Source: Dehalococcoidia bacterium | GTDB lineage: Bacteria; Chloroflexota; Dehalococcoidia; Lucifugimonadales; JAGWBF01 | Assembly: GCA_965197415.1 (NCBI GenBank) | Contig: OZ240207.1 | Span: 2,858,957-2,922,956 of the forward strand | Reading direction: 5' to 3' | DNA length: 64,000 bases | Shown: in pieces, positions 1 to 64,000 of the stretch | Numbering within the stretch: position 1 is the stretch's first letter | How the letters are laid out: the number at the start of each line of letters is the position of its first letter | The notes under the pieces: model-generated | What the model saw: the letters and a program-made list of their open reading frames with translations, nothing else | Database searches by the model: none | Told to the model about the DNA's origin: nothing | Program-made: the position numbers and the translations under genes

Positions 1-2
1 AC

Positions 3-206
3 ATGCGTACGGACCACTTCCTCGGCACGGGAGCCAAGACAGTCGGGGTGTCCTGCCCCTTCTGCCTCCAGATGATGACTGAAGGCATCCAGGCCAAGGG
101 CCATGAAGGTGAAAAGGAGGCCAAGGACCTCCTGGAAATCCTGGCTGACAGCCTGGAGCCCGAAGCCCTGGTGCCACAAAGCACAAACGTGGACAGCGAC
201 GCTTAG
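3..206 (+). CDS. C-terminal fragment of a cysteine-rich (CCG-domain) Fe-S oxidoreductase subunit, GlcF/HdrD/LutA-like; 5' end outside window
   Basis: ORF runs off the left edge. The translated 'VGVSCPFCLQMM' looks like the CCG cysteine motif of glycolate-oxidase/heterodisulfide-reductase-type Fe-S subunits. Confidence 0.45.
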   Translation: MRTDHFLGTGAKTVGVSCPFCLQMMTEGIQAKGHEGEKEAKDLLEILADSLEPEALVPQSTNVDSDA

Positions 207-245
207 CCTACAACCTATGAATTCAGACTTAACAGGCGGTTAGAT

Positions 246-959
246 TTGAACAACCTCATGATTTGGGCCCGCGGGGTCAACAAGACGTACAGCACAGGCG
301 CAGTCCAGGTGCACGCCCTTAGAGGCGTTGACCTGGACGTCCGTCAGGGCGAGATGGTGGCTGTGATGGGTCCCAGCGGATGCGGCAAGACTACTCTGCT
401 CAACTGCCTCTCAGGACTGGACGAGGTGGACTCCGGGGAGATACGGGTCGAGAACACGGAACTGCATAGCCTGCCCGATGACGAGCGGAGCGACTACCGC
501 GCCCGCAGGATGGGATTCGTGTTTCAGCTGTACAACCTGCTTCCCGTGTTGAGCGCAGTGGAAAATGTCGAGATGCCCCTGTTGGTGTCAGGGACCAAGC
601 CTGGCGAGGCGCGGAGCCGCAGCATGGAAATCCTGGACGTCGTGGGCCTCTCGGACAGGGCCCACCACCTGCCCGGAGAGTTGTCAGGGGGCCAGCGTCA
701 ACGCGTGACCATTGCCAGGGCCCTGGTGAACCAGCCGACCATAATCTGGGCCGACGAGCCCACAGGAGACCTGGACAGCGAGACTGCCGAAGAGATAATT
801 CAACTGATGCGCGACCTGAACCGGCAGAACGGCCAGACCTTTGTTGTAGTCACCCACGACGACTACGTCGGAAGCTGCACCGACCGCATCATCCGAATGC
901 GGGACGGCCAGGTCGTGGACTACGGCGACGGCTCCGGCCCGGCAGACGGGCGGGCGTAG
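246..959 (+). CDS. ABC transporter ATP-binding protein (LolD/MacB/FtsE-like stand-alone ATPase)
   Basis: Walker [10 protein letters not shown], signature [15 protein letters not shown] and Walker [13 protein letters not shown]. Start uncertain (TTG 246 or ATG 258). No permease gene follows. Confidence 0.9.
716..958. repeat. Copy 1 of a 243-bp direct repeat (3' end of the ABC ATPase gene)
   Basis: Hand alignment of 716-958 against 1410-1652 (offset 694 bp). Identical except g936 vs a1630. Confidence 0.95.
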
Positions 960-960
960 C

Positions 961-1386
961 CTATCCGGAGTCGTCTGCGCCGGCCTCTTCCCTCTTGAGC
1001 TGCACCAAGCTGAGAACCCCGGACCCGATCAGGCCTAGGCCGCCGATGAGTGTGATGTAGGCGCCCGCTCCTATATAGCCGGGGACATCGGTCCGAGCCA
1101 TAAAGACCAGCGCAGCGATGGTTGTGGCAGCGCCTAGCAATAAAATCGCTATGGCTATCCACATGGGGCGCACCAGCTCGGAGCTGCCATAAAAACGCCA
1201 GCCGAGCGCCAGCAAGGCTGCCAGGCCCGCAGCAAAAACGGCCTTCCCCTCACTTGCCCAGGTTCCGATGAGACCGACTGGTTGGGGTGATTCGTTAAAG
1301 GCTACAACCCAGGGAAGCAATGATCCAAGCACCGCCAGTGCCGCCGCCACGACGCCTATTGCCGTTGCTTGATGGTCTTCTCTCAT
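961..1386 (-). CDS. Small 4-TM membrane protein (141 aa), paralog of the N-terminal part of 1733..2386
   Basis: Internal ATG at 1386 is preceded by TAAGGAGG. Four hydrophobic segments. Shares GWR and IGAG.Y..L.G motifs with the neighbouring membrane protein. The longer 961..1668 ORF only extends antisense into the duplicated ABC fragment. Confidence 0.6.
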   Translation of the reverse strand: MREDHQATAIGVVAAALAVLGSLLPWVVAFNESPQPVGLIGTWASEGKAVFAAGLAALLALGWRFYGSSELVRPMWIAIAILLLGAATTIAALVFMARTDVPGYIGAGAYITLIGGLGLIGSGVLSLVQLKREEAGADDSG

Positions 1387-1409
1387 ACGACGCCTCCTTA
1401 ACCACATAG

Positions 1410-1653
1410 CAGGGCCCTGGTGAACCAGCCGACCATAATCTGGGCCGACGAGCCCACAGGAGACCTGGACAGCGAGACTGCCGAAGAGATAATTCAACTG
1501 ATGCGCGACCTGAACCGGCAGAACGGCCAGACCTTTGTTGTAGTCACCCACGACGACTACGTCGGAAGCTGCACCGACCGCATCATCCGAATGCGGGACG
1601 GCCAGGTCGTGGACTACGGCGACGGCTCCAGCCCGGCAGACGGGCGGGCGTAA
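1410..1653 (+). pseudogene. Duplicated 3' fragment of the ABC ATPase gene (last ~77 codons), no start or promoter of its own
   Basis: Copy 2 of the 243-bp repeat. The translation equals the C-terminus of 246..959 with one G->S change. Confidence 0.8.
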
Positions 1654-1732
1654 GCCGAGGCCACTCACTATTCCGAATCTTCCCTCTCTACCGATCCTAG
1701 ACCCTGTTTACACCGGTCCAGTGCGTCCGTCG

Positions 1733-2386
1733 TTAGAGACCAAGCAACTCTTTCTTCTTGGCATCGAACTCTTCCTGTGTGAGTACGCCTCTCTCCAGGA
1801 GGCCAGCCAGCTTGTCTATCTCGTCGGCTGCGGACCCAGGTTGGCTTGCTTCAGGTGTCGAGGCCGCAGCGGAAGTTTTGGCTTCGTCGGTAGAACCTCT
1901 AGCCGTGTTGACGAGTTCAACAATGCTAGGAACGGCGGACGCAATCAACATTAGGGACCCGACTAGACCAAGGTAAATCCCCGCTCCTATGGATAATGCA
2001 CCGCCGGACTCGTCGGCTAATCCGTTCAAGTCGACCCATTTCAGGATAACAGCGATCAATATGGCGATTCCCGCCAACGAAACAGCTCTGTCAACCCATG
2101 CCCAGTGGGGGGATCCTCGGCTAGTAGAGGCGATGCCCAGATACGATGCAGCCTTGTCCAGCCAGGGGGCCGTCTCTTGAGTCTCGCCGATAAGGTGACG
2201 CCACCCAATCACCACTAAGGATAATATGGCGAAGGCAAGAACGACCTCTCCCTCTGCAAAGTCCATCCCCGTGGCCGATTCGTCGTACGCAGCGACGGTG
2301 GCCCACGCGACCAACGCCCCTATCAGAGCGAGCAGTCCTCCAAGGGCTCCGAGACCTCTCCATACCAGCGGATTGATTCCAGACAT
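1733..2386 (-). CDS. Membrane protein with C-terminal SHOCT domain
   Basis: Multiple TM segments. The C-terminal 'IDKLAGLLERGVLTQEEFDAKKKELLG' is a typical SHOCT motif. SD AAGGAGG lies upstream of the ATG. Confidence 0.7.
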   Translation of the reverse strand: MSGINPLVWRGLGALGGLLALIGALVAWATVAAYDESATGMDFAEGEVVLAFAILSLVVIGWRHLIGETQETAPWLDKAASYLGIASTSRGSPHWAWVDRAVSLAGIAILIAVILKWVDLNGLADESGGALSIGAGIYLGLVGSLMLIASAVPSIVELVNTARGSTDEAKTSAAASTPEASQPGSAADEIDKLAGLLERGVLTQEEFDAKKKELLGL

Positions 2387-2700
2387 GCGTAGCCTCCTTG
2401 ACCACGTAATATCCTGCAGGCGCCTGCCTGCACTGACACTGGCCTAAAGGCCACACCGCTTTGCGGCGTGCGTGCGCATTACAGCACAGCTTAGTTGCAA
2501 TGCGCAAGTTTCCTTTTCATTCGGAATTTTCCAAACTGTCTTTCCCGTGGAAATATGCCGAAACGTCCCGTTCGCCTCTGGCGGGAGAAGGTTGGGCCGG
2601 CCCTGAGCTTGCCGAAAGGATGAGGGGGAACCTAGGACTGTCAGACAGCGCAACAGATAGCATGTGAGATTAGGAGGACCTTAGACCGGAATCCCCTGAG

Positions 2701-4038
2701 TTAAAGCTGAGGGAGGTACCGCTTGATCTCGTAGTCGGTGATTTGAGTGCGGAACTCGTTCCACTCAAGCTTTTTGTTCTCCAGGAACACCCTGAATACG
2801 TGGTCTCCGAGAGTCTCCTGGAGCAGTTCGCTGTTCTCGGCTAGCTTGATGGCCTCATGCAGGCTGCCCGGCAGAGCGGCTATCCCCCTGGCGGCTCTGG
2901 TCTCCTCGGACATGTCGAATACGTTCTCCTCGGTGGGCGGGGGAACTTCGTATTCGTTCTCGATTCCCTTGAGACCGGCCGCCAGCATCACGCTGAAGGC
3001 AAGGTAGGGGTTGCACGCCGGGTCGGGCGCACGGTACTCGATGTGCACCGAGTCCTGGCGTCCAGGTCTGTAGGAGGGGACGCGTATCAGGTCGGAACGG
3101 TTCTTCATCGCCCACGATATGTACATCGGCGCTTCGTGGCCTGGCGTCAACCTTTTGTAAGAGTTCACCCATTGGTTGGTCACCAAAGTGATCTCCGGTG
3201 CGTGGCGCAGCAGGCCAGCTGTGTAGAGCCGGCCGATTTGGGACAACTCCCCTGGGTTGTTCCGGTCAAAGAAGGAGTTGGAGTCCCCCTGGAAAAGGGA
3301 CTGGTGTACGTGCATTCCCGAACCGTTGACCCCTGGCAGCGGCTTCGGCATGAAGGTGGCGTAGACGTTGTTCTGGGAGGCCACCTCTTTTATGACCAGC
3401 TTGCTGGTGGTGACGTTGTCCGCCATAGTGATGGCATCGGTGTACTGAAGGTCGATTTCATGCTGTCCCGGCGCCGCTTCATGGTGGGAATACTTGACCG
3501 GAATTCCCATTTCGGCCAATGTCAGGACCGTCTCGCGCCGCAGGTCAGTTCCCAGTTCCATCGACAATTGGTCGAAATAGCCGCCTTTGTCGATGGCCTT
3601 GGGGTCTTCGGTTCCCGTGAGATAGAAGTATTCGAACTCCGGGCCAACGTAGTAAGTGAACCCGAGGTTGGATGCCTTCCTCACGTTCCTCTTAAGGACG
3701 AATCTTGGGTCTCCCTCGAACGGATCGCCAGTGGGCTTGTGTATGTCGCAGAACATCCTCGCCACCGAGTTCTGACGAGGCCGCCAACTGAGTATGCGGA
3801 ACGTGGTTGGGTCGGGTCGGGCCACCATGTCGCTTTCGTCTATGCGAACGAAACCCTCGATGGACGAGCCATCAAACGCAACCCCTTGCTCCAGGGCATC
3901 CTCAAGCTCCTCCACGGTGATGGCGAAACCCTTAAGGGCGCCCAGGATGTCGCAGAACCAGAGCCGGATGAACTTTACGTCGTTCTCCCGCGCAGTCCTG
4001 AGGACAAACTCTTTCGCTTCATCTTCGGCCCAAGTCAT
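2701..4038 (-). CDS. glnA: Glutamine synthetase type I, alpha-like form (445 aa, no adenylylation Tyr)
   Basis: Full-length GS-I-like translation (FDGSSIEGF, MPKPLPGVNGSGMHVHQS, NSYKRL, RAPDPACNPYL). The position of the adenylylation motif reads NVFDMS (Phe, not Tyr). Confidence 0.93.
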   Translation of the reverse strand: MTWAEDEAKEFVLRTARENDVKFIRLWFCDILGALKGFAITVEELEDALEQGVAFDGSSIEGFVRIDESDMVARPDPTTFRILSWRPRQNSVARMFCDIHKPTGDPFEGDPRFVLKRNVRKASNLGFTYYVGPEFEYFYLTGTEDPKAIDKGGYFDQLSMELGTDLRRETVLTLAEMGIPVKYSHHEAAPGQHEIDLQYTDAITMADNVTTSKLVIKEVASQNNVYATFMPKPLPGVNGSGMHVHQSLFQGDSNSFFDRNNPGELSQIGRLYTAGLLRHAPEITLVTNQWVNSYKRLTPGHEAPMYISWAMKNRSDLIRVPSYRPGRQDSVHIEYRAPDPACNPYLAFSVMLAAGLKGIENEYEVPPPTEENVFDMSEETRAARGIAALPGSLHEAIKLAENSELLQETLGDHVFRVFLENKKLEWNEFRTQITDYEIKRYLPQL

Positions 4039-4117
4039 AACCGATTCTCCGGTAGAGGTCTCCGATTGGGGAATATTGGGTTACGTATCGAGGATTGGCC
4101 GTCGCCAGGGATAAAGT

Positions 4118-4156
4118 GCGGCAGGCTTGGGATTAGGACCCCGTAGGGCCTGCCGC
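4118..4156 (-). terminator. GC-rich hairpin downstream of the 474-aa glnA (9-bp stem GCGGCAGGC/GCCTGCCGC)
   Basis: Perfect 9-bp inverted repeat at 4118-4126 / 4148-4156. On the minus strand it is followed by ACTTTATCC. It lies about 50 nt past the upstream gene's stop. Confidence 0.4.
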
Positions 4157-4160
4157 AACG

Positions 4161-4189
4161 ATTCTATTGACTGGCGCAGGTCGTGTCAA
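4161..4189 (-). promoter_or_regulatory. Sigma70-type promoter candidate for the 445-aa glnA
   Basis: The minus strand reads TTGACA (4189-4184), a 17-nt spacer, then TAGAAT (4166-4161). Confidence 0.5.
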
Positions 4190-4207
4190 TTTGGACGCCG
4201 AGTCGGG

Positions 4208-5632
4208 CTAGGCGTCGAAGTACATGAAGAACTCATACGGGTGGGGCCGTAGCCTGATGTTGTCCAGGTCGCCCTTCTTGTAGTCCAACCAGGTTTCAAT
4301 CAGGTCCTCGGTGAACACGCCGCCCCGCAACAGGAACTCGTAGTCGTTCTCCAGCGATGCCAGGGCCTCGTCCAAAGAGCCGGGCACCTGCCGTATCTTG
4401 GCAAGCTCTTCGGGCGGCAACTCATACAAGTTCTGGTCCACGGGGTCGGGCGGCTCTATTTCGTTTATGACTCCGTCGATCCCCGCCATCAGCATAGCCG
4501 AGAACGCTACATATGGGTTGCAGGCGGGGTCGGGTGCGCGGAACTCCAGCCTTCGGGCTGCCGGACTGGCAGAGTAGGTCGGGATGCGGATGCACGCCGA
4601 GCGGTTCCGCACGGAGTAGACCAGGTTCACGGGAGCCTCGAAACCTGGCACCAGCCGCTTGTAGCTGTTGGTGGTCGGGGCTATGAAGGCCAGTAGAGCC
4701 GGGGCGTGCTGGAGCAGGCCGCCGATGTAATGGCGGCAGGTGGCGCTGAGCATAGCGTAGCCGTTGGCGTCGTAGAAGAGGTTCTGCCCTTCCCTCCAAA
4801 GACTCTGGTGGGTGTGCATTCCTGTGCCGTTGTCGCCGAACAGGGGTTTGGGCATGAAGGTCGCCACCTTGCCGTACCTGTGTGCAACGTTCTTGACCAC
4901 GTACTTGAGTATCGTGACGGTGTCCGCCATTTTGGTCAGGCTGTCGAAGCGGACGTCGATCTCAGCCTGTCCCGCCGTAGCGACCTCGTGGTGGTGTTTC
5001 TCGACGATGATGCCGAACCGCTCTATTTCCTGAACGGCCTCCGTGCGTATGTCCTGGAAGGTGTCGAACGGGGGCGTCGGGAAGTAGCCTTCCTTGTGGC
5101 GAGGCCTGTAGGCCAGGTTGCGGCCACCGTCCACTGTACCGGGCTGGCCTGAGTTCCATATCCCTTCATCCGAATCGATGAAGTAGTAGCCTTCATTGCT
5201 GGTCTGGTTGAACCTGGCCGAGTCGAAGATGAAGAACTCCGGTTCCGGCCCCCAGTAGCTTACGTCGGCAATGCCGGAACTCTTGAGGTACTCCTCCGCC
5301 TTGTGGGCGACGTTGCGCGGGTCCCGGGTGAAGGTGTCCCGCGTCACCGGGTCCAGGATGTCGCAAATCATGGTCAAGGTCGGCGCCTTGAAGAAGGGGT
5401 CCATGTTGGCGGTGGTCGTGTCGGGGATGAGAAGCATGTCGCTCTCGTCGATGGACTTGAAGCCGCGAATGCTGGACCCGTCGAACCCGTAACCCTCAGC
5501 CAGGTTGTCCTCGCTAAGCTCGCTCAAGGGAATGGAGACGTGCTGGAAGGTGCCCGGCAGGTCCGTGAACTTCAGGTCGATGATCCCTATCTTGTTGTCT
5601 TTGGCGTGTCTAACAACTTCTTCCGGGGTCAT
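4208..5632 (-). CDS. glnA: Glutamine synthetase type I, beta-like form (474 aa) with adenylylation-site motif
   Basis: GS-I motifs (FDGSSIRGF, MPKPLFGDNGTGMHTHQS, NSYKRL, RAPDPACNPYV). 'DQNLYELPPEE' matches the NLYDLP adenylylation loop of GSI-beta. Confidence 0.95.
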   Translation of the reverse strand: MTPEEVVRHAKDNKIGIIDLKFTDLPGTFQHVSIPLSELSEDNLAEGYGFDGSSIRGFKSIDESDMLLIPDTTTANMDPFFKAPTLTMICDILDPVTRDTFTRDPRNVAHKAEEYLKSSGIADVSYWGPEPEFFIFDSARFNQTSNEGYYFIDSDEGIWNSGQPGTVDGGRNLAYRPRHKEGYFPTPPFDTFQDIRTEAVQEIERFGIIVEKHHHEVATAGQAEIDVRFDSLTKMADTVTILKYVVKNVAHRYGKVATFMPKPLFGDNGTGMHTHQSLWREGQNLFYDANGYAMLSATCRHYIGGLLQHAPALLAFIAPTTNSYKRLVPGFEAPVNLVYSVRNRSACIRIPTYSASPAARRLEFRAPDPACNPYVAFSAMLMAGIDGVINEIEPPDPVDQNLYELPPEELAKIRQVPGSLDEALASLENDYEFLLRGGVFTEDLIETWLDYKKGDLDNIRLRPHPYEFFMYFDA

Positions 5633-5703
5633 TGAAGGTTCCCTCCTGTTGGATTTGCTTTCCGATATAGGGCATTTTGGAACAGGACCGTCCCCAGGGG
5701 CGT

Positions 5704-6957
5704 CTATTCCTCTTCATCCCCCGACCCTCCGGCGATGCCCACTATGGACTCGTCGATGGGGACGTAGGCTTCCTCTCCATGCTGAGACAGGTCCAACCCC
5801 TCTTCCTCTTGGGACTCATCGGCCCTGATGCCGAGGGTGTACTTGATGGCGACGAGTATCACGGCGGTGGTGACCAGCGCCCATCCCCAGGTGGCGCCTA
5901 TTCCAGCCAACTGGTACAGGACCTGCTCCCCTCGGGTGACGCCTTCCGCCAGTCCTCCAAACCCTATTCCTACGAATAGGCCGGTTGCCAAGGCGCCCCA
6001 AGTGCCTCCCATTCCGTGGACGCCCCAGACGGCCAGAGCATCGTCAACCTTGAGTTTCAGCAAAAGCTCGACGGCGCCATAACAGATGACCCCCGCGCCC
6101 AGGCCGATGATTATGGCGGGCATGGGTCCGACGAAACCTGCGGCGGGCGTGATGGCTACCAGCCCGGCGACGGCCCCGGAAGCCGCTCCCACCAGGCTGG
6201 GCTTCTTTCCGAATATCCAGGACATGCCCACCCACGCGCACATCGCCATAGCCGTGGCGGTGTTGGTGGCCACGAATGCGTTGACCGCCGTGCCGTTGGC
6301 GGCCAGGGCGCTCCCGGCGTTGAACCCGAACCACCCGAACCAGAGCAAAGCGGCTCCTAGCACTATCATCGGAACGTTGTGGGGAGTCATCGGCCGTTGG
6401 CCGAACCCGATGCGCGGCCCAATGACGAACGCCGCCACCAGGGCTGCCACGCCAGCGTTGATGTGGACGACGGTGCCGCCCGCAAAGTCTAGGGCTCCAA
6501 GCTGGAAGAGCCATCCGTCGCCGTGCCATACCCAGTGGGCCACAGGAGCGTATACGATGGTCACCCACAGTATGGTGAAGATCACGAAGGCGCTGAATTT
6601 CATACGCTCGGCGAATGCGCCGGTTATCAGGGCGGGCGTGATTATGGCGAACATGGCTTGGAAAATCATGAACGCCTGGTCGGGTATGTTTCCGCCTTCT
6701 TCGGCGCTGACTCCGTTGAGTCCGAACAATTTCAGGTTTCCGATAAAACCGCCAATGTCATTGCCGAAGGCCAGGCTGTATCCCCACAGCACCCAGACTA
6801 CGCCCACGATGCCGATGGTCATGAAGCTGTACATTATGGTGGACAGGACATTCTTTTGGCGCGACAAGCCGCCGTAGAAGAATGCCAGCCCGGGCGTCAT
6901 AAGAAGCACCAGAGCCGATGACGTTAGGACCCATGCTGTATCTCCTGAGTCAATCAT
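5704..6957 (-). CDS. amt: Ammonium transporter (Amt family), 417 aa
   Basis: N-terminal 'DTAWVLTSSALVLLMTPGLAFFYGG', 11-12 TM segments and a 'VHGMGGTWGAL' region. SD AGGAGG before the ATG. Confidence 0.93.
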   Translation of the reverse strand: MIDSGDTAWVLTSSALVLLMTPGLAFFYGGLSRQKNVLSTIMYSFMTIGIVGVVWVLWGYSLAFGNDIGGFIGNLKLFGLNGVSAEEGGNIPDQAFMIFQAMFAIITPALITGAFAERMKFSAFVIFTILWVTIVYAPVAHWVWHGDGWLFQLGALDFAGGTVVHINAGVAALVAAFVIGPRIGFGQRPMTPHNVPMIVLGAALLWFGWFGFNAGSALAANGTAVNAFVATNTATAMAMCAWVGMSWIFGKKPSLVGAASGAVAGLVAITPAAGFVGPMPAIIIGLGAGVICYGAVELLLKLKVDDALAVWGVHGMGGTWGALATGLFVGIGFGGLAEGVTRGEQVLYQLAGIGATWGWALVTTAVILVAIKYTLGIRADESQEEEGLDLSQHGEEAYVPIDESIVGIAGGSGDEEE

Positions 6958-7010
6958 GACAGCCTAACCCTCCTTTCCGTGTTCCCCTTAATGTTTTTCT
7001 CCGACAAGCA

Positions 7011-7044
7011 ACCCAGTCCATACCCGCAGGGGCATGGACTGGGT
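7011..7044 (-). other. Strong hairpin between the 29-aa sORF and amt (11-bp perfect stem ACCCAGTCCAT/ATGGACTGGGT)
   Basis: Inverted repeat seen directly in the sequence. Only a weak U-run follows on the minus strand, so a terminator or attenuator role is unresolved. Confidence 0.4.
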
Positions 7045-7072
7045 CAACGTTGGACTTATCTTGGTTTGGGTG

Positions 7073-7162
7073 TTAGTTCTTCTGGGCAAACTTTCTCGGA
7101 AGCACAACCCACAACGCGAAGAGTCCTACGAACACGGCTCCCGCTAGAATTGCTGGCAACAT
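7073..7162 (-). CDS. Candidate 29-aa single-TM small protein (MLPAILAGAVFVGLFALWVVLPRKFAQKN)
   Basis: ATG at 7162 is preceded by GGAGG 7 nt upstream. One hydrophobic helix plus a basic tail. It sits between the two amt genes. There is no homology evidence. Confidence 0.3.
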   Translation of the reverse strand: MLPAILAGAVFVGLFALWVVLPRKFAQKN

Positions 7163-7205
7163 CTTTCCTCCATCTCTCCGCTGTCGTCTTGATATGCATT
7201 CTGAG

Positions 7206-7268
7206 GGCAATGTGTTTCGGACATTTTGCATCGATGTTAAATCTTTGTTACATCCGAAACACATTGCC
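7206..7268. promoter_or_regulatory. Perfect 16-bp inverted repeat with a 31-nt loop carrying phased TGTTAC-like hexamers
   Basis: GGCAATGTGTTTCGGA (7206-7221) pairs with TCCGAAACACATTGCC (7253-7268). Hexamers start at 7213, 7224, 7235 and 7246. TGTTA-N8-TTACA lies at 7235-7252. Confidence 0.5.
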
Positions 7269-7288
7269 TTGGTCTTGTTTCCGCTTGC

Positions 7289-8638
7289 TTAGAACGTTGA
7301 GGAAGGCGGCGCGTCCGTGACGTAGGTTTCAAGCCCATGCTCGGACTTGTCCAAGCCTTCGAGCTCCTCTTCCCTGCTCGCCCGCACACCGATGGTCGCC
7401 TTGAGGCCGAAGAACAGGGCGAAACCGGTGACTAGCGACCAGGCCACGACCACGGCCATGCTTATAAGCTGGGAGACGATTTGCTCAGCGTTCCCGTCCA
7501 CGAGGCCGCTCACGCCATTGTGGCCCGCGGCGAATATCCCCACCGCCAGGAGCCCCCAAAGTCCAGAGAATCCGTGGACTGCGATGGCCCCAATCGGGTC
7601 GTCCACCTTGAGGACCTTTTCCAGGAACTGGAGCGAGAGCATCATGATGGGCGCCGCTATTCCTCCGATGACCACGGCGGCCCAGGTGTCCACGTAGGCG
7701 CAGGGCGCCGTTATGCCCACCAATCCCGCCAGGGCCCCGTTGCAGGCCATAAGGATGTCGGCCTTGCCGGTCTGCACCAGTTTGATGTAAAGAGCTACGA
7801 CCGCTCCGGTGGCTCCGGCGAGGAGAGTGTTGACAGCGTTCAAACCGATGGTGTCGCTGCCGCCGATGTTGAACCCGAACCACCCGAAGAAGAGTATGAA
7901 GGTCCCGATTATCACGAAGGGCGTGCTGTGGCCGGATAGGATGTTGGCGGACCCGTCGGCGTTGAATTTGCCGATACGGGGACCCACTACCATGCAGGCT
8001 GCCAGCGCCAGAAATCCTCCGACGGCGTGGACTACGCCCGATCCGGCATAGTCAACCGCGCCAGGCAGGTTGATGGCTGAAAGGTCGCCCAACCATCCGC
8101 CGCCCCACACCCAGTGAGCGTACAGAGGGTATATGAGGGCGGTCACTATGAAGCTGTAAGCCATGTAGGTCTGGATTTTGGTCCGCTCGGCTATGGCCCC
8201 GGCCACGATGGTGGCGGCGGTGGCTGCGAACACCATTTGGAACATCCAGTCCACCCAGTTGTCATCCACAAGGAAGAAGTTGGACGTTCCGATGATTCCG
8301 GCCGCCGAGGCGCCGGTCATGAAGGCAAAACCGAAGGCCCAGAAGGACAGGGACGCGATGGCAAAGTCCATGAAGGACTTGGTCATATAGTTGGTGGTGT
8401 TCTTGGTGCGTATCAAGCCGGCTCCAAGGAAGGCGAAACCCGCTTGCATGAAGAACACCAGGAAGGCGGCTGCCAGGGTGATGAAAGCGCCCAGATTGCC
8501 GTCCACTACGTTGATGGCTTCCTGGGTCTCGTCGTCGACCTGTGCGAACGCCACGTTGTAGCCGCCGATGATGCCGACGGCCAACAACCCGGCCATCATC
8601 AGCACCAGCGTTCTCCTCAATGATACATGTTTCAACAT
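7289..8638 (-). CDS. amt: Ammonium transporter (Amt family) with N-terminal signal/anchor, 449 aa
   Basis: Amt-like TM pattern ('FMQAGFAFLGAGLIRTKN', 'VHGFSGLWGLL'). ATG at 8638 is preceded by AGGAGG. The upstream ATG at 8680 lacks an SD. Confidence 0.92.
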   Translation of the reverse strand: MLKHVSLRRTLVLMMAGLLAVGIIGGYNVAFAQVDDETQEAINVVDGNLGAFITLAAAFLVFFMQAGFAFLGAGLIRTKNTTNYMTKSFMDFAIASLSFWAFGFAFMTGASAAGIIGTSNFFLVDDNWVDWMFQMVFAATAATIVAGAIAERTKIQTYMAYSFIVTALIYPLYAHWVWGGGWLGDLSAINLPGAVDYAGSGVVHAVGGFLALAACMVVGPRIGKFNADGSANILSGHSTPFVIIGTFILFFGWFGFNIGGSDTIGLNAVNTLLAGATGAVVALYIKLVQTGKADILMACNGALAGLVGITAPCAYVDTWAAVVIGGIAAPIMMLSLQFLEKVLKVDDPIGAIAVHGFSGLWGLLAVGIFAAGHNGVSGLVDGNAEQIVSQLISMAVVVAWSLVTGFALFFGLKATIGVRASREEELEGLDKSEHGLETYVTDAPPSSTF

Positions 8639-8688
8639 GGGCTCCCCTCCTACAAACCGATATTGGCGACTCCATTTCATTCGAGAGA

Positions 8689-8749
8689 TGTTACGGGCCT
8701 GTTGCCGTTTTGTTACTCGTCTGTTTCATGGGTGTAAAATGATTGTTAC
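8689..8749. promoter_or_regulatory. Array of six hexamers (TGTTAC/TGTTGC/TGTTAC/TGTTTC/TGTAAA/TGTTAC) at exact 11-bp spacing upstream of amt
   Basis: Hexamer starts counted at 8689, 8700, 8711, 8722, 8733 and 8744. The array lies 51-111 nt upstream of the amt start codon in the amt/rmuC divergent region. Confidence 0.55.
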
Positions 8750-8787
8750 GCAAAACGCCGGCCCATAGCCGAAGGAGTCAATCCACG

Positions 8788-10023
8788 ATGGAATGGATAG
8801 TGGGAATCATCGTAGGCCTGATAGTGGGCGCAGCGGCGGCTTGGCTGGTTCGAAGCGCACGTGCCAAGGGCGAGGCAGCGTCCCTGCAAGCTGAGCATCG
8901 TGTAGCGGTAGCTGGACTGCAGGCCAAATTGGAGCAATCAGATGAGGCCCAGGCAATTCTCGACGCCGCCAAGGAGCAGTTAAGCGAAGCCTTCAAGTCC
9001 ACGGCCAGCAGTGCATTGCAAAACAATAATCAAGCCTTTCTTACCCTCGCCAACGAAAACTTGGGGAAGACTTTGGAGACTGCTAAGGGGGAACTTGACC
9101 GAAGACACAGGGAATTTCAGGAGTTGGTGAAACCCTTGTCCGAAAACTACGGTAAGCTCAACCCCCAGATCGAATCCCTGACCACAAGGGTAGAGTCTGT
9201 TACCAAAGCAACTACAGAGTTGAAGGGAGCGCTTACAGACAATCGCCAAGTCGGAAATTGGGGAGAAGTGCAATTGCACCGAGTTGTGGAGCTCGCAGGA
9301 ATGGTTGAGTACTGCGATTTTGCTGAGCAGTCAACAATCGAAGGGACGGGAAGCATCCCTGATATGGTCATCAACCTGCCCAACAAACGGGCCGTAGTGG
9401 TCGACGCCAAGGCGTCAACGGCTGCATTCATGGAATCGCACGAAGCCGCTGACGAAGACTCGGCCAGCGCAGCGTTGACTAAGCACGCGAATGCGCTGAA
9501 AAGGCAGGTTGACGACTTGGCTAAGAAGAATTACGGCGCCAAAGTTGACGGCGCTCTCGACTTCGTAGTGATGTTCGTTCCTGGAGACCAGTTCCTAGCG
9601 GCCGCCCTCAGAGCTAATCCCTACCTCATCGATTACGGAATGCAAAAGCGAATCGCCATCGCGACGCCCGTATCGTTGATTTCTCTCCTGTGGACCGTAC
9701 ACAGCGGCTGGCAACAGGAGCGGTTGGCCCGTAATGCACAAGAGATAAAAACGGTGGGAGACCAGATGCACAATCGGATGATGACCTTCATCGGCCACTA
9801 CCAGAAGGTGGGCTCCGAATTGGGAAGCGCCGTCACTGCATTCAATAGGTCAATCGGTTCCTTTGACCAGTCCGTAGCCCCCCAAGGAAGACGTTTTGCG
9901 GAGTTAGTGACAGGCAATGAGGATGACTTCCCCGAAATTACGGCTATTGACGAGGACCCAAGGACATCCCGGTACGTTCTCGATGGACCGACCGCGGAGG
10001 AAGGCAAACTGGCGGCTGACTAA
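8788..10023 (+). CDS. rmuC: DNA recombination protein RmuC
   Basis: N-terminal TM helix, a long coiled-coil, and a C-terminal nuclease-like region ('PDMVINLPNKRAVVVDAK', 'VMFVPGDQFL'). ATG 8788 follows AAGGAG. Confidence 0.85.
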   Translation: MEWIVGIIVGLIVGAAAAWLVRSARAKGEAASLQAEHRVAVAGLQAKLEQSDEAQAILDAAKEQLSEAFKSTASSALQNNNQAFLTLANENLGKTLETAKGELDRRHREFQELVKPLSENYGKLNPQIESLTTRVESVTKATTELKGALTDNRQVGNWGEVQLHRVVELAGMVEYCDFAEQSTIEGTGSIPDMVINLPNKRAVVVDAKASTAAFMESHEAADEDSASAALTKHANALKRQVDDLAKKNYGAKVDGALDFVVMFVPGDQFLAAALRANPYLIDYGMQKRIAIATPVSLISLLWTVHSGWQQERLARNAQEIKTVGDQMHNRMMTFIGHYQKVGSELGSAVTAFNRSIGSFDQSVAPQGRRFAELVTGNEDDFPEITAIDEDPRTSRYVLDGPTAEEGKLAAD

Positions 10024-10118
10024 TCGGCTGGCTTTCGCCGGAGTAAAACGGACTGACCTCTACGAAGCAGTTGGTCTCTTCCTTCCCCGTCTCATGTGGA
10101 CGGGACCGTTACACCGCA

Positions 10119-10146
10119 TTGCAATTGAGGGGCCGTCGTATATAAT
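10119..10146 (+). promoter_or_regulatory. Sigma70-type promoter candidate (TTGCAA-16-TATAAT)
   Basis: TTGCAA at 10119-10124 and TATAAT at 10141-10146, about 30 nt upstream of the 62-aa ORF. Confidence 0.5.
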
Positions 10147-10176
10147 ATTGCGGGCTTAGTCTTCCAGGAGAAAAGC

Positions 10177-10365
10177 ATGAGGAAGAAACAGACGGGACAG
10201 TTCGGCAATCTCATCGGCGGGTCCGTTGTCATAGGCGCCGCCATGATCTATGGCGGTCCCTTCCTTACCATCATCGGAATCATAGCGGGCGGAATTTACA
10301 CCGCTGTGATTGGTCTCCACATGATTACGCCCAAGGCCAAGCGTAAAAACATCCTCAAGTTCTAG
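10177..10365 (+). CDS. Small 2-TM membrane protein (62 aa)
   Basis: SD AGGAG before the ATG, its own promoter candidate, and two Gly/Ile-rich hydrophobic segments. Confidence 0.5.
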   Translation: MRKKQTGQFGNLIGGSVVIGAAMIYGGPFLTIIGIIAGGIYTAVIGLHMITPKAKRKNILKF

Positions 10366-11612
10366 CCGTCGTCCCTCAGCAAGTCAGCCCACGTTCCGGC
10401 TGGCAGCGAGCTGGCCAGATGAGGGTAGCGTCCCGATAGGACTTCAACGTGGGTTGGCGTGAGCATCGGCGGTCCCGCTTTTTCTGCCAGTTCAGTTGCC
10501 TGTTCGTCCCCACCCAGTCCCCATAGACTTCGCTGTTCGACGTCCTTGCCCTGGACCAGGACCCTGAAGTCCCCCATTTCCCCGGGCCTTGCCAAGTCCA
10601 ACATCCCCATGCGATTGGCGTCTAGCTCTCCCTGACTCAGCCCGAGCGCCCTCAGTTTCCTGACGAACTGGTCAAGTCCCAGGTTATTTAAGAATCGCTG
10701 CTGCGTAGTGATTCCAATGGGCGTAAGCCCGTGTGTCCGGCCTTGGCGTACGACGGTCGAAAAGTCCACGTGAGAAGTGAGGTCCTGCCGGCCCGAACGT
10801 TGGTATGGGTTCGGAACGGCAGTGTGTTTAAAGTGACTCGACAGCGTTCCCTGTCTTCGGCCTCCGGCGTACAGTTCCGGCGCCAAGCCGCCATAGTCGA
10901 TAGTGATGATGTAACCCTGGCGGAGTGCGTCCGATACGGCCTTCATCCAGGGGCCTAGCTCCAGGTTAATCTCTGCTCTCTGCCCTTCTTCCAGTCTGAC
11001 GCCAAGGGCTTCCAGATGTTGGGTCAGGGCGACTGTGGAGGGCTCACCCGTTTCTTCGACCAGCGTGCCGTCCGGGCCTTCCGTTACGAAAATCTCCCTC
11101 AGTTCTCCACCCTCCATAGTGACCCTGTGGACGGGGAAGGCGTCGGGCAGTTCGTTGGACAGGAAGCAGCCAACGACGTTCTTCAACGGGACCGTATGGG
11201 AGACCAAGCGGTCCACATTATCTCTTAAGTCAGACGGCAGGTCTCCTTCCAATCCTTGTCTCGCGGCGCGGTCGATGCAGATGTAATGGAGGGCGCGGCT
11301 AAAATCGCCAAGGAGTTGGGGAGAGAATGACATAATGTCGTGGCAGAGCCTTCCGTTTCCCGCTCCCATCTCAACCACACGGAACGGTCTGGGGCGGTCT
11401 AAGATGTCCCACATCTGGAACAGTTGTAAGGCAATAAGGCTCCCAAAGGCGGGATGGGCTTGTGGAGATGTGTAGAAGTCGCCTTCGGCTCCCGGCTCGG
11501 TGGTGGTGTAGTAGCCGCCGTCAGGCCAGTACAGGGCCGTCTCCATATACTCGGCGAAGGTGATCCTGCCCCGCTCTCTAATGCGCCGAATTATCTCGGC
11601 TTCTGCACTCAT
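10362..11612 (-). CDS. Class I SAM-dependent methyltransferase, MidA/NDUFAF7 (DUF185) family
   Basis: 'ITFAEYMETALYWPDGGYY', 'FYTSPQAHPAFG' and 'VVEMGAGNGRL' match the MidA-type N-terminus and SAM-binding loop. Confidence 0.8.
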   Translation of the reverse strand: MSAEAEIIRRIRERGRITFAEYMETALYWPDGGYYTTTEPGAEGDFYTSPQAHPAFGSLIALQLFQMWDILDRPRPFRVVEMGAGNGRLCHDIMSFSPQLLGDFSRALHYICIDRAARQGLEGDLPSDLRDNVDRLVSHTVPLKNVVGCFLSNELPDAFPVHRVTMEGGELREIFVTEGPDGTLVEETGEPSTVALTQHLEALGVRLEEGQRAEINLELGPWMKAVSDALRQGYIITIDYGGLAPELYAGGRRQGTLSSHFKHTAVPNPYQRSGRQDLTSHVDFSTVVRQGRTHGLTPIGITTQQRFLNNLGLDQFVRKLRALGLSQGELDANRMGMLDLARPGEMGDFRVLVQGKDVEQRSLWGLGGDEQATELAEKAGPPMLTPTHVEVLSGRYPHLASSLPAGTWADLLRDDG

Positions 11613-11635
11613 GCGAACTGGACCCTTGTAGCGGC

Positions 11636-11668
11636 TAAAACAAATTTGAGGGGGCTGAAAGCCCCCTC
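11636..11668 (-). terminator. Rho-independent terminator after citrate synthase
   Basis: 9-bp stem GAGGGGGCT/AGCCCCCTC with a 3-nt loop (11648-11668). On the minus strand it is followed by AAATTTGTTTT. Confidence 0.6.
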
Positions 11669-11694
11669 GATGTCAAGCTCGTTGGCGGTGTTCT

Positions 11695-12837
11695 CTATGC
11701 CCGCTGTTCTATGGGCACGTATTCAACGTCCATTGGGCCCGTGTAGTCCAGCAGCGGTCGGATGAGAATGTTGTCGGAGTACTGTTCCAGGCACTGAAGC
11801 GTCCAGCCGGGAATGCGGCCCAGGGCGAAGATGGAAATGAACAAGTCCTCGGGGATTCCGAGAAGGTTGTAGATGGAGCCGGCGAAGAAGTCGACGTTGA
11901 CATAGATGCCCTTTGCCCTGTAAGGGACCATCACTTCTTCTTCCAGGTGGCGCAGTATCTGGAACCAGTGGGGCTTGCCCAGCTTTTCCCCGAGGGTCTT
12001 GGAGCGGTCTCTCAGGTGACGTGCCCTAGGGTCTTCTGCCTTGTATACGCGGTGGCCGAACCCCATGATCTTGCCGCCGCCGTCCAGAAGGTTACGGGCC
12101 CAAGCCTCAGCGTTGCTGGCGTCGCCGATGTCCATGGCCATCTTCATGACCTCTTCCGCCGCCCCGCCGTGCCAGGGTCCCTTGAGGACGCCTATACCGG
12201 TGACGATGGCCGAGTGGAGGTCGGAAAGAGTGGACGCGGTGACTCTGGCGGCGAAGGCCGATGCGTTGGCGCTGTGCTCGGCGTGGAGTATGAAGTCCAC
12301 GTCCATGAGCTTTGTCGTCTCGTCGTCAGGCTCCTCGCCCATGAGCATGTAGAGGAAGTTTGCGGCGTGGGTCAAGTTGGGGTTTGGGGCCACCGGGTCC
12401 AATCCCTGCCTGATCCTGTGGTGGGCCGCTACGATGGTGGGTCCCTGGGCGGTGACTCGAATCCCTTTCCGCAGCGTGGCCTCCGGTGAATTGTCTCCAA
12501 CTTCCGGGTCGAACGCTGCCAGGGCGGAGACTCCCGTCCGGAGGGCGTCCATGGGGTGACTGTCTTTAACGATGTCCAGAACCGTGTACACCCCCTCTGG
12601 GATCTCCCTGTTAAGCCTGAGTTGGGCGTCGAAGTCCCTCAATTCGGCTGACGTGGGAAGTTTCCCGATGAGCAGGAGGTGCATGACCTCTTCGAAGGTA
12701 GACTTTTCGGCCAGGTCGTGGATGTCGTAACCCCGGTACAACAGCTTGCCCACTTCACCGTCTATGAAGCTGGCCTCGCTGGTGTCCAGGTATACATCCT
12801 TCAGTCCACGGTGGATTTGTGCTTTCGGCTGTACCAT
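11695..12837 (-). CDS. gltA: Citrate synthase (380 aa)
   Basis: 'GLKDVYLDTSEASFIDGEVGKLLYRGYDI', 'HAEHSANAS' and 'GFGHRVYK' are citrate synthase motifs. ATG 12837 follows GGAGGAG. Confidence 0.92.
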   Translation of the reverse strand: MVQPKAQIHRGLKDVYLDTSEASFIDGEVGKLLYRGYDIHDLAEKSTFEEVMHLLLIGKLPTSAELRDFDAQLRLNREIPEGVYTVLDIVKDSHPMDALRTGVSALAAFDPEVGDNSPEATLRKGIRVTAQGPTIVAAHHRIRQGLDPVAPNPNLTHAANFLYMLMGEEPDDETTKLMDVDFILHAEHSANASAFAARVTASTLSDLHSAIVTGIGVLKGPWHGGAAEEVMKMAMDIGDASNAEAWARNLLDGGGKIMGFGHRVYKAEDPRARHLRDRSKTLGEKLGKPHWFQILRHLEEEVMVPYRAKGIYVNVDFFAGSIYNLLGIPEDLFISIFALGRIPGWTLQCLEQYSDNILIRPLLDYTGPMDVEYVPIEQRA

Positions 12838-13164
12838 GGCATCTCCTCCATGGGCGCACCGCCCGGGGTTAACGCTGACGCAAGGCTTGGCGTCCGTCGG
12901 TTTCCTTCGTACCGGAAGGAAAACAGTTGGGGCCATTAAAACAGAACACGGCCAATCGAGCCTCTGGTCCGCCAACCAGCCGCCGATGCCGCCATCGGGA
13001 TTCTATCATCGGCCAAATTGGAGTGTCAACCTGTTGTAGCGGTGCGGTAGATATGGGGCGGGTGTAATGAGACCAACAGTTCTGGCCGACCTTGATGAAG
13101 TGTGTACGTCTCTAAGTCGTGACGTTGAACTCTAGCAGACTAGGGCGCGAGGTCCCGCTTTCGA

Positions 13165-13878
13165 TCATTGCAGGGAGTCCAGGAACTCCTGGATGGCCTG
13201 GTTTACGTCGTCAGGGCGTTCCGCCATGGGGAAGTGGCCCGCGTCGTGCAGCTTCAGGTACCGGGACCCTGGGATGGCCTGATGGATTTCCAGCTCATAT
13301 TCCGGTGGGTCCAGCGGGTCGTCCATCCCTCGAATCAGCAATAGAGGCTTGTCGAGGGAACCTATGCGGTCAGTGGCATCGAAGCCGTCTATGATTTGGA
13401 GGTCACGATACTGGGACATAGGCCCAACCAGACGGTGGTCATCTAAAAGCTTCTCTCTAAAATCCGGTTCGACGAACTTCAAGATGCCCCGCATCATTTC
13501 GATCCACTCCTCGAACGCGACCGGGTCTTGTGCAGCACGCAGCCTGAGTTCGAGGGAGGCCGGGTTTCGTTGCTTCAGGCGAAGGGCCATAGTCATTAGC
13601 ACCAGTCCCTTCACTTCATCGGGGTAGTCCAGGGCATACTGGAGGGCTGTGCAGGCCCCAAGGGTGTATCCCGCCAGCACTAAATTTTGGCGATGGCCCT
13701 GTGCCCACAGCCAACCCCTCAACCATTCCGCGCTTCGCTCCACGCTGGGACAGGACTCACCGTCGGGGTGGCCCGGAAAGGTCGGGGCCAAGCTGCCGGG
13801 AAAACGCTCCAGTTGGCGGGCAAACGATCTGGACGTTCCCCCGGCGCCTGGGCCGTGGAGGAACACTAGCTGTACCAC
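13165..13878 (-). CDS. Alpha/beta hydrolase
   Basis: 'VFLHGPGAGG' oxyanion region, a 'GYTLGA' nucleophile-elbow-like motif and C-terminal 'DAGHFPMAERP'. GTG start follows AGGAGG. Confidence 0.8.
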   Translation of the reverse strand: MVQLVFLHGPGAGGTSRSFARQLERFPGSLAPTFPGHPDGESCPSVERSAEWLRGWLWAQGHRQNLVLAGYTLGACTALQYALDYPDEVKGLVLMTMALRLKQRNPASLELRLRAAQDPVAFEEWIEMMRGILKFVEPDFREKLLDDHRLVGPMSQYRDLQIIDGFDATDRIGSLDKPLLLIRGMDDPLDPPEYELEIHQAIPGSRYLKLHDAGHFPMAERPDDVNQAIQEFLDSLQ

Positions 13879-13907
13879 CGGACCTCCTAGAGGATCGCCG
13901 CTGTACC

Positions 13908-15104
13908 TTAGTGCGCGGACGAGTGGGGGCTCATTATCAGGCAGTAGTGGAAGTCCAGCGTGCCTCCCTGACTAAGGGCCATGACCACGTCATGTTTGGC
14001 TACTTGCCGCTCGCCTGCGGTTCCGCGGGCCTGCAATACGCCCTCGGAAATGGGAGTGGCGCCCCACAGATAGTGGGCTGAAAGCTCGCCGCCGCTCGTG
14101 TTGGTTGGTAGAGAGCCGCCCGGCTCCAGCTTGCCGTCTGCCACAAACGGGCCGCCCTCGCCCTTGGCGCAAAAGCCGTAGTCCTCCAGGGTTACGATGC
14201 TGGTGTAGGTGTAGTTGTCATAGGTCTGGACCACGTCGATGTCGTCCACCGTAATGCCGGCCATGGGAAAGGCCCTCTCCTTGGCTATTGCGGCGCCGGT
14301 GTGCACCTCGTTCTCGTAACCCCTCCGCCTCGGGTTGCCGGGATAGCCCTCTCCCATCCCCAGGATGTAGGCGGGGGGCTGCTTAAGGTCTTTGGCCCTC
14401 TCGGCGGTGGTGGTGATGAAGGCAATGGCGCCGTTGTTGACCATGCAGCAGTCGAACAGGTGGAAGGGTTCCACAACCCACCGGGAGTTGTGATAGTCGT
14501 CGAGTGTCATGGGGTCCCTGAAGATTGCATCCGGGTTCATTCCGGCCCACTTGCGGTTGGACACGGCCACCGCTCCTAGATGGTCCTGGGTCGTGCCGTA
14601 GAGCGCCATGTGGCGTCTCGCTGCCAGGGCATAGGCGGTGTTGGCTCCAAAGAACCCGTAACCCCCGGGCAAGCCCCGGAGTCCGGACAAGGAACGCAGC
14701 CCACCGTAGGCCGCTCCGCCAGACGAGCTGGCGGGAGTCAAGGGGGCGTCGGCGAAGACGTAGCACACTGTGTCGGCCATTCCCGACTGGACGGCATGGG
14801 CTGACAGCACCATGTTCTGACCAGCTGCAGACCCCCGGTTAATCCACTGGCTGTACAAGCGCAGGTTTTTCAGTCCCATCATGTTGTGCAGGCCGCCTCC
14901 GCCGGATGCGTCGGGCCATCCCTCGGGCCCCACGCCTCCGTGGGTGAGCATCCCGTCCAGGTCCTCCTTCTGCAGTCCCGCGTCCTCCAGGGCCAACTGC
15001 ACCGCCTCCACCGCCAGGGACGTTACGGGTTTGGAGTACCTCCGGGTCATCTTCGTCAAGCCCAAGCCAACAACCGCTGCTTGGCGTGGATTGTTTGCTG
15101 CCAT
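13908..15104 (-). CDS. Thiolase-fold protein (SCP-x/nsLTP-type); nucleophile Cys apparently absent
   Basis: N-terminal 'AAVVGLGLTKM' and C-terminal 'NTSGGELS' thiolase-like blocks. The expected CxSG position reads 'NRGSAAGQNM'. Confidence 0.8.
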   Translation of the reverse strand: MAANNPRQAAVVGLGLTKMTRRYSKPVTSLAVEAVQLALEDAGLQKEDLDGMLTHGGVGPEGWPDASGGGGLHNMMGLKNLRLYSQWINRGSAAGQNMVLSAHAVQSGMADTVCYVFADAPLTPASSSGGAAYGGLRSLSGLRGLPGGYGFFGANTAYALAARRHMALYGTTQDHLGAVAVSNRKWAGMNPDAIFRDPMTLDDYHNSRWVVEPFHLFDCCMVNNGAIAFITTTAERAKDLKQPPAYILGMGEGYPGNPRRRGYENEVHTGAAIAKERAFPMAGITVDDIDVVQTYDNYTYTSIVTLEDYGFCAKGEGGPFVADGKLEPGGSLPTNTSGGELSAHYLWGATPISEGVLQARGTAGERQVAKHDVVMALSQGGTLDFHYCLIMSPHSSAH

Positions 15105-15318
15105 GACTCACCTCCGCTCTAGGATAGCCGGTCCAAGGGGCGGCAATTTAATACCGTAAGTATACTCGCCCAAGACGCTGCGTCTAGTGGGCAACGATAT
15201 AGCGTTCCTAAGGCTGGCGCCGTTGCTCTGAGTCCTCAAGGCGCACTGTGCTATCCGCTTCCGCTCCGTGGTAGAATGCTGTACCGCACGAATCAAGCGA
15301 TTGGTTAGGAGGTAAGCA

Positions 15319-16425
15319 ATGGCCGATAGAGGACGGGTTGTCGTTCACACCGCGCACAATGAGCCCTTCGAGATACGGGAATACGACCTTCCTGACCCTG
15401 AACCGGGCGCCATCATCTTGAAGATTACCCAGGCGGGCATCTGCGGCTCCGACCTCCACACCTGGAGGGGAGACCAGATAAACATCCCCGTCCCTCCCGG
15501 AGGACGGGTCATGGGCCACGAGGGCACGGGCGTCATCTATAAGATGGGTGCCGGAGTGACCACCGACAGCAACGGAGACCCCATCAAAGAGGGCGACCGT
15601 CTCATGCACGTCCATGTCTTCCCCTGCTACCACTGTCACATGTGCAACAAGGGCGACACCAACTGGTGCGTCAACCGGGAGTATCCGGAAGGAGACGTGT
15701 GGCCCTACTTCACGGGAACCTACGGCGACTACATTTACCTGCCTCCCAGGCACCCGGCGTTCCGCGTGCCCGACGAGTTGAGCGATGACATTCTTGGTTT
15801 CGTCAACTGCGCGATGGGCACGGTCACCCAGGGCCTGATTCGAGCCCGGGCCCACGAGGGCGACCAGGTGGTCATCATGGGGGCGGGCGGACTCGGGCTC
15901 AACGCCGTTGCTATGGCTCGGGACATGGGAGCCGACCGCATCATCGTGCTTGACCGGCTGGAAAATCGCCTTCAGCTGGCGGAGGACTTCGGCGCCGACG
16001 AGACCATCAACATCGAGGAGTACAACACGGCGGAGACCAGAGTGCAGCGTGTGTTCGAGTTGACCAGAGGCCGCGGAGCCGACATCGTCATGGAGCTGGT
16101 GGGCCGCCCGGACCTCATCGTCGAGGGCATCGACATGCTCAGCAACGGCGGCACTTTCGTCGAGATAGGCGACATCATTCCCGGCCCCACGGCGGCCATC
16201 GACCCGTCGAAGCTCCTCAGGGGCAAGAACATCATGGGTTCGCTGATGTACAGGCCGAGCACGCTGGCCGCCATCCTGGACTACATGGTCAAGAACCGGG
16301 ACAAGGTGCCCTTCCACAAAATCGTGTCCCACAAGTTCCCCCTAGCCGACATCAACGAGGCGTTCCCCCAGGCCGAATGGAACCAGCGTCAGACTGCCAT
16401 ATCCAGGGCCATGCTGGTCCCCTAG
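15319..16425 (+). CDS. Zn-dependent alcohol dehydrogenase (MDR superfamily)
   Basis: 'GICGSDLHTWRGD', 'GHEGTG' and a structural-Zn Cys cluster 'CYHCHMCNKGDTNWC', plus the GAGGLG Rossmann motif. Confidence 0.9.
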   Translation: MADRGRVVVHTAHNEPFEIREYDLPDPEPGAIILKITQAGICGSDLHTWRGDQINIPVPPGGRVMGHEGTGVIYKMGAGVTTDSNGDPIKEGDRLMHVHVFPCYHCHMCNKGDTNWCVNREYPEGDVWPYFTGTYGDYIYLPPRHPAFRVPDELSDDILGFVNCAMGTVTQGLIRARAHEGDQVVIMGAGGLGLNAVAMARDMGADRIIVLDRLENRLQLAEDFGADETINIEEYNTAETRVQRVFELTRGRGADIVMELVGRPDLIVEGIDMLSNGGTFVEIGDIIPGPTAAIDPSKLLRGKNIMGSLMYRPSTLAAILDYMVKNRDKVPFHKIVSHKFPLADINEAFPQAEWNQRQTAISRAMLVP

Positions 16426-16463
16426 GTTGAGGCGCAGGCGCGAAGCCTCCGAGAAAGTCTGTT

Positions 16464-17711
16464 ATGACATCGCCTCTTGAGGGACTAAAGGTCGTCGACA
16501 TGTCCCAGGTCTTCTTTGGGCCTGGGGCAGCCATGTTCCTGGGCGACCAAGGAGCAGACGTCATAAAGGTCGAACCCCTCGGCGGGGACGGGATGAGGTA
16601 CAAGTATGCCTCGCCCTTCCTGCGCAAATGGGGCCTCGGCAAGTGCTTCCTGGGGCTGAACCGGAACAAGCGGAGCATTTCCGTTGACGCTTCCGCCGAT
16701 GGCGGGCGGGAGATAGTCCACCGGCTGGTGGAATGGTCTGACGTTTACATCATGAATATGAGGCCGGGGACTGAGGCCCGTTTAGGGCTGGACTACGAAA
16801 CTCTCAGCCGGATAAATCCCCGGCTCGTATACGCTTCCATCAGCGGGTTCGGCCATGAGGGCCCGGAGGCCCGACTCCCGGCTTACGACATTGTCATACA
16901 GGCCCGTTCAGGCGTGATGTCCACCAACAAGCTGCCCGATGGCACTCCCATACCCTACGTGGTCATGTACGCCGACATATCCGGCTGCATGACCCTCTCC
17001 TACGCTATAATGGTCGCTTTGTGGGAGCGTGAACGCACCGGCAAAGGCCAGAAGATAGACGCCTCCCTGCTGCACCAGGGCTTGGCAATGCAGATGCAGC
17101 AGCTAGTGTGGGTAGAGAATGACGAATCGCCCATGGCCGGCGCCTCCCCTTCGGCCATGTCGGGCAGCTACCGCTGCTCCGACGGCGGCCATCTGGCCAT
17201 AGTCATCCAGGAAGAACGCCAATACCAGGCGTTATGCCAAGTCTTGGACCTTCCCGAGGCGGCCACGGATCTCAGGTTCGGCACGTTTCACTCCAGAATC
17301 GACAACGCCGCTGACCTCGGCGAGCTTATAGGCGGTGTATTTGGAACGCGCCCTCTCGACGAGTGGCTCCCCAAGCTCAAGCAAGCGGGGGTTCCCGTTG
17401 AGGCTGTCGTGACCAGGGACCAAACGCTCCAGGACGTTCAGGCTCTGGCCAACGGAATGTTCTGGGAGCAGGACCATCCACACGTGGGAAAGGTCAAGAT
17501 GGTTACGCCCCCATTCAGTTTGTCGTCTCACTCTTTAGAGGAAAGGCCGTGCAGGCCCGTCCCGCTGCTGGGGGAGCACACCGACGAGACTCTTGCAGGG
17601 CTGGGCTACGGAGCCCACGAGATTGCAAGACTGCACGAGATCGGCGTTGTCCGGGGACCCGAAGCTCTATTGAACGCGGCGGCTGGGAGCGTTAGCGGCC
17701 TGGCACGATGA
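16464..17711 (+). CDS. Family III CoA-transferase (CaiB/BaiF/Frc type)
   Basis: 'LEGLKVVDMSQVFFGPGAAMFLGDQGADVIKVEP' N-terminal signature and the 'YADISG' Asp region. Confidence 0.9.
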   Translation: MTSPLEGLKVVDMSQVFFGPGAAMFLGDQGADVIKVEPLGGDGMRYKYASPFLRKWGLGKCFLGLNRNKRSISVDASADGGREIVHRLVEWSDVYIMNMRPGTEARLGLDYETLSRINPRLVYASISGFGHEGPEARLPAYDIVIQARSGVMSTNKLPDGTPIPYVVMYADISGCMTLSYAIMVALWERERTGKGQKIDASLLHQGLAMQMQQLVWVENDESPMAGASPSAMSGSYRCSDGGHLAIVIQEERQYQALCQVLDLPEAATDLRFGTFHSRIDNAADLGELIGGVFGTRPLDEWLPKLKQAGVPVEAVVTRDQTLQDVQALANGMFWEQDHPHVGKVKMVTPPFSLSSHSLEERPCRPVPLLGEHTDETLAGLGYGAHEIARLHEIGVVRGPEALLNAAAGSVSGLAR

Positions 17712-17885
17712 ATCTCCGCTAACAGAGCCTCTGTGTTGGCATCGCGTCGACTTTCCAATTGGTTTCAATCAATTCGAGCCGGAAAGGATGCCCTGAAAAC
17801 CAGTTGCGCTGTTTTCCGTATGGACTTTGGCAAGGACACCCACTAAACTAATGGCATCGGGAAAAATCAAGGCAGGGAGGGCGAT

Positions 17886-19298
17886 ATGGGCGACGAAAAC
17901 ATTGCTCTGATGGCCCATCTTATGCGTCGAGCGGGATTCGGCGCGACCCGGGACGAACTGGAAGCTCTGGTGGAAAAGGGCTACGAAAACGTGGTCGATG
18001 AGCTGGTTGACCCGGACGGTCACGGGATACCCAAGATGAGCATCGACTACTTCTTCAGGTATTACCCCACCCTGGAGAGCTCCAACCCCATCCCTCAGGG
18101 AAGGTCTCACCTCGTCTACCACTTCATAAACAGCCCACGGCAGCTGGAAGAGAAGATGACCCTGCTGTGGCACACCATCTTCGCGACCGGCTACGCCAAG
18201 GTGGACAGCACTCCCGACGAGTTGCGGCAAATAGAGACCTTCCGGGTCAATGGCCTCGGCAACTTCCGGGACCTGCTGGTGGAACTGGCCAAAGACCCGG
18301 CGATGATTTTCTGGCTGGACAACAACTACAACCACAAGGACCTGCCCAACGAGAACTGGGGCAGGGAGCTTCTGGAGCTGTTCTCCATGGGCCAAGGCAA
18401 CTACACGGAGCAGGACGTCTTCGAGTGCGCCAGGGCCTTCACCGGTTGGACCATGGCTCACAAGCCTCCCAGGTTCCCCATGGGCCGCCACGTCTTGTGG
18501 CGGTTCCAGTACAACGCCGAAGACCACGACGACGGCGAGAAGCAGTTCCTGGGCCACACCGGTCGTTTCAACGGCGAGGACGTGATAGACATCATCGTCC
18601 GGCAGCCCGCGACGTCCCGCTTCATAGCCCGGCACCTCTACAACTTCTTCGTTGCCGACGAGGTGCAGGTCCCGGCGTGGCTGCACACTCCTCCAAGGGA
18701 TGCGGTGGCCATCAACATTATCGCCGACGCTTTCACCAACTCCGGCTACGAGCTAAAGGAAACGTTGAGGACTATCTTCAATTCCGACTTCTTCAAAGAG
18801 GCCCGCTACCAGAGGGTCAAGAGTCCTGCGGAGGTGGTGAGCGGCATTTGCAGGCTGGTGGGAGATTTCCGAGGCTTTCCCAGGCCCGGCTTGCAAGCTC
18901 TGGTGGAGGAGACCAACTACCAGGGCCAAGCCTTGCTCGACCCGCCCAGCGTCGAGGGCTGGCACTATGGGCCAGAGTGGATTGACAGCGGATCGCTGGT
19001 GAGGCGCATCAACTTTTCCGCCGACCGTCTTTCCGACCTGCGAATGCCCGGGGTGCGCTCCATCATTGGCCGTGTCCAGTCTATGGGGACCCTGACGCCG
19101 TCGGAGATGATCGCCGCCGCCCTGGACTTCATGGGTCCTGTGGAGGTCACCGACGCGACGCGGGAAGAGTTGATGGTCCTGGCTCAGCAGGGGGGTGACC
19201 TGGCTTGGGACACCGACGAGCAGGTTGCGACTTCCCAGCGGCGAGTGGCCGACCTTCTGGCCCTCATAGCGTCGTCCAGGGAGTTCCAGTTCTGTTGA
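17886..19298 (+). CDS. DUF1800-family protein
   Basis: 'LMAHLMRRAGFGATRDELEAL' and 'NENWGRELLELFSMGQGNYTEQDV' resemble DUF1800 proteins. Confidence 0.75.
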   Translation: MGDENIALMAHLMRRAGFGATRDELEALVEKGYENVVDELVDPDGHGIPKMSIDYFFRYYPTLESSNPIPQGRSHLVYHFINSPRQLEEKMTLLWHTIFATGYAKVDSTPDELRQIETFRVNGLGNFRDLLVELAKDPAMIFWLDNNYNHKDLPNENWGRELLELFSMGQGNYTEQDVFECARAFTGWTMAHKPPRFPMGRHVLWRFQYNAEDHDDGEKQFLGHTGRFNGEDVIDIIVRQPATSRFIARHLYNFFVADEVQVPAWLHTPPRDAVAINIIADAFTNSGYELKETLRTIFNSDFFKEARYQRVKSPAEVVSGICRLVGDFRGFPRPGLQALVEETNYQGQALLDPPSVEGWHYGPEWIDSGSLVRRINFSADRLSDLRMPGVRSIIGRVQSMGTLTPSEMIAAALDFMGPVEVTDATREELMVLAQQGGDLAWDTDEQVATSQRRVADLLALIASSREFQFC

Positions 19299-19345
19299 CC
19301 AGTGCCGTTGCCCGATGATGAAAAGACCCTCAGAAGGGAGGCGTC

Positions 19346-20419
19346 ATGCTAACTAAGTACGCACAGGGAAGAGTCTACAATTTTGATCAGTGCCTGGGCA
19401 AAGGAATCGGCGGCGGCAGGGCGTTCAGCGCCGGGGCCGACTTCGCCGTAAGCCAGGACGGTTCGCTTTACGTGCTCAACAAGGGACATGAGTACCAGCC
19501 AAGCACCGGCTTGACCAAGTGCACCATCGACCACGAGTTCCTGTGGGAGGACCGGGACTTCAGCTATGGGGCGGGGCTGCCCTTTCCCACTTCGGTCGCT
19601 CTTGACAGCGAAGAGAACGTTTACGTGTCCGACGACTACATGAACAAGATTTTCGTGTACGACAAGGATGGGAACGGTCAGGGCTTCTGGCCCGATAGGG
19701 AACCCGTGGAACAGGAGCCATACTCGGCGTCAGACTTGGATTTCAACCTGTATCTGGCCAAGCTGAACGGAGGCCTCAACGAAGATGGCCAGTTCAACGG
19801 CCCGTCGGGCCTGGCTTTCGACTGCGACGACAACCTGTACGTTGCGGACAGCCACAACCACCGAATTCAAGTGTTCGCCAAAGACGGCCAGTTCCTCCGG
19901 AAGTTCGGCAGCCACGGATCGGAAGAAGGCCAACTAAACCTCCCGTGGGGCATCGCGGTTGACGCCGACAGGAACATCTATGTGGCAGACTGGGGAAACG
20001 ATCGGGTGCAGAAGTTCTCCCCGGACGGTCAACACCTGGTCACCTTCGGCTGCACGGGTTCGGCCGATGGAGAGATAGTCCGCCCGACCAGCGTTGCGGT
20101 TGACGATGAAGGGGATGTATACGTTACGGACTGGGGCAACAACCGGGTCAACGTCTACAATCCGGACGGCGGGTTCATCACGTCCTTCTACGGAGACGCC
20201 GATAGGCTCTCCCCGTCCCACCAGGCCCAGGTGGACGCCAACCCCGACGTGGCCAAGGCTCGACGCCGCACCGACCTTACTATGGAGCGGACACTGGCCC
20301 GGCCCACGGCGGTCAAGGTGGACAGACAGGGGCGCATTATCATCCTGGAGTCGCTGCGCAGTCGGATGCAGGTCTACGTCAAAGAAAAGGACTGGCTAGA
20401 GGCCCAGTTCAACCTTTAG
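19346..20419 (+). CDS. NHL-repeat beta-propeller protein
   Basis: Repeated 'P.G.A.D..GN.YV.D..N.R.Q.F..DG' units, e.g. 'LYVADSHNHRIQVFAKDGQF' and 'IYVADWGNDRVQKFSPDGQH'. Confidence 0.85.
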   Translation: MLTKYAQGRVYNFDQCLGKGIGGGRAFSAGADFAVSQDGSLYVLNKGHEYQPSTGLTKCTIDHEFLWEDRDFSYGAGLPFPTSVALDSEENVYVSDDYMNKIFVYDKDGNGQGFWPDREPVEQEPYSASDLDFNLYLAKLNGGLNEDGQFNGPSGLAFDCDDNLYVADSHNHRIQVFAKDGQFLRKFGSHGSEEGQLNLPWGIAVDADRNIYVADWGNDRVQKFSPDGQHLVTFGCTGSADGEIVRPTSVAVDDEGDVYVTDWGNNRVNVYNPDGGFITSFYGDADRLSPSHQAQVDANPDVAKARRRTDLTMERTLARPTAVKVDRQGRIIILESLRSRMQVYVKEKDWLEAQFNL

Positions 20420-20440
20420 GGGGAGCAGCCGACTCCTGCC

Positions 20441-20569
20441 TACCCCCACCCTAACCCTCCCCCTCGAAGGGGGAGGGGATATGCTTTCTCGCTCGTTGGC
20501 GCAGGCAACGCGACGAAAATAAACTGCGACTGCTCCTTCCCCCTCAGGGGGAAGGTTGGGATGGGGGTA
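20441..20569. mobile_element. 129-bp MITE-like element: two inverted copies of the GC-rich hairpin unit flanking a 54-bp core
   Basis: Left arm TACCCCCACCCTAACCCTCCCCCTCGAAGGGGGAGGGGA (20441-20479). Right arm TCCTTCCCCCTCAGGGGGAAGGTTGGGATGGGGGTA (20534-20569). The arms are imperfect reverse complements. Confidence 0.55.
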
Positions 20570-20573
20570 TCAG

Positions 20574-21521
20574 CTACCCGGACACCGCCGGCATGATCTC
20601 CTCGGCCACATACTGCATGTCGTCCAGAAGCCTCTGGGGGCTTTCTTTGGTCGGGTCTCCGCTGGTGGGGACGGCGGCCAGGTGTTTCAGTCCTGCCCGC
20701 TGGTAGGCCATCAAGTTGTCTATGATTTTGTCCTTGCTGCCCGAGGCGATGACAGCCACGTCCCCGGGATGGGGGTCTCCGATTCGAATCCCTCCGTACA
20801 TGGCTATGTCCATTTCGTCCAGGTTCCTGCCCCGGCTGTCCAGCTCTCTGCGCAGATTGTCCAACTCCGCCGCCAACTCCTCTGCGGTGACCCTGAGAGT
20901 GTAGTAGCCGGAGGCGTATTGGGCCGCCCTCTGCGCGGCCCTGGGACCGCCGTAGCTCCCCAGCCATATTGGTATGTGGGGCTTCTGAACGGTTTTGGGG
21001 AACCCCCCTATAGATTCGAAGGAGTGGAAACGCCCCTGGTAGCTGGACGCGCCGTCGCCCGTCCAAAGCTCCACGCAAATCCTCAGCCACTCGTCAGTGA
21101 CGGTCCACCGGATGCGGAACCGCTCCCCCATCTCCAAGGTTTCGAACTCGTCCTGCATCCAACCTGCTCCCGCTCCGAGGATGACACGTCCGTCGGATAG
21201 GCAGTCCAGCGTAGCCAGCATCTTTGCCAGCACCAAGGGGTTCCGGTAAGGAATCACCAGGACACAGAAGCCCAGCTTTATCCGCGAGGTCCTGGCCGCT
21301 ATGCCTGCCAGCATCGCTATGGGGTCGTAGATGTCCTGTCGGGCGCCGAAGCTGGATTCCGGGTAGCGGGCGTGGTGCCTCGCCGGCATCACCAGATGAT
21401 CGTGGGCCCAAACGGCGTCGAACCCCAGCTGCTCGGCTCTCTCCGCGATGTGCACCTGGTCTTCGGCTCCTCCCCTCTTTTCGAACCATCCAAAGTTGCG
21501 TATAGATATGCCCAGCTTCAT
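20574..21521 (-). CDS. Luciferase-like (LLM class) flavin/F420-dependent oxidoreductase
   Basis: 'MKLGISIRNFG', 'GFDAVWAHDHL' and 'LGAGAGWMQDEFE' are typical LLM blocks. ATG 21521 follows AGGAGG. Confidence 0.88.
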   Translation of the reverse strand: MKLGISIRNFGWFEKRGGAEDQVHIAERAEQLGFDAVWAHDHLVMPARHHARYPESSFGARQDIYDPIAMLAGIAARTSRIKLGFCVLVIPYRNPLVLAKMLATLDCLSDGRVILGAGAGWMQDEFETLEMGERFRIRWTVTDEWLRICVELWTGDGASSYQGRFHSFESIGGFPKTVQKPHIPIWLGSYGGPRAAQRAAQYASGYYTLRVTAEELAAELDNLRRELDSRGRNLDEMDIAMYGGIRIGDPHPGDVAVIASGSKDKIIDNLMAYQRAGLKHLAAVPTSGDPTKESPQRLLDDMQYVAEEIMPAVSG

Positions 21522-21584
21522 ACAGGCTCCTCCTGACTTTCCCGCGCGATTGATGCCCAAATATGAGGCCGCTCTGGCCAGCGC

Positions 21585-21800
21585 CTAGGATTCCCTTGCA
21601 CCAGCTCTGTCGAACAAGGCTGCGGCTAGCATTGGTCCCAATAATTCAGCCGCGTGTTCAATCATCACTCCATTAGGTTTGCCCTCGTTGTCGAAGAACG
21701 CTGTGACGTGCTCGGCGATGTCTTCTCCGTCGGGCGTAGGCTTCCCATTACTAAGCCATAAAATGTCGGTTTCCTTGTCGTAATCGATTATCAATTTCAT
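21585..21800 (-). CDS. DUF2283-family small protein
   Basis: 'KLIIDYDKETDILWLSNG' and 'VTAFFDNEGKPNGVMIEHA' resemble DUF2283. Start is 5 nt after the upstream LLM stop. Confidence 0.6.
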   Translation of the reverse strand: MKLIIDYDKETDILWLSNGKPTPDGEDIAEHVTAFFDNEGKPNGVMIEHAAELLGPMLAAALFDRAGARES

Positions 21801-21805
21801 AGGGT

Positions 21806-22768
21806 TTACTGCTTAAACAGGGGAAGAATCTCGCTGGCGAAAAGCTCCATGCCCTCGTCCAGCGCCTTGCGTGGGTCAGATTCTCCCGCGATGGACGGTG
21901 TGCATTGGATATGCTGTAGTCCCACCTTGGCGTACTCCCTGAGGTCGTTGATGACCTGGTCTGGGGACCCGGTGAGGGGCGGGCGGTCGTCCCCGTCGAC
22001 GGGCGCATCGGTAAGGACCGTCCTGCCGCTCGTGCATATTTCAATCTCTGACGGGTCCCTCTTGTCCCGACGGCACAGCTCCCGGAGCAGGGAGACCTCC
22101 TCGGCCAGCTGGGACGGGGTCACGTTTATGCATATGAACCCGTCCCCCAATCTGACCGCGCGCAGAGCTGCGTTGCGGCCTTTGCCTCCGAGGTATATTG
22201 GCGGGTGAGGCTTACGGTAGGGTTTGGGAAACGTGCCGGCGTCGATGAACCCCACGTAGCGCCCCACAAAGTTGGAGGGGCCGGTATTGGTCCACATCTC
22301 TTTGATGGCCCGGATGTACTCGGACGTTACGGTCCCCCGCCGCCGGAAATGTTCCGGGGGCAGGCCCAATGCGTCGAACTCGTCCTCCAGCCATCCGGCT
22401 CCGGCTCCCAGGATGATTCGCCCGTTGGAGAGGAGGTCTGCGTTGGCAAGCATCTTGGCGGTGAGCGCGGGGTGGCGGTATGGAATGACCAGTACGCTGG
22501 AGATTATGCTGACCCGGCTGGTGACTGCGGCAAGGGCGTTCATCATTACTAGCGGGTCGTAGATGTCGCAGTTCCAGGCGAAAGGGAAGTCCCCACTGGC
22601 GTTGTATGGGTAGGCGGACTTAAAGACCTCCGGAAGCACCACATGGTCATGAACCCAGATTGAGTCATATCCCAGGTCCTCGGCGTGCCTGGCGATGTCG
22701 AGGCAGGCGCCGGGTCCCGGCTCGTTGCCTATCGATCCCAGGTTGCCCGTGGAAACTCCAAACTTCAT
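21806..22768 (-). CDS. Luciferase-like (LLM class) flavin/F420-dependent oxidoreductase
   Basis: 'MKFGVSTGN', 'GYDSIWVHDHV' and 'LGAGAGWLEDEFDALG'. Paralog of 20574..21521. Confidence 0.88.
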   Translation of the reverse strand: MKFGVSTGNLGSIGNEPGPGACLDIARHAEDLGYDSIWVHDHVVLPEVFKSAYPYNASGDFPFAWNCDIYDPLVMMNALAAVTSRVSIISSVLVIPYRHPALTAKMLANADLLSNGRIILGAGAGWLEDEFDALGLPPEHFRRRGTVTSEYIRAIKEMWTNTGPSNFVGRYVGFIDAGTFPKPYRKPHPPIYLGGKGRNAALRAVRLGDGFICINVTPSQLAEEVSLLRELCRRDKRDPSEIEICTSGRTVLTDAPVDGDDRPPLTGSPDQVINDLREYAKVGLQHIQCTPSIAGESDPRKALDEGMELFASEILPLFKQ

Positions 22769-22835
22769 TAAGCGCCTCCCGTTGCTCTCATTTGAACGCC
22801 TAATCTAAAGCTGCTCTGTGTACCTGCGGTGAGGG

Positions 22836-22864
22836 TTGACGTTACGACTATACCACAGTATCTT
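22836..22864 (+). promoter_or_regulatory. Promoter candidate TTGACG-17-TATCTT for the amidohydrolase gene
   Basis: Hexamers at 22836-22841 and 22859-22864, 41 nt upstream of the ATG. Confidence 0.4.
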
Positions 22865-22904
22865 GAGGGCGAAAGGCAATTTCAGTCGACGCGAGGGGTA
22901 AGGA

Positions 22905-24107
22905 ATGGACGATTTCAAGTTGATCGACGGCGACGCTCACATACTGGAGCATGACAACATATTCGACAACTATCTCGAAAAGAAGTACCGGCATCTCATT
23001 GACGAGGCCAGCGTCAGGTGGTGCAGGACTTCCAACCTGGGGGAAAGGCGGGCCGCCCCAATGGAATACGACACCGCCGACCCGCTTTGCTTTGAAATGA
23101 ACCTGAAGGTCATGGGCAGGCAGATGCCCTTCGGGGCCGAAGGCTTTGTCAATGCCGCCAAGGGTTTTGAGGGAAGGGACCTGGATGACCTGGACCGGGC
23201 CTACGGTAAGTGGGCCGACATGAACTTCCCGGCCAGCGCGTACCGTGAGGTCATGGACACCTGCGACATCAGCCACATGATTCTGTACCCCACCGCCGGG
23301 TTCTGGCTCACAGGCGTGCAGGAGATGGACGGGGTCACCGCCAACGCCCTGCGCCGCGCGTACAACCGCTGGCTTGGCGACTTCTGTGCGGAGATTGGTC
23401 CCGGAGGCTGCGGAGCCGCTTCCATCGACCTGCGGGACCCGGTGGCCGCCGCAGAGGAGGTCCGCCGCTGTGTGAAGGAGTACGACTTCAAGGCCGTGCA
23501 CATGAACCCTGCTCCCCACCCCGACATCCGCGTCTACCACGAAGAGTGCGACGTGTTGTGGGAGACATGCGCCGAGCTTGGGGTGCCCATAGGGCTGCAT
23601 CCCAGCACCAGCCATCCCTTCGACCAGGGGTTCCTTACTTACATCGACGGTCTGAGAAACTGCGCCTCCGCCGTCTCATTTGTCATGGGAAGCATGTTGG
23701 CCTGCACCGCCTTCATTATGGGCGGAGTCCTGGAGAGGCACCCCAAGCTTAAGCTCGTGTTCCTGGAGTCGGGCTGCGGATGGGCCGCATTCTGGCCTGA
23801 CCGCCTGGAAGCCGGCATTCAGGGCGGAACCCGCAAGCTCAAGATTGAAGGCCTCAACCACTCGCCGCAGGAATACTTCGAACGCCAGTGTTTCGTTGCC
23901 GCTGACCAGGACGACCCTGGTTTGGAAGACCTGATAGACGCCATCGGAGACCACGTCATCCTCGGCGCCACCGACTTCGGCCACCCCGAGGGGCGCATGT
24001 ACTACCGGGCCAAGCAGGACATGATGAACATGCCCAACATCTCCCTTGAGAGCAAGCGGAGAATCCTCAGGGACAACTCCCTCAGGGCATATCCCATCAA
24101 ACCCTAG
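22905..24107 (+). CDS. Amidohydrolase-2 family metal-dependent hydrolase/decarboxylase (ACMSD-like)
   Basis: 'IDGDAHILEH' metal-binding start, 'AVHMNPAP' and 'ATDFGHPEG' near the C-terminus. Confidence 0.82.
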   Translation: MDDFKLIDGDAHILEHDNIFDNYLEKKYRHLIDEASVRWCRTSNLGERRAAPMEYDTADPLCFEMNLKVMGRQMPFGAEGFVNAAKGFEGRDLDDLDRAYGKWADMNFPASAYREVMDTCDISHMILYPTAGFWLTGVQEMDGVTANALRRAYNRWLGDFCAEIGPGGCGAASIDLRDPVAAAEEVRRCVKEYDFKAVHMNPAPHPDIRVYHEECDVLWETCAELGVPIGLHPSTSHPFDQGFLTYIDGLRNCASAVSFVMGSMLACTAFIMGGVLERHPKLKLVFLESGCGWAAFWPDRLEAGIQGGTRKLKIEGLNHSPQEYFERQCFVAADQDDPGLEDLIDAIGDHVILGATDFGHPEGRMYYRAKQDMMNMPNISLESKRRILRDNSLRAYPIKP

Positions 24108-24119
24108 CCCCCTGTACTG

Positions 24120-25097
24120 GTGACAACAAGGAAGAATCACAGGCGGCCGCTTACAGCGGCCGCCTTGCATATATGGGTGGGAACACTGGTGCGCATCGTT
24201 ATAATCTGCCTCATTGTTGTGGGGTCCCTCGCTTGCCAGTTCACATCGGAGCCCACTCCTGAACCGACTGGAGTTCCGACTCCTACAGCAACTCCGACCC
24301 TGGCTCTGACTCAGTCCCCTGTTTTGCCGACCCAGCCGCCAGCCGTGTTGCTGGACATCGCTGTGGCTCCCGTTCCAGACGATCTGCCTCCCTATGACCG
24401 CGACGACTGGCGCCACTGGACCGATGAGGACAGGGACTGCCAGAACACCCGCCACGAGGTCCTTATCGAGGAAAGCCGCACTGACGTTGTGTACAAGACC
24501 GGCGAGCAGTGCAAAGTGAAGGCAGGAGAGTGGTACGGGGCGTACACCGGCGTGGTGGTCACAGACCCGGCCAAGTTGGACATCGACCACTTCGTCCCGC
24601 TGGCAAATGCTCACAAGTCGGGCGGCTGGTCCTGGTCATCCGAGCGTAAGCGGAGCTATGCCAACAGTCTTGACGACCCCGGGCATTTGATAGCCGTTAC
24701 GTCCGGAGCCAACCGGTCAAAGGGAGCCAAAGGCCCCGAAGAGTGGCGCCCTTCCAACGAGGCATACTCTTGCCAATACGCTCTTGATTGGATCAAGGTC
24801 AAGCAGACCTGGGAACTGACCGCGACTCCTGCTGAGACAAGTGCGCTGCAGGAGTTGTTGGCAACCTGTGATAGCCCCACGGAATTGGCTCCCTCGACGG
24901 TGGAACCCGCTGCGGTGCCTACCGGTCCCAAGCCTGCTGCGCCAGGACAAGGGGCCGTCTTTTCATCATGCGACGAGGCTGACGATGCCGGAGTGCAACG
25001 GATTCAAGGGTCTGTAGGGTCGGGCAAAGGATTCCCCAAGTCAGTGGTCCCGAGCGCGCGTGACGGCGACGCTGACGGGGTAGTCTGCGAGCATTGA
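24120..25097 (+). CDS. Membrane-anchored extracellular nuclease: DUF1524/HNH-type (GmrSD C-terminal-like) domain plus C-terminal excalibur Ca-binding domain
   Basis: TM helix, a Thr/Pro linker, 'LDIDHFVPLANAH' and 'AVTSGANRSKG' His-Me motifs, and C-terminal 'CDEADDAG...RDGDADGVVCE'. The true start is probably GTG 24177, after the hairpin. Confidence 0.72.
   Translation: MTTRKNHRRPLTAAALHIWVGTLVRIVIICLIVVGSLACQFTSEPTPEPTGVPTPTATPTLALTQSPVLPTQPPAVLLDIAVAPVPDDLPPYDRDDWRHWTDEDRDCQNTRHEVLIEESRTDVVYKTGEQCKVKAGEWYGAYTGVVVTDPAKLDIDHFVPLANAHKSGGWSWSSERKRSYANSLDDPGHLIAVTSGANRSKGAKGPEEWRPSNEAYSCQYALDWIKVKQTWELTATPAETSALQELLATCDSPTELAPSTVEPAAVPTGPKPAAPGQGAVFSSCDEADDAGVQRIQGSVGSGKGFPKSVVPSARDGDADGVVCEH
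24141..24165 (+). terminator. Perfect 11-bp GC hairpin after the amidohydrolase gene
   Basis: AGGCGGCCGCT-TAC-AGCGGCCGCCT. There is no clear U-tract. Confidence 0.35.
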
Positions 25098-25143
25098 GAG
25101 CCAGACGTCCCTTCTTCTACGAGGCGATAGGATAGTCTCCGTC

Positions 25144-25163
25144 ATTCCGGCCTTCGCCGGAAT
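25144..25163. repeat. Short hairpin ATTCCGGC-CTTC-GCCGGAAT
   Basis: 8-bp perfect stem. It sits next to a copy of the GC-rich unit in a convergent intergenic region. Confidence 0.4.
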
Positions 25164-25190
25164 CCAGGGTCTACAGTAAAGCTGGGGCAG

Positions 25191-25225
25191 CCCTCACCCC
25201 AACACTCTCCCAGAGGGAGAGGGGG
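25191..25225 (-). repeat. Single copy (reverse orientation) of the GC-rich hairpin unit
   Basis: CCCTCACCCCAACACTCTCCCAGAGGGAGAGGGGG is the reverse complement of the CCCTCTCCC-N3-GGGAGAG..GGGGTGAGGG pattern. Confidence 0.6.
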
Positions 25226-25250
25226 AGCTTGTGCCTAGTCGGGCTTTGGC

Positions 25251-26474
25251 CTATGACCAGGAGACCGGCAGCGACTTCAGGGAGCGAAAGCTGTTCGTGG
25301 GATGGTACTCCAACTCCTCCGACTCCAGGCGCATATCAGGGAACCTCTCGGCCAGAGCCATGAACGCCTCCTGACCCTCCAGGCGGGCCAATGTGGCTCC
25401 AAGGCAATGGTGGATTCCTGAACCGAAAGCCACGTGCCTGTTGGGGTGGCGGGTGATGTCGAAGCGGTCCGGCTGGTCGAATATGTCGGGGTCCCGGTTG
25501 GCAGAAGCGATGTACCACCGCATCCGGTCGTGTTTGCCCACCGTCCGTTCTCCCAGCTCAACCTCTTCGCTGGCGATGCGCCCTATGGACTTGACCGGCG
25601 GGTCATAGCGGAGACATTCCTCCGTGGCTCTTACGGTCATGCCGGCCGGGTCTGACCTGAGCAGCTCCCACTGGTCGGGGTGCCGCATGAACGACAGGGC
25701 GCCGTTGCAAATCAGGTTGATGGTCGTCTCATGTCCGGCCATCAGCAGCAGTAAGGAGTTGGCCAGCGCTTCTTCTCTGCTGTAGGCGCCCGTCTTGACC
25801 CCTCCGGCCAGGATGGACATCAGGTCGTCCTTGGGGGAGTCCACCCTCTCTTCCATCAGAGGCTCCACGTACCCGATAAGCCCCTTGATCCCTTCAGCCA
25901 GGGGTTTCATCCTGCTGCTCTCGCCCCGTCCGATGAATGTCAGCTTCTCGGCCAGATCGCGTATGAAGAGCCTGTCCTCAGTCGGGAGCCCCAGCATCTG
26001 GGCAATCACCAGCACGGGCAGAGGGGTTGCGAAGTCCCGCATCATGTCCATGCGGCCTTCTTCCTCCACCTCGTCGAGCAGGTACTTGATGGCCGAGCGC
26101 ACCAGAGGACGCCACCTCTCCGTCTCCTTGGGTGTGAAGTAGTGGTGAACCACCCGCCGCATGTCGGTGTGAGTGGGACGGTCCCGCAACGCGAACCAGT
26201 CGGAGAAGAAGTCGGTCACGTAGTGGTACAGGCCCATGTCCTCTTCCTGTATGGGTGGATAGGGCGGACGTGGGTCCAGCTTGTGCTGGACTGAGGAGAA
26301 TAGTTCATGGTGGCGGGCAATCCACACCAGGTGGTCGTAGCGGGTGATAATCCAGATGTCGTACTTCTCGTTCCAGTGGATGGGATCCTCATCCCGGAGC
26401 CGCGCGAAATAGGGATAAGGGTCCGTCATCACTTCCGGGGAGAATATGTCGTCATCGATGGTCTGTATTGCCAT
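25251..26474 (-). CDS. Cytochrome P450
   Basis: Heme loop 'FGSGIHHCLGATLA', 'ETT' I-helix 'LLLMAGHETT' and the ExxR 'ECLR' motif. ATG 26474 follows AAGGAG. Confidence 0.92.
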   Translation of the reverse strand: MAIQTIDDDIFSPEVMTDPYPYFARLRDEDPIHWNEKYDIWIITRYDHLVWIARHHELFSSVQHKLDPRPPYPPIQEEDMGLYHYVTDFFSDWFALRDRPTHTDMRRVVHHYFTPKETERWRPLVRSAIKYLLDEVEEEGRMDMMRDFATPLPVLVIAQMLGLPTEDRLFIRDLAEKLTFIGRGESSRMKPLAEGIKGLIGYVEPLMEERVDSPKDDLMSILAGGVKTGAYSREEALANSLLLLMAGHETTINLICNGALSFMRHPDQWELLRSDPAGMTVRATEECLRYDPPVKSIGRIASEEVELGERTVGKHDRMRWYIASANRDPDIFDQPDRFDITRHPNRHVAFGSGIHHCLGATLARLEGQEAFMALAERFPDMRLESEELEYHPTNSFRSLKSLPVSWS

Positions 26475-26558
26475 GCGTCTCCTTGCCATGATTCGCTTCC
26501 GGCCAAGGATGATTGCTCAACCTATTATGCGCCGACATTCTTGTCAAGGACGTATGGA

Positions 26559-26852
26559 GCGTTTCGGTTTGACACCCATCACGCGCCCAAGTATTCTCAG
26601 CTTAACGCTGTCCGGACGGTGCCCGGCGCCCAATATGTCGAAGGCGGGGTTTCATGGGTCGTCTCGACTGTAAAACGGCGATAATATCGGGTGGAGCCAG
26701 AGGTCAGGAAGCTGAAGAGGCCCGTCTCTTCGCGTCCGAGGGCGCCAATGCGTTAATCGGCGACATCCGGGACGAACTTGGTGCACAGGTGGAGGAGGAA
26801 ATCCGCGAGCTTGGCGGCGCCGCAGACTATGTGCACCTTGACGTGACTCAGG
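26559..26852. repeat. Copy A of a diverged ~294-bp duplication (promoter + 5' end of SDR gene)
   Basis: Hand alignment to 31980-32273 gives about 42 mismatches in 294 positions and no indels. Confidence 0.85.
26569..26597 (+). promoter_or_regulatory. Promoter candidate TTGACA-17-TATTCT (copy A)
   Basis: Hexamers at 26569-26574 and 26592-26597. Both hexamers and the spacing are conserved in copy B. Confidence 0.55.
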
Positions 26853-26998
26853 GCTGGAGACGGTTCCCACGCTCCCGAAAGCCAAGGGCTAAGGGCCACC
26901 TACGTACAGGCGCCGTTACAATAGGAGGTATTGATGTCCCTGTCCCCTCGAGAAACGGGAGAATTGCCACAAGCTCTTGCGGGAGTGCGTATTGTTGA
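26654..26998 (+). pseudogene. Truncated SDR gene fragment (first ~66 codons homologous to 32075..32833, then unrelated sequence)
   Basis: 'MGRLDCKTAIISGGARGQEAEEARLFASEGA...AADYVHLDVTQ' parallels the intact SDR. After codon ~66 the similarity stops, and the ORF tail overlaps the next gene's start. Confidence 0.7.
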
Positions 26999-29618
26999 TT
27001 TCACTTGGGTGAGGGCAGGCCCATGGGCCACCCGCTGGCTGGGAGCTTTAGGCGCCGAGGTGATCAAGGTCGAGTGGCCGGACAGCGAGAGGGGCAGGGG
27101 CGAAGGAATAGGCACCCCCCCGGGAGTGGAGACCAGCCTGAACACATCGGGGAACTTCAACGACACCAACTGTAACAAGTTGGGTGTAACTCTGAACCTA
27201 CGCAGCCCAAAGGGCCTCGACCTGATAAAGCGTCTCATCTCCATCTCGGACGTGGTCATCGAGAACTTCAGCGCCAGGGCATTGGGGAGTTGGGGATTGG
27301 GTTACGATGAGATGCTTACGCTGAAACCCGACATCGTCTATGTATCCCAGGCAGGGTTTGGCCATACTGGACGTCATCGCCACTACACCACGTTCGGCCC
27401 TATCGCACAGGCCTTTTCGGGGCTGACCTACCAGTCTGGGCTGCCCGGAAAGCCTCCTGCAGGATGGGGCTGGTCCTACCTGGACGACACCGGCGGCATG
27501 TATATGGCCATGGCCACCATGACTGCCCTGTACCACCGCGACATGACCGGCCAGGGGCAGCACGTGGACCTTTCTCAGATGATCGCTGGGATAACCCTGA
27601 ACGGACCCGCGCTGCTGGACGCCACTGTGAACGGCAGACCATCTCGCCGCGAGGGGTATCCCCCGGGGAACCGCTCTGTTTGGCCGGGGATCGCCTTTGC
27701 GAACAACTACCGCGGCCGCACCGCCGCTCCCCACAACGCCTACCGCACCAAGGGGGACGGCTACAACGACTGGTGTGCCATCGCCTGTTTTTCCGACGAG
27801 GAATGGCAAAACCTGGTCCGTGCGATGGGCAGTCCTGCCTGGGCCACTGATGGCCGATTCACCAGCCTCGAAAGTCGACTCCAGCGCCAGGAGGAACTGG
27901 ACCGGCACATTCAGGAATGGACCCTGACGCTGGAGAAGTACGAGTTGATGGAGCGCTGCCAGGCAGCCGGGGTGGGCGCTATGCCTGTCCAGAGCGTCGA
28001 AGACCGGGTGGAGCACGATCCCCAGCTTCGCCACAGGGAGATGTACACGGAGCTGGACCATCCGGCGCTGGGACCTCGCAAGTTCCAGAACGCACCCTTC
28101 AAGCTCTCCGAGACCCCAGCGTTCCACTATCTGGCGAGCCCGTTGATCGGCCAGCACAACAGGGAGGTCTTCGAGGGTCTCCTGGAGCTGAGCCATGAAG
28201 AGTTGCTGGAAGGATACGAGGACGGCGCCTTTTGGCCCAAGACCAGGGAGCGCTACCCCTATATTGAGGAGATGCTGCAGGGAGGCCCGCTTCCCGCTGG
28301 AGAAGGGCGCAGGCTGTCTCGCCAAAATAGGGGATCAAGAGCGCCGGAGGGAACCGCGTCGGAGACTTCTGGGCACAACGCAAGCGGCCCTCTGTCGGGC
28401 CTCAGGGTACTGGAGCTGGCTGACGAGAAGGGAGAGTTCTGCGGCAAGCTGATGGCGGACCTGGGGGCTGACGTTATCAAAATCGAGCCTCCCGGCGGAG
28501 GCACCAGCCGGACCCTGGGACCTTTCCTCGATGACGTTCCTCACAGAGAGCAAAGCATCTCCTTCTGGCACTACAACACCTCCAAGCGAGGCATCACCCT
28601 CAATCTGGAAACATCGGACGGGAGAAGCCTCTTCCGACGCCTCGCCTCCAACGCAGACGTTATCCTGGAGACTTCGAGACCGGGGCGCCTGCCATCCCTT
28701 GGACTGGGATATCAGGATCTGAAGGAACTGAACCCCCGGTTGATCTTTTGCTCCCTGACTCCCTTCGGCCAGACGGGGCCATGGCGGGACTACGTCACCA
28801 GCGACCTGCTCCACCTGGCTGTCGGAGGCCAGATGGGGTGCTGCGGTTACGACGAGGAGGACCTGCCGGGCGCCCCTCCGATAGCTGGAGGTGGCGGGCA
28901 GGCCTGGCACATAGGATGCCACTATGCCAACATGGCCATCGTGGCAGCTCTGATGCATCGCAACGAATCGGGGCGAGGGCAGTACATTGATGCCTCCATT
29001 CATGACGCCTGCGCCCTCACCACCGAGTTCCACGTAGCCAACTACATATACACCGGCGCGTTCCCCCTCCGGCAGACAGGACGTCACGCCTCTGCCACGC
29101 CCCGTCCCCAGTCTCAGTTCCTCTGTCAGGATGGCAGATATATGCACGCCTCCGTCGGCCAGCTTGGCCCTCGGCAAATAGGCGCGCTGGCTGAGTGGAT
29201 GGACACCTATGGCCTGGCTGGAGATCTGCAAGACCCCAGCTACCAGGATGCCAAGGTAGTCCGGGAGAAGGTCTCCCACATCGGTGACCTCGTGGCGAGG
29301 TTTGCCGCCAACCTCACCGCAGAGGAGTTGGCCTACGGGGGCCAGGAGAGGGGTTTCGGTTGGGGATTGGTCCGGACTCCCGAAGACCTGCTAGAGGACG
29401 GCCACCTGGAGGACCGGGGCTTCTGGGTCGAGGTGGAGCATCCGGAGCTGGGGCGCAGCTTCAAGTATCCCGGGCCTGCAGGCATATACAACGGCTCTCC
29501 CTGGAGGATCCGCCGCCGGGCGCCACTGATCGGAGAAGACAACCAAGAGGTCTACTGCGGAGAGCTGGGGCTTCAGCCGGTGGAGCTGGCGCTCCTCGCG
29601 GAGTCCAAGGTCGTTTAG
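26934..29618 (+). CDS. Tandem fusion of two family-III CoA-transferase modules (about 894 aa)
   Basis: Two N-terminal signatures: 'LAGVRIVDFTWVRAGPWATRWLGALGAEVIKVE' and 'LSGLRVLELADEKGEFCGKLMADLGADVIKIE'. They are joined by a low-complexity linker. SD AGGAGG lies 5 nt before ATG 26934. Confidence 0.88.
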   Translation: MSLSPRETGELPQALAGVRIVDFTWVRAGPWATRWLGALGAEVIKVEWPDSERGRGEGIGTPPGVETSLNTSGNFNDTNCNKLGVTLNLRSPKGLDLIKRLISISDVVIENFSARALGSWGLGYDEMLTLKPDIVYVSQAGFGHTGRHRHYTTFGPIAQAFSGLTYQSGLPGKPPAGWGWSYLDDTGGMYMAMATMTALYHRDMTGQGQHVDLSQMIAGITLNGPALLDATVNGRPSRREGYPPGNRSVWPGIAFANNYRGRTAAPHNAYRTKGDGYNDWCAIACFSDEEWQNLVRAMGSPAWATDGRFTSLESRLQRQEELDRHIQEWTLTLEKYELMERCQAAGVGAMPVQSVEDRVEHDPQLRHREMYTELDHPALGPRKFQNAPFKLSETPAFHYLASPLIGQHNREVFEGLLELSHEELLEGYEDGAFWPKTRERYPYIEEMLQGGPLPAGEGRRLSRQNRGSRAPEGTASETSGHNASGPLSGLRVLELADEKGEFCGKLMADLGADVIKIEPPGGGTSRTLGPFLDDVPHREQSISFWHYNTSKRGITLNLETSDGRSLFRRLASNADVILETSRPGRLPSLGLGYQDLKELNPRLIFCSLTPFGQTGPWRDYVTSDLLHLAVGGQMGCCGYDEEDLPGAPPIAGGGGQAWHIGCHYANMAIVAALMHRNESGRGQYIDASIHDACALTTEFHVANYIYTGAFPLRQTGRHASATPRPQSQFLCQDGRYMHASVGQLGPRQIGALAEWMDTYGLAGDLQDPSYQDAKVVREKVSHIGDLVARFAANLTAEELAYGGQERGFGWGLVRTPEDLLEDGHLEDRGFWVEVEHPELGRSFKYPGPAGIYNGSPWRIRRRAPLIGEDNQEVYCGELGLQPVELALLAESKVV

Positions 29619-29622
29619 ACTT

Positions 29623-29826
29623 CTATTGGTTGCCGTTCCAGAGGTTGTCCAAGATACCCACTGGAGACAGTGAGAGCTGCTTCAATTTGACACCCACGGC
29701 CCTGTATATGGCGTTGGCCACATCAGCCGTGGGAGGCGCCAGCGTCACGTCTCCCATTCCTCGGGCTCCGAAGGGATGTCCGGGGTTCGCTGCCTCTACG
29801 GTCCCTAGCCAGGGGTGGCGCTCCAC
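29623..29826 (-). pseudogene. C-terminal remnant (~58 codons) of a molybdopterin XDH/aldehyde-oxidase large-subunit gene
   Basis: 'NPGHPFGARGMGDVTLAPPTADVANAIYRAVGV' parallels the C-terminus of 33657..36011 ('NPGHPFGVRGVGEVSLVPPMAAVANAIHDAIGV'). Its upstream part is replaced by the 3' end of the thiolase gene. Confidence 0.65.
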
Positions 29827-31139
29827 ACGGTGAAGTCGCCGTCCAAGGGCATGGGACCGCCGGAGATGGCGACCTCCGGCTTTACCCCCGTGACCTGTCG
29901 CGCACCCGCTCGTCCCTGCAACTGCTGAATGCAGTCCGTGTGCATCCAGAAACGGCTGCGGCCGCTCCCGATGTTGCCGCCGCTGGGGGAAACGGGGTTC
30001 GGCCCTTCGATGCTGATGTCCGTCTGGTAGAAGTCCAACGCCTCTCCAAACTTGATGCCACGGTAGCCCAGGCCTTCAATGTGGAACTGGTGGAACAGGG
30101 AGAAGCCGTCATACATGTTCTCGAAGGAGAGATCGGCTGCGGTAATCCCGGCGCCCTCATAGATCTTCCGGGCCGATCTGGCGGTTTCGGCTTCGACCTC
30201 GTCCAGTGTTGGAGTGAGGCTCCTGGGCTTGATCCGGCTCGACGCATGGTTCAGGATGTAGACGGGCTTCTGCTTCATGTCCTTGGCCCGTTCAGCGGTT
30301 GTGAAGAGGTAGGCGGCGCTCGCCATGACCGGTATGTCGTTATCGAAGAGGTTAGCCGGCTTGGCTATCCACCGGGCGGCCAGATAGTCCTCCTCCGTCA
30401 ATTGTTCAGGCCGATGCTGGGCCCAATAGCCTTCCGGGAACAACAGTCCGTTCCTTCTTGAATTCACCATAAAGGGAGCCATCATGTCGTGGGTCTTGCC
30501 ATACTTTCGGCAGTACTCGGCAAACTGCAGGGCGGTGCCGAAGGACGCCGGGGTACCCCAGAGACGGCTAACCCCGACAGTCCCGGGTACGTCGTCCCCA
30601 GCGTTGGCCCCTCCCTGGTAGTACCGGCCTTCCATGTTGTGCCAGCCCTTGAGCACCAGGCAGGTCTGCGCGAGACCAGCGCCTACAGCCTGGGCGCCTA
30701 GGACAACGGCTTGGGACATACAACCGTAGGGCGGCACCCGACAGTACATGGTGAATTTGACGTTCACCAACTCCGGCATGTTCTTCAACAGCCACTCGGC
30801 GCTCAGCTTGGCGATGCCGTCCAAGGGGTCGCTGGTGGTCTCAAAAGCGTTGATCACTTCCGTGGGTAAGGGTTGGCCTTCCGGCCAGTGAGCCCCGGTA
30901 GCGGTCCCAGGGTCAAGGATCAAACCGTCGACCTGGTCCGGCGAGACGCCTGCGTCCTCTATAGCTCTCCTGAGGGCCAGGATGCTGTTTGCGCCTACGC
31001 TGGTTTCGGGTTTCCAGTCCCAGCGCCGGGCAGTGGGAGAGTGCCCAACACCGACGGCCGCCACCTTCCCTCGGTGTTCCCATAACCCCGTACCCTCTTC
31101 TGTCCGGTACATCGAAATTGGAGCATGTTGAGTGGTCAT
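29805..31139 (-). CDS. Thiolase-fold protein (SCP-x type), DUF35-associated
   Basis: 'KVAAVGVGHS', a candidate nucleophile 'YGCMSQAV' and C-terminal 'SPSGGNIGSG'. It lies directly downstream of a DUF35 gene. Confidence 0.85.
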   Translation of the reverse strand: MTTQHAPISMYRTEEGTGLWEHRGKVAAVGVGHSPTARRWDWKPETSVGANSILALRRAIEDAGVSPDQVDGLILDPGTATGAHWPEGQPLPTEVINAFETTSDPLDGIAKLSAEWLLKNMPELVNVKFTMYCRVPPYGCMSQAVVLGAQAVGAGLAQTCLVLKGWHNMEGRYYQGGANAGDDVPGTVGVSRLWGTPASFGTALQFAEYCRKYGKTHDMMAPFMVNSRRNGLLFPEGYWAQHRPEQLTEEDYLAARWIAKPANLFDNDIPVMASAAYLFTTAERAKDMKQKPVYILNHASSRIKPRSLTPTLDEVEAETARSARKIYEGAGITAADLSFENMYDGFSLFHQFHIEGLGYRGIKFGEALDFYQTDISIEGPNPVSPSGGNIGSGRSRFWMHTDCIQQLQGRAGARQVTGVKPEVAISGGPMPLDGDFTVWSATPG

Positions 31140-31184
31140 TGGTGATTCCTTTCTGAGAGCCTTAGTCCACAAGGATGTGAGTGT

Positions 31185-31595
31185 CTAGCTAACTACCCGC
31201 CACTCGGGGACCTTTTGGCCGTTGGCTGTGGCCTCGAACAGGACCTCCACACTGGCCCCCAACGGGACCTCGTCCACCGGAGTTCCGGGGAGGTGAGAAT
31301 ACATCTGGATGCTCGGGTCGTCGTCCAGCATAATTACCGCGACGTTGAAGGGTTGGTCGTCCTGAAGCAGTCTGATGGGGCAGTCGTAGACCACTCCGTA
31401 GTTGTATATCTTGCCGCGGCCGCTCATCTGCTTCCACTCCAGATTGTCCCCTGAGCCGCACTGGTCGCACGCCGGGACCGGGGGGTGCTGAAGCCTGTCG
31501 CAGGCTTTACAGTTCTGGATCACCAACCGCCCCTCGTTGGCGGCGTCCCAGAAGGGTTTGGTCAGCTCATCGGGCGCCACACCCTGCTTTACCAT
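31185..31595 (-). CDS. DUF35 OB-fold / rubredoxin-like zinc-ribbon protein
   Basis: 'CKACDRLQHPPVPACDQCGS' zinc ribbon followed by an OB-fold-like region. This is the typical partner of SCP-x thiolases. Confidence 0.85.
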   Translation of the reverse strand: MVKQGVAPDELTKPFWDAANEGRLVIQNCKACDRLQHPPVPACDQCGSGDNLEWKQMSGRGKIYNYGVVYDCPIRLLQDDQPFNVAVIMLDDDPSIQMYSHLPGTPVDEVPLGASVEVLFEATANGQKVPEWRVVS

Positions 31596-31979
31596 ATCTC
31601 ATCTCTCCTATTGTTAGTTTCCAGCGACTCGACAACGACGAGCTTTACCAGGTCAACAATACAGTCCGTCTTAACCGAGTCCTAGCTTACACGATTCCTC
31701 TGGCGCTCGAAACGCCACAGCAATCGACGGAACGAATCACGGGGAACTCGCCCGGCGACTTGGTTTGCCATGAGCTTTTAATATACTACATCCTGTTTCC
31801 AGCGAGGTAGAGCGTCATCGATCTACTAGGCAGGCGCTCTGGCTCGCCACGAATTAGCGCCTAACCCAAGATACATGGCATCTCCATGGGCGGTACAGTC
31901 TCGTTCCTTCGGCACACGATGCCGGCGGGCCGTTCGGTGCACTAGAGAACCGGCGCCCGATCCTCAGCAGGTTCCTACG

Positions 31980-32273
31980 GCGTTGCGGTTTGACACCCAT
32001 CCCATGCCCAAGTATTCTCTGCTTAACGGTGTGCGGGCGGCGCCCGGTGCGCAATATGTCCAAGGCGGGGTTTCATGGGACGTCTCGACGGCAAAACGGC
32101 CATCATATCCGGTGGAGCCAGGGGGCAGGGAGCTGAAGAGGCCCGCCTTTTCGCGTCCGAGGGCGCCAGTGTAGTCATCGGAGACATCAGAGATGAACTG
32201 GGCGTCCAAGTGGAGGCGGAAATCCGAGAGCTTGGCGGGGCCGCAGACTACGTGCACCTTGACGTGACCCAGG
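31980..32273. repeat. Copy B of the diverged ~294-bp duplication
   Basis: See copy A (26559-26852). Confidence 0.85.
31990..32018 (+). promoter_or_regulatory. Promoter candidate TTGACA-17-TATTCT (copy B) for the intact SDR gene
   Basis: Hexamers at 31990-31995 and 32013-32018. Confidence 0.55.
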
Positions 32274-32833
32274 AGGACGATTGGCGCAGGGCTGTGGAGT
32301 TTGCCGAGTCAAAGTACGGTGGGCTGAACGTTCTGGTAAACAATGCTGGCATCGTGACCTGGTCCGCCATCGATGAAATGCCCGTTGAGGAATGGGACCT
32401 GGTTATGGCCGTCAACATGCGCGGCGTGTTTCTGGGCACCAAGCACTCCATACCGGCCATGATAAGAGCTGGAGGAGGCTCCATAATCAACATCTCCTCT
32501 GGGGCGGGCATTGCCCCGGCCTCTCCTTCGTCCTCCGCCTACGCCGCCAGCAAGGGCGGGGTGCGGCTTTTCACCAAGGCAACGGCTATCCAACACGCCA
32601 AGGACAACATTCGCTGCAACTCCGTCCACCCCGGCCCCATAGACACACCCATGGTACAAGAGACCCGCATGGCCAGGCCCGATGAGATGGCGGCCCGCAT
32701 GGACCGGGTGCCCTTGGGTCGCATGGGCGAGTCCTCGGAGATAGCTTATGGAGTCCTTTTCCTTGCCTCCGACGAGTCGTCCTACATGACCGGCTCTGAA
32801 GTCGTCATCGACGGCGGCCGGACAGCCATGTAG
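32075..32833 (+). CDS. Short-chain dehydrogenase/reductase (SDR)
   Basis: 'TAIISGGARGQG' cofactor motif, 'NNAG' and the catalytic 'YAASKGG'. Confidence 0.92.
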   Translation: MGRLDGKTAIISGGARGQGAEEARLFASEGASVVIGDIRDELGVQVEAEIRELGGAADYVHLDVTQEDDWRRAVEFAESKYGGLNVLVNNAGIVTWSAIDEMPVEEWDLVMAVNMRGVFLGTKHSIPAMIRAGGGSIINISSGAGIAPASPSSSAYAASKGGVRLFTKATAIQHAKDNIRCNSVHPGPIDTPMVQETRMARPDEMAARMDRVPLGRMGESSEIAYGVLFLASDESSYMTGSEVVIDGGRTAM

Positions 32834-32877
32834 GTCGAGTTAGCGCTAGAGTCAACTCCAGAAACAGGAGGACACCA

Positions 32878-33555
32878 ATGACCAGACGAAAGGGATCAGT
32901 CATATCGGTGGTTTTCGCCGACGTTGACCCGGAAATGGACGATGAATGGAACCGGTGGTACAACGAGGAGCACATACCCGACCTGCTTAAGATGCCCGGA
33001 TACCTGGACGCCGCCCGGTATGAAGCTGTAAGAGGCTCACCCAGGTATCTGGCCATCTATGAACATGAGGATTTCGGCGTGTTCTCCACGCAGGAGCGAA
33101 ACGCCTACCGCGACAATCCTCCGGAGTGGACCCGGAGCATCCAGGAGCGAGGGGGAGCGCGTCTCACCATCCGCAACGTCTACACCCGAATCTACCCTGA
33201 AACAGAAGAGCCGGAAGCACTGGGCCGACCCATGCCTGCGGCGGTCCAGGTGGGGCGTATGGAAGTTCCCGCGGAAATCGAGGAAAAGTACAACCACTAC
33301 TACGACAACATACGTCTGCCCCAGAACACCGCCCTTCCCGGCTGCCTGTACGCCAGGCGGTTCCATTGCATAGAGGGGGGTGGGCCCAAGTATCTGACCC
33401 TCTACGAGTTCGAGCACGAGAACGTCTCGCAGACCATAGCATGGAACGAGTGGCGTAAGACTGACACCATGAACGACTACATTGGGGGCGACTACGACCA
33501 CGCTCCCGGCTCGCCGGGCGTGTACCGCCGTATCTTCCCTCAGCGATCTTTTTAA
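32878..33555 (+). CDS. Hypothetical protein with two tandem ferredoxin-like (EthD/DUF4286-like) half-domains
   Basis: Internal repeat: 'DDEWNRWYNEEHIPDLLKMPGYLDAARYE...YLAIYEHED' vs 'EEKYNHYYDNIRLPQNTALPGCLYARRFH...YLTLYEFEH'. SD AGGAGG. The family assignment is tentative. Confidence 0.5.
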   Translation: MTRRKGSVISVVFADVDPEMDDEWNRWYNEEHIPDLLKMPGYLDAARYEAVRGSPRYLAIYEHEDFGVFSTQERNAYRDNPPEWTRSIQERGGARLTIRNVYTRIYPETEEPEALGRPMPAAVQVGRMEVPAEIEEKYNHYYDNIRLPQNTALPGCLYARRFHCIEGGGPKYLTLYEFEHENVSQTIAWNEWRKTDTMNDYIGGDYDHAPGSPGVYRRIFPQRSF

Positions 33556-33629
33556 CCCTCACCCCAACCCTCTCCCAGCGGGAGAGGGGGTATGTTCCTT
33601 CCCCCAACGGGAAACGCTAGGATGGGGGG
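33556..33629. repeat. Two adjacent copies (reverse then forward, degenerate) of the GC-rich hairpin unit
   Basis: CCCTCACCCCAACCCTCTCCCAGCGGGAGAGGGGG (33556-33590) and CCTTCCCCCAACGGGAAACGCTAGGATGGGGGG (33597-33629). They start right after the stop codon at 33553-33555. Confidence 0.6.
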
Positions 33630-33656
33630 CGGACGAATAATGAAAGGGGGGCGTTG

Positions 33657-36011
33657 ATGACCACGGGACAGATAATAAAAAGCCCTGAAGTTCCCGATTA
33701 CAACGTAGTGGGCAGCAGGCCTGTGCGACACGACGGACCGGACAAGGTGACGGGCCGGGCGCGTTATGCCGCCGACACGTCCTTTGCCGACATTCCAGGC
33801 CCCGCGCTTCTGCATGCGAGGGCGCTTCGCAGTCCTCACGCCCACGCGCGCATCAAGTCTATAGACGCCTCCAAAGCCCTGGCCCTTCCAGGGGTGAAGG
33901 CAGTGGTCACGGCTGCCGACATGCCGGAGGTCTCGGCGAAGCTGTCGGAAATAGAGGAAGGAGCCGCCGTCAACTACGGCTTCTACAGCCGCAACGTCAT
34001 GGCTAGGGAGAAGGCGTTGTACAAAGGCCATACCGTGGCGGCGGTAGCGGCAACCAGCGCCCACGTCGCAGAAGAGGCGCTGGCCTTGATCGAGGTGGAC
34101 TACGAGGTCTTGGAGCCGGTGTTCACCGCCGAGGAAGCCATGAAGGACGATGCACCCATACTTCATGAGCGGCTGGTGACAATGGCCGACGCAGCCTTCA
34201 GAGGCGGCGGCTACGCCGATGACGACGTGGAACGGCCCTCCAACGTAGCCAACCATTTCGAGTTCAAGCTGGGCGAGCCTGAGCAGGGGTTTGCTGAGGC
34301 CGACGTGGTTGTGGAACGGGAGTACCACACCCGGCCAGTGCACCAGGGATACATCGAACCACACTCCGCCACCGCGTACTGGGGGACCGATGGGTTGGTG
34401 ACGATATGGACCAGTTCCCAGGGCCACTTCGCCCTGAGAGACCATACCTCCAGCATGCTTGAGTTGCCGGTGTCCCAGGTGAAAATCATCCCGATGGAAA
34501 TCGGAGGCGGATTCGGAGGCAAGGGGCAGGGCGGCTGCTACCTGGAGCCGGTGGCTGCGGTCCTTTCCCGAAAGACGGGACACCCCGTGAAGTTGAGCAT
34601 GACCAGGACGGACGTGTTTCTGGGCACCGGCCCGACGTCGGCAGGCCATATCAAAATCAAGATTGGCGCCAGGAACGACGGCAAGATGGTTGCCGCTGAT
34701 GCACGTCTGGTCTTCGAGGCGGGCGCCTTCCCCGGGTCGCCAGTAGCGTCGGGAACGCGGACTATTTTCGGCCCTTACGACCTACAGAACGCCTACCTGG
34801 AAGCGATGGATGTGGTGGTGAACACTCAGAAGGTCGCCGCTTACCGGGCGCCCGGCTCTCCCATAGCCTCCTTTGCAGCTGAGACAGTCATCGACGAGCT
34901 TTGCGAAAAGCTCGGCATGGACCCCATCGAGATGCGCTTGCTCAACGCTTCCAAGGAGGGGACACGGCAGGTGGTCGGGCCGGTGTTCCAGCGCATCGGC
35001 AACGTGGAGGTCCTCCAAGCCGCCAGGGATCACGACCACAACAAGACGCCGGTTTCGCCGGACGGTCCCGACGGAAAGAAGCGTGGGCGCGGGGTAGCCA
35101 GCGGCGCATGGATGAACGGCACAGGGCCTGCCAGCGCTGTGGCCTCCGTGCACGCCGACGGCACCGTAAGCCTTCTTGAGGGCTCCCCCGACATCGGGGG
35201 CAGCAGGGCCGTTGCCGCCATGCACGTGGCCGAGGTCCTGGGCATCGGCGCCGAGGACGTTAAGCCGGCCATCGGCGACACCGCGGCGATAGGCTATAGC
35301 AGCGGGGCTGGCGGTTCCGGTGTGACCTTCAAGACCGGCACCGCCGTCTACGAGGCGGCCCAGGACGTTAAACGCCAGATGATTGCCCGGGCGGCAACGA
35401 TTTGGGACGCTGACCCTGAGGACATCGAGTACAGTGACCGGGGTTCGCTGTCCCACAAGTCCGACCCGGAACTGCGAATGACTTTCGCGGAGCTTGCGGC
35501 CAGGTTGAACGCCACTGGCGGCCCCATTGTTGGAAAGGCTGCCGTCAATCCGTCGCGGGTGGGGAACGCTTTCGCCGTTCACATGGTGGACGTGGAGGTG
35601 GACCCGGAGACGGGAAAGGTGGATATACTGCGCTACACCACCTTCCAGGATGCAGGAACGGCCATACACCCCTCCTATGTAGAGGGGCAGATGCAGGGCG
35701 GAGCCGTCCAAGGCATCGGCTGGGCTCTCAATGAAGAGTATTACATGAGTGGCGACGGTCAGATGCTGAACTCCAGCTTCCTGGACTACAGGATGCCCAC
35801 TTCACTGGACCTGCCCATGATAGACACGGTGATAATCGAGGTGCCCAACCCTGGCCATCCCTTTGGCGTCAGGGGAGTGGGCGAAGTGTCGCTGGTGCCG
35901 CCTATGGCTGCCGTGGCCAACGCAATACACGACGCGATAGGCGTCAGAATGAACCGGCTTCCCATGAGCCCCGGGGCCATACTGGAAACCATGTGGGAAC
36001 AAGAGGGCTAA
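33657..36011 (+). CDS. Xanthine dehydrogenase/aldehyde oxidase family molybdopterin-binding large subunit
   Basis: 'VTGRARYAADT', 'HARIKSID', 'GGGFGGKG' and 'AYRAPG' blocks, plus the C-terminal 'NPGHPFGVRGVGE'. No FeS or FAD subunit genes are adjacent. Confidence 0.9.
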   Translation: MTTGQIIKSPEVPDYNVVGSRPVRHDGPDKVTGRARYAADTSFADIPGPALLHARALRSPHAHARIKSIDASKALALPGVKAVVTAADMPEVSAKLSEIEEGAAVNYGFYSRNVMAREKALYKGHTVAAVAATSAHVAEEALALIEVDYEVLEPVFTAEEAMKDDAPILHERLVTMADAAFRGGGYADDDVERPSNVANHFEFKLGEPEQGFAEADVVVEREYHTRPVHQGYIEPHSATAYWGTDGLVTIWTSSQGHFALRDHTSSMLELPVSQVKIIPMEIGGGFGGKGQGGCYLEPVAAVLSRKTGHPVKLSMTRTDVFLGTGPTSAGHIKIKIGARNDGKMVAADARLVFEAGAFPGSPVASGTRTIFGPYDLQNAYLEAMDVVVNTQKVAAYRAPGSPIASFAAETVIDELCEKLGMDPIEMRLLNASKEGTRQVVGPVFQRIGNVEVLQAARDHDHNKTPVSPDGPDGKKRGRGVASGAWMNGTGPASAVASVHADGTVSLLEGSPDIGGSRAVAAMHVAEVLGIGAEDVKPAIGDTAAIGYSSGAGGSGVTFKTGTAVYEAAQDVKRQMIARAATIWDADPEDIEYSDRGSLSHKSDPELRMTFAELAARLNATGGPIVGKAAVNPSRVGNAFAVHMVDVEVDPETGKVDILRYTTFQDAGTAIHPSYVEGQMQGGAVQGIGWALNEEYYMSGDGQMLNSSFLDYRMPTSLDLPMIDTVIIEVPNPGHPFGVRGVGEVSLVPPMAAVANAIHDAIGVRMNRLPMSPGAILETMWEQEG

Positions 36012-36036
36012 AAGTAGAACAATCTCAGGAGGAGAC

Positions 36037-37155
36037 ATGGTTGCGTTGCCTGACACTTGCAAAGTGGCCGCCCTCGTGGGCGTACATCAACCCATGGAGA
36101 TCATGGAAGTCCCGATTCCCAAAGAGATGGAGTACGGGTCGATTATCGTCAAGACCGCCTCCGCCACCATCTGCGGGAGCGACGTCCACTACTGGGAGGG
36201 TGAGTCCACCACCGCTCCGAAAGAGTTCCCGCGCATACTGGGACACGAGATGACCGGGCATATAGCCAGGATGGGCCCGGGCGTAACCCACGACTCGGTG
36301 GGCCAGCCCCTGAGCGAAGGCGACCGCATCATATGGACCCACGGGTTCTGCGGCCAGTGCCATTACTGCACCGTGGAAAACCAGTACACGCTTTGCACCA
36401 ACCGGCGAGGTTACATGTCACCGTTATGCACCGAATATCCGTATTTGGTCGGTGGATTCGCCGAATACTGCTACGTATACCCCACTTCCGGCAGGCTCAA
36501 GGTCCCAGACAGTGTGTCCGATGACTTGGCGTCCGCCGCGGCCTGCGCCCTGCGGACGGTGGTCCACGGGTTTGACCGCCTGGGGCGCATCGAGAACCGG
36601 CACACCGTCGCAATCCAGGGCAGCGGCCCTCTGGGCCTCTTCTCCTTGACCCAGGCGCTGACGGCCGGAGCCAGGAAGGTCATTGTCATTGGAGGCCCGC
36701 CGGGCAGGCTGGAGATAGCCAGGAAGTGGGGCGCCGACTATACGCTGGACGTGGGTGAACTCAACGCCCAGGAACGGCACGAACGCATCATGGACATCAC
36801 GGGTGGACAAGGGCCGGACGTGGTGGTCGAGGTGTCGGGCGCCAAGACAGCCTTCCCCGAGGGTCTGCAGATGGTCCGGGGGACTGGCCGCTACCTGATC
36901 ATCGGGCAAATCGGCCCTCACGAGGTCACTTTCAGGCCCGCGGACATCGTTCGCAAGCACATGCGCATCGTTTCCACCCAGTCGGCTAGCGTGGCTCACT
37001 ACTGGAAGGCGTTGCAGTTCCTCCAGGACAACGCCGAGAACTTCACGTTCGAGGACATGATTACCAGCCATACGCCTCTGGCGGGCATCAACGAGGCGAT
37101 GGAACGCATGAAGTCCTTCCAGGACCTTAAGGCCGCTCTGACCTTCCCCGACTGA
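36037..37155 (+). CDS. Zn-dependent alcohol dehydrogenase (MDR superfamily)
   Basis: 'ICGSDVHYWEGE', 'GHEMTG', 'CGQCHYCTVENQYTLC' and a 'GSGPLG' Rossmann motif. Confidence 0.9.
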   Translation: MVALPDTCKVAALVGVHQPMEIMEVPIPKEMEYGSIIVKTASATICGSDVHYWEGESTTAPKEFPRILGHEMTGHIARMGPGVTHDSVGQPLSEGDRIIWTHGFCGQCHYCTVENQYTLCTNRRGYMSPLCTEYPYLVGGFAEYCYVYPTSGRLKVPDSVSDDLASAAACALRTVVHGFDRLGRIENRHTVAIQGSGPLGLFSLTQALTAGARKVIVIGGPPGRLEIARKWGADYTLDVGELNAQERHERIMDITGGQGPDVVVEVSGAKTAFPEGLQMVRGTGRYLIIGQIGPHEVTFRPADIVRKHMRIVSTQSASVAHYWKALQFLQDNAENFTFEDMITSHTPLAGINEAMERMKSFQDLKAALTFPD

Positions 37156-37835
37156 TGGGACGCGTTCCCTTTCCCCCTCTCCCCCTGGGAGAGGGCTGGG
37201 GTGAGGGCCGGAAGGCGCTGCTGGGCACAACCAACCCCGCCAAGCTGGAACGCTTGCGGTGGCTGCTTGAGGGTCTTCCTATTGAGACCGTGGGCCCGTC
37301 GTCCCTGGGTTTGTCGGGGTTGGACATCGAGGAAGCGGGGGCGACCCACGAGGAAAACGCTCGTCTCAAAGCCGACGCTTGGTCCCAAGCGGCTGGCTTA
37401 CCGGCCCTGGCAAGCGACGGCGGCTTGGTAATACCAGCGTTGGGCGATAACTGGTTGAGCTTACACACCCGTCGCTTTGCTGGCGAGGACGCTGACGACG
37501 ATGCCCGCATACGCCGGCTGCTTGAGCTAATGGAGCCCTACAGCGAAGAGGACCGCAAAGGTGTATGGGTCGAATCAGTAGCCTTGGCGGGAGGCGGGCT
37601 GCCCACCGTTTCCTGGCTGATGGAAGGTCCTGCCGGATACATTCTGGAAGCGCCCGACGACGCTCACCGAATACCCGGGTTCTGGTTCTTCTCGTTGTGG
37701 TTCCTTCCAGAGCTGGGCAAGACCTACGCCGCCGCCCTTGACGGCCCGGAAGCGGACCTGGATTCCATAGGCGACCATTGGGCCCGCCTCAAGTCCAAGG
37801 TGCGGGACTATGTCACGAGACTTTCGGGCTCGTGA
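37155..37835 (+). CDS. Ham1/RdgB-like non-canonical purine NTP pyrophosphatase with repeat-derived N-terminal extension
   Basis: 'LLGTTNPAKLERL', 'EEAGATHEENARLKA' and 'ALASDGGLVIPAL' loosely match Ham1 motifs. The only in-frame ATG (37155, overlapping the upstream stop as TGATG) places the repeat unit in codons 7-18. Confidence 0.5.
   Translation: MGRVPFPPLPLGEGWGEGRKALLGTTNPAKLERLRWLLEGLPIETVGPSSLGLSGLDIEEAGATHEENARLKADAWSQAAGLPALASDGGLVIPALGDNWLSLHTRRFAGEDADDDARIRRLLELMEPYSEEDRKGVWVESVALAGGGLPTVSWLMEGPAGYILEAPDDAHRIPGFWFFSLWFLPELGKTYAAALDGPEADLDSIGDHWARLKSKVRDYVTRLSGS
37175..37207 (+). repeat. Single forward copy of the GC-rich hairpin unit, inside the 5' end of the Ham1-like ORF
   Basis: CCCTCTCCCCCTGGGAGAGGGCTGGGGTGAGGG, translated as PLPLGEGWGEG. 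Confidence 0.7.
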
Positions 37836-37875
37836 TATGATGTAGCGACCATATAGATCATGTAGGTTGCACCAC

Positions 37876-38124
37876 ATGACTACGTATAGCATAAGAGAGT
37901 TCAAGGCCAAAGTCAGCGAAATACTCAGAAACCTCAATGACGGCGAAGAGGTGATCATCACCCGACGCGGAAAGCCATGCGGGAAACTCATTCCCCTGCA
38001 ATCTGCCGCCGAGGGAAAGCCTTCGCTACGTGACCTGAGAGGGTCCATGACGCAACTTCCCGACGCGAACTACGAGGACTTTCTGGGCGCCAAGGCGCTA
38101 TGGGACTCGCAGCGGGCCGATTAA
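37876..38124 (+). CDS. Phd/YefM-family antitoxin, apparently orphan
   Basis: 'YSIREFKAKVSEILRNLNDGEEVIITRRGKPCGKLIPL' is typical of Phd/YefM N-termini. No toxin ORF lies in the 75 nt before the next gene. Confidence 0.7.
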   Translation: MTTYSIREFKAKVSEILRNLNDGEEVIITRRGKPCGKLIPLQSAAEGKPSLRDLRGSMTQLPDANYEDFLGAKALWDSQRAD

Positions 38125-38199
38125 AGACGGCTCCGCGCAGTCCTAATGACATCTTGGCTAGGCTGTTTAAGGGACATTTGAAGGAGAAGCTGATACCCG

Positions 38200-38919
38200 A
38201 TGAAGAATAAAGTCGTTGGCAGCATCGATGAGGCTGTTGCGGACATACCCGACGGCTCCACCGTCATGTTCCCAGGGTTCGGACCCACAGGCATGCCCCG
38301 TAACCTCATAGCCGCCCTGCTCAAGCAGGGGGCAAAGGACCTCACCGGAATTTCCAACAGGTTTGGGCGCCCCGAGGACTCCATGGACGTGCTGAACCTC
38401 ATCGAAGCTGGGCGCATGAGGAAGATGGTCCTTGCCTTCTCAGCCGAACCCCACCCTTCCCGCACCTCCGCTTGGTCGGACATGTACCAGGCGGGCGAAA
38501 TCGAGGCCGAACTGGTCCCCCAGGGGACACTGGCCGAGCGGATGCGAGCCGCCGGAGCCGGGATCGGGGCGTTTTACACCCCTACGTCGGTGGGCACCGA
38601 GTTGGCCGAGGGTAAAGAACACCGGACCATAGACGGTCGGGAGTACGTCCTGGAATATCCGCTCCACGCCGACTACGCTTTCATCAGGGCCTGGAGGTCG
38701 GACACCTTTGGAAACCTCCAGTACCGACTCTCCCAGCGCAACTTCAACCCAGTGATGGCCCAGGCAGCTAGAATCACCATAGTAGAGGTGGAGCACGAGA
38801 TCGTGGAGTTGGGCGAACTGGACCCCGACTGTGTGCACACCCCCGGCCTATGCGTAGACCGCATAGTAAAGATTCCCCCGCCTCCCGAGGGGATCTTCGA
38901 AAAACCCCCAGGGCGGTAG
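38200..38919 (+). CDS. scoA: 3-oxoacid CoA-transferase subunit A (family I)
   Basis: 'KVVGSIDEAVADIPDGSTVMFPGFG' and 'ELVPQGTLAERMRAAGAGI' are typical of subunit A. Confidence 0.9.
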   Translation: MKNKVVGSIDEAVADIPDGSTVMFPGFGPTGMPRNLIAALLKQGAKDLTGISNRFGRPEDSMDVLNLIEAGRMRKMVLAFSAEPHPSRTSAWSDMYQAGEIEAELVPQGTLAERMRAAGAGIGAFYTPTSVGTELAEGKEHRTIDGREYVLEYPLHADYAFIRAWRSDTFGNLQYRLSQRNFNPVMAQAARITIVEVEHEIVELGELDPDCVHTPGLCVDRIVKIPPPPEGIFEKPPGR

Positions 38920-38957
38920 CTCCCATTTCAAGCATTTCCTAAGTCGGAGGCAGACGG

Positions 38958-39626
38958 ATGGAGAAGAAATCTTTGGACCGACAGACCATGTGCAGCCGTT
39001 TGGCCATGGAATTCCAGGATGGATGGGTGGTCAATCTGGGTGTGGGGATGCCCACGCTATGCTCCAACTATGACTTCAAAGACGTAGACATCATCTTCCA
39101 CTCTGAGAATGGGGTTATAGGTTACGGCCCCATAGCCAAGGAAGGTGAGGAAGACCTGCATCTGGTGAACGCCGGAGGCCAATACACCACCATCCACAAG
39201 GGCGCGGCCATAGTCCACCATGCCGACTCCTTCGGCCTTATCCGGGGAGGCTACGTGGACGTGACCGTAATGGGCGCCTACGAGGTGGCGGAGAACGGAG
39301 ACTTCGCCAACTGGAGAATCGCAGGCCGGAAGGGCGGAGGCATCGGCGGAGCCATGGACCTGGCGGTGGGCGCCAAGAGGGTGTACATAGCTCTCGAGCA
39401 CACCACCAGGGACGGGGAGCCCAGGCTTCTTAAGCGTTGTGATCTGCCCGTGACCGCGGTAGGAGTGGTGACCCTGGTGGTCACCAACCTGGGCCTGTTC
39501 GAGGTGTCGCCCCAGGGGTTCGTATTGAAGGAAATTGCCCCGGGCTACACGCCCGAGGAGGTCCAAGAGGCCACAGGCGCCGAGTTGGTAATCGCACCGG
39601 ACCTTAAGGAGTTGGAAGTAAGGTAG
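38958..39626 (+). CDS. scoB: 3-oxoacid CoA-transferase subunit B (family I)
   Basis: 'HSENGVIGYGP' carries the catalytic Glu (SENG motif). 'GGAMDL' block present. Confidence 0.9.
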   Translation: MEKKSLDRQTMCSRLAMEFQDGWVVNLGVGMPTLCSNYDFKDVDIIFHSENGVIGYGPIAKEGEEDLHLVNAGGQYTTIHKGAAIVHHADSFGLIRGGYVDVTVMGAYEVAENGDFANWRIAGRKGGGIGGAMDLAVGAKRVYIALEHTTRDGEPRLLKRCDLPVTAVGVVTLVVTNLGLFEVSPQGFVLKEIAPGYTPEEVQEATGAELVIAPDLKELEVR

Positions 39627-39683
39627 ACCTCCGGAAGCACCGTAGTGCGGTGTTCCGGCAATGTTTGAAGACCGGAGGAGAGC

Positions 39684-40712
39684 ATGAGAGGCATAGTTTA
39701 CGAGTCGGGCGGCGTTGAGGCGCTGGCCATCACCGAATTGCCGGACCCAAAGCCCGCCGCCGGCGAGGTCCTGCTCAGGGTCAAGGGCTGCGCCATGAAC
39801 CACCTGGACGTTTGGGCGACCAAGAATCCGAAGAACCGTCGCTTCGGAGGCCCGCGGATCATGGGCAGCGACGTTTCAGGTGTAGTCGAAGAGCTGGGAC
39901 CCGGGGTGACGGGATATTCCGTCGGAGACTCGGTGGTGGTGTCGCCGGGCATCAGCTGCCAGCATTGCTTCCAGTGTTTGCGTGGGCGGCACGCCGACTG
40001 TCCTCAGTACCACCTATTAGGAGTGGGCAGGGACGGAGGATATTCGGAGCTCATGACCGTTCCCGCAGCGAACCTGGCTCCCCTTCCCGCCAACCTCAGC
40101 CTGGAAGAGGCCGCTTCCGTGCCGCTTGTTTTCATTACAGCCTGGAGGATGCTCCACGAGCGGGCCAGGGTCGAACCGGGAGAGTGGGTGTTGGTTACGG
40201 CGGCCGGCAGCGGAGTGGGCATCGCCGCCATCCAAATCGCCAAATCCACCGGTGCAAAGGTCATCACCACCGCCTCAACCGAGGAGAAGCGTCAGAAGGG
40301 CCTGGACCTGGGAGCCGACGCAGCCATCGACTACACGCAGCCTGACTGGCACCAGCAGCTCCTCGAAATCACGGACGGGCGCGGGGTAAACGTGGCGGCT
40401 GACAGTGTGGGAGGCAGGACCATCGAAGAGCTGATAAAGGGCATGGCCCCCGGAGGGCGGGTGGTCAACTGCGGTTTCACCGACACCACGCCCATGTCCA
40501 TCGATATGGCCACGCTGAGGGACAGGAAAATATCCGTCGGCTGGTCCTTCATGGGCAGCAACAGCTACATGCACGAGTCCCTCAGGCTGATGGAAGCCGG
40601 GCGTATGAAGCCGGTGGTCCACAAGGTCTTTCCCTTCGAGGAGGTTCAGGACGCCCATCACTCGATGATTAACAGGGACAACTTTGGCAAGATAGTGCTC
40701 ACCTGGCAATAG
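39684..40712 (+). CDS. Zn-containing/quinone-oxidoreductase-type MDR dehydrogenase
   Basis: GroES-like N-terminus, a 'CQHCFQCLRGRHADC' cluster and an 'AAGSGVG' NAD(P) motif. Confidence 0.86.
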   Translation: MRGIVYESGGVEALAITELPDPKPAAGEVLLRVKGCAMNHLDVWATKNPKNRRFGGPRIMGSDVSGVVEELGPGVTGYSVGDSVVVSPGISCQHCFQCLRGRHADCPQYHLLGVGRDGGYSELMTVPAANLAPLPANLSLEEAASVPLVFITAWRMLHERARVEPGEWVLVTAAGSGVGIAAIQIAKSTGAKVITTASTEEKRQKGLDLGADAAIDYTQPDWHQQLLEITDGRGVNVAADSVGGRTIEELIKGMAPGGRVVNCGFTDTTPMSIDMATLRDRKISVGWSFMGSNSYMHESLRLMEAGRMKPVVHKVFPFEEVQDAHHSMINRDNFGKIVLTWQ

Positions 40713-40722
40713 GGAGGCGTCA

Positions 40723-41298
40723 ATGGCGGAAGACACCGTGATAGCGGACTTCATTGACAAGGTCAAAGGGCAAATTTCGGAGAAGGGCGTCACCGATGAA
40801 GCTCTGTCAGCCATCGCGTCGATGACGCAGGAACTCAGCCGCCGGGACGACCTCTGCGACCTAGGCGTCTGGCGCGACCCCACTCCCGGAGGGAACACCA
40901 TCGGATCCTATCGCCTCCACTCCGAGCCGGACGACACGCTGGTGCTGTCGGTGTCCCGCTTCTCCCAGGAGAAGCCCACTCCCGTCCACACCCACGGCAC
41001 TTGGGGCGTGATATGCGGATACCAGGGCCGGGACAAGTACGAGGGCTGGCGTAGGGTGGACGACGGCGCAGAGCCGGGCAAGGCCGAGTTGGAGCTGCTG
41101 GTGGACGCTGTGCTGGAGCGAGGGGACGCCGTCTACTGGCTGGAGTATCCCGGGGACATCCACAGGCAGCAAGCCCTCGGCGACGAGCCTTCATGGGAAG
41201 TGCTCCTCATGGGCAAGAGCACGAGAGGCGTCACCAGACTCCACTTTGACCCCGACAAGGGCTCCGTCTGGGAAGTTCCGCCGCTGACGCCCGCATAG
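40723..41298 (+). CDS. Cupin-fold (double-stranded beta-helix) metalloprotein, cysteine-dioxygenase-like
   Basis: 'PVHTHGTWGVICGYQG' and 'GDIHRQ' are His-containing cupin motifs. SD GGGAGG. Confidence 0.5.
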   Translation: MAEDTVIADFIDKVKGQISEKGVTDEALSAIASMTQELSRRDDLCDLGVWRDPTPGGNTIGSYRLHSEPDDTLVLSVSRFSQEKPTPVHTHGTWGVICGYQGRDKYEGWRRVDDGAEPGKAELELLVDAVLERGDAVYWLEYPGDIHRQQALGDEPSWEVLLMGKSTRGVTRLHFDPDKGSVWEVPPLTPA

Positions 41299-41308
41299 CC
41301 GCCGTTCT

Positions 41309-42013
41309 ATGAGAGTGCTGGGGAGAGAACTGGAGGCCCCCTTCGATGATTTCTGGAGGTGGGCCGAGCCTGAAATCGGAATTCCCTGGGAGCTTGCGGA
41401 GAACGGCCACTGGACCATCTTTGGAGACCAGGCCTACAGCCCCGCCTCAGGTCAACTGCCGCCTTGGATGGAGTTGCCCGGTTTTGCCCTAAGCTTCCAC
41501 GTGGCCCATGAGCTTACGCACGTACTCATGAGGAAACGTGGATTCCCTATGACCAACAGGGGGCCGCAATACGCTCCGAATTCCCACGAAGCCAGGGTCG
41601 GCGGTGACCTGGAGGAGATGGTGGGCCATCCAGGTATGGAACGGCTACTGGAGCCCCTTCCCTTCGACAAGTCCCACATTCAGCAGAAGCTCTTCGAGGG
41701 CGCCCGGAGCGGACTGGAAAATGCTCCTATTCCTACACAGGGCGGCCTGTGGTGGGTGACTTGGGCGATGCGATTCTGCGAGCTTCAGTTCCTTTTGACG
41801 GAGCCCATGTGGCTGCGGCTGGAGGTGGTTTACGACGGGCGGTGCCCCGAAATCGCCGCTAAAGGCCGTGAGTTGGTGGACGTCATGCTTGCTGAGGGGT
41901 TCGAAACGCCGGACCAGGCCCTCGGCGCAATGATAGGTTGCCGGGACGCTTTGGGACTGCGGGAAGAAGCCAAGTGTCTTATCACCGACCCCAGGGATGG
42001 ACAGACCTATTAG
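41309..42013 (+). CDS. Hypothetical protein with HExxH motif
   Basis: 'FHVAHELTHVLM' contains HExxH. There is no SD and the start is uncertain. Confidence 0.4.
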   Translation: MRVLGRELEAPFDDFWRWAEPEIGIPWELAENGHWTIFGDQAYSPASGQLPPWMELPGFALSFHVAHELTHVLMRKRGFPMTNRGPQYAPNSHEARVGGDLEEMVGHPGMERLLEPLPFDKSHIQQKLFEGARSGLENAPIPTQGGLWWVTWAMRFCELQFLLTEPMWLRLEVVYDGRCPEIAAKGRELVDVMLAEGFETPDQALGAMIGCRDALGLREEAKCLITDPRDGQTY

Positions 42014-42185
42014 TTCTGTACAGATTCAGGTTTCGCGCCAAGAACCCTGGTTTCCCCCTTGAATTTATAGACGCTCGGAAAGTATCGTCAATTTAGGGGA
42101 TGTGCGCTTCGGCGCCGTCCCGTCTCTGCGTCCTGTGACTGGGCCGGTTACTTCCCCGCGTGCCGGGAATATTGTGGAGTAGACG

Positions 42186-44771
42186 TTGTTGGGGAGACTG
42201 CTCTCTAGTGGTCTGTGGAGCGCATTTCAGGTGCGCCCTACACGCCTTATGTTGTCGCTGCTTGCTCTGTTGGTGGTAAGCTTGCTGTTGGTCGCGGCCT
42301 GCAACGGCGATGCCAGGTCCACCGCTACCCCTGAACCAACCGACGAAGCGCCCACCGTCCAGCCTACTCCTAGAGCTACATCCACGCCCCGACCCACGAA
42401 CACTCCGGTTCCCACGTCTACGCCGACCGTGGCTCCCAGGACGCCCACCGCCACCCCTACTATAGCGCCCACTCCGCCTCCCCCTACGCCAACGCTGCCA
42501 CCGCCCCCAACGTCAACGCCGCCTCCAACACCAACACTGGCTCCGACGCCAACCCCGACGCCGGCGCTGCCGCCACAGCGCGCCCACAGCGAGGGACTTG
42601 AGATCCAGTTGACTTCACCGATGGGGGATTTGACGCTGTCTCAAGGGACGGTGTCGGTGACCGGTCTAACTTCCCCCAATGCTGTAGTGAGCGTCAACGG
42701 TTTGATTGCTGACGTCGATGACGAGGGAAATTTCTCAATCGAAAACATTCCGCTCGATGAAGGCCCCAACCTGCTGGAAATCATAGCGTCGGACCTCTCT
42801 GGGGCCGTCGCATACGAGACTCTGGCTGTGGCGGTCACCGGGGGCGACGCTGTCTTCGGCGTCGTAAGCCGGATAGACGCTGTCGGGCAAGGACTCACGA
42901 GGATTGTCGTGGACTCACCGGACGGAAGCAGCATTGCGGTCCAAGCCACTCTTTTTACCGGTGTGCTGATTCCGGGAAGCGCCTCCGCCGTGATTGGCGA
43001 CATCCGCATAGGAGATTCTATAGTTGCCACCGACTCCGTCGACGCCGGAGTTGCCTCTGCAGAGCTCATAATGGTTAAGCCGTCGTCTCCCGTCTCCCAT
43101 GCCCACATCGTAGCGGCCCTGGTGGGGGTTTCACAAACCGGAGATGCCCAACTGATGGACGCCCAGGGGAACCTGGTGACAGTGGCGGTCTCACCTACGG
43201 TTGGCGCCGCACTCCAACCCGCCGGCATAGTAACGGCTGTGCTCAGCCAGGACCTGAAGACAGGTGTGCTGGCCCTTAGCGGAGCCGAGATTTCCAGCCA
43301 CAGCATGGGCAGGCTCAAGACTGCTTTGGAAGAGGCTGCAAAACGGGGAGCTACAGACAACGAGACTCGGTTGGGACACAGGATGCGGCAGGCTGCCACC
43401 GGGTCCCTGACTACCTCTATGGAGCTTATATCCAGAGTCGACCCCAACGTTCGGTTCATATTCCAGCAGTCCTTCAACACACTCCTGACCGCGTTGTCTC
43501 AGACTCTGGCAGACCTGGGTCTCGGCCCTGCGCTCGTGAGAGGCGGAGGGGTCATTCAGGGGACTTCAGCCGCTGGAGACTCAGTCGTAGTTGCTCCAGA
43601 GATTGGTCCAGAATTCATCTTGAATCTCCCCGGCGACACTGAACTGACCATCTTTGGAGAGCCTGCGGTGGTCGATGACTTGGAGCCCGGTCAGAGAACG
43701 GTTTTCCTATACGACCCATCCGACACATCCGTTTCCAGCTTGGACGTGCTGTTCCCTCGGCTCCCCGCGGCGGCGGCGGAAGCGCTGCGAGGCCAGGCTA
43801 TGGCGGGAGAATTGCAAGGCGTCCTGGCGTCCCCACCTGTCGCCGGTTCGGTGGCGTTGAGGTTGGACACCGGAGAGCAGGTGACGTTCCCGCTCTCAGA
43901 CGACGTTGTAGTCAGTGTATTCGGGCTTCCCGCCGGTCTGGACGCCCTTCAGGTCGGGGCAAATGTCAAGGTCCTCTACGATGATGACCTGGGCGCTGTC
44001 GTGGCCATAGACGCTGTCATAGCCAACCAGACCTTCATAAGCGGCGTGGTGGAGGCCATCGTGCCTAAGTTCCGGGTGGGGCTCGTCATTCCGGGCGCCA
44101 GCGAAGAAGGAAACTTGATAGTCATCACCCCTCAGGGGGAGCGCGTTGTCCTCAAGATAACGGAAGGGACGATCGTGGAACGGGACAGCGTCGTGCTCAA
44201 CATAGGCGCTCCCAAGTTGGGAGACCTGGTGCGCCCCACCAGCAGCTATGACCCGGCCACGAGGAACTTGATCAAGCTCTCGGTCAGGTCTCCCGAACTC
44301 AGCGGGACCGTTCGAGGGAAGTCGGAAAGCCAGCCCGGCAATAGGACTCTGACCCTGTCCACCGACTCTCTGAAGCTCGTCAGCTTCAAGTTGCTCGACT
44401 ACACCATGCTGCTTGTCAGGGGCGACCAGGGCGACGAGGAAGCCGCCTTCGACGACCTGGAAGAAGGTTCCAGGGTGGTGTACGCCCGATACGAACCCTT
44501 CACAGGAGGTTTGTCCAAGCTGCTGTTGGACCCGCCGCGAACGAGATCGGCCAGCGGCGCCATAGCGTTCCTGGACAAAGAGAACGGCGTCATTTCGGTG
44601 ACTACGCAGGTAGGGGCGACCATAAGGCTGCTCATCCCCAACAAGCCGGGTATCGTAACCGTGAACGGCCAACCAGGCTCCTTCAGGGACCTGACGGAGA
44701 CCATGCTCATCGACGAGGTCCACTACGACAGGAACAACATCGTAGTCCTTCTTAACGCCTCCGGGGCATAG
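42186..44771 (+). CDS. Large predicted lipoprotein with Pro/Thr-rich linker, Ig-like domain and repeated beta-barrel (DUF5666-like) modules
   Basis: Signal plus lipobox 'LLLVAAC', a ~90-aa PT-rich tract, and repeated 'G.V..ID....L.V....G..V.V....T.I' units. Start is TTG 42186 or ATG 42249. Confidence 0.7.
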   Translation: MLGRLLSSGLWSAFQVRPTRLMLSLLALLVVSLLLVAACNGDARSTATPEPTDEAPTVQPTPRATSTPRPTNTPVPTSTPTVAPRTPTATPTIAPTPPPPTPTLPPPPTSTPPPTPTLAPTPTPTPALPPQRAHSEGLEIQLTSPMGDLTLSQGTVSVTGLTSPNAVVSVNGLIADVDDEGNFSIENIPLDEGPNLLEIIASDLSGAVAYETLAVAVTGGDAVFGVVSRIDAVGQGLTRIVVDSPDGSSIAVQATLFTGVLIPGSASAVIGDIRIGDSIVATDSVDAGVASAELIMVKPSSPVSHAHIVAALVGVSQTGDAQLMDAQGNLVTVAVSPTVGAALQPAGIVTAVLSQDLKTGVLALSGAEISSHSMGRLKTALEEAAKRGATDNETRLGHRMRQAATGSLTTSMELISRVDPNVRFIFQQSFNTLLTALSQTLADLGLGPALVRGGGVIQGTSAAGDSVVVAPEIGPEFILNLPGDTELTIFGEPAVVDDLEPGQRTVFLYDPSDTSVSSLDVLFPRLPAAAAEALRGQAMAGELQGVLASPPVAGSVALRLDTGEQVTFPLSDDVVVSVFGLPAGLDALQVGANVKVLYDDDLGAVVAIDAVIANQTFISGVVEAIVPKFRVGLVIPGASEEGNLIVITPQGERVVLKITEGTIVERDSVVLNIGAPKLGDLVRPTSSYDPATRNLIKLSVRSPELSGTVRGKSESQPGNRTLTLSTDSLKLVSFKLLDYTMLLVRGDQGDEEAAFDDLEEGSRVVYARYEPFTGGLSKLLLDPPRTRSASGAIAFLDKENGVISVTTQVGATIRLLIPNKPGIVTVNGQPGSFRDLTETMLIDEVHYDRNNIVVLLNASGA

Positions 44772-44955
44772 CGGTCTTTCGCCAAATAAAGCCCGGCCCC
44801 CCCACTTCTGTTGAAAAGGAACGGGGCGCCGGGGGCCGCGTTGGGAAGGACATGCAAGAACACATCCAAGCATTCGTCCTTTCCGTCATACTCGGTTTCC
44901 TAATCCGTTCCTTCGCCTTGTGACCACTGCCCGACAACCGCCTCATATTAAGGTG

Positions 44956-44996
44956 GGGGCCGTCATGCCATCCGGCATCACGGCCCCTTTTCTTTT
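44956..44996 (+). terminator. Rho-independent terminator
   Basis: GGGGCCG...CGGCCCC stem with an inner ATGCC/GGCAT pairing, followed by TTTTCTTTT. Confidence 0.6.
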
Positions 44997-45251
44997 GTGA
45001 CTTATATACAATGCTACCCGTACCGTATAACGAAAACTCTTGGCATCACTCCCGCAAAGGCGCAACATGCGATACAATTGTATTACAGTATTACAGTGGT
45101 ATAGGCAACTGTCGGGCCTGTTTGACAACGCAAAGGAGGCAGCATGTCAGACAAAGAACCAAGGCGGGAGACCGCCTACGCTCTGGCGCATCCCCGACAC
45201 GTTCGAGAACGTGATTAAGGCCCTGGTGAAGCCGGTTAAGGGGAAAGGCTA

Positions 45252-45461
45252 ATGGTTACTCTAGAACGCATACAAGCTATTGAGACTCGTGTAGAGGTTC
45301 TGGAGAAAAGTACAGCTTCTCTTACAGACCCTCTAACAAGGGTGCTGGACCTAACTGGACGGTTTATTGCTCATGCCGAAGCCATTGATAAGCGCATGGA
45401 CAGGATGGAAGCAACCCTCAATCAAGTGTTGGAGCATGTCCAAGGACGCACCACTTACTAA
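45252..45461 (+). CDS. Hypothetical small coiled-coil protein (69 aa) in the AT-richer island
   Basis: Its ATG overlaps the stop of the upstream frame (TAATG). Heptad-like 'IQAIETRVEVLEK'. No homology evidence. Confidence 0.3.
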   Translation: MVTLERIQAIETRVEVLEKSTASLTDPLTRVLDLTGRFIAHAEAIDKRMDRMEATLNQVLEHVQGRTTY

Positions 45462-45768
45462 CCCGTAAGTTCCCTGTATCTAAGTCGCTTCCCTTCCATC
45501 CCTGAATCATACCCCGTATCTGTTCCACAGTGTCCTTGGGCCGTTCATTGTGCCTTCCGGCAAATTCGGAGGCGTACCGCCCTACATGCTTGTGACTAAT
45601 GTGGTGATACGTTCCAGTTATCCCACGATTCAGCATCGCCCAGAAACTCTCAATCCCGTTTGTCGTAGCCATGCCCTTCACGTATTCTCCAGCATTGTAT
45701 ATAAGTCCCTTTCTTTTGTGTCCCCTTCTACCGAAAGGGACAGGTTGAAGGCCCCTAACGGGCGGCAC
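45418..45768 (-). pseudogene. IS1595-family (ISXO2-like DDE) transposase remnant, N-terminally truncated and internally deleted
   Basis: 'TNGIESFWAMLNRGITGTYHHISHKHVGRYASEFAGRHNER' matches the conserved C-terminal block of IS1595 transposases. The ORF is only 116 aa, and 'GRRGHKRKG' joins directly to the 'AGEYVKG' region. Confidence 0.65.
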
Positions 45769-45802
45769 GGCTCTTTAAGGAAGGAGCGTTGCCGTGCCGC
45801 CC
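45760..45802. repeat. Perfect 12-bp GC hairpin (GGGCGGCACGGC / GCCGTGCCGCCC) with a 19-nt loop
   Basis: Inverted repeat seen directly in the sequence, at the junction between the IS remnant and the ABC exporter upstream region. Confidence 0.5.
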
Positions 45803-45885
45803 TTCCGGGGCGACCCTAAAGGTGGCTGGCGCATTCGTAAGGAACGGGTGGCCGGGGGCGGCGTCCGCACGCCGCCTGGGGGCGC

Positions 45886-45891
45886 TATAAT
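45886..45891 (+). promoter_or_regulatory. TATAAT -10 box 6 nt upstream of the ABC exporter ATG (leaderless-transcript candidate)
   Basis: TATAAT-gcaccg-ATG(45898). No SD and no convincing -35. Confidence 0.35.
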
Positions 45892-45897
45892 GCACCG

Positions 45898-48048
45898 ATG
45901 CCCATTCTCCTCCGACTGGCAGGATACGCCCTGCGCATCTCTCCCTTCCGCCTCGTCCTGGCATACGTCTGCCTCATAGGCTCCACCCTCCTTTCTCTGG
46001 CGATTCCTCGTCTGCTCGGCACCGCAATTGACAAAGTCCTGGAGAGCGGCGATTCCGGTGTGCTGATATGGCTGGCCGCAACAGTGCTGGTCATAAGCCT
46101 GGCCGCCGGAGCTTTCCACTACGGGCAGACCTACTTGTCCGAGTACATCTCCCAGCACGTGGCCTACCGGCTTCGCCACAACTTCCTGGCCCGCCTCCAA
46201 GCCCTCAGCTACGCCTTCCACGATCGGCACAAGACCGGAGACCTGATGTCCAGGGCCGCCGCCGACGTGGAGAGCATCCGCTGGTTCGTGTCTTTCGGTC
46301 TCATATACTCCGTCCACATAATCACGCTGCTTGTGGCCGTGTCGGTCTTGCTCATCACCATATCCTGGGACCTGGGCCTGCTCGGCTTGGCGGCCGTTCC
46401 AGTGGCCGTGAACATCGCCGTCGCCATGACCCGCAGGTTCAGGCGGATGTGGCGGGAGGTGCAGGAAGACACCGGGCGCATGTCGACGGTCCTCCAGGAA
46501 AACCTGTCCGGGATGAGAGTCGTCAAGACTTTCGGCGCGGAGGAACGGCAGATGGAGAAGTTCGGCCAGGCCGCGACCGTCGTCTCCGAAAAGACCTTCG
46601 CCGTCAGCCGCCTTCACGCGGCAAACTCGTCCCTGCTGAACATGCTCTTTACCTTGGTGACCGCCCTGGTGGTCTGGTACGGCGGCACCAAGATCATCAA
46701 TGGCTACGATGCCGCCGCCGGCCTGTTCCTGGGACTGACTCCCGGCGAGCTTACCCAGTTCGTCCTCTACATGGGACTTCTGGTCTTCCCCATACGCATG
46801 TCCGGGTGGGTGGTCAACAACTTCGCCAGGGCCATAGCCGCCGGAACGCGCATCTTCTACGTCATCGACGCCCAATCCCCCGTCCAGGAGAAAGAAAACG
46901 CCCAGCACCTGGAGCGAGCCGAAGGCCGAGTCTCCTTCGAAGCCGTGCGCTTCCACTACGGCCCCCCACTCCCCTCTCCCCCCGCGGGAGAGGGCCAGGG
47001 TGAGGGGGCATCAGAACCCCAGCCCCACGGAGGTCAAACCCCAGACCCCCTCTCCCCCCGGGAGAGGGCCGGGGTGAGGGACGAGGAATCCATCCCCTCT
47101 CCCCTGGCGGGAGAGGGCCAGGGTGAGGGGGAACCAGACTCTCAAACCCCAGACCCCCTCTCCCCCCGGGAGAGGGCCGGGGTGAGGGAGAAGGAATCCA
47201 TCCCCTCTCCCCTCGCGGGAGAGGGTCAGGGTGAGGGGGAATCAGACTCTCAGACCGCAGACCCCCTCTCCCCCCGGGAGAGGGCCGGGGTGAGGGAGTC
47301 CCACCCCGAAGTCCTCCGGAACATAAACCTGACCATAGAACCCGGTCAACGAGTGGCGGTCCTGGGCGCGCCCGGAAGCGGCAAGAGCGCCATGGTGTCC
47401 CTTATTCCCCGGTTCTACGACGTAACATCCGGGCGAATCACCCTGGACAACGTGGACGTTCGAGACCTGAACCTGCGCAGCCTGCGAAGGAACGTGGCCA
47501 TCGTCCCCCAGGACGTGTTCCTGTTCGCCGCCACAATCAGGGAGAACATCGCCTACGGAGTGCCAAACGCCCCTCTGGAGGATGTGATAGAGGCGGCCAG
47601 GTCCGCCCAGATACACGAATTCATAGACAGCCTCCCGGACAAGTACGAGACCCTGGTGGGCGAGCGGGGAATCACCCTGTCCGGCGGCCAACGCCAGCGG
47701 GTCGCCCTTGCCCGCACGCTGCTGATGGACCCTCCCGTCCTCTTGCTGGACGACTCCACCTCCAGCGTCGACGTGGACACGGAGGCCCTGATACAGCGGG
47801 CCCTGGAAGAGGTGATGAAGGGCCGCACCACCATCGCAATCACCCACAGGATAAGCGCCGTCAGAAAAGCCGACCTCGTCCTTGTCATGGAGGGCGGCCG
47901 CATCGTGGAGAGGGGCACACACGACGAGCTGATGGCCCTGAACGGCCTCTACCGGGAGATATACAGGATTCAGCTGGAGATGGAAGGGGACCTGGCGGAC
48001 GGGACCTGGGCTGGGGACGGAGCTGACGGTCAGGGTCGTGCGCTATGA
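45898..48048 (+). CDS. ABC exporter permease/ATPase fusion (type I exporter half-transporter), degenerate-site subunit, with ~110-aa repeat insertion in the NBD
   Basis: 6-TM domain followed by the NBD: Walker A GAPGSGKS, signature [13 protein letters not shown], Walker B 'LLLDDSTS' (Asp in place of the catalytic Glu). 716 aa vs 599 aa for the partner. Confidence 0.9.
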   Translation: MPILLRLAGYALRISPFRLVLAYVCLIGSTLLSLAIPRLLGTAIDKVLESGDSGVLIWLAATVLVISLAAGAFHYGQTYLSEYISQHVAYRLRHNFLARLQALSYAFHDRHKTGDLMSRAAADVESIRWFVSFGLIYSVHIITLLVAVSVLLITISWDLGLLGLAAVPVAVNIAVAMTRRFRRMWREVQEDTGRMSTVLQENLSGMRVVKTFGAEERQMEKFGQAATVVSEKTFAVSRLHAANSSLLNMLFTLVTALVVWYGGTKIINGYDAAAGLFLGLTPGELTQFVLYMGLLVFPIRMSGWVVNNFARAIAAGTRIFYVIDAQSPVQEKENAQHLERAEGRVSFEAVRFHYGPPLPSPPAGEGQGEGASEPQPHGGQTPDPLSPRERAGVRDEESIPSPLAGEGQGEGEPDSQTPDPLSPRERAGVREKESIPSPLAGEGQGEGESDSQTADPLSPRERAGVRESHPEVLRNINLTIEPGQRVAVLGAPGSGKSAMVSLIPRFYDVTSGRITLDNVDVRDLNLRSLRRNVAIVPQDVFLFAATIRENIAYGVPNAPLEDVIEAARSAQIHEFIDSLPDKYETLVGERGITLSGGQRQRVALARTLLMDPPVLLLDDSTSSVDVDTEALIQRALEEVMKGRTTIAITHRISAVRKADLVLVMEGGRIVERGTHDELMALNGLYREIYRIQLEMEGDLADGTWAGDGADGQGRAL
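46971..47296 (+). repeat. Tandem array of six GC-rich hairpin units (three 108-bp super-repeats) inside the ABC exporter CDS
   Basis: Units start near 46971, 47045, 47094, 47152, 47202 and 47262. The A2-to-A3 period is 108 bp (47091 to 47199). The translated 36-aa repeat is 'ESIPSPLAGEGQGEGE.DSQT.DPLSPRERAGVR'. Confidence 0.9.
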
Positions 48049-49844
48049 GGGGCGGCAGCAGGGCAATCCATCGACGAATGGGCGCCGCGGCCGAGGCGGC
48101 GGAAAACCGGCAAGGCTACGACTACCGGCTGGTGTTCCGCATGATGGCCTTCGTCAAGCCCGACAAGGGCAAGGTCGTCGTCTCCGTGGCAGCCATGTTC
48201 ATCTTTTCCGGCACGGTGGTGGCGGCTCCCTGGCTCATCGAGAGGGCCATCGACAGCGTCGTTGCCCACCGGGACGCCAACGGCCTCCGCATGGCCGCCA
48301 TTCTCCTGGCCGTCAACGCCGTGGTCGGATACTTCAGCAACTTCATCCACCTGGCCACCATGTCCAGGGTCGGGCAAAACCTGCTGCTTAGGCTTCGAAG
48401 GGCCACCTTCGACCATCTCCAGCGGCTGTCCATGTCTTACTACGACCGTGCTGAGGTGGGCGGCATCATGTCGCGGGTCCAGAACGACGTCCAGCAGCTC
48501 CAGGAGTTCCTTTCCATATTCGTCCTGGCGTTGAGCGATCTGGTCGTCTTGGTGGGAATCGTAGTGGCTATGCTCCTGATGAATGCGGAACTGGCCTTGA
48601 TCACCTTCTCGGTAGTGCCTGTTCTGCTGGTCATGATGGTCTTATGGCAGCGATATGCCCTGCGGATCTTCATGCGAGTCCGTCGTGAAGTGGCCCACGT
48701 CAACTCGGAGCTTCAGGAGAACATTTCGGGAATTCGGGTGATTCAGAGTCTGGACCGGCAGGACGAGAACCTCAGTCAGTTCGACGACGCCAACCGGCGC
48801 TACGTGGACACCAGCATGAACGCCACGCGGCTGTCCGCGGCTCTGAACCCGTCGGTGGAGCTTGTTTCGGCGGTGTCCACCGCTTTGGTGATAATCTTCG
48901 GCGGACTCATGGTGTTGGACGGGAACATCGAGGTCGTGGGAGTGCTGGTGGCGTTCGCCCTGTACATCCAACGTTTCTTCGACCCCATACGCTCCCTCAC
49001 CATGCAGTACGGTCAACTCCAAAGGGCCGTGGCTTCTGGCCGGCACATCTTCGAGATTCTCGACACGGAGCCGTTGATACAGGACAGGCCTGGAGCGCCT
49101 CCTATGCCGCCTCTCATGGGAGAAGTGCGCTATGAAGGGGTCAGCTTTCACTACATCCCCGGAATGCCTGTGCTCAAGGACGTTGACCTCGTCATCCGAC
49201 CGGGAGAGAGGGTTGCGCTGGCTGGGCCGACAGGGGCGGGCAAAACTACGTTGGCCTCTCTTATTTCCCGCTTGTATGACGTAACCGACGGTCGTGTGCT
49301 AGTCGACGGCCATGACGTACGCGACGTAGCGAGGACCAGCCTGAACCACCAGGTCAGCGTAGTGAGCCAGGAGCCGTTTCTGTTTTCGGGCACGATCATG
49401 GACAACATCCGGTTCGCCAACCCTGACGCTTCCGATGAAGAGGTCATCCAGGCGTCCCGGGCGGTCGGCGCCCACGGGTTCATACAACAGCTGGAAGCGG
49501 GCTACGACGCTCAGGTCGAGGAGCGGGGGATCAACTTCAGCCCGGGCCAGCGACAGTTGATATCCCTGGCCAGGGCCCTGGTGGCCAAGCCGAAGATTGT
49601 AGTGCTGGATGAGGCCACGGCCTCCGTGGACTCAAAGACGGAGCTGATGGTCCAGAACGCGCTGGAACGAGTCCTGGAGGGAAGGACTTCCATCATCATC
49701 GCCCACCGCTTTTCGACCATCCGCAGGGCGGACCGTGTGGTTGTGATGGACCAGGGAAGCGTCGTCGAGCAGGGCAGTCACCAACAGCTCCTGGAGCAGA
49801 AGGGCCTCTATGCCCGCCTCTACGCCCTCAACGCCCAGGACTGA
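48045..49844 (+). CDS. ABC exporter permease/ATPase fusion, consensus-site subunit (heterodimer partner)
   Basis: Start overlaps the upstream stop (ATGA). Walker A GPTGAGKTT, Walker B 'VVLDEATASVD' with Glu, H-loop AHR, and an atypical signature 'FSPGQRQ'. Confidence 0.92.
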   Translation: MRGGSRAIHRRMGAAAEAAENRQGYDYRLVFRMMAFVKPDKGKVVVSVAAMFIFSGTVVAAPWLIERAIDSVVAHRDANGLRMAAILLAVNAVVGYFSNFIHLATMSRVGQNLLLRLRRATFDHLQRLSMSYYDRAEVGGIMSRVQNDVQQLQEFLSIFVLALSDLVVLVGIVVAMLLMNAELALITFSVVPVLLVMMVLWQRYALRIFMRVRREVAHVNSELQENISGIRVIQSLDRQDENLSQFDDANRRYVDTSMNATRLSAALNPSVELVSAVSTALVIIFGGLMVLDGNIEVVGVLVAFALYIQRFFDPIRSLTMQYGQLQRAVASGRHIFEILDTEPLIQDRPGAPPMPPLMGEVRYEGVSFHYIPGMPVLKDVDLVIRPGERVALAGPTGAGKTTLASLISRLYDVTDGRVLVDGHDVRDVARTSLNHQVSVVSQEPFLFSGTIMDNIRFANPDASDEEVIQASRAVGAHGFIQQLEAGYDAQVEERGINFSPGQRQLISLARALVAKPKIVVLDEATASVDSKTELMVQNALERVLEGRTSIIIAHRFSTIRRADRVVVMDQGSVVEQGSHQQLLEQKGLYARLYALNAQD

Positions 49845-49945
49845 CCGACGTTCCTTCTACAGTTTATTCTGGGTGTCTGTCAGCCCTTTTGCACCTGGGC
49901 CTCCCTCTACCCCGTTCGGCCTGAGCCTGTCGACGGCCCGCCGCT

Positions 49946-49974
49946 TTGACATGAGAATAGCCTGCTGATATATT
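49946..49974 (+). promoter_or_regulatory. Promoter candidate TTGACA-17-TATATT
   Basis: Hexamers at 49946-49951 and 49969-49974, 46 nt upstream of the comD-like ATG. Confidence 0.55.
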
Positions 49975-50019
49975 CCCCCTTGGCTTCAATGCCTCTAAGT
50001 TCAATTCCCAAGGAGAACC

Positions 50020-50529
50020 ATGGCTCAGTGGGCCCAGACGATCGTTGACTGCCTGAAAGAATCGGACATATCCTTCATCACCTTCGTGCCCGACGTCAAC
50101 ATTGGGCAGATCATTCCTCTGATGGAGGAGGACCCCTACTTCCACGTGGTCTACGCCGCCAGGGAAGAGGAGGCTGTGGGCATCGCCGTGGGAGCTTACG
50201 CCGCGGGACGGAAGTCGGCGGTTTTCATGCAGTCCAGCGGTTTCGGCAACAGCATCAATGCAGTGGCCAGCCTCTGCGTGCCCTTCCGCACACCCATTCC
50301 CTTCTTCATCAACATGAGAGGAGACTTGGGAGAGTTCAATATCGCCCAGGTCCCGATGGGGAAGGCGACTCGGCCAATCCTGGACCTTTTCGGCCTGCCC
50401 CACTACACAATCACCGAGGAGGAAGGCCTCGACCGGACCGTCAAAGGCGCAATGCAGCTTTGCTATGCCTCGCGACAGCCGGTGGCCCTATGCCTGACTC
50501 CCCTTCTCCACGGGGGCAAGATTGCATAG
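50020..50529 (+). CDS. comD: Sulfopyruvate/phosphonopyruvate decarboxylase alpha subunit-like (TPP enzyme N-terminal PYR domain)
   Basis: 169 aa. 'FITFVPDVNIGQI', 'AREEEAVGIAVGAYAAG' and 'MQSSGFGNSINA' resemble ComD. SD AAGGAG. Confidence 0.7.
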   Translation: MAQWAQTIVDCLKESDISFITFVPDVNIGQIIPLMEEDPYFHVVYAAREEEAVGIAVGAYAAGRKSAVFMQSSGFGNSINAVASLCVPFRTPIPFFINMRGDLGEFNIAQVPMGKATRPILDLFGLPHYTITEEEGLDRTVKGAMQLCYASRQPVALCLTPLLHGGKIA

Positions 50530-51076
50530 ATTCGAAGCAACCAAGCTGGTGTTGAGTCTTGTGGGAGACAGTCCCATCGTGAGCAACCTGGGACCGACCA
50601 CCGACGAGCTGTGGCACGCCGGACATCGAGACCGCAACTTCTACACCTATGGCGCCATGGGCCTTTGCTCGTCCATTGCCCTTGGAGTCGCGCTGTCCAC
50701 CACCGAAAAGGTCATATCCCTGGACGGCGACGGCTCCATGCTGATGAACTTGGGCGGAGTGGCCACCGTTGGCCGCGAGTACCCGGCCAACCTGATCATC
50801 ATAGTTTGGGACAACCAGGAGTGGGGCCAAACGGGACACCAACCCAGCCACACCGCCGTCAGGACGGACCTGGAACAGGTGGCCCAATCCTGCGGCATCA
50901 CCCAGACGACTACGGTGCGCGCCGTCGAGGACTTGGAGCTTGCGCTGAGGACCGCGCTGGAGACTCCTGGCCCCTGGTTCATTGTCGCCAAGGTGGAGGA
51001 AGTCGGCTACATGCCCGTTTCCCCCATCGAGCCGGAAATGACCCTGTACAGGTTTCGCAAGAGCTTCACCGGCTAG
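50522..51076 (+). CDS. comE: Sulfopyruvate/phosphonopyruvate decarboxylase beta subunit-like (TPP-binding PP domain)
   Basis: 184 aa. TPP motif 'LDGDGSMLMNLG...WDNQEWG'. The start (TTG 50522) overlaps the comD-like stop and is uncertain. Confidence 0.7.
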   Translation: MHRFEATKLVLSLVGDSPIVSNLGPTTDELWHAGHRDRNFYTYGAMGLCSSIALGVALSTTEKVISLDGDGSMLMNLGGVATVGREYPANLIIIVWDNQEWGQTGHQPSHTAVRTDLEQVAQSCGITQTTTVRAVEDLELALRTALETPGPWFIVAKVEEVGYMPVSPIEPEMTLYRFRKSFTG

Positions 51077-51226
51077 GCCTCCCGCTTTCGGCTCTTGGGA
51101 GACCAGGAGATTCATCGACATGACTACGCTACGGGCTCCTGTTGCAAAAACAAGCGCGCTGCTCCGCTGGAACCATGTGAAATCCATGGTTGACATATGG
51201 TGTAGAATCGGTAGTCGTAAGGCGCA

Positions 51227-51625
51227 TTGACTGTGGATTCAACAACTGACTTCTATACGATCCTTGGTGTGCCGGAGCACACCAACCAAAACGGCATTCG
51301 CAGGGCCTACATTGAGAAGGCCTGGAGATGTCACCCCGACGTCAACACCAATGTCCCTGAGTCGACCTCTGAGATGAGCGCCGTCAACCGGGCGTACGCA
51401 ACACTCTCTAGTCCCGCTCTCAGAGCCGACTATGACGCCCGTCGCCACGCTGTATACGTGACCCGAAGCCCTCTTCTTAACGACTCCTCAATAGTCTACG
51501 TTGACACATGGGCTTCTGGGAGGGCTAGAGGTCGATCGTCGTCGTATAGGCACAAAAGGGATCATGGCCTGTTCGGACTGGCCACGTCTACGCTGCGCCG
51601 CTTCTGCCGCTTCGTCTCCGGCTAG
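51227..51625 (+). CDS. J-domain (DnaJ-like) protein, 132 aa
   Basis: 'DFYTILGVPEHTNQNGIRRAYIEKAWRCHPDVN' contains the HPD motif. Non-ATG start (TTG 51227 or GTG 51233). Confidence 0.7.
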   Translation: MTVDSTTDFYTILGVPEHTNQNGIRRAYIEKAWRCHPDVNTNVPESTSEMSAVNRAYATLSSPALRADYDARRHAVYVTRSPLLNDSSIVYVDTWASGRARGRSSSYRHKRDHGLFGLATSTLRRFCRFVSG

Positions 51626-51713
51626 CTGGCGTCCCGCCCCGAATATACACTTCCTTTCCCTGTCTATCCGCCTTTCCACACATCTACAGCCGTTCTCCAG
51701 AGGCTCCAACTCC

Positions 51714-51742
51714 TTGACCAGCGCCCCGTAGGCCCGTAACAT
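51714..51742 (+). promoter_or_regulatory. Promoter candidate TTGACC-17-TAACAT ending 6 nt before the tsaD ATG (leaderless candidate)
   Basis: Hexamers at 51714-51719 and 51737-51742. ATG at 51749. No SD. Confidence 0.45.
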
Positions 51743-51748
51743 CCGCTT

Positions 51749-52786
51749 ATGGCCGTAACCATACTTGGCATTGAGACCTCATGCGACGAGACCGCCGTCG
51801 CCGTCGTGCGTGACGGCCGGATTCTGAAGTCCAACGTCATCGCTTCCCAGGTGGACATCCACTCCCAATATGGTGGCGTGGTCCCCGAGGTGGCCTCCCG
51901 CCAGCACATGATTCACATTGCGCCTGTTGTCGAGATGGCCCTTGACGAGGCGGAAGTGAGCATGGCTGACCTGGACGCGGTGGCCGTAACCTACGGCCCA
52001 GGTCTGGCCGGGTCCCTTCTCGTGGGCCTCAACGTCGCCAAGTCCTTCAGCTATTCTCTGGGAATCCCAATGCTGGGGGTCAACCACCTTGAGGGGCACA
52101 TCTACTCAGCCTGGCTCATGGAGGACATCCCCGACCCGGCGAAAGAGCCGGGGTTTCCGCTTCTCTGCCTGATTGCGTCAGGAGGCCACACCGACTTGGC
52201 TCTGATGGAAGACCACGGGAGCTATCGTCTGCTGGGCCGAACCAGGGACGACGCGGCAGGAGAGGCGTTCGACAAGGCGGCGCGAATATTGGGCTTGGGC
52301 TTTCCCGGAGGCCCTTATATTCAAAAGGCGGCAATGGGAGTGAACCCGACCCAATCGTTCCCAAGGGCCTGGCTCAGAGGGAGCCACGACTTCAGCTTCA
52401 GCGGCGTAAAGACCGCTCTGCTTCACAGGGCGCAGGAACAGGGTGTGTATCCTCCGCCGGAAGAGGGCGGCCCTGACTCTGGCCAGGTGGCAGATTTGGG
52501 GGCGGCCTTCCAGGACTCGGTGGTGGACGTGATGGTCCGCAAGACCCTGGAGGCGGCGGAGGTCCACAATGCCTGCGGAATCGTTCTGGGAGGCGGCGTA
52601 ACCGCCAACGCCTTGCTGCGTGAACGAATGGCCTCAGAATCGGCTCTGCCCACGCTGCTCCCTCCGCCCGTCCTGTGCACCGACAATGGTGCAATGATCG
52701 CCGCGTGCGGGTACTTTCTGCACCAGGCGGGGCGTCATGGGTCGATGGACTTGGACGTGGACCCAGGGCTAAGCCTGGGTATGTAG
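51749..52786 (+). CDS. tsaD: tRNA N6-adenosine threonylcarbamoyltransferase TsaD
   Basis: 'ILGIETSCDETAVAVV', 'GPGLAGSLLVG' and 'VNHLEGHI' are hallmark Kae1/TsaD motifs. Confidence 0.94.
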   Translation: MAVTILGIETSCDETAVAVVRDGRILKSNVIASQVDIHSQYGGVVPEVASRQHMIHIAPVVEMALDEAEVSMADLDAVAVTYGPGLAGSLLVGLNVAKSFSYSLGIPMLGVNHLEGHIYSAWLMEDIPDPAKEPGFPLLCLIASGGHTDLALMEDHGSYRLLGRTRDDAAGEAFDKAARILGLGFPGGPYIQKAAMGVNPTQSFPRAWLRGSHDFSFSGVKTALLHRAQEQGVYPPPEEGGPDSGQVADLGAAFQDSVVDVMVRKTLEAAEVHNACGIVLGGGVTANALLRERMASESALPTLLPPPVLCTDNGAMIAACGYFLHQAGRHGSMDLDVDPGLSLGM

Positions 52787-52990
52787 TCAGATTGTTTGAG
52801 CCGACCTAATCCGGCCCGCCATGCTCTAGACCTGTGTATCACGGTTGACGGCACAGATATTCTGTGAGAACCCCCAGTACATCGGCGGCCATGAAATAAC
52901 AGGGATTAGGACTTTCAATGCGTGAGATTGCTGACGAGTCCTTGTCGGATAGGTCAGAGGAAATTAGTTCAGATGGAAGGGATGGGAGTC

Positions 52991-53395
52991 TTACTCGAGA
53001 GGATTTACTGTAGGGACTCCTGTCGGCTCGAAGTCGCGGACGTTGCGGGTTACGACGGTCAGACCGTGCTCTAACGCGGTGGCGGCGATAAGCAGGTCTG
53101 CGCCGTCGTGGTCCAAGGTCGCAGACAACTGTCCCCATCGCCGAGCCGTGGCGACATCTACGAGAAGAATGCGGTCGCTATACCAGGCCAGAACCCGGTC
53201 CAACCAGAGGGACAGTTCCTTAGCGAACGATGGATCGTGCTTCCGTTGTTGGACGATGCCTCGCTCTATCTCCCCCACGGTAACAACGCTCAAATATAAG
53301 TCTGACGTCCGCTGCGCCTCCACCCAGCGAATAGCCTCTGGATTGCGGTCACGCCTGCGGAGGGCCGACAAGATGTCGGTGTCTAGGAGAAACAT
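52991..53395 (-). CDS. vapC: PIN-domain toxin VapC (FitB-like)
   Basis: 'MFLLDTDILSAL', 'LSVVTVGEIERG' and 'DLLIAATALEHGLTVVTRNVRDF' carry the PIN acidic residues. Confidence 0.85.
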   Translation of the reverse strand: MFLLDTDILSALRRRDRNPEAIRWVEAQRTSDLYLSVVTVGEIERGIVQQRKHDPSFAKELSLWLDRVLAWYSDRILLVDVATARRWGQLSATLDHDGADLLIAATALEHGLTVVTRNVRDFEPTGVPTVNPLE

Positions 53396-53649
53396 TACAA
53401 ATCTAGGGGCCGGGCGCCAAGAGACAACCGCTGGAATTCCTGGTCGTCCTGCGGGATTTGAAGAAGCAGTTCACCCAGAGTCGGAGCGTCAGCCTTCTCC
53501 AAGCGGCAAAGTCGCTCGTACTCCTCCGCAGCCAGCACGACCACGGCGGGCTGCCCACGCCGAGTTACTCGCTGAGGTTCACCGGTTAGCGCAGCATTGA
53601 CCAGAGCGCTGAACTTGTTCTTTGCATCCTGTAGAGGCCACTCTGACAT
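53395..53649 (-). CDS. Phd/YefM-type antitoxin paired with VapC
   Basis: 'LQDAKNKFSALVNAALTGEPQRVTRRGQPAVVVLAAEEYERL'. Its stop overlaps the vapC start. Confidence 0.8.
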   Translation of the reverse strand: MSEWPLQDAKNKFSALVNAALTGEPQRVTRRGQPAVVVLAAEEYERLCRLEKADAPTLGELLLQIPQDDQEFQRLSLGARPLDL

Positions 53650-53659
53650 GATAGTCTCC

Positions 53660-53708
53660 GGCTAGATGGTCTGGCTAGATTATACTGTGGGTTGAGCCTG
53701 ATTCTCAA
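53660..53708 (-). promoter_or_regulatory. TA-operon promoter/operator candidate: TTGAGA-18-TATAAT with two ATCTAGCC direct repeats
   Basis: Minus-strand TATAAT at 53684-53679. GGCTAGAT (plus strand) occurs at 53660-53667 and 53673-53680, overlapping the -10 and the 5' UTR. Confidence 0.45.
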
Positions 53709-53833
53709 TATTGAATTGAGGCTGGCCGGGCATTGAGAAGGGGCAGCGGTCCCGGGTGACAATGCTCCATGACGGTCGAGAGTAAATGACTCTAACTCGT
53801 TCCGTAGGTGTAACGGCGCCAGGGCGGGGAGGT

Positions 53834-54658
53834 TTACGTAGCCTCGGCGGTGTCAGGCGCCGCTTTCTCCGTGGAGCCGGTGGGCGACCCGTGGACGTAC
53901 AGGCGCCATATCTCCGTTTCCTGGGATACTAGCGTTGCTCTGTCGTCTGATGGTGGGAGACCTGCGGTCCTGTCCTCCAAGCCGCCCGAGGCAATGGCTT
54001 GGGTGTCCGACATCAGTTGACCGTCGACGGCGTGGCCGTCGAGGCTCCGTATCTCGAAGAAGCGGTTGACCAGGGTATAGACCTCATCGTTGGCCTTATC
54101 GCTTCGATAGGGGAAGGACATCTGCCATTGGTAAGACTCGACGGGGCCCCGGTTGTTCGCCGACGGTTTCTCCCACGTCCCTCCCTGGAAGACAATCTCT
54201 CCCTCCGGTTCCCAAAGTAGATGCCTGGTCAGATAGGACGCTCCGAACACAACCACTATCAGCCCCACGACGGAAGCGATGCTGATCTCCGACCAGGTAG
54301 ATTCTCTGATGTAGCCAATGATGAAGTAGGCGAGGATTCCCGCCAGAACGAAAAGAATTCCCTGTATCAGGTTTCTTACTCCACGCGACTTGCCCTTAAC
54401 GAACACCGTCTTCAACTCGTCGATTGGGGCTAGGTAGGTCTCTTTGACGTCCTCGCCTCTCAGGAATGAGATGACCCGGAGATTTGTGATAAGCAGCAGC
54501 GGGCCCTTCTTAGGAGCGCCGCTGACGAGGCCGTGATTTGAGGCGAAACGTTCCTGGACCTGCTCACCGGCCATAAGCGGGAGACCGCGCACCGAGCGGT
54601 CTCCCGTCGAAGCAGGCTCCTCGTCCCTCCCAAAAGCGCTCTTTAAGAATTGCCGCAT
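53834..54658 (-). CDS. Hypothetical 2-TM membrane protein with PH-like N-terminal region
   Basis: 'LLLITNLRVISF' (bacterial PH-like) followed by two TM helices. No recognisable catalytic motif. Confidence 0.55.
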   Translation of the reverse strand: MRQFLKSAFGRDEEPASTGDRSVRGLPLMAGEQVQERFASNHGLVSGAPKKGPLLLITNLRVISFLRGEDVKETYLAPIDELKTVFVKGKSRGVRNLIQGILFVLAGILAYFIIGYIRESTWSEISIASVVGLIVVVFGASYLTRHLLWEPEGEIVFQGGTWEKPSANNRGPVESYQWQMSFPYRSDKANDEVYTLVNRFFEIRSLDGHAVDGQLMSDTQAIASGGLEDRTAGLPPSDDRATLVSQETEIWRLYVHGSPTGSTEKAAPDTAEAT

Positions 54659-54846
54659 ATACGTCCTGAGCTTTGGTGTTTGACAACAATACTATCATAG
54701 CGGTCTGTCTCGATTTCCGACAAGAAACCGCCTTCCCGACGAGTTTAGGCCGCCCTGTCGCAAGCCCTTATCGGACATAATGATGTTACAATGAGGGTTG
54801 TTTCAGACTGGTCGGGAGACCGTCGTTCAGTGATTTAGGGAGACCT

Positions 54847-57744
54847 ATGCCTCAGGAATACATTCACGTCAAGGGAGCTCGGGAACACAACTTAAAGAAC
54901 ATCGACGTAACCATCCCAAGAGACAAGCTGGTGGTCATCACCGGAGTGTCCGGTTCAGGCAAGAGCTCGCTGGCCTTCGACACTATCTACGCCGAAGGAC
55001 GCCGCAGGTACGTGGAGTCCCTCTCGGCCTATGCCCGTCAGTTCCTTGGGCGCATGGACAAGCCCGACGTAGAATACATCGAGGGGCTTTCCCCTGCCAT
55101 CTCCATAGACCAGAAGGGCGTGTCCCACAACCCCAGGTCCACTGTGGGCACGGTCACCGAGGTCTATGACTACCTGCGCCTGCTGTATGCCAGGGTTGGA
55201 ATCCCCCACTGCCCCAAGTGCGGCCGCCCAGTAGAAAAGCAGACGGTGCAGCAGATAGTCGACGCCGTAATGAAGCTGCCGGCCGGCTCCCGGATTATGG
55301 TGCTGGCCCCCAAGGTCAGGCGCCGCAAGGGTGAACACCGGGAGGTCTTCGAGGACGCCCGCAAGGCGGGGTTCGTTCGAGTCAGGGTCAACGGAGAGGT
55401 CCACGAGCTGGACGACATGGGCGACCTGGGCCTGGACAAGCAGAAGTGGCACTACATCGAAGTCGTGGTCGACCGCCTCGTAGTCAGCGATGACTTGGAG
55501 TTGAACCGTGTATCCGACTCCGTTGAGACGGGCCTACGCCAGGGAGAGGGCGTAGTGCAGGTATGGGTTGAGAACGGCGAAGAGCTGGTCTTTTCCGAGC
55601 AGTTCGCCTGCGTTAGGTGCAGCATCAGCCTGCCCGAAATTGAACCCCGGACGTTCAGCTTCAACAGCCCCCACGGCGCTTGTTCCGCCTGCACCGGACT
55701 GGGTTACAAGCTGGAAGTGGACGTAGACTTGTTGATTCCCAACAAGTCCTTGACCCTGGCTGAGGGCGCCATAACACCCTGGGCCCGCTCTGCGGCTTCC
55801 GGAGCATGGTATCGCAGCCTGATTGCCTCGGTGGCCCGGACGTACGGCTTCTCCAACAAAGTCCCGGTGCGGGACCTGCCCCAAGAGTCTCTCGACCTGA
55901 TTCTATATGGCAATGACGGCGAACCGCTGACCATGCGGCACACCACTCACTCCGGTCATGAATACGCCTGGGAGACGTCCTTCGAAGGCGTGGTACGGAA
56001 CCTGGAGCGCCGCTACAAAGAGACGGAGTCGGACCACACGCGCACTGAGATAGAGCGATACATGGCTGCTCGGCCCTGCACATCCTGCAAAGGCCGCCGC
56101 CTGCGGCCCGAAGCCCTGGCTGTCAAGGTGTCGGGCCTCGGGATTATGGAGCTCTGCTCCCAAACCATCAGCAATTCTTCCCAGTGGATTAGGGCGATAG
56201 GCGGAGAAGCAACCACCATCAAAGGCAAGGCGCCCCCGGAGTTGAATGCCCGCGACAAGACCATCGCCCGCCAGATTCTCAAGGAGATAGACTCGCGGCT
56301 TCAGTTTCTGGTGGACATCGGTCTGGACTACCTGACCCTCGGTCGGACGGCCCAGACTCTCTCGGGAGGGGAGGCGCAGCGCATTCGCCTAGCCACCCAG
56401 ATTGGTTCGGGGTTGACCGGAGTGCTCTACGTCTGTGACGAGCCGACCATTGGCCTGCATCCCGCCGACGACAGCCGTTTGGTGGACACGCTCAGGCGGT
56501 TACAGGAGTTGGGCAACACGGTGGTGGTGGTGGAGCATGACGAGGCCGTGATGAGGGCCGCCGACTACCTGCTCGACTTGGGCCCCGGGGCCGGTGAACA
56601 CGGGGGGTGGGTGGTGGCAGCCGGTACTTTGGACGAGGTCCTGGAGTCCAGCGAGTCCATAACCGCCGACTACCTGAGCGGGCGGAGGAGAATCAGCGTG
56701 CCGGAGACGCGGCGGCACGTTAACGAGAAGCATCTATCGATCCGAGGAGCCAAGGAAAACAACCTGAAGGGTCTTAACATCGACATTCCGCTGGGCGTGC
56801 TGGTGTGCGTGACCGGAGTGTCCGGCTCAGGCAAGAGCACCCTGATTTACGAGATCCTATACAAGCGGCTGGCCCAGCAGCTCTACCGGAGCAAAGACCG
56901 TCCCGGCAAGCATGAATCGCTGGAAGGACTGGAGCACATCGACAAGGTGGTCAACATCGACCAGTCGCCCATTGGGAGGACGCCTCGAAGCAACCCGGCC
57001 ACCTACACAGGCGCCTTCACCCCTATCCGGGAACTGTTCGCATCCATGCCTGAGGCTAAAGTCCGAGGATATGGGCCAGGACGGTTCTCCTTCAACGTTA
57101 AGGGCGGACGCTGCGAGGCCTGTCAGGGCGGGGGGTACATCCAGATAGAGATGCAGTTCCTGCCCGACGTAGAAGTTCCCTGCGACATATGCCACGGGCG
57201 CCGGTACAACCGTGAGGCCCTGGAAGTGCTGTTCAAGGAGAAGAGCATCGCCGACGTGCTCTCTATGACAGTGGAGCAGGCACTGGACTTCTTCTCGGCC
57301 ATCCCCCGGATACGGAACAAGATGGAGACCCTCAAAGACGTCGGTCTGGGATACATAAGGCTTGGGCAGCCCGCTACTACCCTTTCAGGTGGAGAGGCCC
57401 AGCGAGTGAAACTGGCCACCGAGCTGTCCCGCAGAGCCACTGGGAAGACTCTCTACATCCTCGACGAGCCTACCACCGGGCTCTCCTTCCAGGACTGCGC
57501 GGCGCTTCTGTCCGTGCTCCACAGGCTGGTGGACGCGGGCAACTCGGTGGTGCTTATAGAGCACCACCTGGACATGATAAAGAACGCAGACTGGGTCATA
57601 GACCTAGGCCCTGGCGCGGGCGACAGCGGTGGCCGTCTGATGGCCGTAGGCGCTCCTGAAGATGTTATGAAGGTGAAGAAGTCGGCCACTGGCTTCTATC
57701 TCAAGAGGGCGCTTAACGGCGCCAAGAGCAGCGTCAGCGACTGA
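54847..57744 (+). CDS. uvrA: Excinuclease ABC subunit A
   Basis: '[46 protein letters not shown]', two ABC modules and zinc-finger Cys pairs. 965 aa. Confidence 0.97.
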
Positions 57745-59165
57745 TGCCCGACGACGAACTGGCTTTCGCCTCTGCCGCAGAGGTCCGGCGGATGCTGGAC
57801 TCCCGACAAATCTCATCTGTAGAACTCACAGAGCTTTTCCTCAGGCGAATCAAGCGCCTGGACCCCAAGCTCAACGCATACCTCACGGTCACGCCCGACT
57901 TGGCTATGGACCAGGCCAGGATGGCCGACGAGGCCACAGCCCGGGGAGAGTCGCCGGGCGCCCTGCAAGGGATACCCATATCCATCAAGGACCTGGAGTC
58001 CACCAAGGGAGTCAGGACCACTTTCGGGAGCCTTCCCTTCAAGGACCACGTGCCGGACAGGGACTCCGTCGTCGTGGAACGGGTCAAGGCCGCCGGAGCG
58101 GTAATTCTCGGAAAGACCAACACCCCCGAACACGGGTTTCGGGGCACGACGGAGAACCGCCTTGGGGAGCCTTGCCGCAATCCATGGAACCTTGAACGGA
58201 CCTCCGGCGGTTCCAGCGGAGGCGCAGGTGTGGCCATTGTCTCCGGCCTGAGCACCCTGGCGACCGGCAGCGATGGGGGCGGCTCCATCAGGATGCCCTC
58301 CAGCTTCTGCGGCGTCTACGGAATAAAGCCCAGCCAGGGGCGTGTCCCCCGATTCGGAGGCGTGGGCAGGCCCGCCTTCAACTTCCTGTCCCAGTCGGGG
58401 CCTATGACAAGAACCGTTGCTGACAGCGCGGCGCTGCTCCAGGTCCTGGCCGGTCGGGACGACCGGGACGCCGGCTGTATGACAGAGACGCCCCCGGACT
58501 GGTTGGAGGGGCTTCACGATGGCGTCAAGGGCCTGAAAGTGGGTTGGAGTCCTGACCTGGGTTTCGCGGCGGTGGACCCGGAGGTTGAGGACGCTACTCG
58601 GAAGGCAGCAGAAGCATTCCAACAAGAGTTGGGTTGCAGTGTTGAGGACGCCGGCATCCGCCTGGAGGATCCTTTCCTGGTATTCTGGGACCTTTTCAGG
58701 GTCCAGGGATATTCGGCCTACGGCGAGATATTCGAAGAGCGGCCCGAAGACTTCTCGAGCTATGGGCGGCTTAGCATGGAATACGGGAAGGCAATCACGA
58801 TTCCCGAGTATTCCAGAGCGTTGGTGGAGCGTCAGAGGCTGAAGAGGTTCATGGAGGACAAGCTTGACGAGTTTGATCTGCTATTGACTCCGACTATGGC
58901 CGTGACCGCTTTTCGCATAGAGCAGTTTCCGTCGGTGATAGGGGGCAGGCAGGTGAATCCGGCCTGGTCCTATACGCCATTTACCAGCCTGATAAACATG
59001 TCGGGGCAGACTGCGGCGAGCATTCCGTGCGGGTTCTCCTCGGAGGGGATGCCCATCGGCCTACATATCATCGGCCGCAAAGGAGACGAGGCTACAGTGT
59101 TGCGGGCTTCCGCCGCATTTGAAGAGGCCCGGCCTTGGCTGGACAAAAGGCCGCCCGTTTCATGA
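57744..59165 (+). CDS. Amidase (amidase-signature family)
   Basis: 'GGSSGGAGVAIVSG...ATGSDGGGSIRMPSSFCGVYGIKPS' is the AS signature. The start overlaps the uvrA stop (TGATG). Confidence 0.9.
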   Translation: MPDDELAFASAAEVRRMLDSRQISSVELTELFLRRIKRLDPKLNAYLTVTPDLAMDQARMADEATARGESPGALQGIPISIKDLESTKGVRTTFGSLPFKDHVPDRDSVVVERVKAAGAVILGKTNTPEHGFRGTTENRLGEPCRNPWNLERTSGGSSGGAGVAIVSGLSTLATGSDGGGSIRMPSSFCGVYGIKPSQGRVPRFGGVGRPAFNFLSQSGPMTRTVADSAALLQVLAGRDDRDAGCMTETPPDWLEGLHDGVKGLKVGWSPDLGFAAVDPEVEDATRKAAEAFQQELGCSVEDAGIRLEDPFLVFWDLFRVQGYSAYGEIFEERPEDFSSYGRLSMEYGKAITIPEYSRALVERQRLKRFMEDKLDEFDLLLTPTMAVTAFRIEQFPSVIGGRQVNPAWSYTPFTSLINMSGQTAASIPCGFSSEGMPIGLHIIGRKGDEATVLRASAAFEEARPWLDKRPPVS

Positions 59166-59434
59166 TAGTAAAAGCCGCTAACTTCCTGATTCTCGTGGTG
59201 GGTGTAACCCTGATAATCGTGGGCGCCATCGCCGGAAGCATAACCATCGCGATTGTCGGAGACATATTGGTCATTGGAGGCATTCTCCTGTTCTGGGCAG
59301 TCAGGAAAGGGATGCTGCCTCCGGCGCTGGGCGGCGCAGCAGGCCCGCAGGCCGCGACGACGAGTGATGCGGCGGGAGAGGACAACGACAGTCGCGGGGA
59401 TGCCGGGTCTTTGAAAGGGCCTGACGGCGCCTGA
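59162..59434 (+). CDS. Small 2-TM membrane protein (90 aa)
   Basis: ATG 59162 overlaps the amidase stop (ATGA). Hydrophobic 'FLILVVGVTLIIVGAIAGSITIAIVGDILVIGGILLFWAV'. Confidence 0.5.
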   Translation: MIVKAANFLILVVGVTLIIVGAIAGSITIAIVGDILVIGGILLFWAVRKGMLPPALGGAAGPQAATTSDAAGEDNDSRGDAGSLKGPDGA

Positions 59435-59499
59435 GTAGTTGCCTCAAGGACCAGGGTTAGACAGGTTCAGCGAGCCCAGCCCCCAAGTCGTTCAACACC

Positions 59500-60285
59500 C
59501 TAGCCCAGAAACTCTATGACCGCGTTGGAGAACTCTTCCGGCTTCTCGACGTGGGGGTAGTGGCCGCAGTTGTCCAGAACCTTCAGCGATGAGCCTTGGA
59601 TGGCCTGTTGGTAGCGTTCGGCGCATTCCAACGGCAGTATGGGGTCTTGCTTTCCCCAAACAATCAAGCAGGGCGCCTTGACCCTTTCCAGCAGGGCTGG
59701 AAACCGCGGGTCATGCATGTAGGGTTTCCATGTGAGCCTGGCCAGGGTCTCCCGGTTTTGAAGCAGCCTGTCCTGGTCCTCGAAACTGGGCTCCACTCCG
59801 AAAAGCTCCTGGAACTCCGGTGCTTGGGCGGTGTCGTGGAATATCAGCTCGTTGACCTGCTTCTCGGACATGAGAAATACGTCCGTTATCTCGCCGGACT
59901 CCGGCCTGATCCCCGGTGCGTCAGCGAGGACCAGCTTTCCGAAAACGTGGGGGCATATCACTGCCATTTCTGCGGCGACCCATCCACCGATGGACAGACC
60001 CACGCCGTTTGCTCCCTCCAAACCCAGTTTTTCTATTAACCAGGTGTAGAAAAGCGCCAGGTCCTGGGCGGATTCCACCCACTCCGGACGTTGGGACTTT
60101 TCGTAGCCGGGATGAGACGGAGCATACACGGTGTACCGTTCGGCCAGCTTCTGGTGGTGGAGAAGCCAACCGGGGTTGCCGGCCAGACCATGGAGCGCCA
60201 CCAGTGGTGGACCTGATCCGCCCTTGTAGTATTGGATGTTGGCCCCAGCCACTTCCACGAACTCTTCGGTCCACCCGCCGGGCAT
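59500..60285 (-). CDS. Alpha/beta hydrolase (meta-cleavage-product/BphD-MhpC-like)
   Basis: 'PPLVALHGLAGNPGW', a 'GLSIGG' nucleophile elbow and 'NCGHYPHVEKPEEF'. ATG 60285 follows GAGGTG. Confidence 0.85.
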   Translation of the reverse strand: MPGGWTEEFVEVAGANIQYYKGGSGPPLVALHGLAGNPGWLLHHQKLAERYTVYAPSHPGYEKSQRPEWVESAQDLALFYTWLIEKLGLEGANGVGLSIGGWVAAEMAVICPHVFGKLVLADAPGIRPESGEITDVFLMSEKQVNELIFHDTAQAPEFQELFGVEPSFEDQDRLLQNRETLARLTWKPYMHDPRFPALLERVKAPCLIVWGKQDPILPLECAERYQQAIQGSSLKVLDNCGHYPHVEKPEEFSNAVIEFLG

Positions 60286-60492
60286 AGCGTTCACCTCGGA
60301 AATCTTAGTCAGGAAGCCAGACTCAAAGCGTGTCCATGTTAGCGGCGCATAGGTGAGGGGTCAAGCTCAATCAGCCGTCCGTCCAGGATAGGCCAGGGGA
60401 CGGAAGCCACGCGCCCTGCATGGCAAGCAAAAGGACGGGCGCGATGGGCCCGCCCTTTGCTTGGTCGTCCTCGATTATGTGTACGCCAGGGG

Positions 60493-61299
60493 CTACTTGG
60501 CGTTGTCCGCCCTTATTCCCATGGCCGTGGGGCGTATCACTTCCCGCACCGTCTTGCGGACAAGGTCGTTGTCCATCTCGGCGGCGATGCCAGGGTAGCC
60601 GGACCGTTCGAGCATGCTGGGCAAGTTGCCCTTTTCGAACTGGTCCAGGGTCCAGTCCAGCGTGTCCGGCACCAACGTAGTGTCCCAGTAGATGCGTATG
60701 TCCTTGTTTCTGGGGCCGTAGTGGAAGTGAGGAGCCCGCTCGAAACAGTCGAAGGCCATCAGCTCGATCTCCTGGCCGGACACGTCGCTGAGCAGGTGGA
60801 CGGCAAGCCCGCGGTCGTTCGCCCGCTCCAACTCGCGGAACTCCAGCCCGAACCTGACGTTCCCGACCTCGATGACGGGCTCGCCCCGGTTGTGGACTAC
60901 GTAGCGACGCTCGGACACTGCCATCTCACGGGCGGTGCACTCCACCTCGCCCAGCTTGTCGGTGACTGCCGAGGGGTTGCTTCGGATTTGTCCGGCCAGG
61001 TTGTCGTACCCGGCCCGCTCCACCATCTCGGGCAAGCGGGTGCGCAACTGGTCCAGCGTCCAGCCGAGGGGGTTTCCGGCTGTGGTCTTGTCCATGAACA
61101 GGCGCTCGTTCTTGTTCTTAGGTCCGTAGTGGTAGTGGGGCGCCTGGTCGAAACAGTCGAACCTGAGAATCTCCACGTCTTCTCCGTCTATCTCACTGAT
61201 GACTTGGACGCAGAGTCCCTGGTCGTCCATGATTTCCTTCCGGTACTGCATAGCGATCTTGACTGGCCCGGCTTCTATCTGAGTCTCTCCCATTTCCAT
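60493..61299 (-). CDS. Hypothetical protein made of two tandem ~125-aa repeats with motif FDCF..APH(Y/F)HYGP(K/R)NK
   Basis: Internal duplication is visible in the translation. Strong SD AAGGAGG 6 nt before the ATG. I do not recognise the family. Confidence 0.7.
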   Translation of the reverse strand: MEMGETQIEAGPVKIAMQYRKEIMDDQGLCVQVISEIDGEDVEILRFDCFDQAPHYHYGPKNKNERLFMDKTTAGNPLGWTLDQLRTRLPEMVERAGYDNLAGQIRSNPSAVTDKLGEVECTAREMAVSERRYVVHNRGEPVIEVGNVRFGLEFRELERANDRGLAVHLLSDVSGQEIELMAFDCFERAPHFHYGPRNKDIRIYWDTTLVPDTLDWTLDQFEKGNLPSMLERSGYPGIAAEMDNDLVRKTVREVIRPTAMGIRADNAK

Positions 61300-61534
61300 G
61301 TCTAACCTCCTTTATCCCGTCGTTTTCACGGTTGCGATGAGGGGAACCCTATTCGATGATACGTATTATAGACCAGGATTTGCGAATGGTAAATATTCGA
61401 CTGTTCAAGACCGAGGACCCTACGTAGTCTCCCCCGACCGCCATAGACAGACAGATAATCCAATTCTTTGCCTTAACGCAGACAAATCTCTATGATTACG
61501 AAAAGGGATAGTGGATTCTGGAACGGGGAGCAAA

Positions 61535-62440
61535 ATGGCTGTACCTCCGCAGACCAAGATGCACCGGTTGCTATTGGAAGCAGCAGTCGAGACCGGTGGA
61601 ATCCTGTCAACTAAACAATTCATAGAAAAGATAACTAATCGGTTGTCATTGACACCGGAAGATTTGAATGAGAGGTCGTCTTCCGGAGCAGTGAGAATGT
61701 ACACAAATTCAGCTTTCGCGTTGTCCCTTCTGACAAGAGCGGGTCTGCTGGATAGACCATCTCGGGGTCATAACCGGATTAACGACAAAGGTCGTTCACT
61801 TCTTGAGAAGCACGACGGTGAGTTCACTGTCGGCATGCTGAATAGTATGGCGCAACAACGAGAAAAAGTTGAGCTAGACGAAGAGACGGCTTGGAAAGTT
61901 TCTTATATCGACGTCTATGATGACACGACGCCTGATGAAAAGATGGCGGACAGTTACAAAGCATTACGCGACAGTCTGGCTGATGACCTGCTGAGAAGTC
62001 TGTCAGAAGTATCGCCAGATAATTTCGAGCGTCTGGTTGTCAGTTTGCTGGAGAAGATGGGGTACGGTAAGGGCGATACCGTAGGGAGAAGCGGCGACGG
62101 CGGCATTGACGGCATTATCAATCAGGATGCATTAGGATTGGAGAAGGTCTATATCCAGGCCAAACGATGGAATAACCAGGTGGGTGAACCAGAGATACGT
62201 AACTTCTCAGGTAGCCTTGACGCACGCGGCGCTAGCAAGGGTGTGTTCGTCACTACGTCCCGGTTCAGCGAAGCGGCCAAGCGGACGGCCCAGATCATTT
62301 CGGCTGGCAGTAAGATCATACGTCTAATCGACGGTGGCGAACTGGCCCGTCTGATGATTGATCACGGTGTTGGAGTGATTACTGAACGTATCTACGAGGT
62401 CAAGAAGCTGGACGAAAACTATTTCGCCCCTGAGATATAG
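61535..62440 (+). CDS. mrr: Mrr-type restriction endonuclease (Mrr_N winged helix + Mrr catalytic domain)
   Basis: 'FERLVVSLLEKMGYG...GRSGDGGIDGII...VYIQAKRW' is the PD-(D/E)xK Mrr core. Visibly AT-richer than the flanks. Confidence 0.85.
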   Translation: MAVPPQTKMHRLLLEAAVETGGILSTKQFIEKITNRLSLTPEDLNERSSSGAVRMYTNSAFALSLLTRAGLLDRPSRGHNRINDKGRSLLEKHDGEFTVGMLNSMAQQREKVELDEETAWKVSYIDVYDDTTPDEKMADSYKALRDSLADDLLRSLSEVSPDNFERLVVSLLEKMGYGKGDTVGRSGDGGIDGIINQDALGLEKVYIQAKRWNNQVGEPEIRNFSGSLDARGASKGVFVTTSRFSEAAKRTAQIISAGSKIIRLIDGGELARLMIDHGVGVITERIYEVKKLDENYFAPEI

Positions 62441-62442
62441 GT

Positions 62443-63930
62443 CTAGTCGGAGGCGGGTTCGCTCACCGGTTGTGGAGCGGCTGGCTCCGCGACTTCACGG
62501 CGTCTCTCGCTCGTGAAAGCTGAAATGACCAAGCCTATCACCATTAAGCCGCCCATGGCCCAGAGGGCGCGCTGCACTCCGATTACGAACGCGCGAGGTT
62601 CTTCGGCGACTGCGTCCAGCGTGGACTCGACGCCCATAGAGGCCATCGTCGCGACAACTATGGCTGTCAGCGCTGCGATGCCAACCACAGAGGCCGTGTT
62701 TCTAGTCAGTTGAGTCAATGCCGAGACCACTCCATACCTGTGGCGCTCAACCGCACTGAGTATGGAGCTGGTGTTGGGGGAGATGAACAGTCCGAGGCCC
62801 GTCATTTGTCCCGTAACCAATACTATGACGACCGGAAGTGAAGTGTTTTCGTCCAGGGTCGCCGCCAGAGCAAACAGGCTGGCCGACGACAGGACCATGC
62901 CTGCGACGGTCAGTTTTCTCCAGCCCACTTTATCGGAGATGCCGCCCGCTATAGGCCCGACGAGGGTCATGGCCACGGCGCCGGAGATCAAAATCAGCCC
63001 CGATTCCCTGGGACTGTATTTCAACACGTCCTGAAGGTAGATGGGCATGAGGAACATGGCCGACACCACCCCCAGGAAGGAGAGCCAGCCCGCCGCTACC
63101 CCCCTGGCGAATACAGGCCTCTTGAAAAGCCGGAGGTCCAACATGGGGTTGGGAACTCGCAGCTCCCACCAGACGAACGCCAGTCCCGACCCGACCGACA
63201 GCGCCAGTCCAGTTGCGCACAAGACCGAGTCCCAACCCAGCCGGTTGCCGTTGGTGATGGTTAATAGGAACACTAACAGCGCCACCGCGGACAATACGGC
63301 GCCTCCCCAGTCGAACGCCGGCGCCCGACCAGCGGCTGCGTCCTGGGATATCCGCTTGTTGTTCAATATTAGGACGGAGGCCGCTATGGCTATCACGGCC
63401 GTAGGCACGTTGATGAGGAAAACGGCTTCCCAGCCGAAAGCGTCGATCAATACTCCGCTTATCACGGGGCCCAGGATGGCGCCTGTGCCGACAACTCCCA
63501 GATGGAGACCCAAGGCTTTGCCCCTCTCCTCGCTGGGGAACACTGAGACTATCATGGCCATGCCGTTGGCTTGAATCATGGCCGACCCCACGCCCTGCAG
63601 TGCCTTGGCGGCTATCAGCATTCCCAGGAACGTGGCCGACCCCGCCATGACGGAGGTCAGGGCGAATATGATGAGGCCTATTACGTAGACTTTCTTACGG
63701 CCTATGATGTCGGCTATGCGTCCGGCCGGCAGGAGGAAGACCGATATGAACAGGGTCTCGCCGATGGTCACCCATTGGACGGTGGAAAGGTCTGCGTCGA
63801 AGTGTTTCCCGATGGTGGACAGCGCCAGCGGCACGCTGGCCGCGCTTATCACGGAGACGAATGTCCCCAAGGCAATGGCGCCAAAGACCCACCACTTGTA
63901 GTTGGAAGAGAAGATTGTGGAAAGCGGCAT
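62443..63930 (-). CDS. MFS transporter, DHA2 (EmrB/QacA, 14-TM) family
   Basis: 'GRIADIIGRKKVY' (motif A-like), about 14 hydrophobic segments, and the first in-frame ATG at 63930. Confidence 0.88.
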   Translation of the reverse strand: MPLSTIFSSNYKWWVFGAIALGTFVSVISAASVPLALSTIGKHFDADLSTVQWVTIGETLFISVFLLPAGRIADIIGRKKVYVIGLIIFALTSVMAGSATFLGMLIAAKALQGVGSAMIQANGMAMIVSVFPSEERGKALGLHLGVVGTGAILGPVISGVLIDAFGWEAVFLINVPTAVIAIAASVLILNNKRISQDAAAGRAPAFDWGGAVLSAVALLVFLLTITNGNRLGWDSVLCATGLALSVGSGLAFVWWELRVPNPMLDLRLFKRPVFARGVAAGWLSFLGVVSAMFLMPIYLQDVLKYSPRESGLILISGAVAMTLVGPIAGGISDKVGWRKLTVAGMVLSSASLFALAATLDENTSLPVVIVLVTGQMTGLGLFISPNTSSILSAVERHRYGVVSALTQLTRNTASVVGIAALTAIVVATMASMGVESTLDAVAEEPRAFVIGVQRALWAMGGLMVIGLVISAFTSERRREVAEPAAPQPVSEPASD

Positions 63931-64000
63931 TGTACGAGATGTGCGAAAGGTTACTATGGCCCAACATGGCGCCGCCGTCAATGGCGCACAGCCGCAAGGT

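Follow-up and report, generated by a model that had tools for sequence, protein, structure and literature searches.

A predicted GlnR-type hexamer array enclosed by a clade-restricted inverted repeat between two ammonium transporter genes of a Dehalococcoidia bacterium

Between two ammonium transporter genes (amt1 and amt2) of a Dehalococcoidia bacterium, four phased hexamers are embedded in a perfect inverted repeat. Is this element a DNA operator shared with the hexamer array upstream of amt1, an RNA stem that separates the two amt cistrons, or both? A preliminary description of the locus raised these possibilities, and we followed them up in the window (the whole 64-kb stretch of DNA that was analysed) and in related genomes and metagenomes. 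The gene neighborhood of the array, comprising amt1, a small open reading frame (sORF), a hairpin, amt2, glnA and a second glnA, is entirely on the minus strand. We took the gene-strand (minus) reading of the hexamers as the biologically relevant one because all genes around the array are on this strand. The features are listed below in the direction of the genes, with negative positions counted from the predicted transcription start.

8689..8749, minus strand: six-site array upstream of amt1 (GTAACA, TTTACA, GAAACA, GTAACA, GCAACA, GTAACA; 11-bp spacing)
7289..8638, minus strand: amt1, ammonium transporter (Pfam PF00909, E 6e-119)
7253..7268, minus strand: inverted repeat, promoter-distal arm (gene strand: GGCAATGTGTTTCGGA), about -77 to -62, holding an inverted copy of site 4
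7246..7251, minus strand: site 1 (a1-like), GTAACA, about -60 to -55
7235..7240, minus strand: site 2 (b1-like), TTAACA, about -49 to -44
7224..7229, minus strand: site 3 (a2-like), GCAAAA, about -38 to -33, overlapping the -35 position; the weakest site (score 3.4)
7213..7218, minus strand: site 4 (b2-like), GAAACA, about -27 to -22, within the promoter-proximal arm
7206..7221, minus strand: inverted repeat, promoter-proximal arm (gene strand: TCCGAAACACATTGCC), covering site 4 and the greater part of the spacer before the -10
7198..7203, minus strand: predicted -10 hexamer CAGAAT (nAnnnT), 9 nt past site 4
7073..7162, minus strand: sORF of 29 aa, MLPAILAGAVFVGLFALWVVLPRKFAQKN, with the ribosome-binding site GGAGG at 7171..7167, 5 nt before the ATG
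7011..7044, minus strand: hairpin after the sORF, with a 15-bp stem and a 4-nt loop, then TTGCTTGT
5704..6957, minus strand: amt2, ammonium transporter (Pfam PF00909, E 1e-129), downstream of the sORF
4208..5632, minus strand: glnA, glutamine synthetase type I, 474 aa (Pfam PF00120 and PF03951)
2701..4038, minus strand: second glnA

On the plus strand, the intergenic hexamers are TGTTTC (7213), TTTTGC (7224), TGTTAA (7235) and TGTTAC (7246), spaced by exactly 11 bp. On the gene strand they read GTAACA-n5-TTAACA-n5-GCAAAA-n5-GAAACA. Re-reading of the sequence confirmed the spacing and the earlier observation that motif and strand are those of the 8689-8749 array. To compare the two arrays, a weight matrix derived solely from the upstream array was used to scan the window on both strands as 4 x 11 bp. 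The intergenic array scored 33.3, against 6.6 for the best unrelated site in the 64-kb window. In 300 locally shuffled windows the maximum score had a mean of 7.5 (sd 3.2, largest 19.7), and none attained 33.3. The two arrays therefore share a motif and an 11-bp phasing that are unique to them within the window. Together with the conservation of both arrays in relatives, described below, this supports the proposal of a common DNA operator, and the six-site array is, as judged from its sequence, a paralogous promoter module serving amt1. The distal arm gave no support for further phased sites (a fifth or sixth), as the in-phase hexamers there are GTGTTT and ACCAAG.

The intergenic array has the layout of a promoter that lacks one of its usual elements. 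No -35 match was found at the expected position, and a sigma-70 scan of positions 5500-9000 returned no promoter having both hexamers. The predicted -10 hexamer CAGAAT is weak, as is the -10 of the upstream (amt1) promoter. From this arrangement, transcription is predicted to start near 7191. The geometry of sites, -10 and start also accounts for a distance that had been noticed before and that we confirmed, the 51 nt between the end of each array and a start codon (7213 to 7162 and 8689 to 8638). The gene that begins at 7162 is the 29-aa sORF (7162..7073) and not amt2, which starts at 6957. The inverted copy of site 4 is unlikely to act as a divergent promoter, since the plus strand has neither a -10-like hexamer at the matching offset nor phased sites.

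We compared the amt-amt intergenic region with its counterparts in relatives. The closest genomes were Dehalococcoidia (Chloroflexota) MAGs, with Amt1 identities of 94% for L001 and 60-72% for L002-L009, L015 and L020. The order amt1, array, sORF, (amt2), glnA, glnA2 recurs in these relatives. L001-L007, L009, L013, L015, L020 and L068 have a four-site array directly after amt1, and four- or six-site arrays also occur upstream of amt1. The 17-mer GTAACAAAGATTTAACA is common to the window, L001, L003, L007 and L009, and a metagenome scan with the pattern GTAACAAAGATTTAACA-N16-GNAACA recovered 49 further loci that carry it. In total, the four-site array recurs in 51 distinct sequences from Dehalococcoidia/SAR202.

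Site 1 is GTAACA in 51/51 distinct arrays, where it is fixed by the search pattern, and it is also unchanged within the window clade. Site 4 is GTAACA or GAAACA in 50 of the 51. Site 3 is degenerate in relatives (GCAACA, GACGAT, TTAAAT and others). Positions outside the search pattern are conserved as well: downstream of site 4, the A at +11 and the T at +15 persist over the 51 arrays, and nearly all of them have a -10-like nAnnnT 9 nt after site 4 and no -35. In the window clade, variation in the two arrays is limited to 7 columns, every one of them in a spacer and none in a hexamer. The 8689-8749 array is likewise kept in L001, L134, L136 and L139, with substitutions confined to the spacers. 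Array, -10 and sORF are thus conserved together over many Dehalococcoidia/SAR202 loci. The gene context in the window and in relatives is that of nitrogen assimilation (amt, glnA, PII and glutamate-synthase subunits).

The array closely resembles a known element from another phylum. In Actinobacteria, the GlnR cis-element consists of an a site (gTnAc) and a b site (GaAAC) six bases apart, with the core GTAAC and usually two boxes (PMC10235972, PMC5826061). GlnR occupies these sites as four head-to-tail protomers around a non-optimal -35; the a2 site is atypical and dispensable (PMC10235972, PMC5826061). The S. coelicolor amtB promoter has three GlnR boxes, that is six sites (PMC10235972, PMC5826061), and the GlnR motif from M. 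smegmatis ChIP-seq is Gn2AC-n6-GnAACA (PMC3662644). The sites of both arrays in the window agree with these consensus sequences (gTnAc / GaAAC; Gn2AC-n6-GnAACA). They are also direct repeats with 6-nt gaps between the 5-mers and comprise at least two boxes, the 11-bp period running over 4 + 6 sites. The likeness to the boxes at amtB/glnA in S. coelicolor, M. smegmatis and M. tuberculosis (structure 8HIH) extends to the GTAAC/GAAAC(A) units, the four or six sites, which are predicted to straddle a non-consensus -35 upstream of a -10, the weak a2-equivalent, and amt and glnA as the predicted targets. The three-box layout of S. coelicolor amtB corresponds to the six sites of 8689-8749. In contrast to the actinobacterial boxes, the array described here is in a member of the Chloroflexota (Dehalococcoidia), and its first gene is a 29-aa membrane sORF in a cluster without glnK or glnD. 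It also lies inside an operon-like cluster, with site 1 only 37 nt past the amt1 stop codon, and is wrapped in a 16-nt inverted repeat that is not described in the GlnR-box literature examined.

A tblastn search with PhoB found no OmpR-type gene in the 64-kb window. In five related loci (L012, L013, L103, L087 and L141), OmpR-type genes adjoin the arrays. Those for which we give positions or gene order are as follows.

L012, 4685-5386: OmpR-type gene, then an array, the sORF and amt; another array precedes the regulator gene itself
L013, 3041-3715: OmpR-type gene
L103, 2205-2873: OmpR-type gene directly before an array and amt
L141, gene order: glutamate-synthase subunits, NrpR-like, GlnR-like, array, amt, array, small ORF, amt, PII, glnA, glnA

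The best solved-structure matches of these neighboring regulators were the GlnR entries 8HIG, 8HIH and 8HML. The L012 regulator matched GlnR structures with an E value of 1e-31, against 6e-22 for RegX3, the next family. A GlnR structure was also the top match for L013, and for L103 GlnR and RegX3 tied, although its DNA-binding domain alone matched GlnR best. Six of the seven DNA-contact residues of SaeGlnR are identical in L012 (K151, W177, R186, T187, H191 and R193) and the seventh, T149, is replaced by S; these residues are largely conserved in PhoB and across the family, so this match is weak evidence and does not discriminate specificity. Trans_reg_C was present in the regulators of relatives and the receiver domain was undetected or below the cutoff, an atypical state shared with actinobacterial GlnR. 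The combination of a winged helix nearest to GlnR and an atypical receiver fits the GlnR family. Some homologues outside Actinobacteria match Pfam GlnR_1st, which L012 does not. NCBIfam has no GlnR model, and an annotated actinobacterial GlnR also matched nothing specific there. The GlnR-like family is very large in Dehalococcoidia metagenomes, and in Dehalococcoides mccartyi and others GlnR-like paralogues immediately precede nif operons, where the 11-bp arrays are weaker. GlnR-like genes are thus physically linked to such arrays in relatives, and we infer that the window's own genome encodes a GlnR-like regulator.

Taken together, these comparisons make it probable that the intergenic hexamers are sites for a GlnR-like regulator and form an internal, activator-dependent and probably nitrogen-regulated promoter for sORF-amt2-glnA. 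In the mechanism we propose, the four-site head-to-tail array would bind a GlnR-like regulator of the OmpR/PhoB family and, with the weak -10 CAGAAT (7203..7198) and no -35, would act as an activator-dependent promoter inside the amt1-sORF-amt2-glnA cluster. Under nitrogen limitation, four regulator protomers would occupy the sites at about -60, -49, -38 and -27 and bring in RNA polymerase in the manner of the actinobacterial GlnR transcription-activation complex. The transcript, starting near 7191, would then carry the 29-aa membrane sORF and amt2, and probably also glnA. For amt1, the six-site array 8689-8749 may play the equivalent role. Both the binding of the regulator to the array and activation rather than repression are predictions from sequence.

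The same geometry could in principle serve a different signal. In the OmpR/PhoB family generally, 11-bp direct repeats replace the -35, as in the pho boxes, and PHO direct-repeat units read GTTCACC or CTGTCAT. The arrays might therefore be bound by another member of the family, such as a PhoB/PhoP-type phosphate regulator or an orphan, a reading that we consider improbable. It gains from 11-bp direct repeats in the place of the -35 being a family-wide trait, from the lack of an OmpR-type gene in the 64-kb window, and from Streptomyces PhoP, which is reported to bind at overlapping sites in the amtB and glnA promoters (PMC3561978; PMC5826061). The E. coli PhoB boxes and class II OmpR-family promoters indeed resemble our arrays in their 11-bp tandem repeats taking the place of the -35 before a -10 and in head-to-tail protomers. 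However, the hexamer GnAACA equals the GlnR consensus and differs from the PHO units, there are four to six sites instead of the two of a pho box, the neighboring regulator is GlnR-like by best structure match in five loci, and every target gene belongs to nitrogen assimilation and not to a phosphate context. An operator for a MerR-type TnrA/GlnR regulator (TGTNA-N7-TNACA, Bacillus) or an NtcA site (GTA-N8-TAC, some 22 nt before the -10) is extremely unlikely. The preliminary description had pointed out the resemblance to the Bacillus sites, and both its nitrogen-gene context and the letters TGTNA...TNACA are real, with TGTTA-N8-TTACA present at 7235-7252. The spacing, though, is N8 and not N7, the motif consists of two adjacent direct repeats read on the other strand, and what is conserved over the 51 arrays is four direct hexamers at 11 bp with no 17-bp palindrome; the predicted regulator also belongs to a different family. 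The NtcA pattern is absent, as GTA-N8 is followed by TTA or GTA and never by TAC.

If the arrays are indeed GlnR-type operators, they extend a system that has been discussed for one phylum. In the papers examined, OmpR-type GlnR figures as the master nitrogen regulator of Actinobacteria, and our full-text literature search found no paper connecting OmpR-type GlnR to Chloroflexi, Dehalococcoidia or SAR202. Here, a predicted GlnR-type cis-element near-identical to the actinobacterial one, with GlnR-like genes beside it, appears across Dehalococcoidia and marine SAR202-like contigs. This suggests that the GlnR system is older than the split of these Terrabacteria phyla or was transferred between them. 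The arrays also offer a handle for reconstructing nitrogen regulons from sequence alone in abundant, mostly uncultured bacteria.

The inverted repeat has a very different distribution from the array that it encloses. Its arms, GGCAATGTGTTTCGGA (7206-7221) and TCCGAAACACATTGCC (7253-7268) on the plus strand, are perfect 16-nt reverse complements with 31 nt between them and enclose the four hexamers, exactly as first reported. No other perfect local inverted repeat in the 64-kb window is as long. The arm sequence is unique in the window even when 3 mismatches are allowed, and this single-copy state rules out a dispersed repeat or REP element. An invertible promoter switch was rejected by reasoning, since recombinase-mediated inversion would need more than the 31 bp that separate the arms. 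Of the 51 arrays, only those of the window (16/16) and L001 (15/16) have an enclosing inverted repeat above chance, and one further case was marginal. The distal arm is absent from 48/51 array sequences; the 48 without an enclosing repeat include relatives with equally short amt1-array spacers. In L135 (Amt1 identity 78%), the array and the sORF are present and the inverted repeat is absent.

Within the window clade, the repeat is strongly conserved. All members (Amt1 identity at least 93%, recovered by protein search) keep it. The proximal arm has one T-to-C change in L001, L133 and L134, and the distal arm is unchanged at all 16 positions in every member. Variable columns number 0/16 in the distal arm, compared with 7/40 in the array spacers. 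Because no position of the distal arm varies although its immediate upstream neighborhood does, we consider the arm to be under constraint in this clade. The window and L001 differ at 32-44% of fourfold-degenerate sites and at 19-38% of positions in other intergenic stretches, and at only 2 positions in the 63-nt element. A weaker analogue in L006 (CCTATTTTGTTGC ... GCAACACATAGG) also encloses the array; site 4 is GCAACA there instead of GAAACA and the inner helix has changed with it, while its outer 5-mers differ from those of the window and yet pair. The inverted repeat is a separate layer over the array, limited to the window's own clade apart from a possible weak analogue in L006, and it is not needed for operator function. 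It is a small oddity in itself, a predicted protein-binding array with its flanks shaped into a perfect hairpin.

An RNA stem separating the amt cistrons, which the preliminary description had also offered, is possible. The predicted RNA fold of the window element is a 19-bp stem (-35.7 kcal/mol, z -3.7; z -6.1 in L001), which is strong and conserved in the clade. It would be present only in read-through RNA from amt1, because it lies upstream of the predicted transcription start. An intrinsic (Rho-independent) terminator does not fit: the stem is followed by CUCAGAAUGC and no U-tract, its loop measures 31 nt, and the terminator scan made no call. A known RNA family was rejected as well, since an Rfam covariance-model scan of 2500-9000 gave no match at 7163-7300 and only a sub-threshold SorX match elsewhere. 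Most array-bearing relatives lack the stem. Relatives with long amt1-array spacers (L002, L004, L005, L009 and L015) have a separate terminator-like hairpin there, and several short-spacer relatives have neither a terminator nor the inverted repeat, which implies that a hairpin is no general requirement. The single substitution of the L001 type in the arm is uncompensated, giving an A-C mismatch in sense RNA and a G-U pair in antisense RNA, a lone observation from which we draw no conclusion.

Intercistronic stem-loops and REP-type mRNA stabilisers, such as that between malE and malF, are stable hairpins without a U-tract that lie between cistrons. By analogy only, the stem described here, folding in read-through mRNA, could protect the upstream message; it differs from such stabilisers in being single-copy and in having as its 31-nt loop a predicted protein-binding array. 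We tentatively favor such a role for the inverted repeat, with the hairpin between the cistrons stabilising the amt1 mRNA 3' end or serving in its processing, and rank it above a second protein site and above a neutral by-product. A dual use of the element is a more speculative idea: as DNA it would be the GlnR-type activator array, and as read-through RNA a 19-bp hairpin that is cleaved or serves as a 3' barrier. If this were true, amt1 expression would be uncoupled from that of sORF-amt2-glnA, and the hairpin would replace the separate amt1-array terminator of relatives such as L002, L004 and L005.

Other explanations of the repeat give the arms a different role or none. That the stem-loop is the primary element (a terminator, processing site or riboregulator) and the hexamer phasing incidental is very unlikely. 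The perfect 16-nt stem extending to 19 bp, its fold energy, its conservation in the clade and the analogous stem of L006 (TGTTTC/GAAACA changed to TGTTGC/GCAACA, with different outer 5-mers) would fit this reading. Against it, the array exists in 51 variants of which 2 have an enclosing repeat above chance and 1 a marginal one, variation in the clade hits spacers and spares hexamers, neither a U-tract nor an Rfam match was found, and the L006 analogue folds no better than shuffled sequence (z -1.0). Alternatively, the arms could be inverted sites for a second dimeric or tetrameric protein that brackets or loops the GlnR boxes and represses or modulates the internal promoter. In the clade, the two arms are more strongly conserved than the array spacers, and the distal arm occupies -77 to -62, where the amt1 promoter has its extra box pair. 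We nevertheless regard a second protein as quite improbable: protein half-sites rarely require 16/16 identity, the arm sequence is found nowhere else in the 64 kb, and the centre-to-centre distance of 47 bp puts the arms on opposite helix faces. L006, moreover, keeps complementarity while its sequence changes, which favors pairing over sequence recognition.

A functionless repeat is doubtful but deserves more weight than these two. It could be a templated strand-switch copy of site 4 and its spacer, kept by the constraint that regulator and polymerase impose on -77 to -15. Its restriction to a narrow clade, the uncompensated state of the sole arm substitution, and the high conservation that the amt1-promoter array also has in its spacers and flanks between the window and L001 agree with such an origin. 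The invariance of the distal arm compared with the spacers and with the adjacent upstream sequence speaks against it, as do the lack of conservation in the equivalent region of the amt1 promoter and the correlated changes in the possible L006 analogue. The hairpin at the amt1 mRNA 3' end remains our preferred, if tentative, reading of the repeat.

The first gene after the predicted internal promoter deserves attention of its own. The position of the sORF makes it the first gene predicted to be served by this promoter, and glnA starts 71 nt beyond amt2, with which it is probably in one transcription unit. A small ORF is nearly always found downstream of intergenic-type arrays. In relatives, the sORF after the arrays occurs in 34 distinct versions of 26-42 aa, mostly 27-31 aa, with one outlier of 60 aa. 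Their consensus is M-E-x-x-L-A-A-G-A-F-V-G-L-F-x-L-W-V-V-L-P-K-K-L-x-R-K, and Pfam and NCBIfam gave no match for the sORF. We flag it as a conserved small membrane protein that is the first gene after intergenic-type arrays. This 27-31-aa protein could be a small-protein partner of Amt in GlnK-less clusters such as this one. A strict inverse relation between the sORF and PII fails, since L105 and L109 carry both. The hairpin at 7011..7044, between the sORF and amt2, is possibly a partial terminator or attenuator before amt2. It is kept in L001, and analogous TCCATGC...GCATGGA hairpins occur in L002, L004 and L068.

The first gene 3' of the intergenic array of predicted GlnR-like sites is a conserved small open reading frame (sORF). 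It encodes a single-helix membrane-type peptide of 27-31 amino acids with the core GLFxLWVVLPKK, for which no match was found in Pfam or NCBIfam. ORFs of the same type occupy this position in the comparison loci L002-L007, L009, L012, L015, L020 and L068 and in many of L081-L129, and some SAR202-like contigs (L083, L095) carry the array and the sORF alone, without a downstream amt or glnA. The sORF is followed by a hairpin that was also found, with a stem of the same type, in L001, L002, L004 and L068. It may act as a partial terminator or attenuator and so determine how much sORF is made relative to the transporter.

Features in the window, or in a comparison locus where one is named
7073-7162, minus strand: sORF
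7011-7044: hairpin with conserved TCCATGC...GCATGGA stem, then a T-rich stretch, between the sORF and amt2/glnA
about 4161-4189, minus strand: TTGACA-N17-TAGAAT, near-consensus sigma-70 promoter for glnA2 (second glutamine synthetase), between glnA and glnA2
L130, L131 and L132, each 6001-6720: GlnR-like paralogue directly upstream of nifH-nifI1-nifI2-nifDK
L087 9344-10342 (minus strand), L141 5975-6976 and L142 14361-14672: NrpR-like gene (PF01995)
L012 4598-4625: three-site array GCAACA-n5-GTAACC-n5-GAAACA upstream of a GlnR-like gene

The glnA2 promoter is kept in the close relative L001 and is followed by a long GC-rich hairpin. Because the glnA-glnA2 interval contains no GlnR-type array at this promoter, expression of glnA2 may be independent of the nitrogen regulator. 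At 5611-5679 on the plus strand, Rfam gives a sub-threshold match to SorX (23.3 bits; gathering score 46.6). This match overlaps the 5' end of glnA in antisense orientation and is most likely due to chance. The sole natural arm substitution in the inverted repeat around the intergenic array is in the proximal arm (L001, L133 and L134), where the sense RNA acquires an A-C mismatch and the antisense strand a G-U pair; this single event is insufficient for choosing between the two strands.

No PII/glnK gene was detected anywhere in the window (1-64000), unlike in 48 non-Chloroflexi amt loci (among L021-L080), where a PII gene adjoins amt. Some Dehalococcoidia loci (L013, L105, L109, L141 and L142) have PII 3' of an amt gene.

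The nif-linked GlnR-like paralogues belong to Dehalococcoides mccartyi and another Dehalococcoidia lineage, and weaker 11-bp arrays (TTAACA-n5-GAAACA-n5-GAAATC) precede both nifH and the nif-linked regulator gene. Within large nitrogen-assimilation clusters, the NrpR-like gene, a member of an archaeal nitrogen repressor family, adjoins the GlnR-like gene, which suggests that two regulators act on the same genes. In L012, the position of the three-site array upstream of the GlnR-like gene itself suggests autoregulation.

Follow-up and report, generated by a model that had tools for sequence, protein, structure and literature searches.

To our knowledge, nitrogen control by OmpR-type GlnR has so far been treated as an actinobacterial speciality, and hardly anything has been charted of how nitrogen is regulated in Chloroflexota. 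SAR202 and Dehalococcoidia related to it have a major role in the deep ocean as well as in sponges. Among other OmpR-family regulators, B. subtilis PhoP reads repeats of the form TT(A/T/C)ACA, and MtrA, which is of the classical phosphorylated type and paired with the kinase MtrB, binds GlnR-box-like repeats. Streptomyces MtrA is reported to repress nitrogen-metabolism genes that are also controlled by GlnR (PMC9151340). GlnR itself recognizes a and b sites with the common consensus GTAAC and a six-base separation (PMC10235972). Its promoters typically carry two boxes, i.e. four sites; S. coelicolor amtB has three boxes (a3-b3, a1-b1, a2-b2), i.e. six sites (PMC10235972). In the GlnR activation complex, four DNA-binding domains are arranged head to tail around the –35 position, and the GlnR protomer on the b2 site, downstream of –35, is in contact with sigma region 4 and the beta flap; available structures include the activation complex of M. 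tuberculosis GlnR (8HIH) and the complex of the S. erythraea GlnR DNA-binding domain with DNA (8HML; all PMC10235972).

The window considered here, i.e. the whole 64-kb stretch of DNA that was analysed, contains a comparable arrangement in the 149-bp gap between an ammonium transporter gene (amt1) and a divergent rmuC-like gene (ATG at 8788). A first-pass annotation had reported six + strand hexamers at exact 11-bp phasing, and the sequence bears out the single strand, the phasing and each position (TGTTAC at 8689, TGTTGC at 8700, TGTTAC at 8711, TGTTTC at 8722, TGTAAA at 8733 and TGTTAC at 8744). On the amt strand (8749..8690) this array 1 reads GTAAC-n6-TTTAC-n6-GAAAC-n6-GTAAC-n6-GCAAC-n6-GTAAC, each unit being a pentamer plus a conserved following A, which together make up the hexamer of the earlier description. 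The distance of 51–111 nt given there to the amt start codon also holds, with the ATG at 8638 (minus strand) agreeing with a 449-aa gene call in sister contigs.

The array region has a G+C content of 0.48, lower than its flanks, and the phased words might on that account be a chance or structural (curvature) trait of AT-rich intergenic DNA that no dedicated protein reads. Yet when the whole 64-kb window was searched on both strands with three deliberately loose pentamer patterns and periods of 8–14 bp, the six-unit run was, for each of the patterns, the sole run with at least three phased matches. To avoid circularity, a weight matrix was trained on arrays of other genomes only, the window and its 94% relative being excluded. 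Array 1 scores 54.9 over its six units with this matrix, a value never attained when the intergenic region was shuffled 20,000 times with its dinucleotides preserved (maximum 12.9, z = 11). This permutation check on the phasing, which had been proposed along with the original observation, excludes a chance origin of array 1. Adding the drift of the spacers between conserved pentamers in other genomes (see below), we consider an explanation by chance or DNA structure extremely improbable.

A second array of four sites, absent from the first-pass list, lies in the 331-bp gap that follows amt1 (Table 1). Kept out of training, array 2 scores 32.7–36.1 with a next-best window background of ~7; the full matrix gives 36.1, compared to 7.1 for the runner-up position within 128 kb, and 0 of 20,000 shuffles reached the score of array 2. 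No arrays beyond these two were found by the matrix scan of the 64-kb window. The third-best candidate (35985–36017, score 13) falls on an ORF junction within an operon and was rejected as a chance match.

On the minus strand, amt1 is succeeded by array 2, an ORF for a 29-aa peptide, a hairpin, amt2, glnA and a second glutamine-synthetase-like gene (4038..2701). The 71 nt between amt2 and glnA contain no array, so that glnA is probably co-transcribed with amt2, and array 2, judging from this gene order, probably drives a peptide–amt2–glnA unit. Upstream of the second glnA-like gene an array is absent, with a single good unit in its place. The 29-aa peptide combines a basic tail with one predicted membrane helix; in a sister strain (L085), the matching place carries a called gene of 29 aa, and homologues of the peptide, encoded by ORFs of 27–42 aa, lie between array and amt gene in 13 other loci. 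The promoter-proximal arm of a perfect 16-nt inverted repeat around array 2 includes the GAAAC site of this array; the repeat may serve as the terminator hairpin of amt1 or represent an additional, inverted site. In one relative (L004), a similar 11-nt pairing involves part of array 2. The hairpin preceding amt2 has no Rfam match, nor did Rfam reveal a glutamine riboswitch or any other RNA element in 2400–9000; a match to SorX (23 bits vs. a cutoff of 46.6) was sub-threshold and judged to be due to chance. The 64-kb window contains no P-II gene.

Table 1. Arrays, genes and putative signals around amt1 and amt2 (positions in the window).
Feature	Position	Strand	Basis and remarks
Array 1, six direct pentamers, 11-bp period	8690..8749	-	Sequence, phasing, matrix score; first bases GTAAC 8749, TTTAC 8738, GAAAC 8727, GTAAC 8716, GCAAC 8705, GTAAC 8694
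Candidate -10 of array 1, TGAAAT	8674..8679	-	Predicted by geometry rule, 10 nt past last pentamer
Alternative -10 candidate of array 1, CAATAT	8665-8660	-	Sequence
Shine-Dalgarno sequence of amt1, GGAGG	8646..8650	-	Sequence
amt1, ammonium transporter, 449 aa	7289..8638	-	Pfam Ammonium_transp, E = 6.5e-119; 449-aa call in L084
Inverted repeat, perfect, 16 nt, around array 2	7206-7221 and 7253-7268		Sequence pairing
Array 2, 11-bp period	7214..7251	-	Matrix score, conservation; GTAAC 7251, TTAAC 7240, GCAAA 7229, GAAAC 7218
Candidate -10 of array 2, CAGAAT	7198..7203	-	Predicted by geometry rule, 10 nt past last pentamer
Small ORF, 29 aa, MLPAILAGAVFVGLFALWVVLPRKFAQKN	7073..7162	-	First gene 3' of array 2; GGAGG 5 nt upstream
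Hairpin, 15-bp stem, no T tail, small ORF-amt2 gap	7011..7044		Conserved in L084 and L086
amt2, ammonium transporter, 417 aa, 3' of array 2	5704..6957	-	Pfam Ammonium_transp, E = 1.1e-129
glnA, glutamine synthetase	4208..5632	-	Pfam Gln-synt_N and Gln-synt_C

A scan with Amt1, restricted to one genome per species, returned Dehalococcoidia and SAR202 loci with protein identities from 94% down to about 60%, and arrays before orthologous genes recur in about ten of these genomes. Both arrays are present in L001–L006, L009, L015 and L020, with 4–8 phased units before the amt1 orthologue and a second array after it; array 1 is further conserved in L084–L086, the closest public contigs (sister strains 94–96% identical to the window), and array 2 is further conserved after amt1 in L007 and L068. 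In every conserved locus, the array shares the orientation of the gene that lies downstream of it. Alignment of 50 units from nine genomes yielded the consensus G/T-T-A-A-C-A, with 0.8–2.05 bits of information at unit positions 1–6 and 0.06–0.22 bits at the five spacer positions. Pentamers are thus kept while spacers drift between genomes with Amt proteins of only 60–72% identity, a pattern of preserved words within drifting spacers that is typical of sites bound by a protein. Persistence of the array before orthologous amt genes had been put forward as a test of the initial claim, and in Dehalococcoidia the array does persist there, pentamers retained and spacers free to vary. As rmuC lies upstream of amt1 in the sister strains only and the upstream neighbour is otherwise variable, array 1 belongs to amt. 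Array 1 is a real, conserved cis-regulatory element.

Specificity was assessed on amt loci of many phyla, 898 kb in total. Scores of at least 24 over three units were found in Chloroflexota loci as well as in one locus each of Actinomycetota (L030), Saccharibacteria (L033) and an AT-rich Firmicute (L051). The matches in L030 and L033 lie upstream of amt, the one in L051 upstream of a gene for an OmpR-family regulator and not of amt. The array targets comprise amt1, amt2–glnA, further amt copies and, in L012, a regulator gene.

The spacing between arrays and putative core promoters is likewise recurrent. A hexamer of the form nAnnnT follows exactly 10 nt past the last pentamer in 24 of the 31 arrays from Dehalococcoidia loci (TAnnnT in 15), compared to a background per position of 4.7% (0.8% for TAnnnT); several of the seven arrays without the hexamer owe this to the automatic choice of the last unit. 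For arrays 1 and 2 this rule points to one candidate –10 hexamer each (Table 1), with predicted transcription starts near 8667 and near 7191, respectively, and a predicted leader of 29 nt for both. The TGAAAT candidate of array 1 is weak, as it is devoid of A at position 2, and the sister strains have TAAAAC there; a possible alternative is listed in Table 1. Provided that the hexamer represents the –10 element, the last site would cover approximately –27 to –23 and hence lie between the –35 and –10 elements, the preceding site would overlap –35, and four sites would reach to about –58. A consensus σ70-like promoter (–35/–10 pair) is lacking throughout 6900–8850, which fits activator dependence. 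Array 2 and this promoter geometry are the strongest internal support for the GlnR-type interpretation.

Sites that overlap the core promoter region are also what a repressor would use. A GlnR-like protein occupying –35 to –23 might block RNA polymerase, with amt being de-repressed upon its departure, and actinobacterial GlnR is reported to be able to repress some targets, e.g. ald and icl (PMC7886694). However, in the solved GlnR complex, amtB is activated from sites of the same geometry (PMC10235972), and the missing –35/–10 consensus pair is what activator-dependent promoters would show. Repression is accordingly a rather improbable mode of action here, and activation by a GlnR-type protein is the reading pursued below.

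Nitrogen regulators of other families seem hardly credible as readers of the arrays. The + strand words start with TGT-A, as do TnrA half-sites, and NrpR-like genes adjoin the gene for a GlnR-like protein in two genomes (L087 and L088), such that MerR-type GlnR/TnrA, NtcA or NrpR could be envisaged. But the array repeats are direct rather than inverted, and the patterns TGTNA-N7-TNACA, GTA-N8-TAC and GGAA-N6-TTCC had no match in either intergenic region (8639–8787 and 6958–7288). We give this explanation a vanishingly small probability and retain the GlnR-type one.

The regulator itself would be encoded outside the DNA at hand. Using PhoB, a GlnR sequence and two Chloroflexota GlnR-like proteins as tblastn queries, we found no OmpR-family gene in the window, in agreement with the first-pass annotation, and no regulator gene in the 21-kb sister stretches (L084–L086). 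Within 6 kb of amt, the closest relatives likewise lack a regulator gene. Protein searches and cluster look-ups for the regulator of this genome returned no member that shares a contig with a known array.

In other Dehalococcoidia, OmpR-family proteins are encoded right beside amt (L012, 4685–5386; L013, 3041–3715). In L012, the regulator gene itself is preceded by one array and a peptide–amt pair by another; L013 has arrays before each of its three amt genes, the last of which runs into glnB–glnA. Three further contexts run from glutamate-synthase subunits through, in some cases, an NrpR-like gene to a regulator, an array, amt, P-II and glnA, with the array reading GTAAC-n6-TTAAC-n6-GTAAT-n6-GAAAC. 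Overall, a GlnR-like gene directly adjoins arrays in five independent genomes. No histidine kinase gene is adjacent to the regulator in L012, L013, L081, L087, L088 or L089, making these regulators orphans; upstream of the L089 orphan gene, an autoregulatory array was not found. Further GlnR-like candidates are P0119, P0105, P0111, P0182 and P0302.

The candidate regulators carry a C-terminal Trans_reg_C domain (Pfam, E = 1e-25 to 1e-28), while Pfam Response_reg stays under its threshold or gives no match at all; the L012 and L013 proteins have no significant receiver match. Among PDB entries, the best relatives of these two proteins are 8HIG, 8HIH and 8HML (E = 1e-30 to 1e-31), of which 8HIH and 8HML are GlnR structures (PMC10235972). 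GlnR structures rank before RegX3, PrrA and MtrA, with a small margin in the case of L013 (108 vs. 100 bits). The candidates are ~40–50% identical to GlnR over 150–190 aa, and some family members 43–53% identical to actinobacterial GlnR over 130–190 residues. There are thousands of relatives of the L013 protein, and the family profile collected 2,526 representatives at E ≤ 1e-30. Equivalents of PhoB E9, D10, T83 and K105 are not conserved in the best 150 of these 2,526 representatives, nor in 117 SAR202-type members, and in the amt-linked subfamily the place of the phospho-Asp is invariably taken by Glu.

As for family models, Pfam GlnR_1st (PF21695) stays below its cutoff of 27 bits, narrowly in P0296 (26.1) and P0280 (25.7) and by more in P0182 (20.9), with no match in P0002 or the amt-linked L013 subfamily. 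NCBIfam contains no GlnR model, and matches to its other regulator families were far below their cutoffs. The subgroup of P0182 and P0302 is the one that comes near the GlnR_1st cutoff (25.7–26.1 bits). Long-read assemblies are its main source, and the single genomic context inspected shows an orphan gene. It includes MDP6402210.1, labelled as SAR202 cluster bacterium, and two proteins from metagenome-assembled genomes labelled as Chloroflexi bacterium (MXY45997.1 and MYC05968.1), which we take to come from sponge metagenomes.

In the numbering of 8HIG, which is that used for S. erythraea GlnR in PMC10235972, the recognition-helix residues that contact bases (RTVDVHxRRLR; R186, V190, R193 and R194) show little or no variation in either Chloroflexota group. 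E. coli PhoB carries identical contact residues, and we therefore rejected them as proof of GlnR identity: their conservation is compatible with GlnR without discriminating it from PhoB.

These shared contact residues bear on a further possibility, namely that the arrays are read by another, classical phosphorylated OmpR/PhoB-family regulator (PhoP/PhoB- or MtrA-like) in response to phosphate or another signal. Direct repeats of 11 bp are common to the entire family, and the PhoP repeat of B. subtilis quoted above is similar in kind. A TTAAC-like repeat precedes a classical regulator–kinase pair in L081, suggesting that words of this kind may also be recognized by further OmpR-family proteins of these organisms. 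Moreover, Streptomyces PhoP and MtrA are reported to bind nitrogen-gene promoters (PMC2691820, PMC9151340). In contrast, the arrays adjoin the GlnR-like gene in the five genomes mentioned, nitrogen genes are the only targets seen, the linked regulator genes have no histidine kinase beside them, and the TGTCA core of the pho box is absent from both intergenic regions (8639–8787 and 6958–7288). A classical regulator of this kind is, on balance, an unlikely reader of the arrays.

Array 1 is thus likely to be the operator of a GlnR-type nitrogen regulator, i.e. of an OmpR/PhoB-family winged-helix protein, in a Dehalococcoidia/SAR202-like bacterium. The box gTnAc-n6-GaAAc, on which the first-pass annotation had based its proposal of a GlnR-like regulator, is matched by the unit consensus as well as by the published GTAAC consensus. 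The proposal further gains sequence-based support from the conservation of arrays whose GTAAC(A) units with spacers of n5/6 correspond to the GlnR site consensus, and from the GlnR-like orphan regulators of Dehalococcoidia, several of which are encoded beside array-bearing amt genes. As the arrays resemble GlnR sites in both appearance and placement, GlnR-type nitrogen control probably operates in Chloroflexota, too.

From these observations we infer the identity of the binding protein, the transcription start sites, a nitrogen signal and a role in activation, not repression, which suggests the following mechanism. Each GTAAC(A) unit would be occupied by a single DNA-binding domain, and successive domains, 11 bp apart and in head-to-tail order, would share one face of the helix. 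The four promoter-proximal sites would span approximately –58 to –23, with the last one between the –35 and –10 regions, and at amt1 the two sites further upstream may contribute affinity or cooperativity. By analogy to the mycobacterial GlnR activation complex, the bound protomers would touch RNA polymerase and activate a promoter without usable –35 element. Upon nitrogen scarcity, ammonium uptake via amt1 would be raised and, through array 2, so would the peptide–amt2–glnA unit. The regulator would be encoded elsewhere in the genome and is predicted to be an orphan of ~225 aa, whose receiver domain could not be phosphorylated in the usual way.

A broader version of this model, for which we see about as much reason to accept as to doubt it, would have OmpR-type GlnR control as the main transcriptional nitrogen switch of Dehalococcoidia, the abundant SAR202-like lineages of the sea and of sponges included, with the same operator and geometry and a phosphorylation-dead pseudo-receiver. 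In the lineage of the window, it would drive a conserved membrane peptide of ~30 aa together with amt, in place of an amt-linked P-II. If true, this would hint at an origin of the system before the split of Actinobacteria and Chloroflexota, or at an old transfer between the two. A search of the literature, whose coverage was incomplete, retrieved no OmpR-type GlnR or GlnR-box regulon for Chloroflexi, Chloroflexota, Dehalococcoidia or SAR202, in keeping with the first-pass remark that such a regulon had not been defined for the Chloroflexi-like lineage. No new kind of mechanism is involved; the value is that a known one would reach a new phylum and that the question becomes testable. Provided that the operators are of GlnR type, a matrix scan would predict the nitrogen regulon of any Dehalococcoidia genome, the activation geometry, solved only for mycobacteria, would gain a second phylum, and the regulators would form a natural series of receiver domains working without phosphorylation. 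A candidate regulator can be tested by EMSA or DAP-seq without culturing the organism.

Compared to known systems, the arrays share 11-bp direct repeats with the pho boxes of PhoB/PhoP and, on the model above, would also share the reading by an OmpR-family winged helix and the replacement of the –35 region, and the candidate regulators share their recognition-helix contacts with PhoB. Unlike in the E. coli pho box, the core is TGTTAC rather than TGTCA and the targets concern nitrogen rather than phosphate; unlike PhoB/PhoP, the linked regulator has neither a kinase partner nor a phosphorylation pocket, and no regulator–kinase pair of the MtrA/MtrB type is linked to the arrays. Actinobacterial GlnR differs from the present case in its host, which here is a member of the Chloroflexota (Dehalococcoidia/SAR202-like), in the invariant Glu that one candidate subfamily has at the phospho-Asp position, and in glnK/P-II, no gene for which follows amt in the lineage of the window. 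Still, it is these GlnR boxes that the arrays resemble in their GTAAC/GAAAC word, their 6-nt spacers and direct head-to-tail repeats, in a four-site core extended to six at amt, in the targets amt and glnA, and in promoters without a good –35 element, in which the last site would lie between –35 and –10.

A conserved small ORF of 27–42 amino acids is located between an amt gene and a GTAAC array at 14 loci, those named being the window and L001, L002, L004, L006–L010, L012, L013, L015 and L068 from other genomes. The window representative (MLPAILAGAVFVGLFALWVVLPRKFAQKN) is served by a good ribosome-binding site and comprises a single hydrophobic helix and a basic tail; possible roles for the product are those of a leader peptide or of a subunit accessory to Amt.

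The second array of the window, located between amt1 and this ORF, is associated with an inverted repeat, one arm of which contains the last GAAAC site. At L004, an 11-nt repeat likewise pairs with part of the second array of that locus. The window repeat may represent the stem of an amt1 terminator or, alternatively, an additional site in inverted orientation. Further downstream, the hairpin preceding amt2, the other ammonium transporter gene, is also present in the sister strains and found no match in Rfam. In one of these strains (L085), an IS element with HTH_Tnp_1 and rve transposase genes (4307–5481) is inserted between rmuC and a methyltransferase-like gene, and the gene caller splits amt1 and amt2 on this contig into fragments.

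Features at the ammonium transporter and regulator loci (positions within the window or the respective locus)
Feature	Locus	Position	Strand	Remarks
Small ORF	Window	7073–7162	–	Conserved
Inverted repeat	Window	7206–7221, 7253–7268		Perfect, 16 nt; brackets second array
Hairpin	Window	7011–7044		Strong, 15 bp, without T tail; between small ORF and amt2
TTAAC/GAAAC-n6 array	L033	1129–1161		Before amt; Candidatus Saccharibacteria contig (MAG)
TTAAC/GAAAC-n6 array	L030	5863–5895		Before amt; Actinomycetota MAG
TTAAC/GAAAC-n6 array	L017	5881–5913		Before amt; actinobacterial contig
TTAAC-like phased repeat	L081	17315–17347		5′ of classical response-regulator/histidine-kinase pair
TTAAC-like phased repeat	L083	9674–9706		As in L081
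NrpR-like gene	L081	15628–16626		Pfam NRD1_2, WHD_RNase_R
NrpR-like genes	L087	6984–7997, 15124–16119		Same domains
NrpR-like genes	L088	104–1117, 7207–8202		Same domains

Similar arrays were found outside Chloroflexota, and the saccharibacterial sequence hints that this operator type extends to the candidate phyla radiation. As TTAAC-like repeats also precede a classical regulator–kinase pair, similar words may serve further OmpR-family proteins in the organisms of L081 and L083.

The NrpR-like genes adjoin the GlnR-like gene, which encodes the orphan OmpR-family candidate, and close the amt–P-II–glnA–NAD synthase cluster. Given this proximity, the Dehalococcoidia of L081, L087 and L088 may combine two nitrogen regulators. 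No P-II (glnB/glnK) gene was detected 3′ of amt in the window's lineage (window, L001–L010, L012, L015 and L020), nor anywhere in the window (1–64,000); in other phyla, the same scan placed a P-II gene adjacent to amt at nearly all loci.

Alignment of 45 Chloroflexota GlnR-like proteins (alignment A1) revealed that, where the receiver domain would have its phospho-acceptor (position 52 of the GlnR-like sequence P0002), the subfamily whose genes adjoin array-bearing amt carries an invariant glutamate. In classical regulators, a glutamate at this position often acts as a phosphorylation mimic.

Follow-up and report, generated by a model that had tools for sequence, protein, structure and literature searches.

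Repeat units at gene ends

The window, by which we mean the whole 64-kb stretch of Chloroflexota DNA that was analysed, contains 11 full copies and one decayed copy of a ~35-nt unit, CCCTCTCCC, loop, GGGAGAGGG, N3, GGGTGAGGG, a density of about 12 copies per 64 kb. A hairpin is formed in each unit by a C-rich arm of 9 nt and the purine arm complementary to it, also of 9 nt; after a further 3 nt comes a G-rich segment, again of 9 nt, which is the mirror image of the purine arm and could lie against it as a third strand (G on G-C, T or A on A-T). The 11 units were found with a scanner (9-nt pyrimidine arm, loop of 3-6 nt, complementary purine arm, loop of 2-4 nt, mirror-symmetric G-rich third segment), and an HMM built from them recovered all 11 in the 64 kb (E 4e-10 to 5e-7), together with the decayed copy at 33597-33628 (E 0.65) and no other comparably scoring site. 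The pattern CTCTCCC-N3-6-GGGAGAG matches nine times in the window and never in 100 shuffles, and the tail pattern 10 times, against a shuffle mean of 0.58; zero of the window copies are expected by chance. The dispersed family with conserved boundaries that a first-pass annotation had proposed is genuine by scanner, HMM and shuffles, all of the copies that it listed exist where it placed them, and their arrangement as singles, inverted pairs and tandems is as it described. It had assumed a single type of hairpin unit; we instead identified two stem subfamilies, in which the third segment varies in step with the hairpin stem. No tRNAs were found in the window, and the idea of an integration site was dropped.

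The units at gene ends are singles and inverted pairs, both pairs being oriented (-,+). The first, a 129-bp inverted pair, has as its left arm a variant-stem unit (20443-20477, reverse strand; CCCTCCCCC-TTCGA-GGGGGAGGG-TTA-GGGTGGGGG), in which purine arm and third segment are mirror images (A6 with T4), and as its right arm a subfamily-B unit (20535-20567, forward strand; CCTTCCCCC-TCA-GGGGGAAGG-TTG-GGATGGGGG), both identified by scanner and HMM. Two different alleles of this pair occur among relatives: the 57-bp spacer between its arms (20478-20534) is common to the window and L124, in place of which L122 and L123 have a ~17-bp spacer and different units, and L122 additionally carries a 2.5-kb insertion and a 320-bp duplication beside the pair. 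A TMECO-type unit (see below) with one stem mismatch (GGGAGAGTG) was found by the scanner at 25191-25223 on the reverse strand, between the 3' ends of a GmrSD_C-domain gene and a P450 gene; its second loop is TTG in the window and CCG in L123, and the region is absent from L122. The second pair comprises a perfect TMECO-type unit (33556-33588, reverse strand), kept at the same position in L122, L123 and L124, and a decayed subfamily-B unit (33597-33629, forward strand), whose counterpart in L124 (16514-16546) is better preserved. The adjacency to stop codons noted in the first pass was confirmed, the unit at 33556 beginning directly after the TAA (33553-33555) of a DUF4286 gene, and the complement of a TAG (20574-20576) lying 7 nt from 20567.

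Units differ by presence or absence and by allele replacement between genomes that are 83-95% identical. In L123 and L124, units lie just upstream of ribosome-binding sites, 5' of adh_short. Comparison of occupied with empty sites, both there and at 37175, revealed no target-site duplication; the sites differ by a replacement of 14-30 bp.

Units within genes

Five of the six reading frames through a unit are stop-free, so that copies are able to persist within genes if the frame is kept, and about half of the window copies lie in frame within genes. A perfect TMECO-type unit (37175-37207, forward strand), present only in this genome among the relatives compared, replaces the start-codon region of a Ham1/ITPase gene. 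It lies within the only standard-start ORF of this gene, a 226-aa Ham1-family CDS (37155-37835, forward strand) that is 15 aa longer than the 211-aa L122 orthologue. Translation starting at a new ATG (37155) would run in frame through the unit, giving PPLPLGEGWGEG, and the Pfam Ham1 domain begins at residue 23; to judge from the intact frame, the unit probably supplies a new Ham1 N-terminus that is translated.

The remaining six units, which the first pass had listed among the dispersed copies, form an array in frame inside the ATPase domain of a 716-aa ABC exporter (CDS 45898-48048, forward strand; ABC_membrane and ABC_tran domains). All six were found by the scanner on the forward strand, at 46972-47006 (loops CCCGC and CCA, read as PSPPAGEGQGEG), 47048-47080 (loops CCC and CCG; PLSPRERAGVR in the other open frame), 47095-47129, 47156-47188, 47203-47237 and 47264-47296, and TRF resolves them into a 108-bp (36-codon) double-unit period, with 2.5 copies and 95% matches. 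The array falls between the strands RVSFEAVRF and VLRNINLTIE, just upstream of Walker A. Given the intact frames, it would encode a ~113-residue P/S/G/E/R-rich insert in a surface turn, predicted to be disordered: in an AlphaFold model built on 23 sequences (pTM 0.54), residues 355-469 have pLDDT 25-33 and no secondary structure, against 70-90 for most of the rest.

Aligned with its homologues, the window gene belongs to a set with 1 to 6 units at this one site. Close homologues of the exporter have 1-5 units there, while distant homologues have none; the frame through the insert is kept in all homologues, and the DNA alignment shows indels of whole units. A second ABC exporter in L001 (2763-4538) was considered as an independent insertion at the same loop and rejected, since its flanks are nearly identical to those of the window gene, indicating a duplicate or paralogue that shares the insertion.

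Identity of the motif

By their sequence, the window units are the already described BoxC/PIT/TMECO intrastrand-triplex motif, and not a new one. Known since the 1990s as a repeat of unexplained origin and spread, this motif has been published as BoxC, PIT and TMECO and, in E. coli, also under the name of HPG1/HPG2 G-quadruplex-hairpin motifs (Bergler 1992; Hoyne and Maher 2000; Holder 2015, PMC4666352; Kaplan 2016, PMC5100583). Its published definition, CCCTCNCCC-N3-6-GGGNGAGGG-N3-GGGNGAGGG with one mismatch allowed (Holder 2015, PMC4666352), fits nine of the window copies, eight of them perfectly and that at 25191 with a single mismatch, and a second loop of CCG marks the published type B, one of TTG or TTA the published type A. 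Variant stems place the copies at 20443, 20535 and 33597 beyond the strict TMECO definition. Intergenic location, which is descriptive for E. coli and lies outside the sequence definition, does not hold for the six exporter units and the Ham1 unit. No Rfam covariance model matched the window at gathering score.

All 11 full copies follow the class II triad rules (G on G, T or A on A, antiparallel) with at most one mismatch, and in variant stems the third segment changes in mirror order (GGGGGAAGG/GGATGGGGG, GGGGGAGGG/GGGTGGGGG and GGGAGAAGG/GGATGAGGG). Across 529 perfect Y/R hairpins in 1.03 Mb the mirror scores were bimodal, with 204 at 9/9 and the others centred on 3-5. ViennaRNA predicted only the hairpin, and single units folded no better than composition-matched shuffles (z -0.15 to -2.5); only the 135-nt pair did (z = -6.1), forming two hairpins that are joined through pairing of their tails. 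It is therefore conservation and covariation, rather than folding energy, that carry the argument. CD and NMR have shown that oligonucleotides of the TMECO pattern with CCG or TTA second loops fold into triplexes in vitro, with a Tm of 70-82 C (PMC4666352); published DMS footprinting was negative for a triplex in vivo. The BoxC/TMECO sequence is also a G-quadruplex/hairpin candidate.

Distribution across bacteria and viruses

A pattern with 27 fixed bases and one purine, for which the estimated chance matches are <0.01, matched at least 120 genome stretches from the Pseudomonadota, Planctomycetota, Chloroflexota, Cyanobacteria, Acidobacteriota, Verrucomicrobiota, Bacteroidota, Actinomycetota and others, including genomes of 32-39% GC. 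We additionally identified it in at least 120 viral contigs and in 5365 of 5426 E. coli genomes. In-frame copies were found in other phyla in LigA, DnaX, PriA, Glf, YgiQ and VgrG; long open frames across motifs in L007, L029 and L051 had the look of antisense or junk translations, and were left out of the in-frame cases. E. coli K-12 has 23 motif copies and one ycjD gene.

Association with DUF559 cassettes

Most YcjD-like DUF559 endonuclease genes from metagenomes (61 of 80) are closely flanked by the motif. The ends of these cassettes are sharply bounded, ~37-nt inverted motifs, with no duplication, and the cassette as defined here has one upstream of the DUF559 ORF (+) and the other over its 3' end (-); positions were measured from DUF559 homology, as the ORFs read through the stop-free motif. 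At none of 26 cassettes do the two flanks share a direct repeat of at least 4 bp. In L093 a motif-DUF559-motif cassette is inserted in frame in priA. Six cassette loci gave no Rfam match at E <= 0.1, and PADLOC made no defence-system assignment for the DUF559 proteins. In a more distant DUF559 subfamily from viral contigs (37-45% identity to YcjD, on small, high-GC contigs), the motif was present at just 2-3 of 28 loci, indicating that the link is specific to YcjD-like members.

Only about 1-3% of motif loci contain DUF559. The widely spaced motif pairs of L042 and L109 enclose ORFs that by inspection are unrelated and have no DUF559 signature; thus, not every motif pair brackets DUF559. In the window, Pfam scans of ~50 long ORFs, tblastn and an HMM run on the six-frame translation turned up no DUF559 gene or remnant. 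None occurs at the loci of its four syntenic relatives either, nor near the motifs of L001 and L122-L125. The window holds solo units and pairs only, with no DUF559 cassette, and its pairs are oriented (-,+), as opposed to the (+,-) of units that immediately bracket DUF559.

We infer that DUF559 may mobilise the motif with which it is associated. It is a reasonable, if somewhat less than even, possibility that the motif is the terminal inverted repeat of pan-bacterial, ~400-500-bp selfish cassettes with a YcjD-like DUF559 (Vsr-fold) endonuclease, and that the thousands of solo units and pairs, including those of the window, are non-autonomous derivatives made or maintained by the nuclease. Such cassettes would move by a duplication-free mechanism, homing-like or repair-dependent, and the stop-free frames of the motif would let the element, or even a whole cassette, persist in frame in essential genes.

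Origin of the window copies

Taken as a whole, we consider it very probable that the units belong to the known triplex-motif family and are, in this Dehalococcoidia/SAR202-like genome, non-autonomous repeat DNA. Between close relatives, units come and go or give way to other variants, leaving no target-site duplication, and their dispersal may be linked to YcjD-like DUF559 cassettes with this motif as inverted ends. Tandem units could be gained and lost via replication slippage or unequal recombination between units, presumably helped by stable single-strand fold-back. The suggestion of a mobile or recombinogenic REP/MITE-like element stands for local rearrangement and for whole-unit gain and loss, and falls for the REP/RAYT and TA-duplicating MITE models.

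An improbable alternative, although one compatible with this explanation and not exclusive of it, is a regulatory element selected by the host without selfish spread, acting as a G-quadruplex/hairpin/duplex switch, a terminator or an mRNA stabiliser. Units abut stop codons (33556) or precede ribosome-binding sites (adh_short in L123 and L124), the G-rich tail of the L173 cassette lies 3-7 nt before the DUF559 start codon, and a published proposal of a G4/hairpin switch is supported by CD. However, published tests revealed neither promoter or terminator activity nor a link to a gene class, copies come and go between close relatives and also occur inside coding sequences, and the A/T mirror covariation is not needed for a G-quadruplex.

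Mobilisation as REP/REPIN elements by a RAYT (IS200/IS605-like Y1 transposase) is highly unlikely. The units are short palindromes, extragenic in part, that occur singly or as inverted pairs next to the ends of genes, and BoxC was historically listed among the small palindromic repeats of E. coli. Yet REP families are reportedly lineage-specific, whereas this sequence is the same across many phyla, and its conserved third segment has no counterpart in REPs. In the search for a cognate transposase, Pfam detected no Y1 transposase in ~50 long window ORFs or among the genes called in L001 and L122-L125, and an HMM search of the six-frame translation of the window detected no Y1/RAYT; the gene bracketed by the motif is the candidate YcjD-like DUF559 endonuclease, outside the window, and not a RAYT.

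Still less likely is that the 129-bp pair is a MITE left by a TA-duplicating DDE transposon (IS630/Tc1-like). The pair has TA at both outer ends, and the only transposase of the window is a truncated DDE remnant (45421-45768); this is of the IS1595 family, however, and lies 25 kb away. The TA...TA ends noted in the first pass are not conserved, the same allele being flanked by GA...AG in L124, and so lend no support to TA target duplication; the occupied and empty sites differ by replacement rather than by insertion with duplication, and direct flank repeats of at least 4 bp are missing from all 26 DUF559 cassettes.

Finally, that the array is a protein-level repeat selected for its peptide (a flexible linker, for example), with no relation to the intergenic units, is hardly credible: the frame is kept in all homologues and the P/G/E-rich insert resembles natural linkers, but a single array reads the same DNA unit in two frames (PSPxAGEGQGEG and PLSPRERAGVR), indicating conservation at the DNA level, its units are identical to intergenic copies and show the opposite of synonymous-site divergence with a conserved peptide, and the insert is predicted to be disordered and is absent from distant homologues.

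Significance and comparison with known systems

The repeat that resembled a new REP/MITE turns out to be BoxC/TMECO, the known triplex-forming motif, which is hereby documented in Chloroflexota. Beyond the literature searched, the motif is not confined to intergenic DNA, and is carried and amplified in frame within conserved proteins, where its copies create length-variable inserts predicted to be disordered; gene callers and protein-family models will meet it as 'PSPxxGEGxGEG' or 'PLSPRERAGVR' peptides. Also beyond that literature, YcjD-like DUF559 cassettes terminate sharply in inverted copies of the motif, which makes DUF559 the first concrete enzyme candidate for a 30-year-old orphan repeat, and hints at what a very common domain of unknown function might do.

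The window units match BoxC/TMECO to the letter, both second-loop types included, and similarly occur as singles and inverted pairs, with local sequence variability and no known transposase. They differ in host, the published range being mainly Proteobacteria (262 genomes) with G/C-rich motifs in cyanobacteria; in location, as E. coli copies are all intergenic whereas six, probably seven, are here in frame within genes; in forming a tandem array of variable copy number; and in stem variants that exceed the strict TMECO pattern but keep the triplex rule.

The Rickettsia palindromic elements (RPEs) are likewise selfish palindromic repeats with open frames, tolerated in frame in surface regions of conserved proteins. 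RPEs reportedly insert in frame into genes, measure 100-150 bp and are limited to one genus, whereas the units described here have no sequence relation to them, are ~35 nt long and pan-bacterial, and form tandem arrays.

The REP/REPIN-RAYT system resembles ours in having a few protein-coding 'master' copies bracketed by inverted repeats and many solo repeats. Here, in contrast, the protein has a Vsr-like PD-(D/E)XK nuclease fold (DUF559; solved relative 3HRL) and not that of an HUH Y1 transposase, and the repeat is common to several phyla and has a third, mirror-symmetric segment.

DUF559 belongs to the same nuclease superfamily clade as the Vsr-like (EDxHD) homing endonucleases, such as I-Bth0305I (PMC3239194), and Vsr/DUF559 and I-Bth0305I-type enzymes have been grouped together (PMC3424549). 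In both cases a small selfish endonuclease gene can lie within a host gene that is not destroyed. The I-Bth0305I-type enzymes, however, ride in group I introns, whereas the DUF559 cassette, with a predicted nuclease and neither intron nor intein, has only its ~37-nt inverted motif ends.

Repeat units in the window

All copies listed in the first-pass annotation were present as described when we inspected their sequences. The palindrome CTCTCCC-N3-6-GGGAGAG matched nine times in the window and never in 100 dinucleotide-preserving shuffles, and the G-rich tail pattern matched ten times (shuffle mean 0.58). Units were defined by a triplex rule, with a scanner that looks for two complementary 9-nt arms, pyrimidine then purine, joined by a loop of 3-6 nt and followed after another 2-4 nt by a third 9-mer, and that tolerates up to one mismatch per element. 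This identified 11 units, all of which were recovered by an HMM built from them (E 4e-10 to 5e-7), the sole extra match in the window being a decayed copy at 33597-33628 (E 0.65).

The copies are confined to 20.4-47.3 kb, and their neighbours were assigned with Pfam. The inverted pair at 20.4 kb (20443-20477(-) and 20535-20567(+)) is situated where an NHL-repeat gene and a luciferase-like monooxygenase gene converge, between their 3' ends; the unit at 25191 is flanked by a GmrSD_C-domain gene and a P450 gene; and the pair at 33.5 kb (33556-33588(-) and 33597-33629(+)) begins at the first base past the DUF4286 stop codon and precedes a gene for an aldehyde-oxidase-type molybdoprotein. The unit at 37175 is at the start of a Ham1/ITPase gene, and the six-unit array (46972-47296(+)) is within an ABC exporter gene.

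We additionally noted other features of the window. The GmrSD_C-domain nuclease gene (24120-25097) adjoins the unit at 25191, and with a Mrr-type restriction endonuclease gene (61511-62440) and a PIN toxin gene (52991-53395), whose orthologue in the syntenic locus L001 is paired with a PhdYeFM antitoxin gene, it belongs to a scattered set of defence or toxin-antitoxin genes that show no clear connection with the repeats. A 247-bp direct repeat of 99% identity (716-961 and 1410-1656) duplicates the 3' end of an ABC ATPase gene (246-959) inside a possibly spurious ORF at 961-1668(-) without a Pfam match. At 2701-8680(-), a tandem run of two glutamine synthetase genes and then two ammonium transporter genes forms a duplicated nitrogen-assimilation module. 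The 18/24-nt tandem repeat at 42486-42557, with a Thr/Pro-rich reading in the gene of a Glucodextran_B-domain protein (42186-44771), seems to be an ordinary linker repeat with no relation to the triplex motif.

Identity and distribution of the repeat unit

A literature search by literal sequence identified Holder et al. 2015 (PMC4666352) and Kaplan et al. 2016 (PMC5100583). The former define 'TMECO', earlier named BoxC or PIT element, as 5'-CCCTCNCCC-N3-6-GGGNGAGGG-N3-GGGNGAGGG-3' and describe it as a class II purine-motif intrastrand triplex, and the latter view such sequences as a possible switch between G-quadruplex, hairpin and duplex. Published tests detected no BoxC/TMECO triplex in vivo by DMS, and no promoter or terminator activity. 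Nine window copies fit the TMECO pattern, one with a single mismatch, and their second loops are CCG, as in the published type B, or TTG/TTA, as in type A. The repeat itself is therefore already known, and the window units are the BoxC/PIT/TMECO motif, here in a new phylum and in an unusual coding context.

We searched for the pattern CCCTCTCCC-N3-5-GGGAGAGGG-NN-R-GGGTGAGGG (27 fixed bases and one purine), for which we estimate fewer than 0.01 chance matches in a 596-Gb collection of species-representative genomes, even at 65% GC. It matched at least 120 genome stretches in this collection, and those listed include Pseudomonadota, Planctomycetota, Chloroflexota, Cyanobacteria, Acidobacteriota, Verrucomicrobiota, Bacteroidota, Actinomycetota, Myxococcota, Nitrospirota, Omnitrophota, Elusimicrobiota and others. 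Genomes of 32-39% GC are also among the matches listed, and there the unit stands out from its surroundings. Among the viral contigs of IMG/VR at least 120 contain the pattern, and of 5426 complete E. coli genomes 5365 do, at a median of 16 places.

The three-strand rule

Three copies in the window are non-canonical. Among them, the stem CCCTCCCCC / GGGGGAGGG precedes the third segment GGGTGGGGG, and the stem CCTTCCCCC / GGGGGAAGG precedes GGATGGGGG; at the orthologous site, the related contig L123 has CCTTCTCCT / GGGAGAAGG followed by GGATGAGGG. For all three variant stems, the A/T positions of the third segment mirror those of the purine arm. This is exactly what the triplex model needs, and neither a G-quadruplex nor a hairpin with an arbitrary conserved tail has need of it. 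Across 1.03 Mb (the window and 125 loci), we scored 529 perfect pyrimidine/purine hairpins, picked blind to the downstream sequence. The mirror scores were bimodal, with 204 hairpins at 9/9 and the remainder centred on 3-5, and about 20 of the perfect-mirror hairpins have stems unlike the pattern that fetched the loci. The mirror rule is covariation evidence and does not prove that the structure forms in cells.

Comparison with close relatives

The best named relatives of the window proteins are SAR202, Dehalococcoidia and Chloroflexota MAG proteins. For comparison at the DNA level we used a circular 3.18-Mb ENA MAG contig (ERZ25072670, ctg256766; loci L001 and L122), which is 93.5-94.7% identical to the window, and two other contigs, L123 and L124, which are 83-91% identical. 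All four genomes have the pair at 33.5 kb, which is decaying through point changes. The pair at 20.4 kb has kept its position in two alleles, the window and L124 having variant units with a 57-bp spacer, and L122 and L123 other units with a spacer of about 17 bp. Immediately beside this pair, L122 has a 2.5-kb insertion that is absent from the window (L122 3119-5952, corresponding to ~20547), which contains two ORFs without a Pfam match and is flanked by a 320-bp duplication of the 3' region of the luciferase-like gene. The unit at 25191 differs in its second loop in L123, with three changes within 4 nt, and the whole 2.7-kb region is missing from L122.

Among the genomes compared, the unit at 37175 is found in the window only. 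Upstream of an adh_short gene, L123 and L124 have a unit at a place that is taken in the window and L122 by 30 bp of unrelated sequence. Comparison of occupied with empty sites, as the first-pass annotation had proposed, showed that the unit replaces 14-30 bp in both cases, and no target-site duplication was found at either site. The TA...TA boundary that had been noted for the 20.4-kb pair did not hold up as a conserved end, the same allele being flanked by GA...AG in L124, and with these observations a TA-duplicating MITE is rejected.

Elsewhere in L123, gene calling merges the aldehyde-oxidase-type gene with the zinc-ADH gene behind it into a single ORF of 1135 aa (16642-20049), reflecting either a gene fusion or an assembly frameshift; their window homologues are separate (33654-36011 and 36037-37155).

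Units inside the ABC exporter gene and at the start of the Ham1 gene

All six units of the array are held within a CDS at 45898-48048 (716 aa; ABC_membrane and ABC_tran in Pfam), between RVSFEAVRFHYG and EVLRNINLTIEPGQRVAVLGAPGSGKS, in the turn before the strand leading into Walker A. The spacing of the units alternates between 49 and 59 nt, and successive units are therefore read in two frames, as PSPxAGEGQGEG and PLSPRERAGVR, with the 108-nt double unit preserving the reading frame. As read from the sequence, the third forward frame contains a TGA and the three reverse frames are open, so the unit is stop-free in five of six frames. Exporter homologues that are 86-96% identical outside the insert have between one and five units at this site, in frame in every case, and those of ~65-70% identity have no units or units otherwise arranged. 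In a DNA alignment of the window exporter with the two L001 copies, the differences are whole units. The two L001 genes were rejected as independent insertions, being duplicates of one another.

An AlphaFold2 model of the exporter (mean pLDDT 67, pTM 0.54; alignment of 23 sequences) places residues 355-469 at pLDDT 25-33 without secondary structure, between strands at 345-353 and 471-480, with most of the rest at 70-90. We infer that the array is a disordered surface insert, tolerated by selection while the frame is kept, whose unit number changes by slippage or unequal exchange. Since gain or loss of a single unit would shift the frame, on/off switching of the exporter through unit number is conceivable from the sequence.

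Just upstream of the exporter gene is a truncated IS1595-family (ISXO2-like) DDE transposase remnant at 45421-45768(-) (116 aa, matching profile positions 102-153 of 153), and the synteny of L001 with the window breaks upstream of it.

At the Ham1 gene, the ancestral start, which in L122 is ATGGCCGTGAGG, was lost to the unit at 37175. The window gene has a new ATG at 37155, which overlaps the upstream TGA, and from it the unit is in frame and reads PPLPLGEGWGEG before the Ham1 domain, which begins at residue 23. Translation of this N-terminal extension is probable, because we found no alternative standard start codon in the window gene.

Association with YcjD-like DUF559 genes

We identified an association of the motif with genes for YcjD-like DUF559 endonucleases. 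When DUF559 genes were fetched without reference to the motif (patterns ELDGGQH and KFRRQ; 80 metagenome loci kept, 34-72% GC), a unit was found within 150 bp of the gene in 61 of the 80 loci, and the density near the genes (108 units in 49.5 kb, as against 23 in 230 kb elsewhere) was in 22-fold excess. The arrangement is stereotyped and inverted, with 37 (+) and 4 (-) units in the 100 bp upstream and 42 (-) and 1 (+) within 50 bp of the 3' end, and extra units often lie outside the inner ones, giving (-,+) pairs at each cassette end.

Cassettes with both inner units (n=26) span 397-511 bp. When the left end is compared with the reverse-complemented right end, identity rises from ~0.3 to 0.7-1.0 and drops to ~0.25 beyond, the high-identity stretch running exactly from 2 nt before the C-arm through the end of the third segment; in several cassettes the ends match at 33-35 of 35 positions (e.g. 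L173 324-739, 416 bp, in an AT-rich context). The similarity of a gene's two flanking units could partly stem from genome-specific motif subfamilies; the unconstrained first loop is the same on both sides in 10 of the 26 cassettes (permutation mean 0.79, maximum 5 in 5000). DUF559 similarity tracks motif subtype weakly (0.554 vs 0.531; 1/2000 permutations). None of the 26 has a direct flank repeat of 4 bp or more.

In L173 (324-375), the third segment GAGGGG of the upstream unit lies 3-7 nt before the DUF559 start codon and may double as a ribosome-binding site. The adh_short units of L123 and L124 are placed likewise with respect to the start of that gene.

From the side of the motif the frequency is low: a DUF559 gene or fragment abuts a unit in 5 of 121 loci (120 from the genome scan, plus the ycjD region of E. 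coli, obtained by accession number), namely L009, L029, L093, L110 from a Dehalococcoidia MAG, and the ycjD locus, and in 1 of 120 viral loci. Viral contigs also contain a more distant DUF559 subfamily, which lacks the motif, so the link concerns YcjD-like members. In L093 (2407-2839; Gastranaerophilales MAG, 39% GC), a whole DUF559 domain lies between two units in frame in priA, just upstream of the PriA Walker A region, and homology to solved PriA structures resumes directly past the second unit; by sequence, it resembles a selfish insertion, with neither intron nor intein, in the gene of a replication-restart helicase. A DUF559 ORF is likewise bracketed by units in Acinetobacter (L009). In E. 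coli K-12 (L126, NC_000913.3), the DUF559 gene ycjD is followed after ~170 bp by a full TMECO, in the gap before fabI (envM), which we take to be the site where BoxC was first described, and a degenerate unit arm encodes the C-terminal PSP-stop of YcjD, CCCTCTCCC-TGAAA-GAGCGAGGG (L126 5385-5420, NC_000913.3 ~1351385-1351420).

Across E. coli strains, which we place in phylogroups by our own presumption, there is a first hint, confounded by phylogeny, of a correlation between ycjD presence and motif number. In phylogroups A, B1 and C, ycjD takes the place of the eefRABCD operon, as published, and strains of these groups have 18-30 motifs, with the one exception of UMNK88 (13), and B2 strains 0-2 (Holder's table, PMC4666352). 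K-12 has 23 motif copies, and Salmonella is reported to be without the motif. We found no paper linking DUF559 or YcjD to BoxC/TMECO in the literature searched, which leaves out many subscription papers. Among the targets of predicted programmed inversions, i.e. genes flanked by inverted repeats, DUF559 genes have been reported as over-represented (odds ratio 14), and Vsr/DUF559 nucleases have been grouped with a homing-endonuclease family.

No DUF559 gene was found in the window, and its two (-,+) pairs match the outer modules of the cassettes and not their inner (+,-) ends. DUF559 proteins may mobilise the motif, and we tentatively suggest, as a reading slightly less probable than its converse, that a pan-bacterial YcjD-like DUF559 cassette has the motif as its inverted end and gave rise to the solo copies.

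Comparison with known repeat families

The first-pass annotation had proposed a mobile or recombinogenic REP/MITE-like element, which survives in spirit as to mobility or recombination and fails as to family, since the unit is BoxC/PIT/TMECO. A REP/RAYT element is rejected for a motif spread over many phyla; lineage-specific REP families, unlike this unit, are not known to have such a cross-phylum distribution. Published reports describe the E. coli copies as exclusively intergenic. Across the loci that we fetched, Pfam assignments place units in frame in the adenylation domain of NAD-dependent DNA ligase (Planctomycetota, L039), the DnaX linker (L004), UDP-galactopyranose mutase (Muribaculaceae, 32% GC, L100), a YgiQ radical-SAM protein (L070), VgrG (L113) and PriA (L093). 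Rickettsia palindromic elements behave in a similar manner, and are thus like the in-frame BoxC/TMECO units in behaviour and unlike them in sequence.
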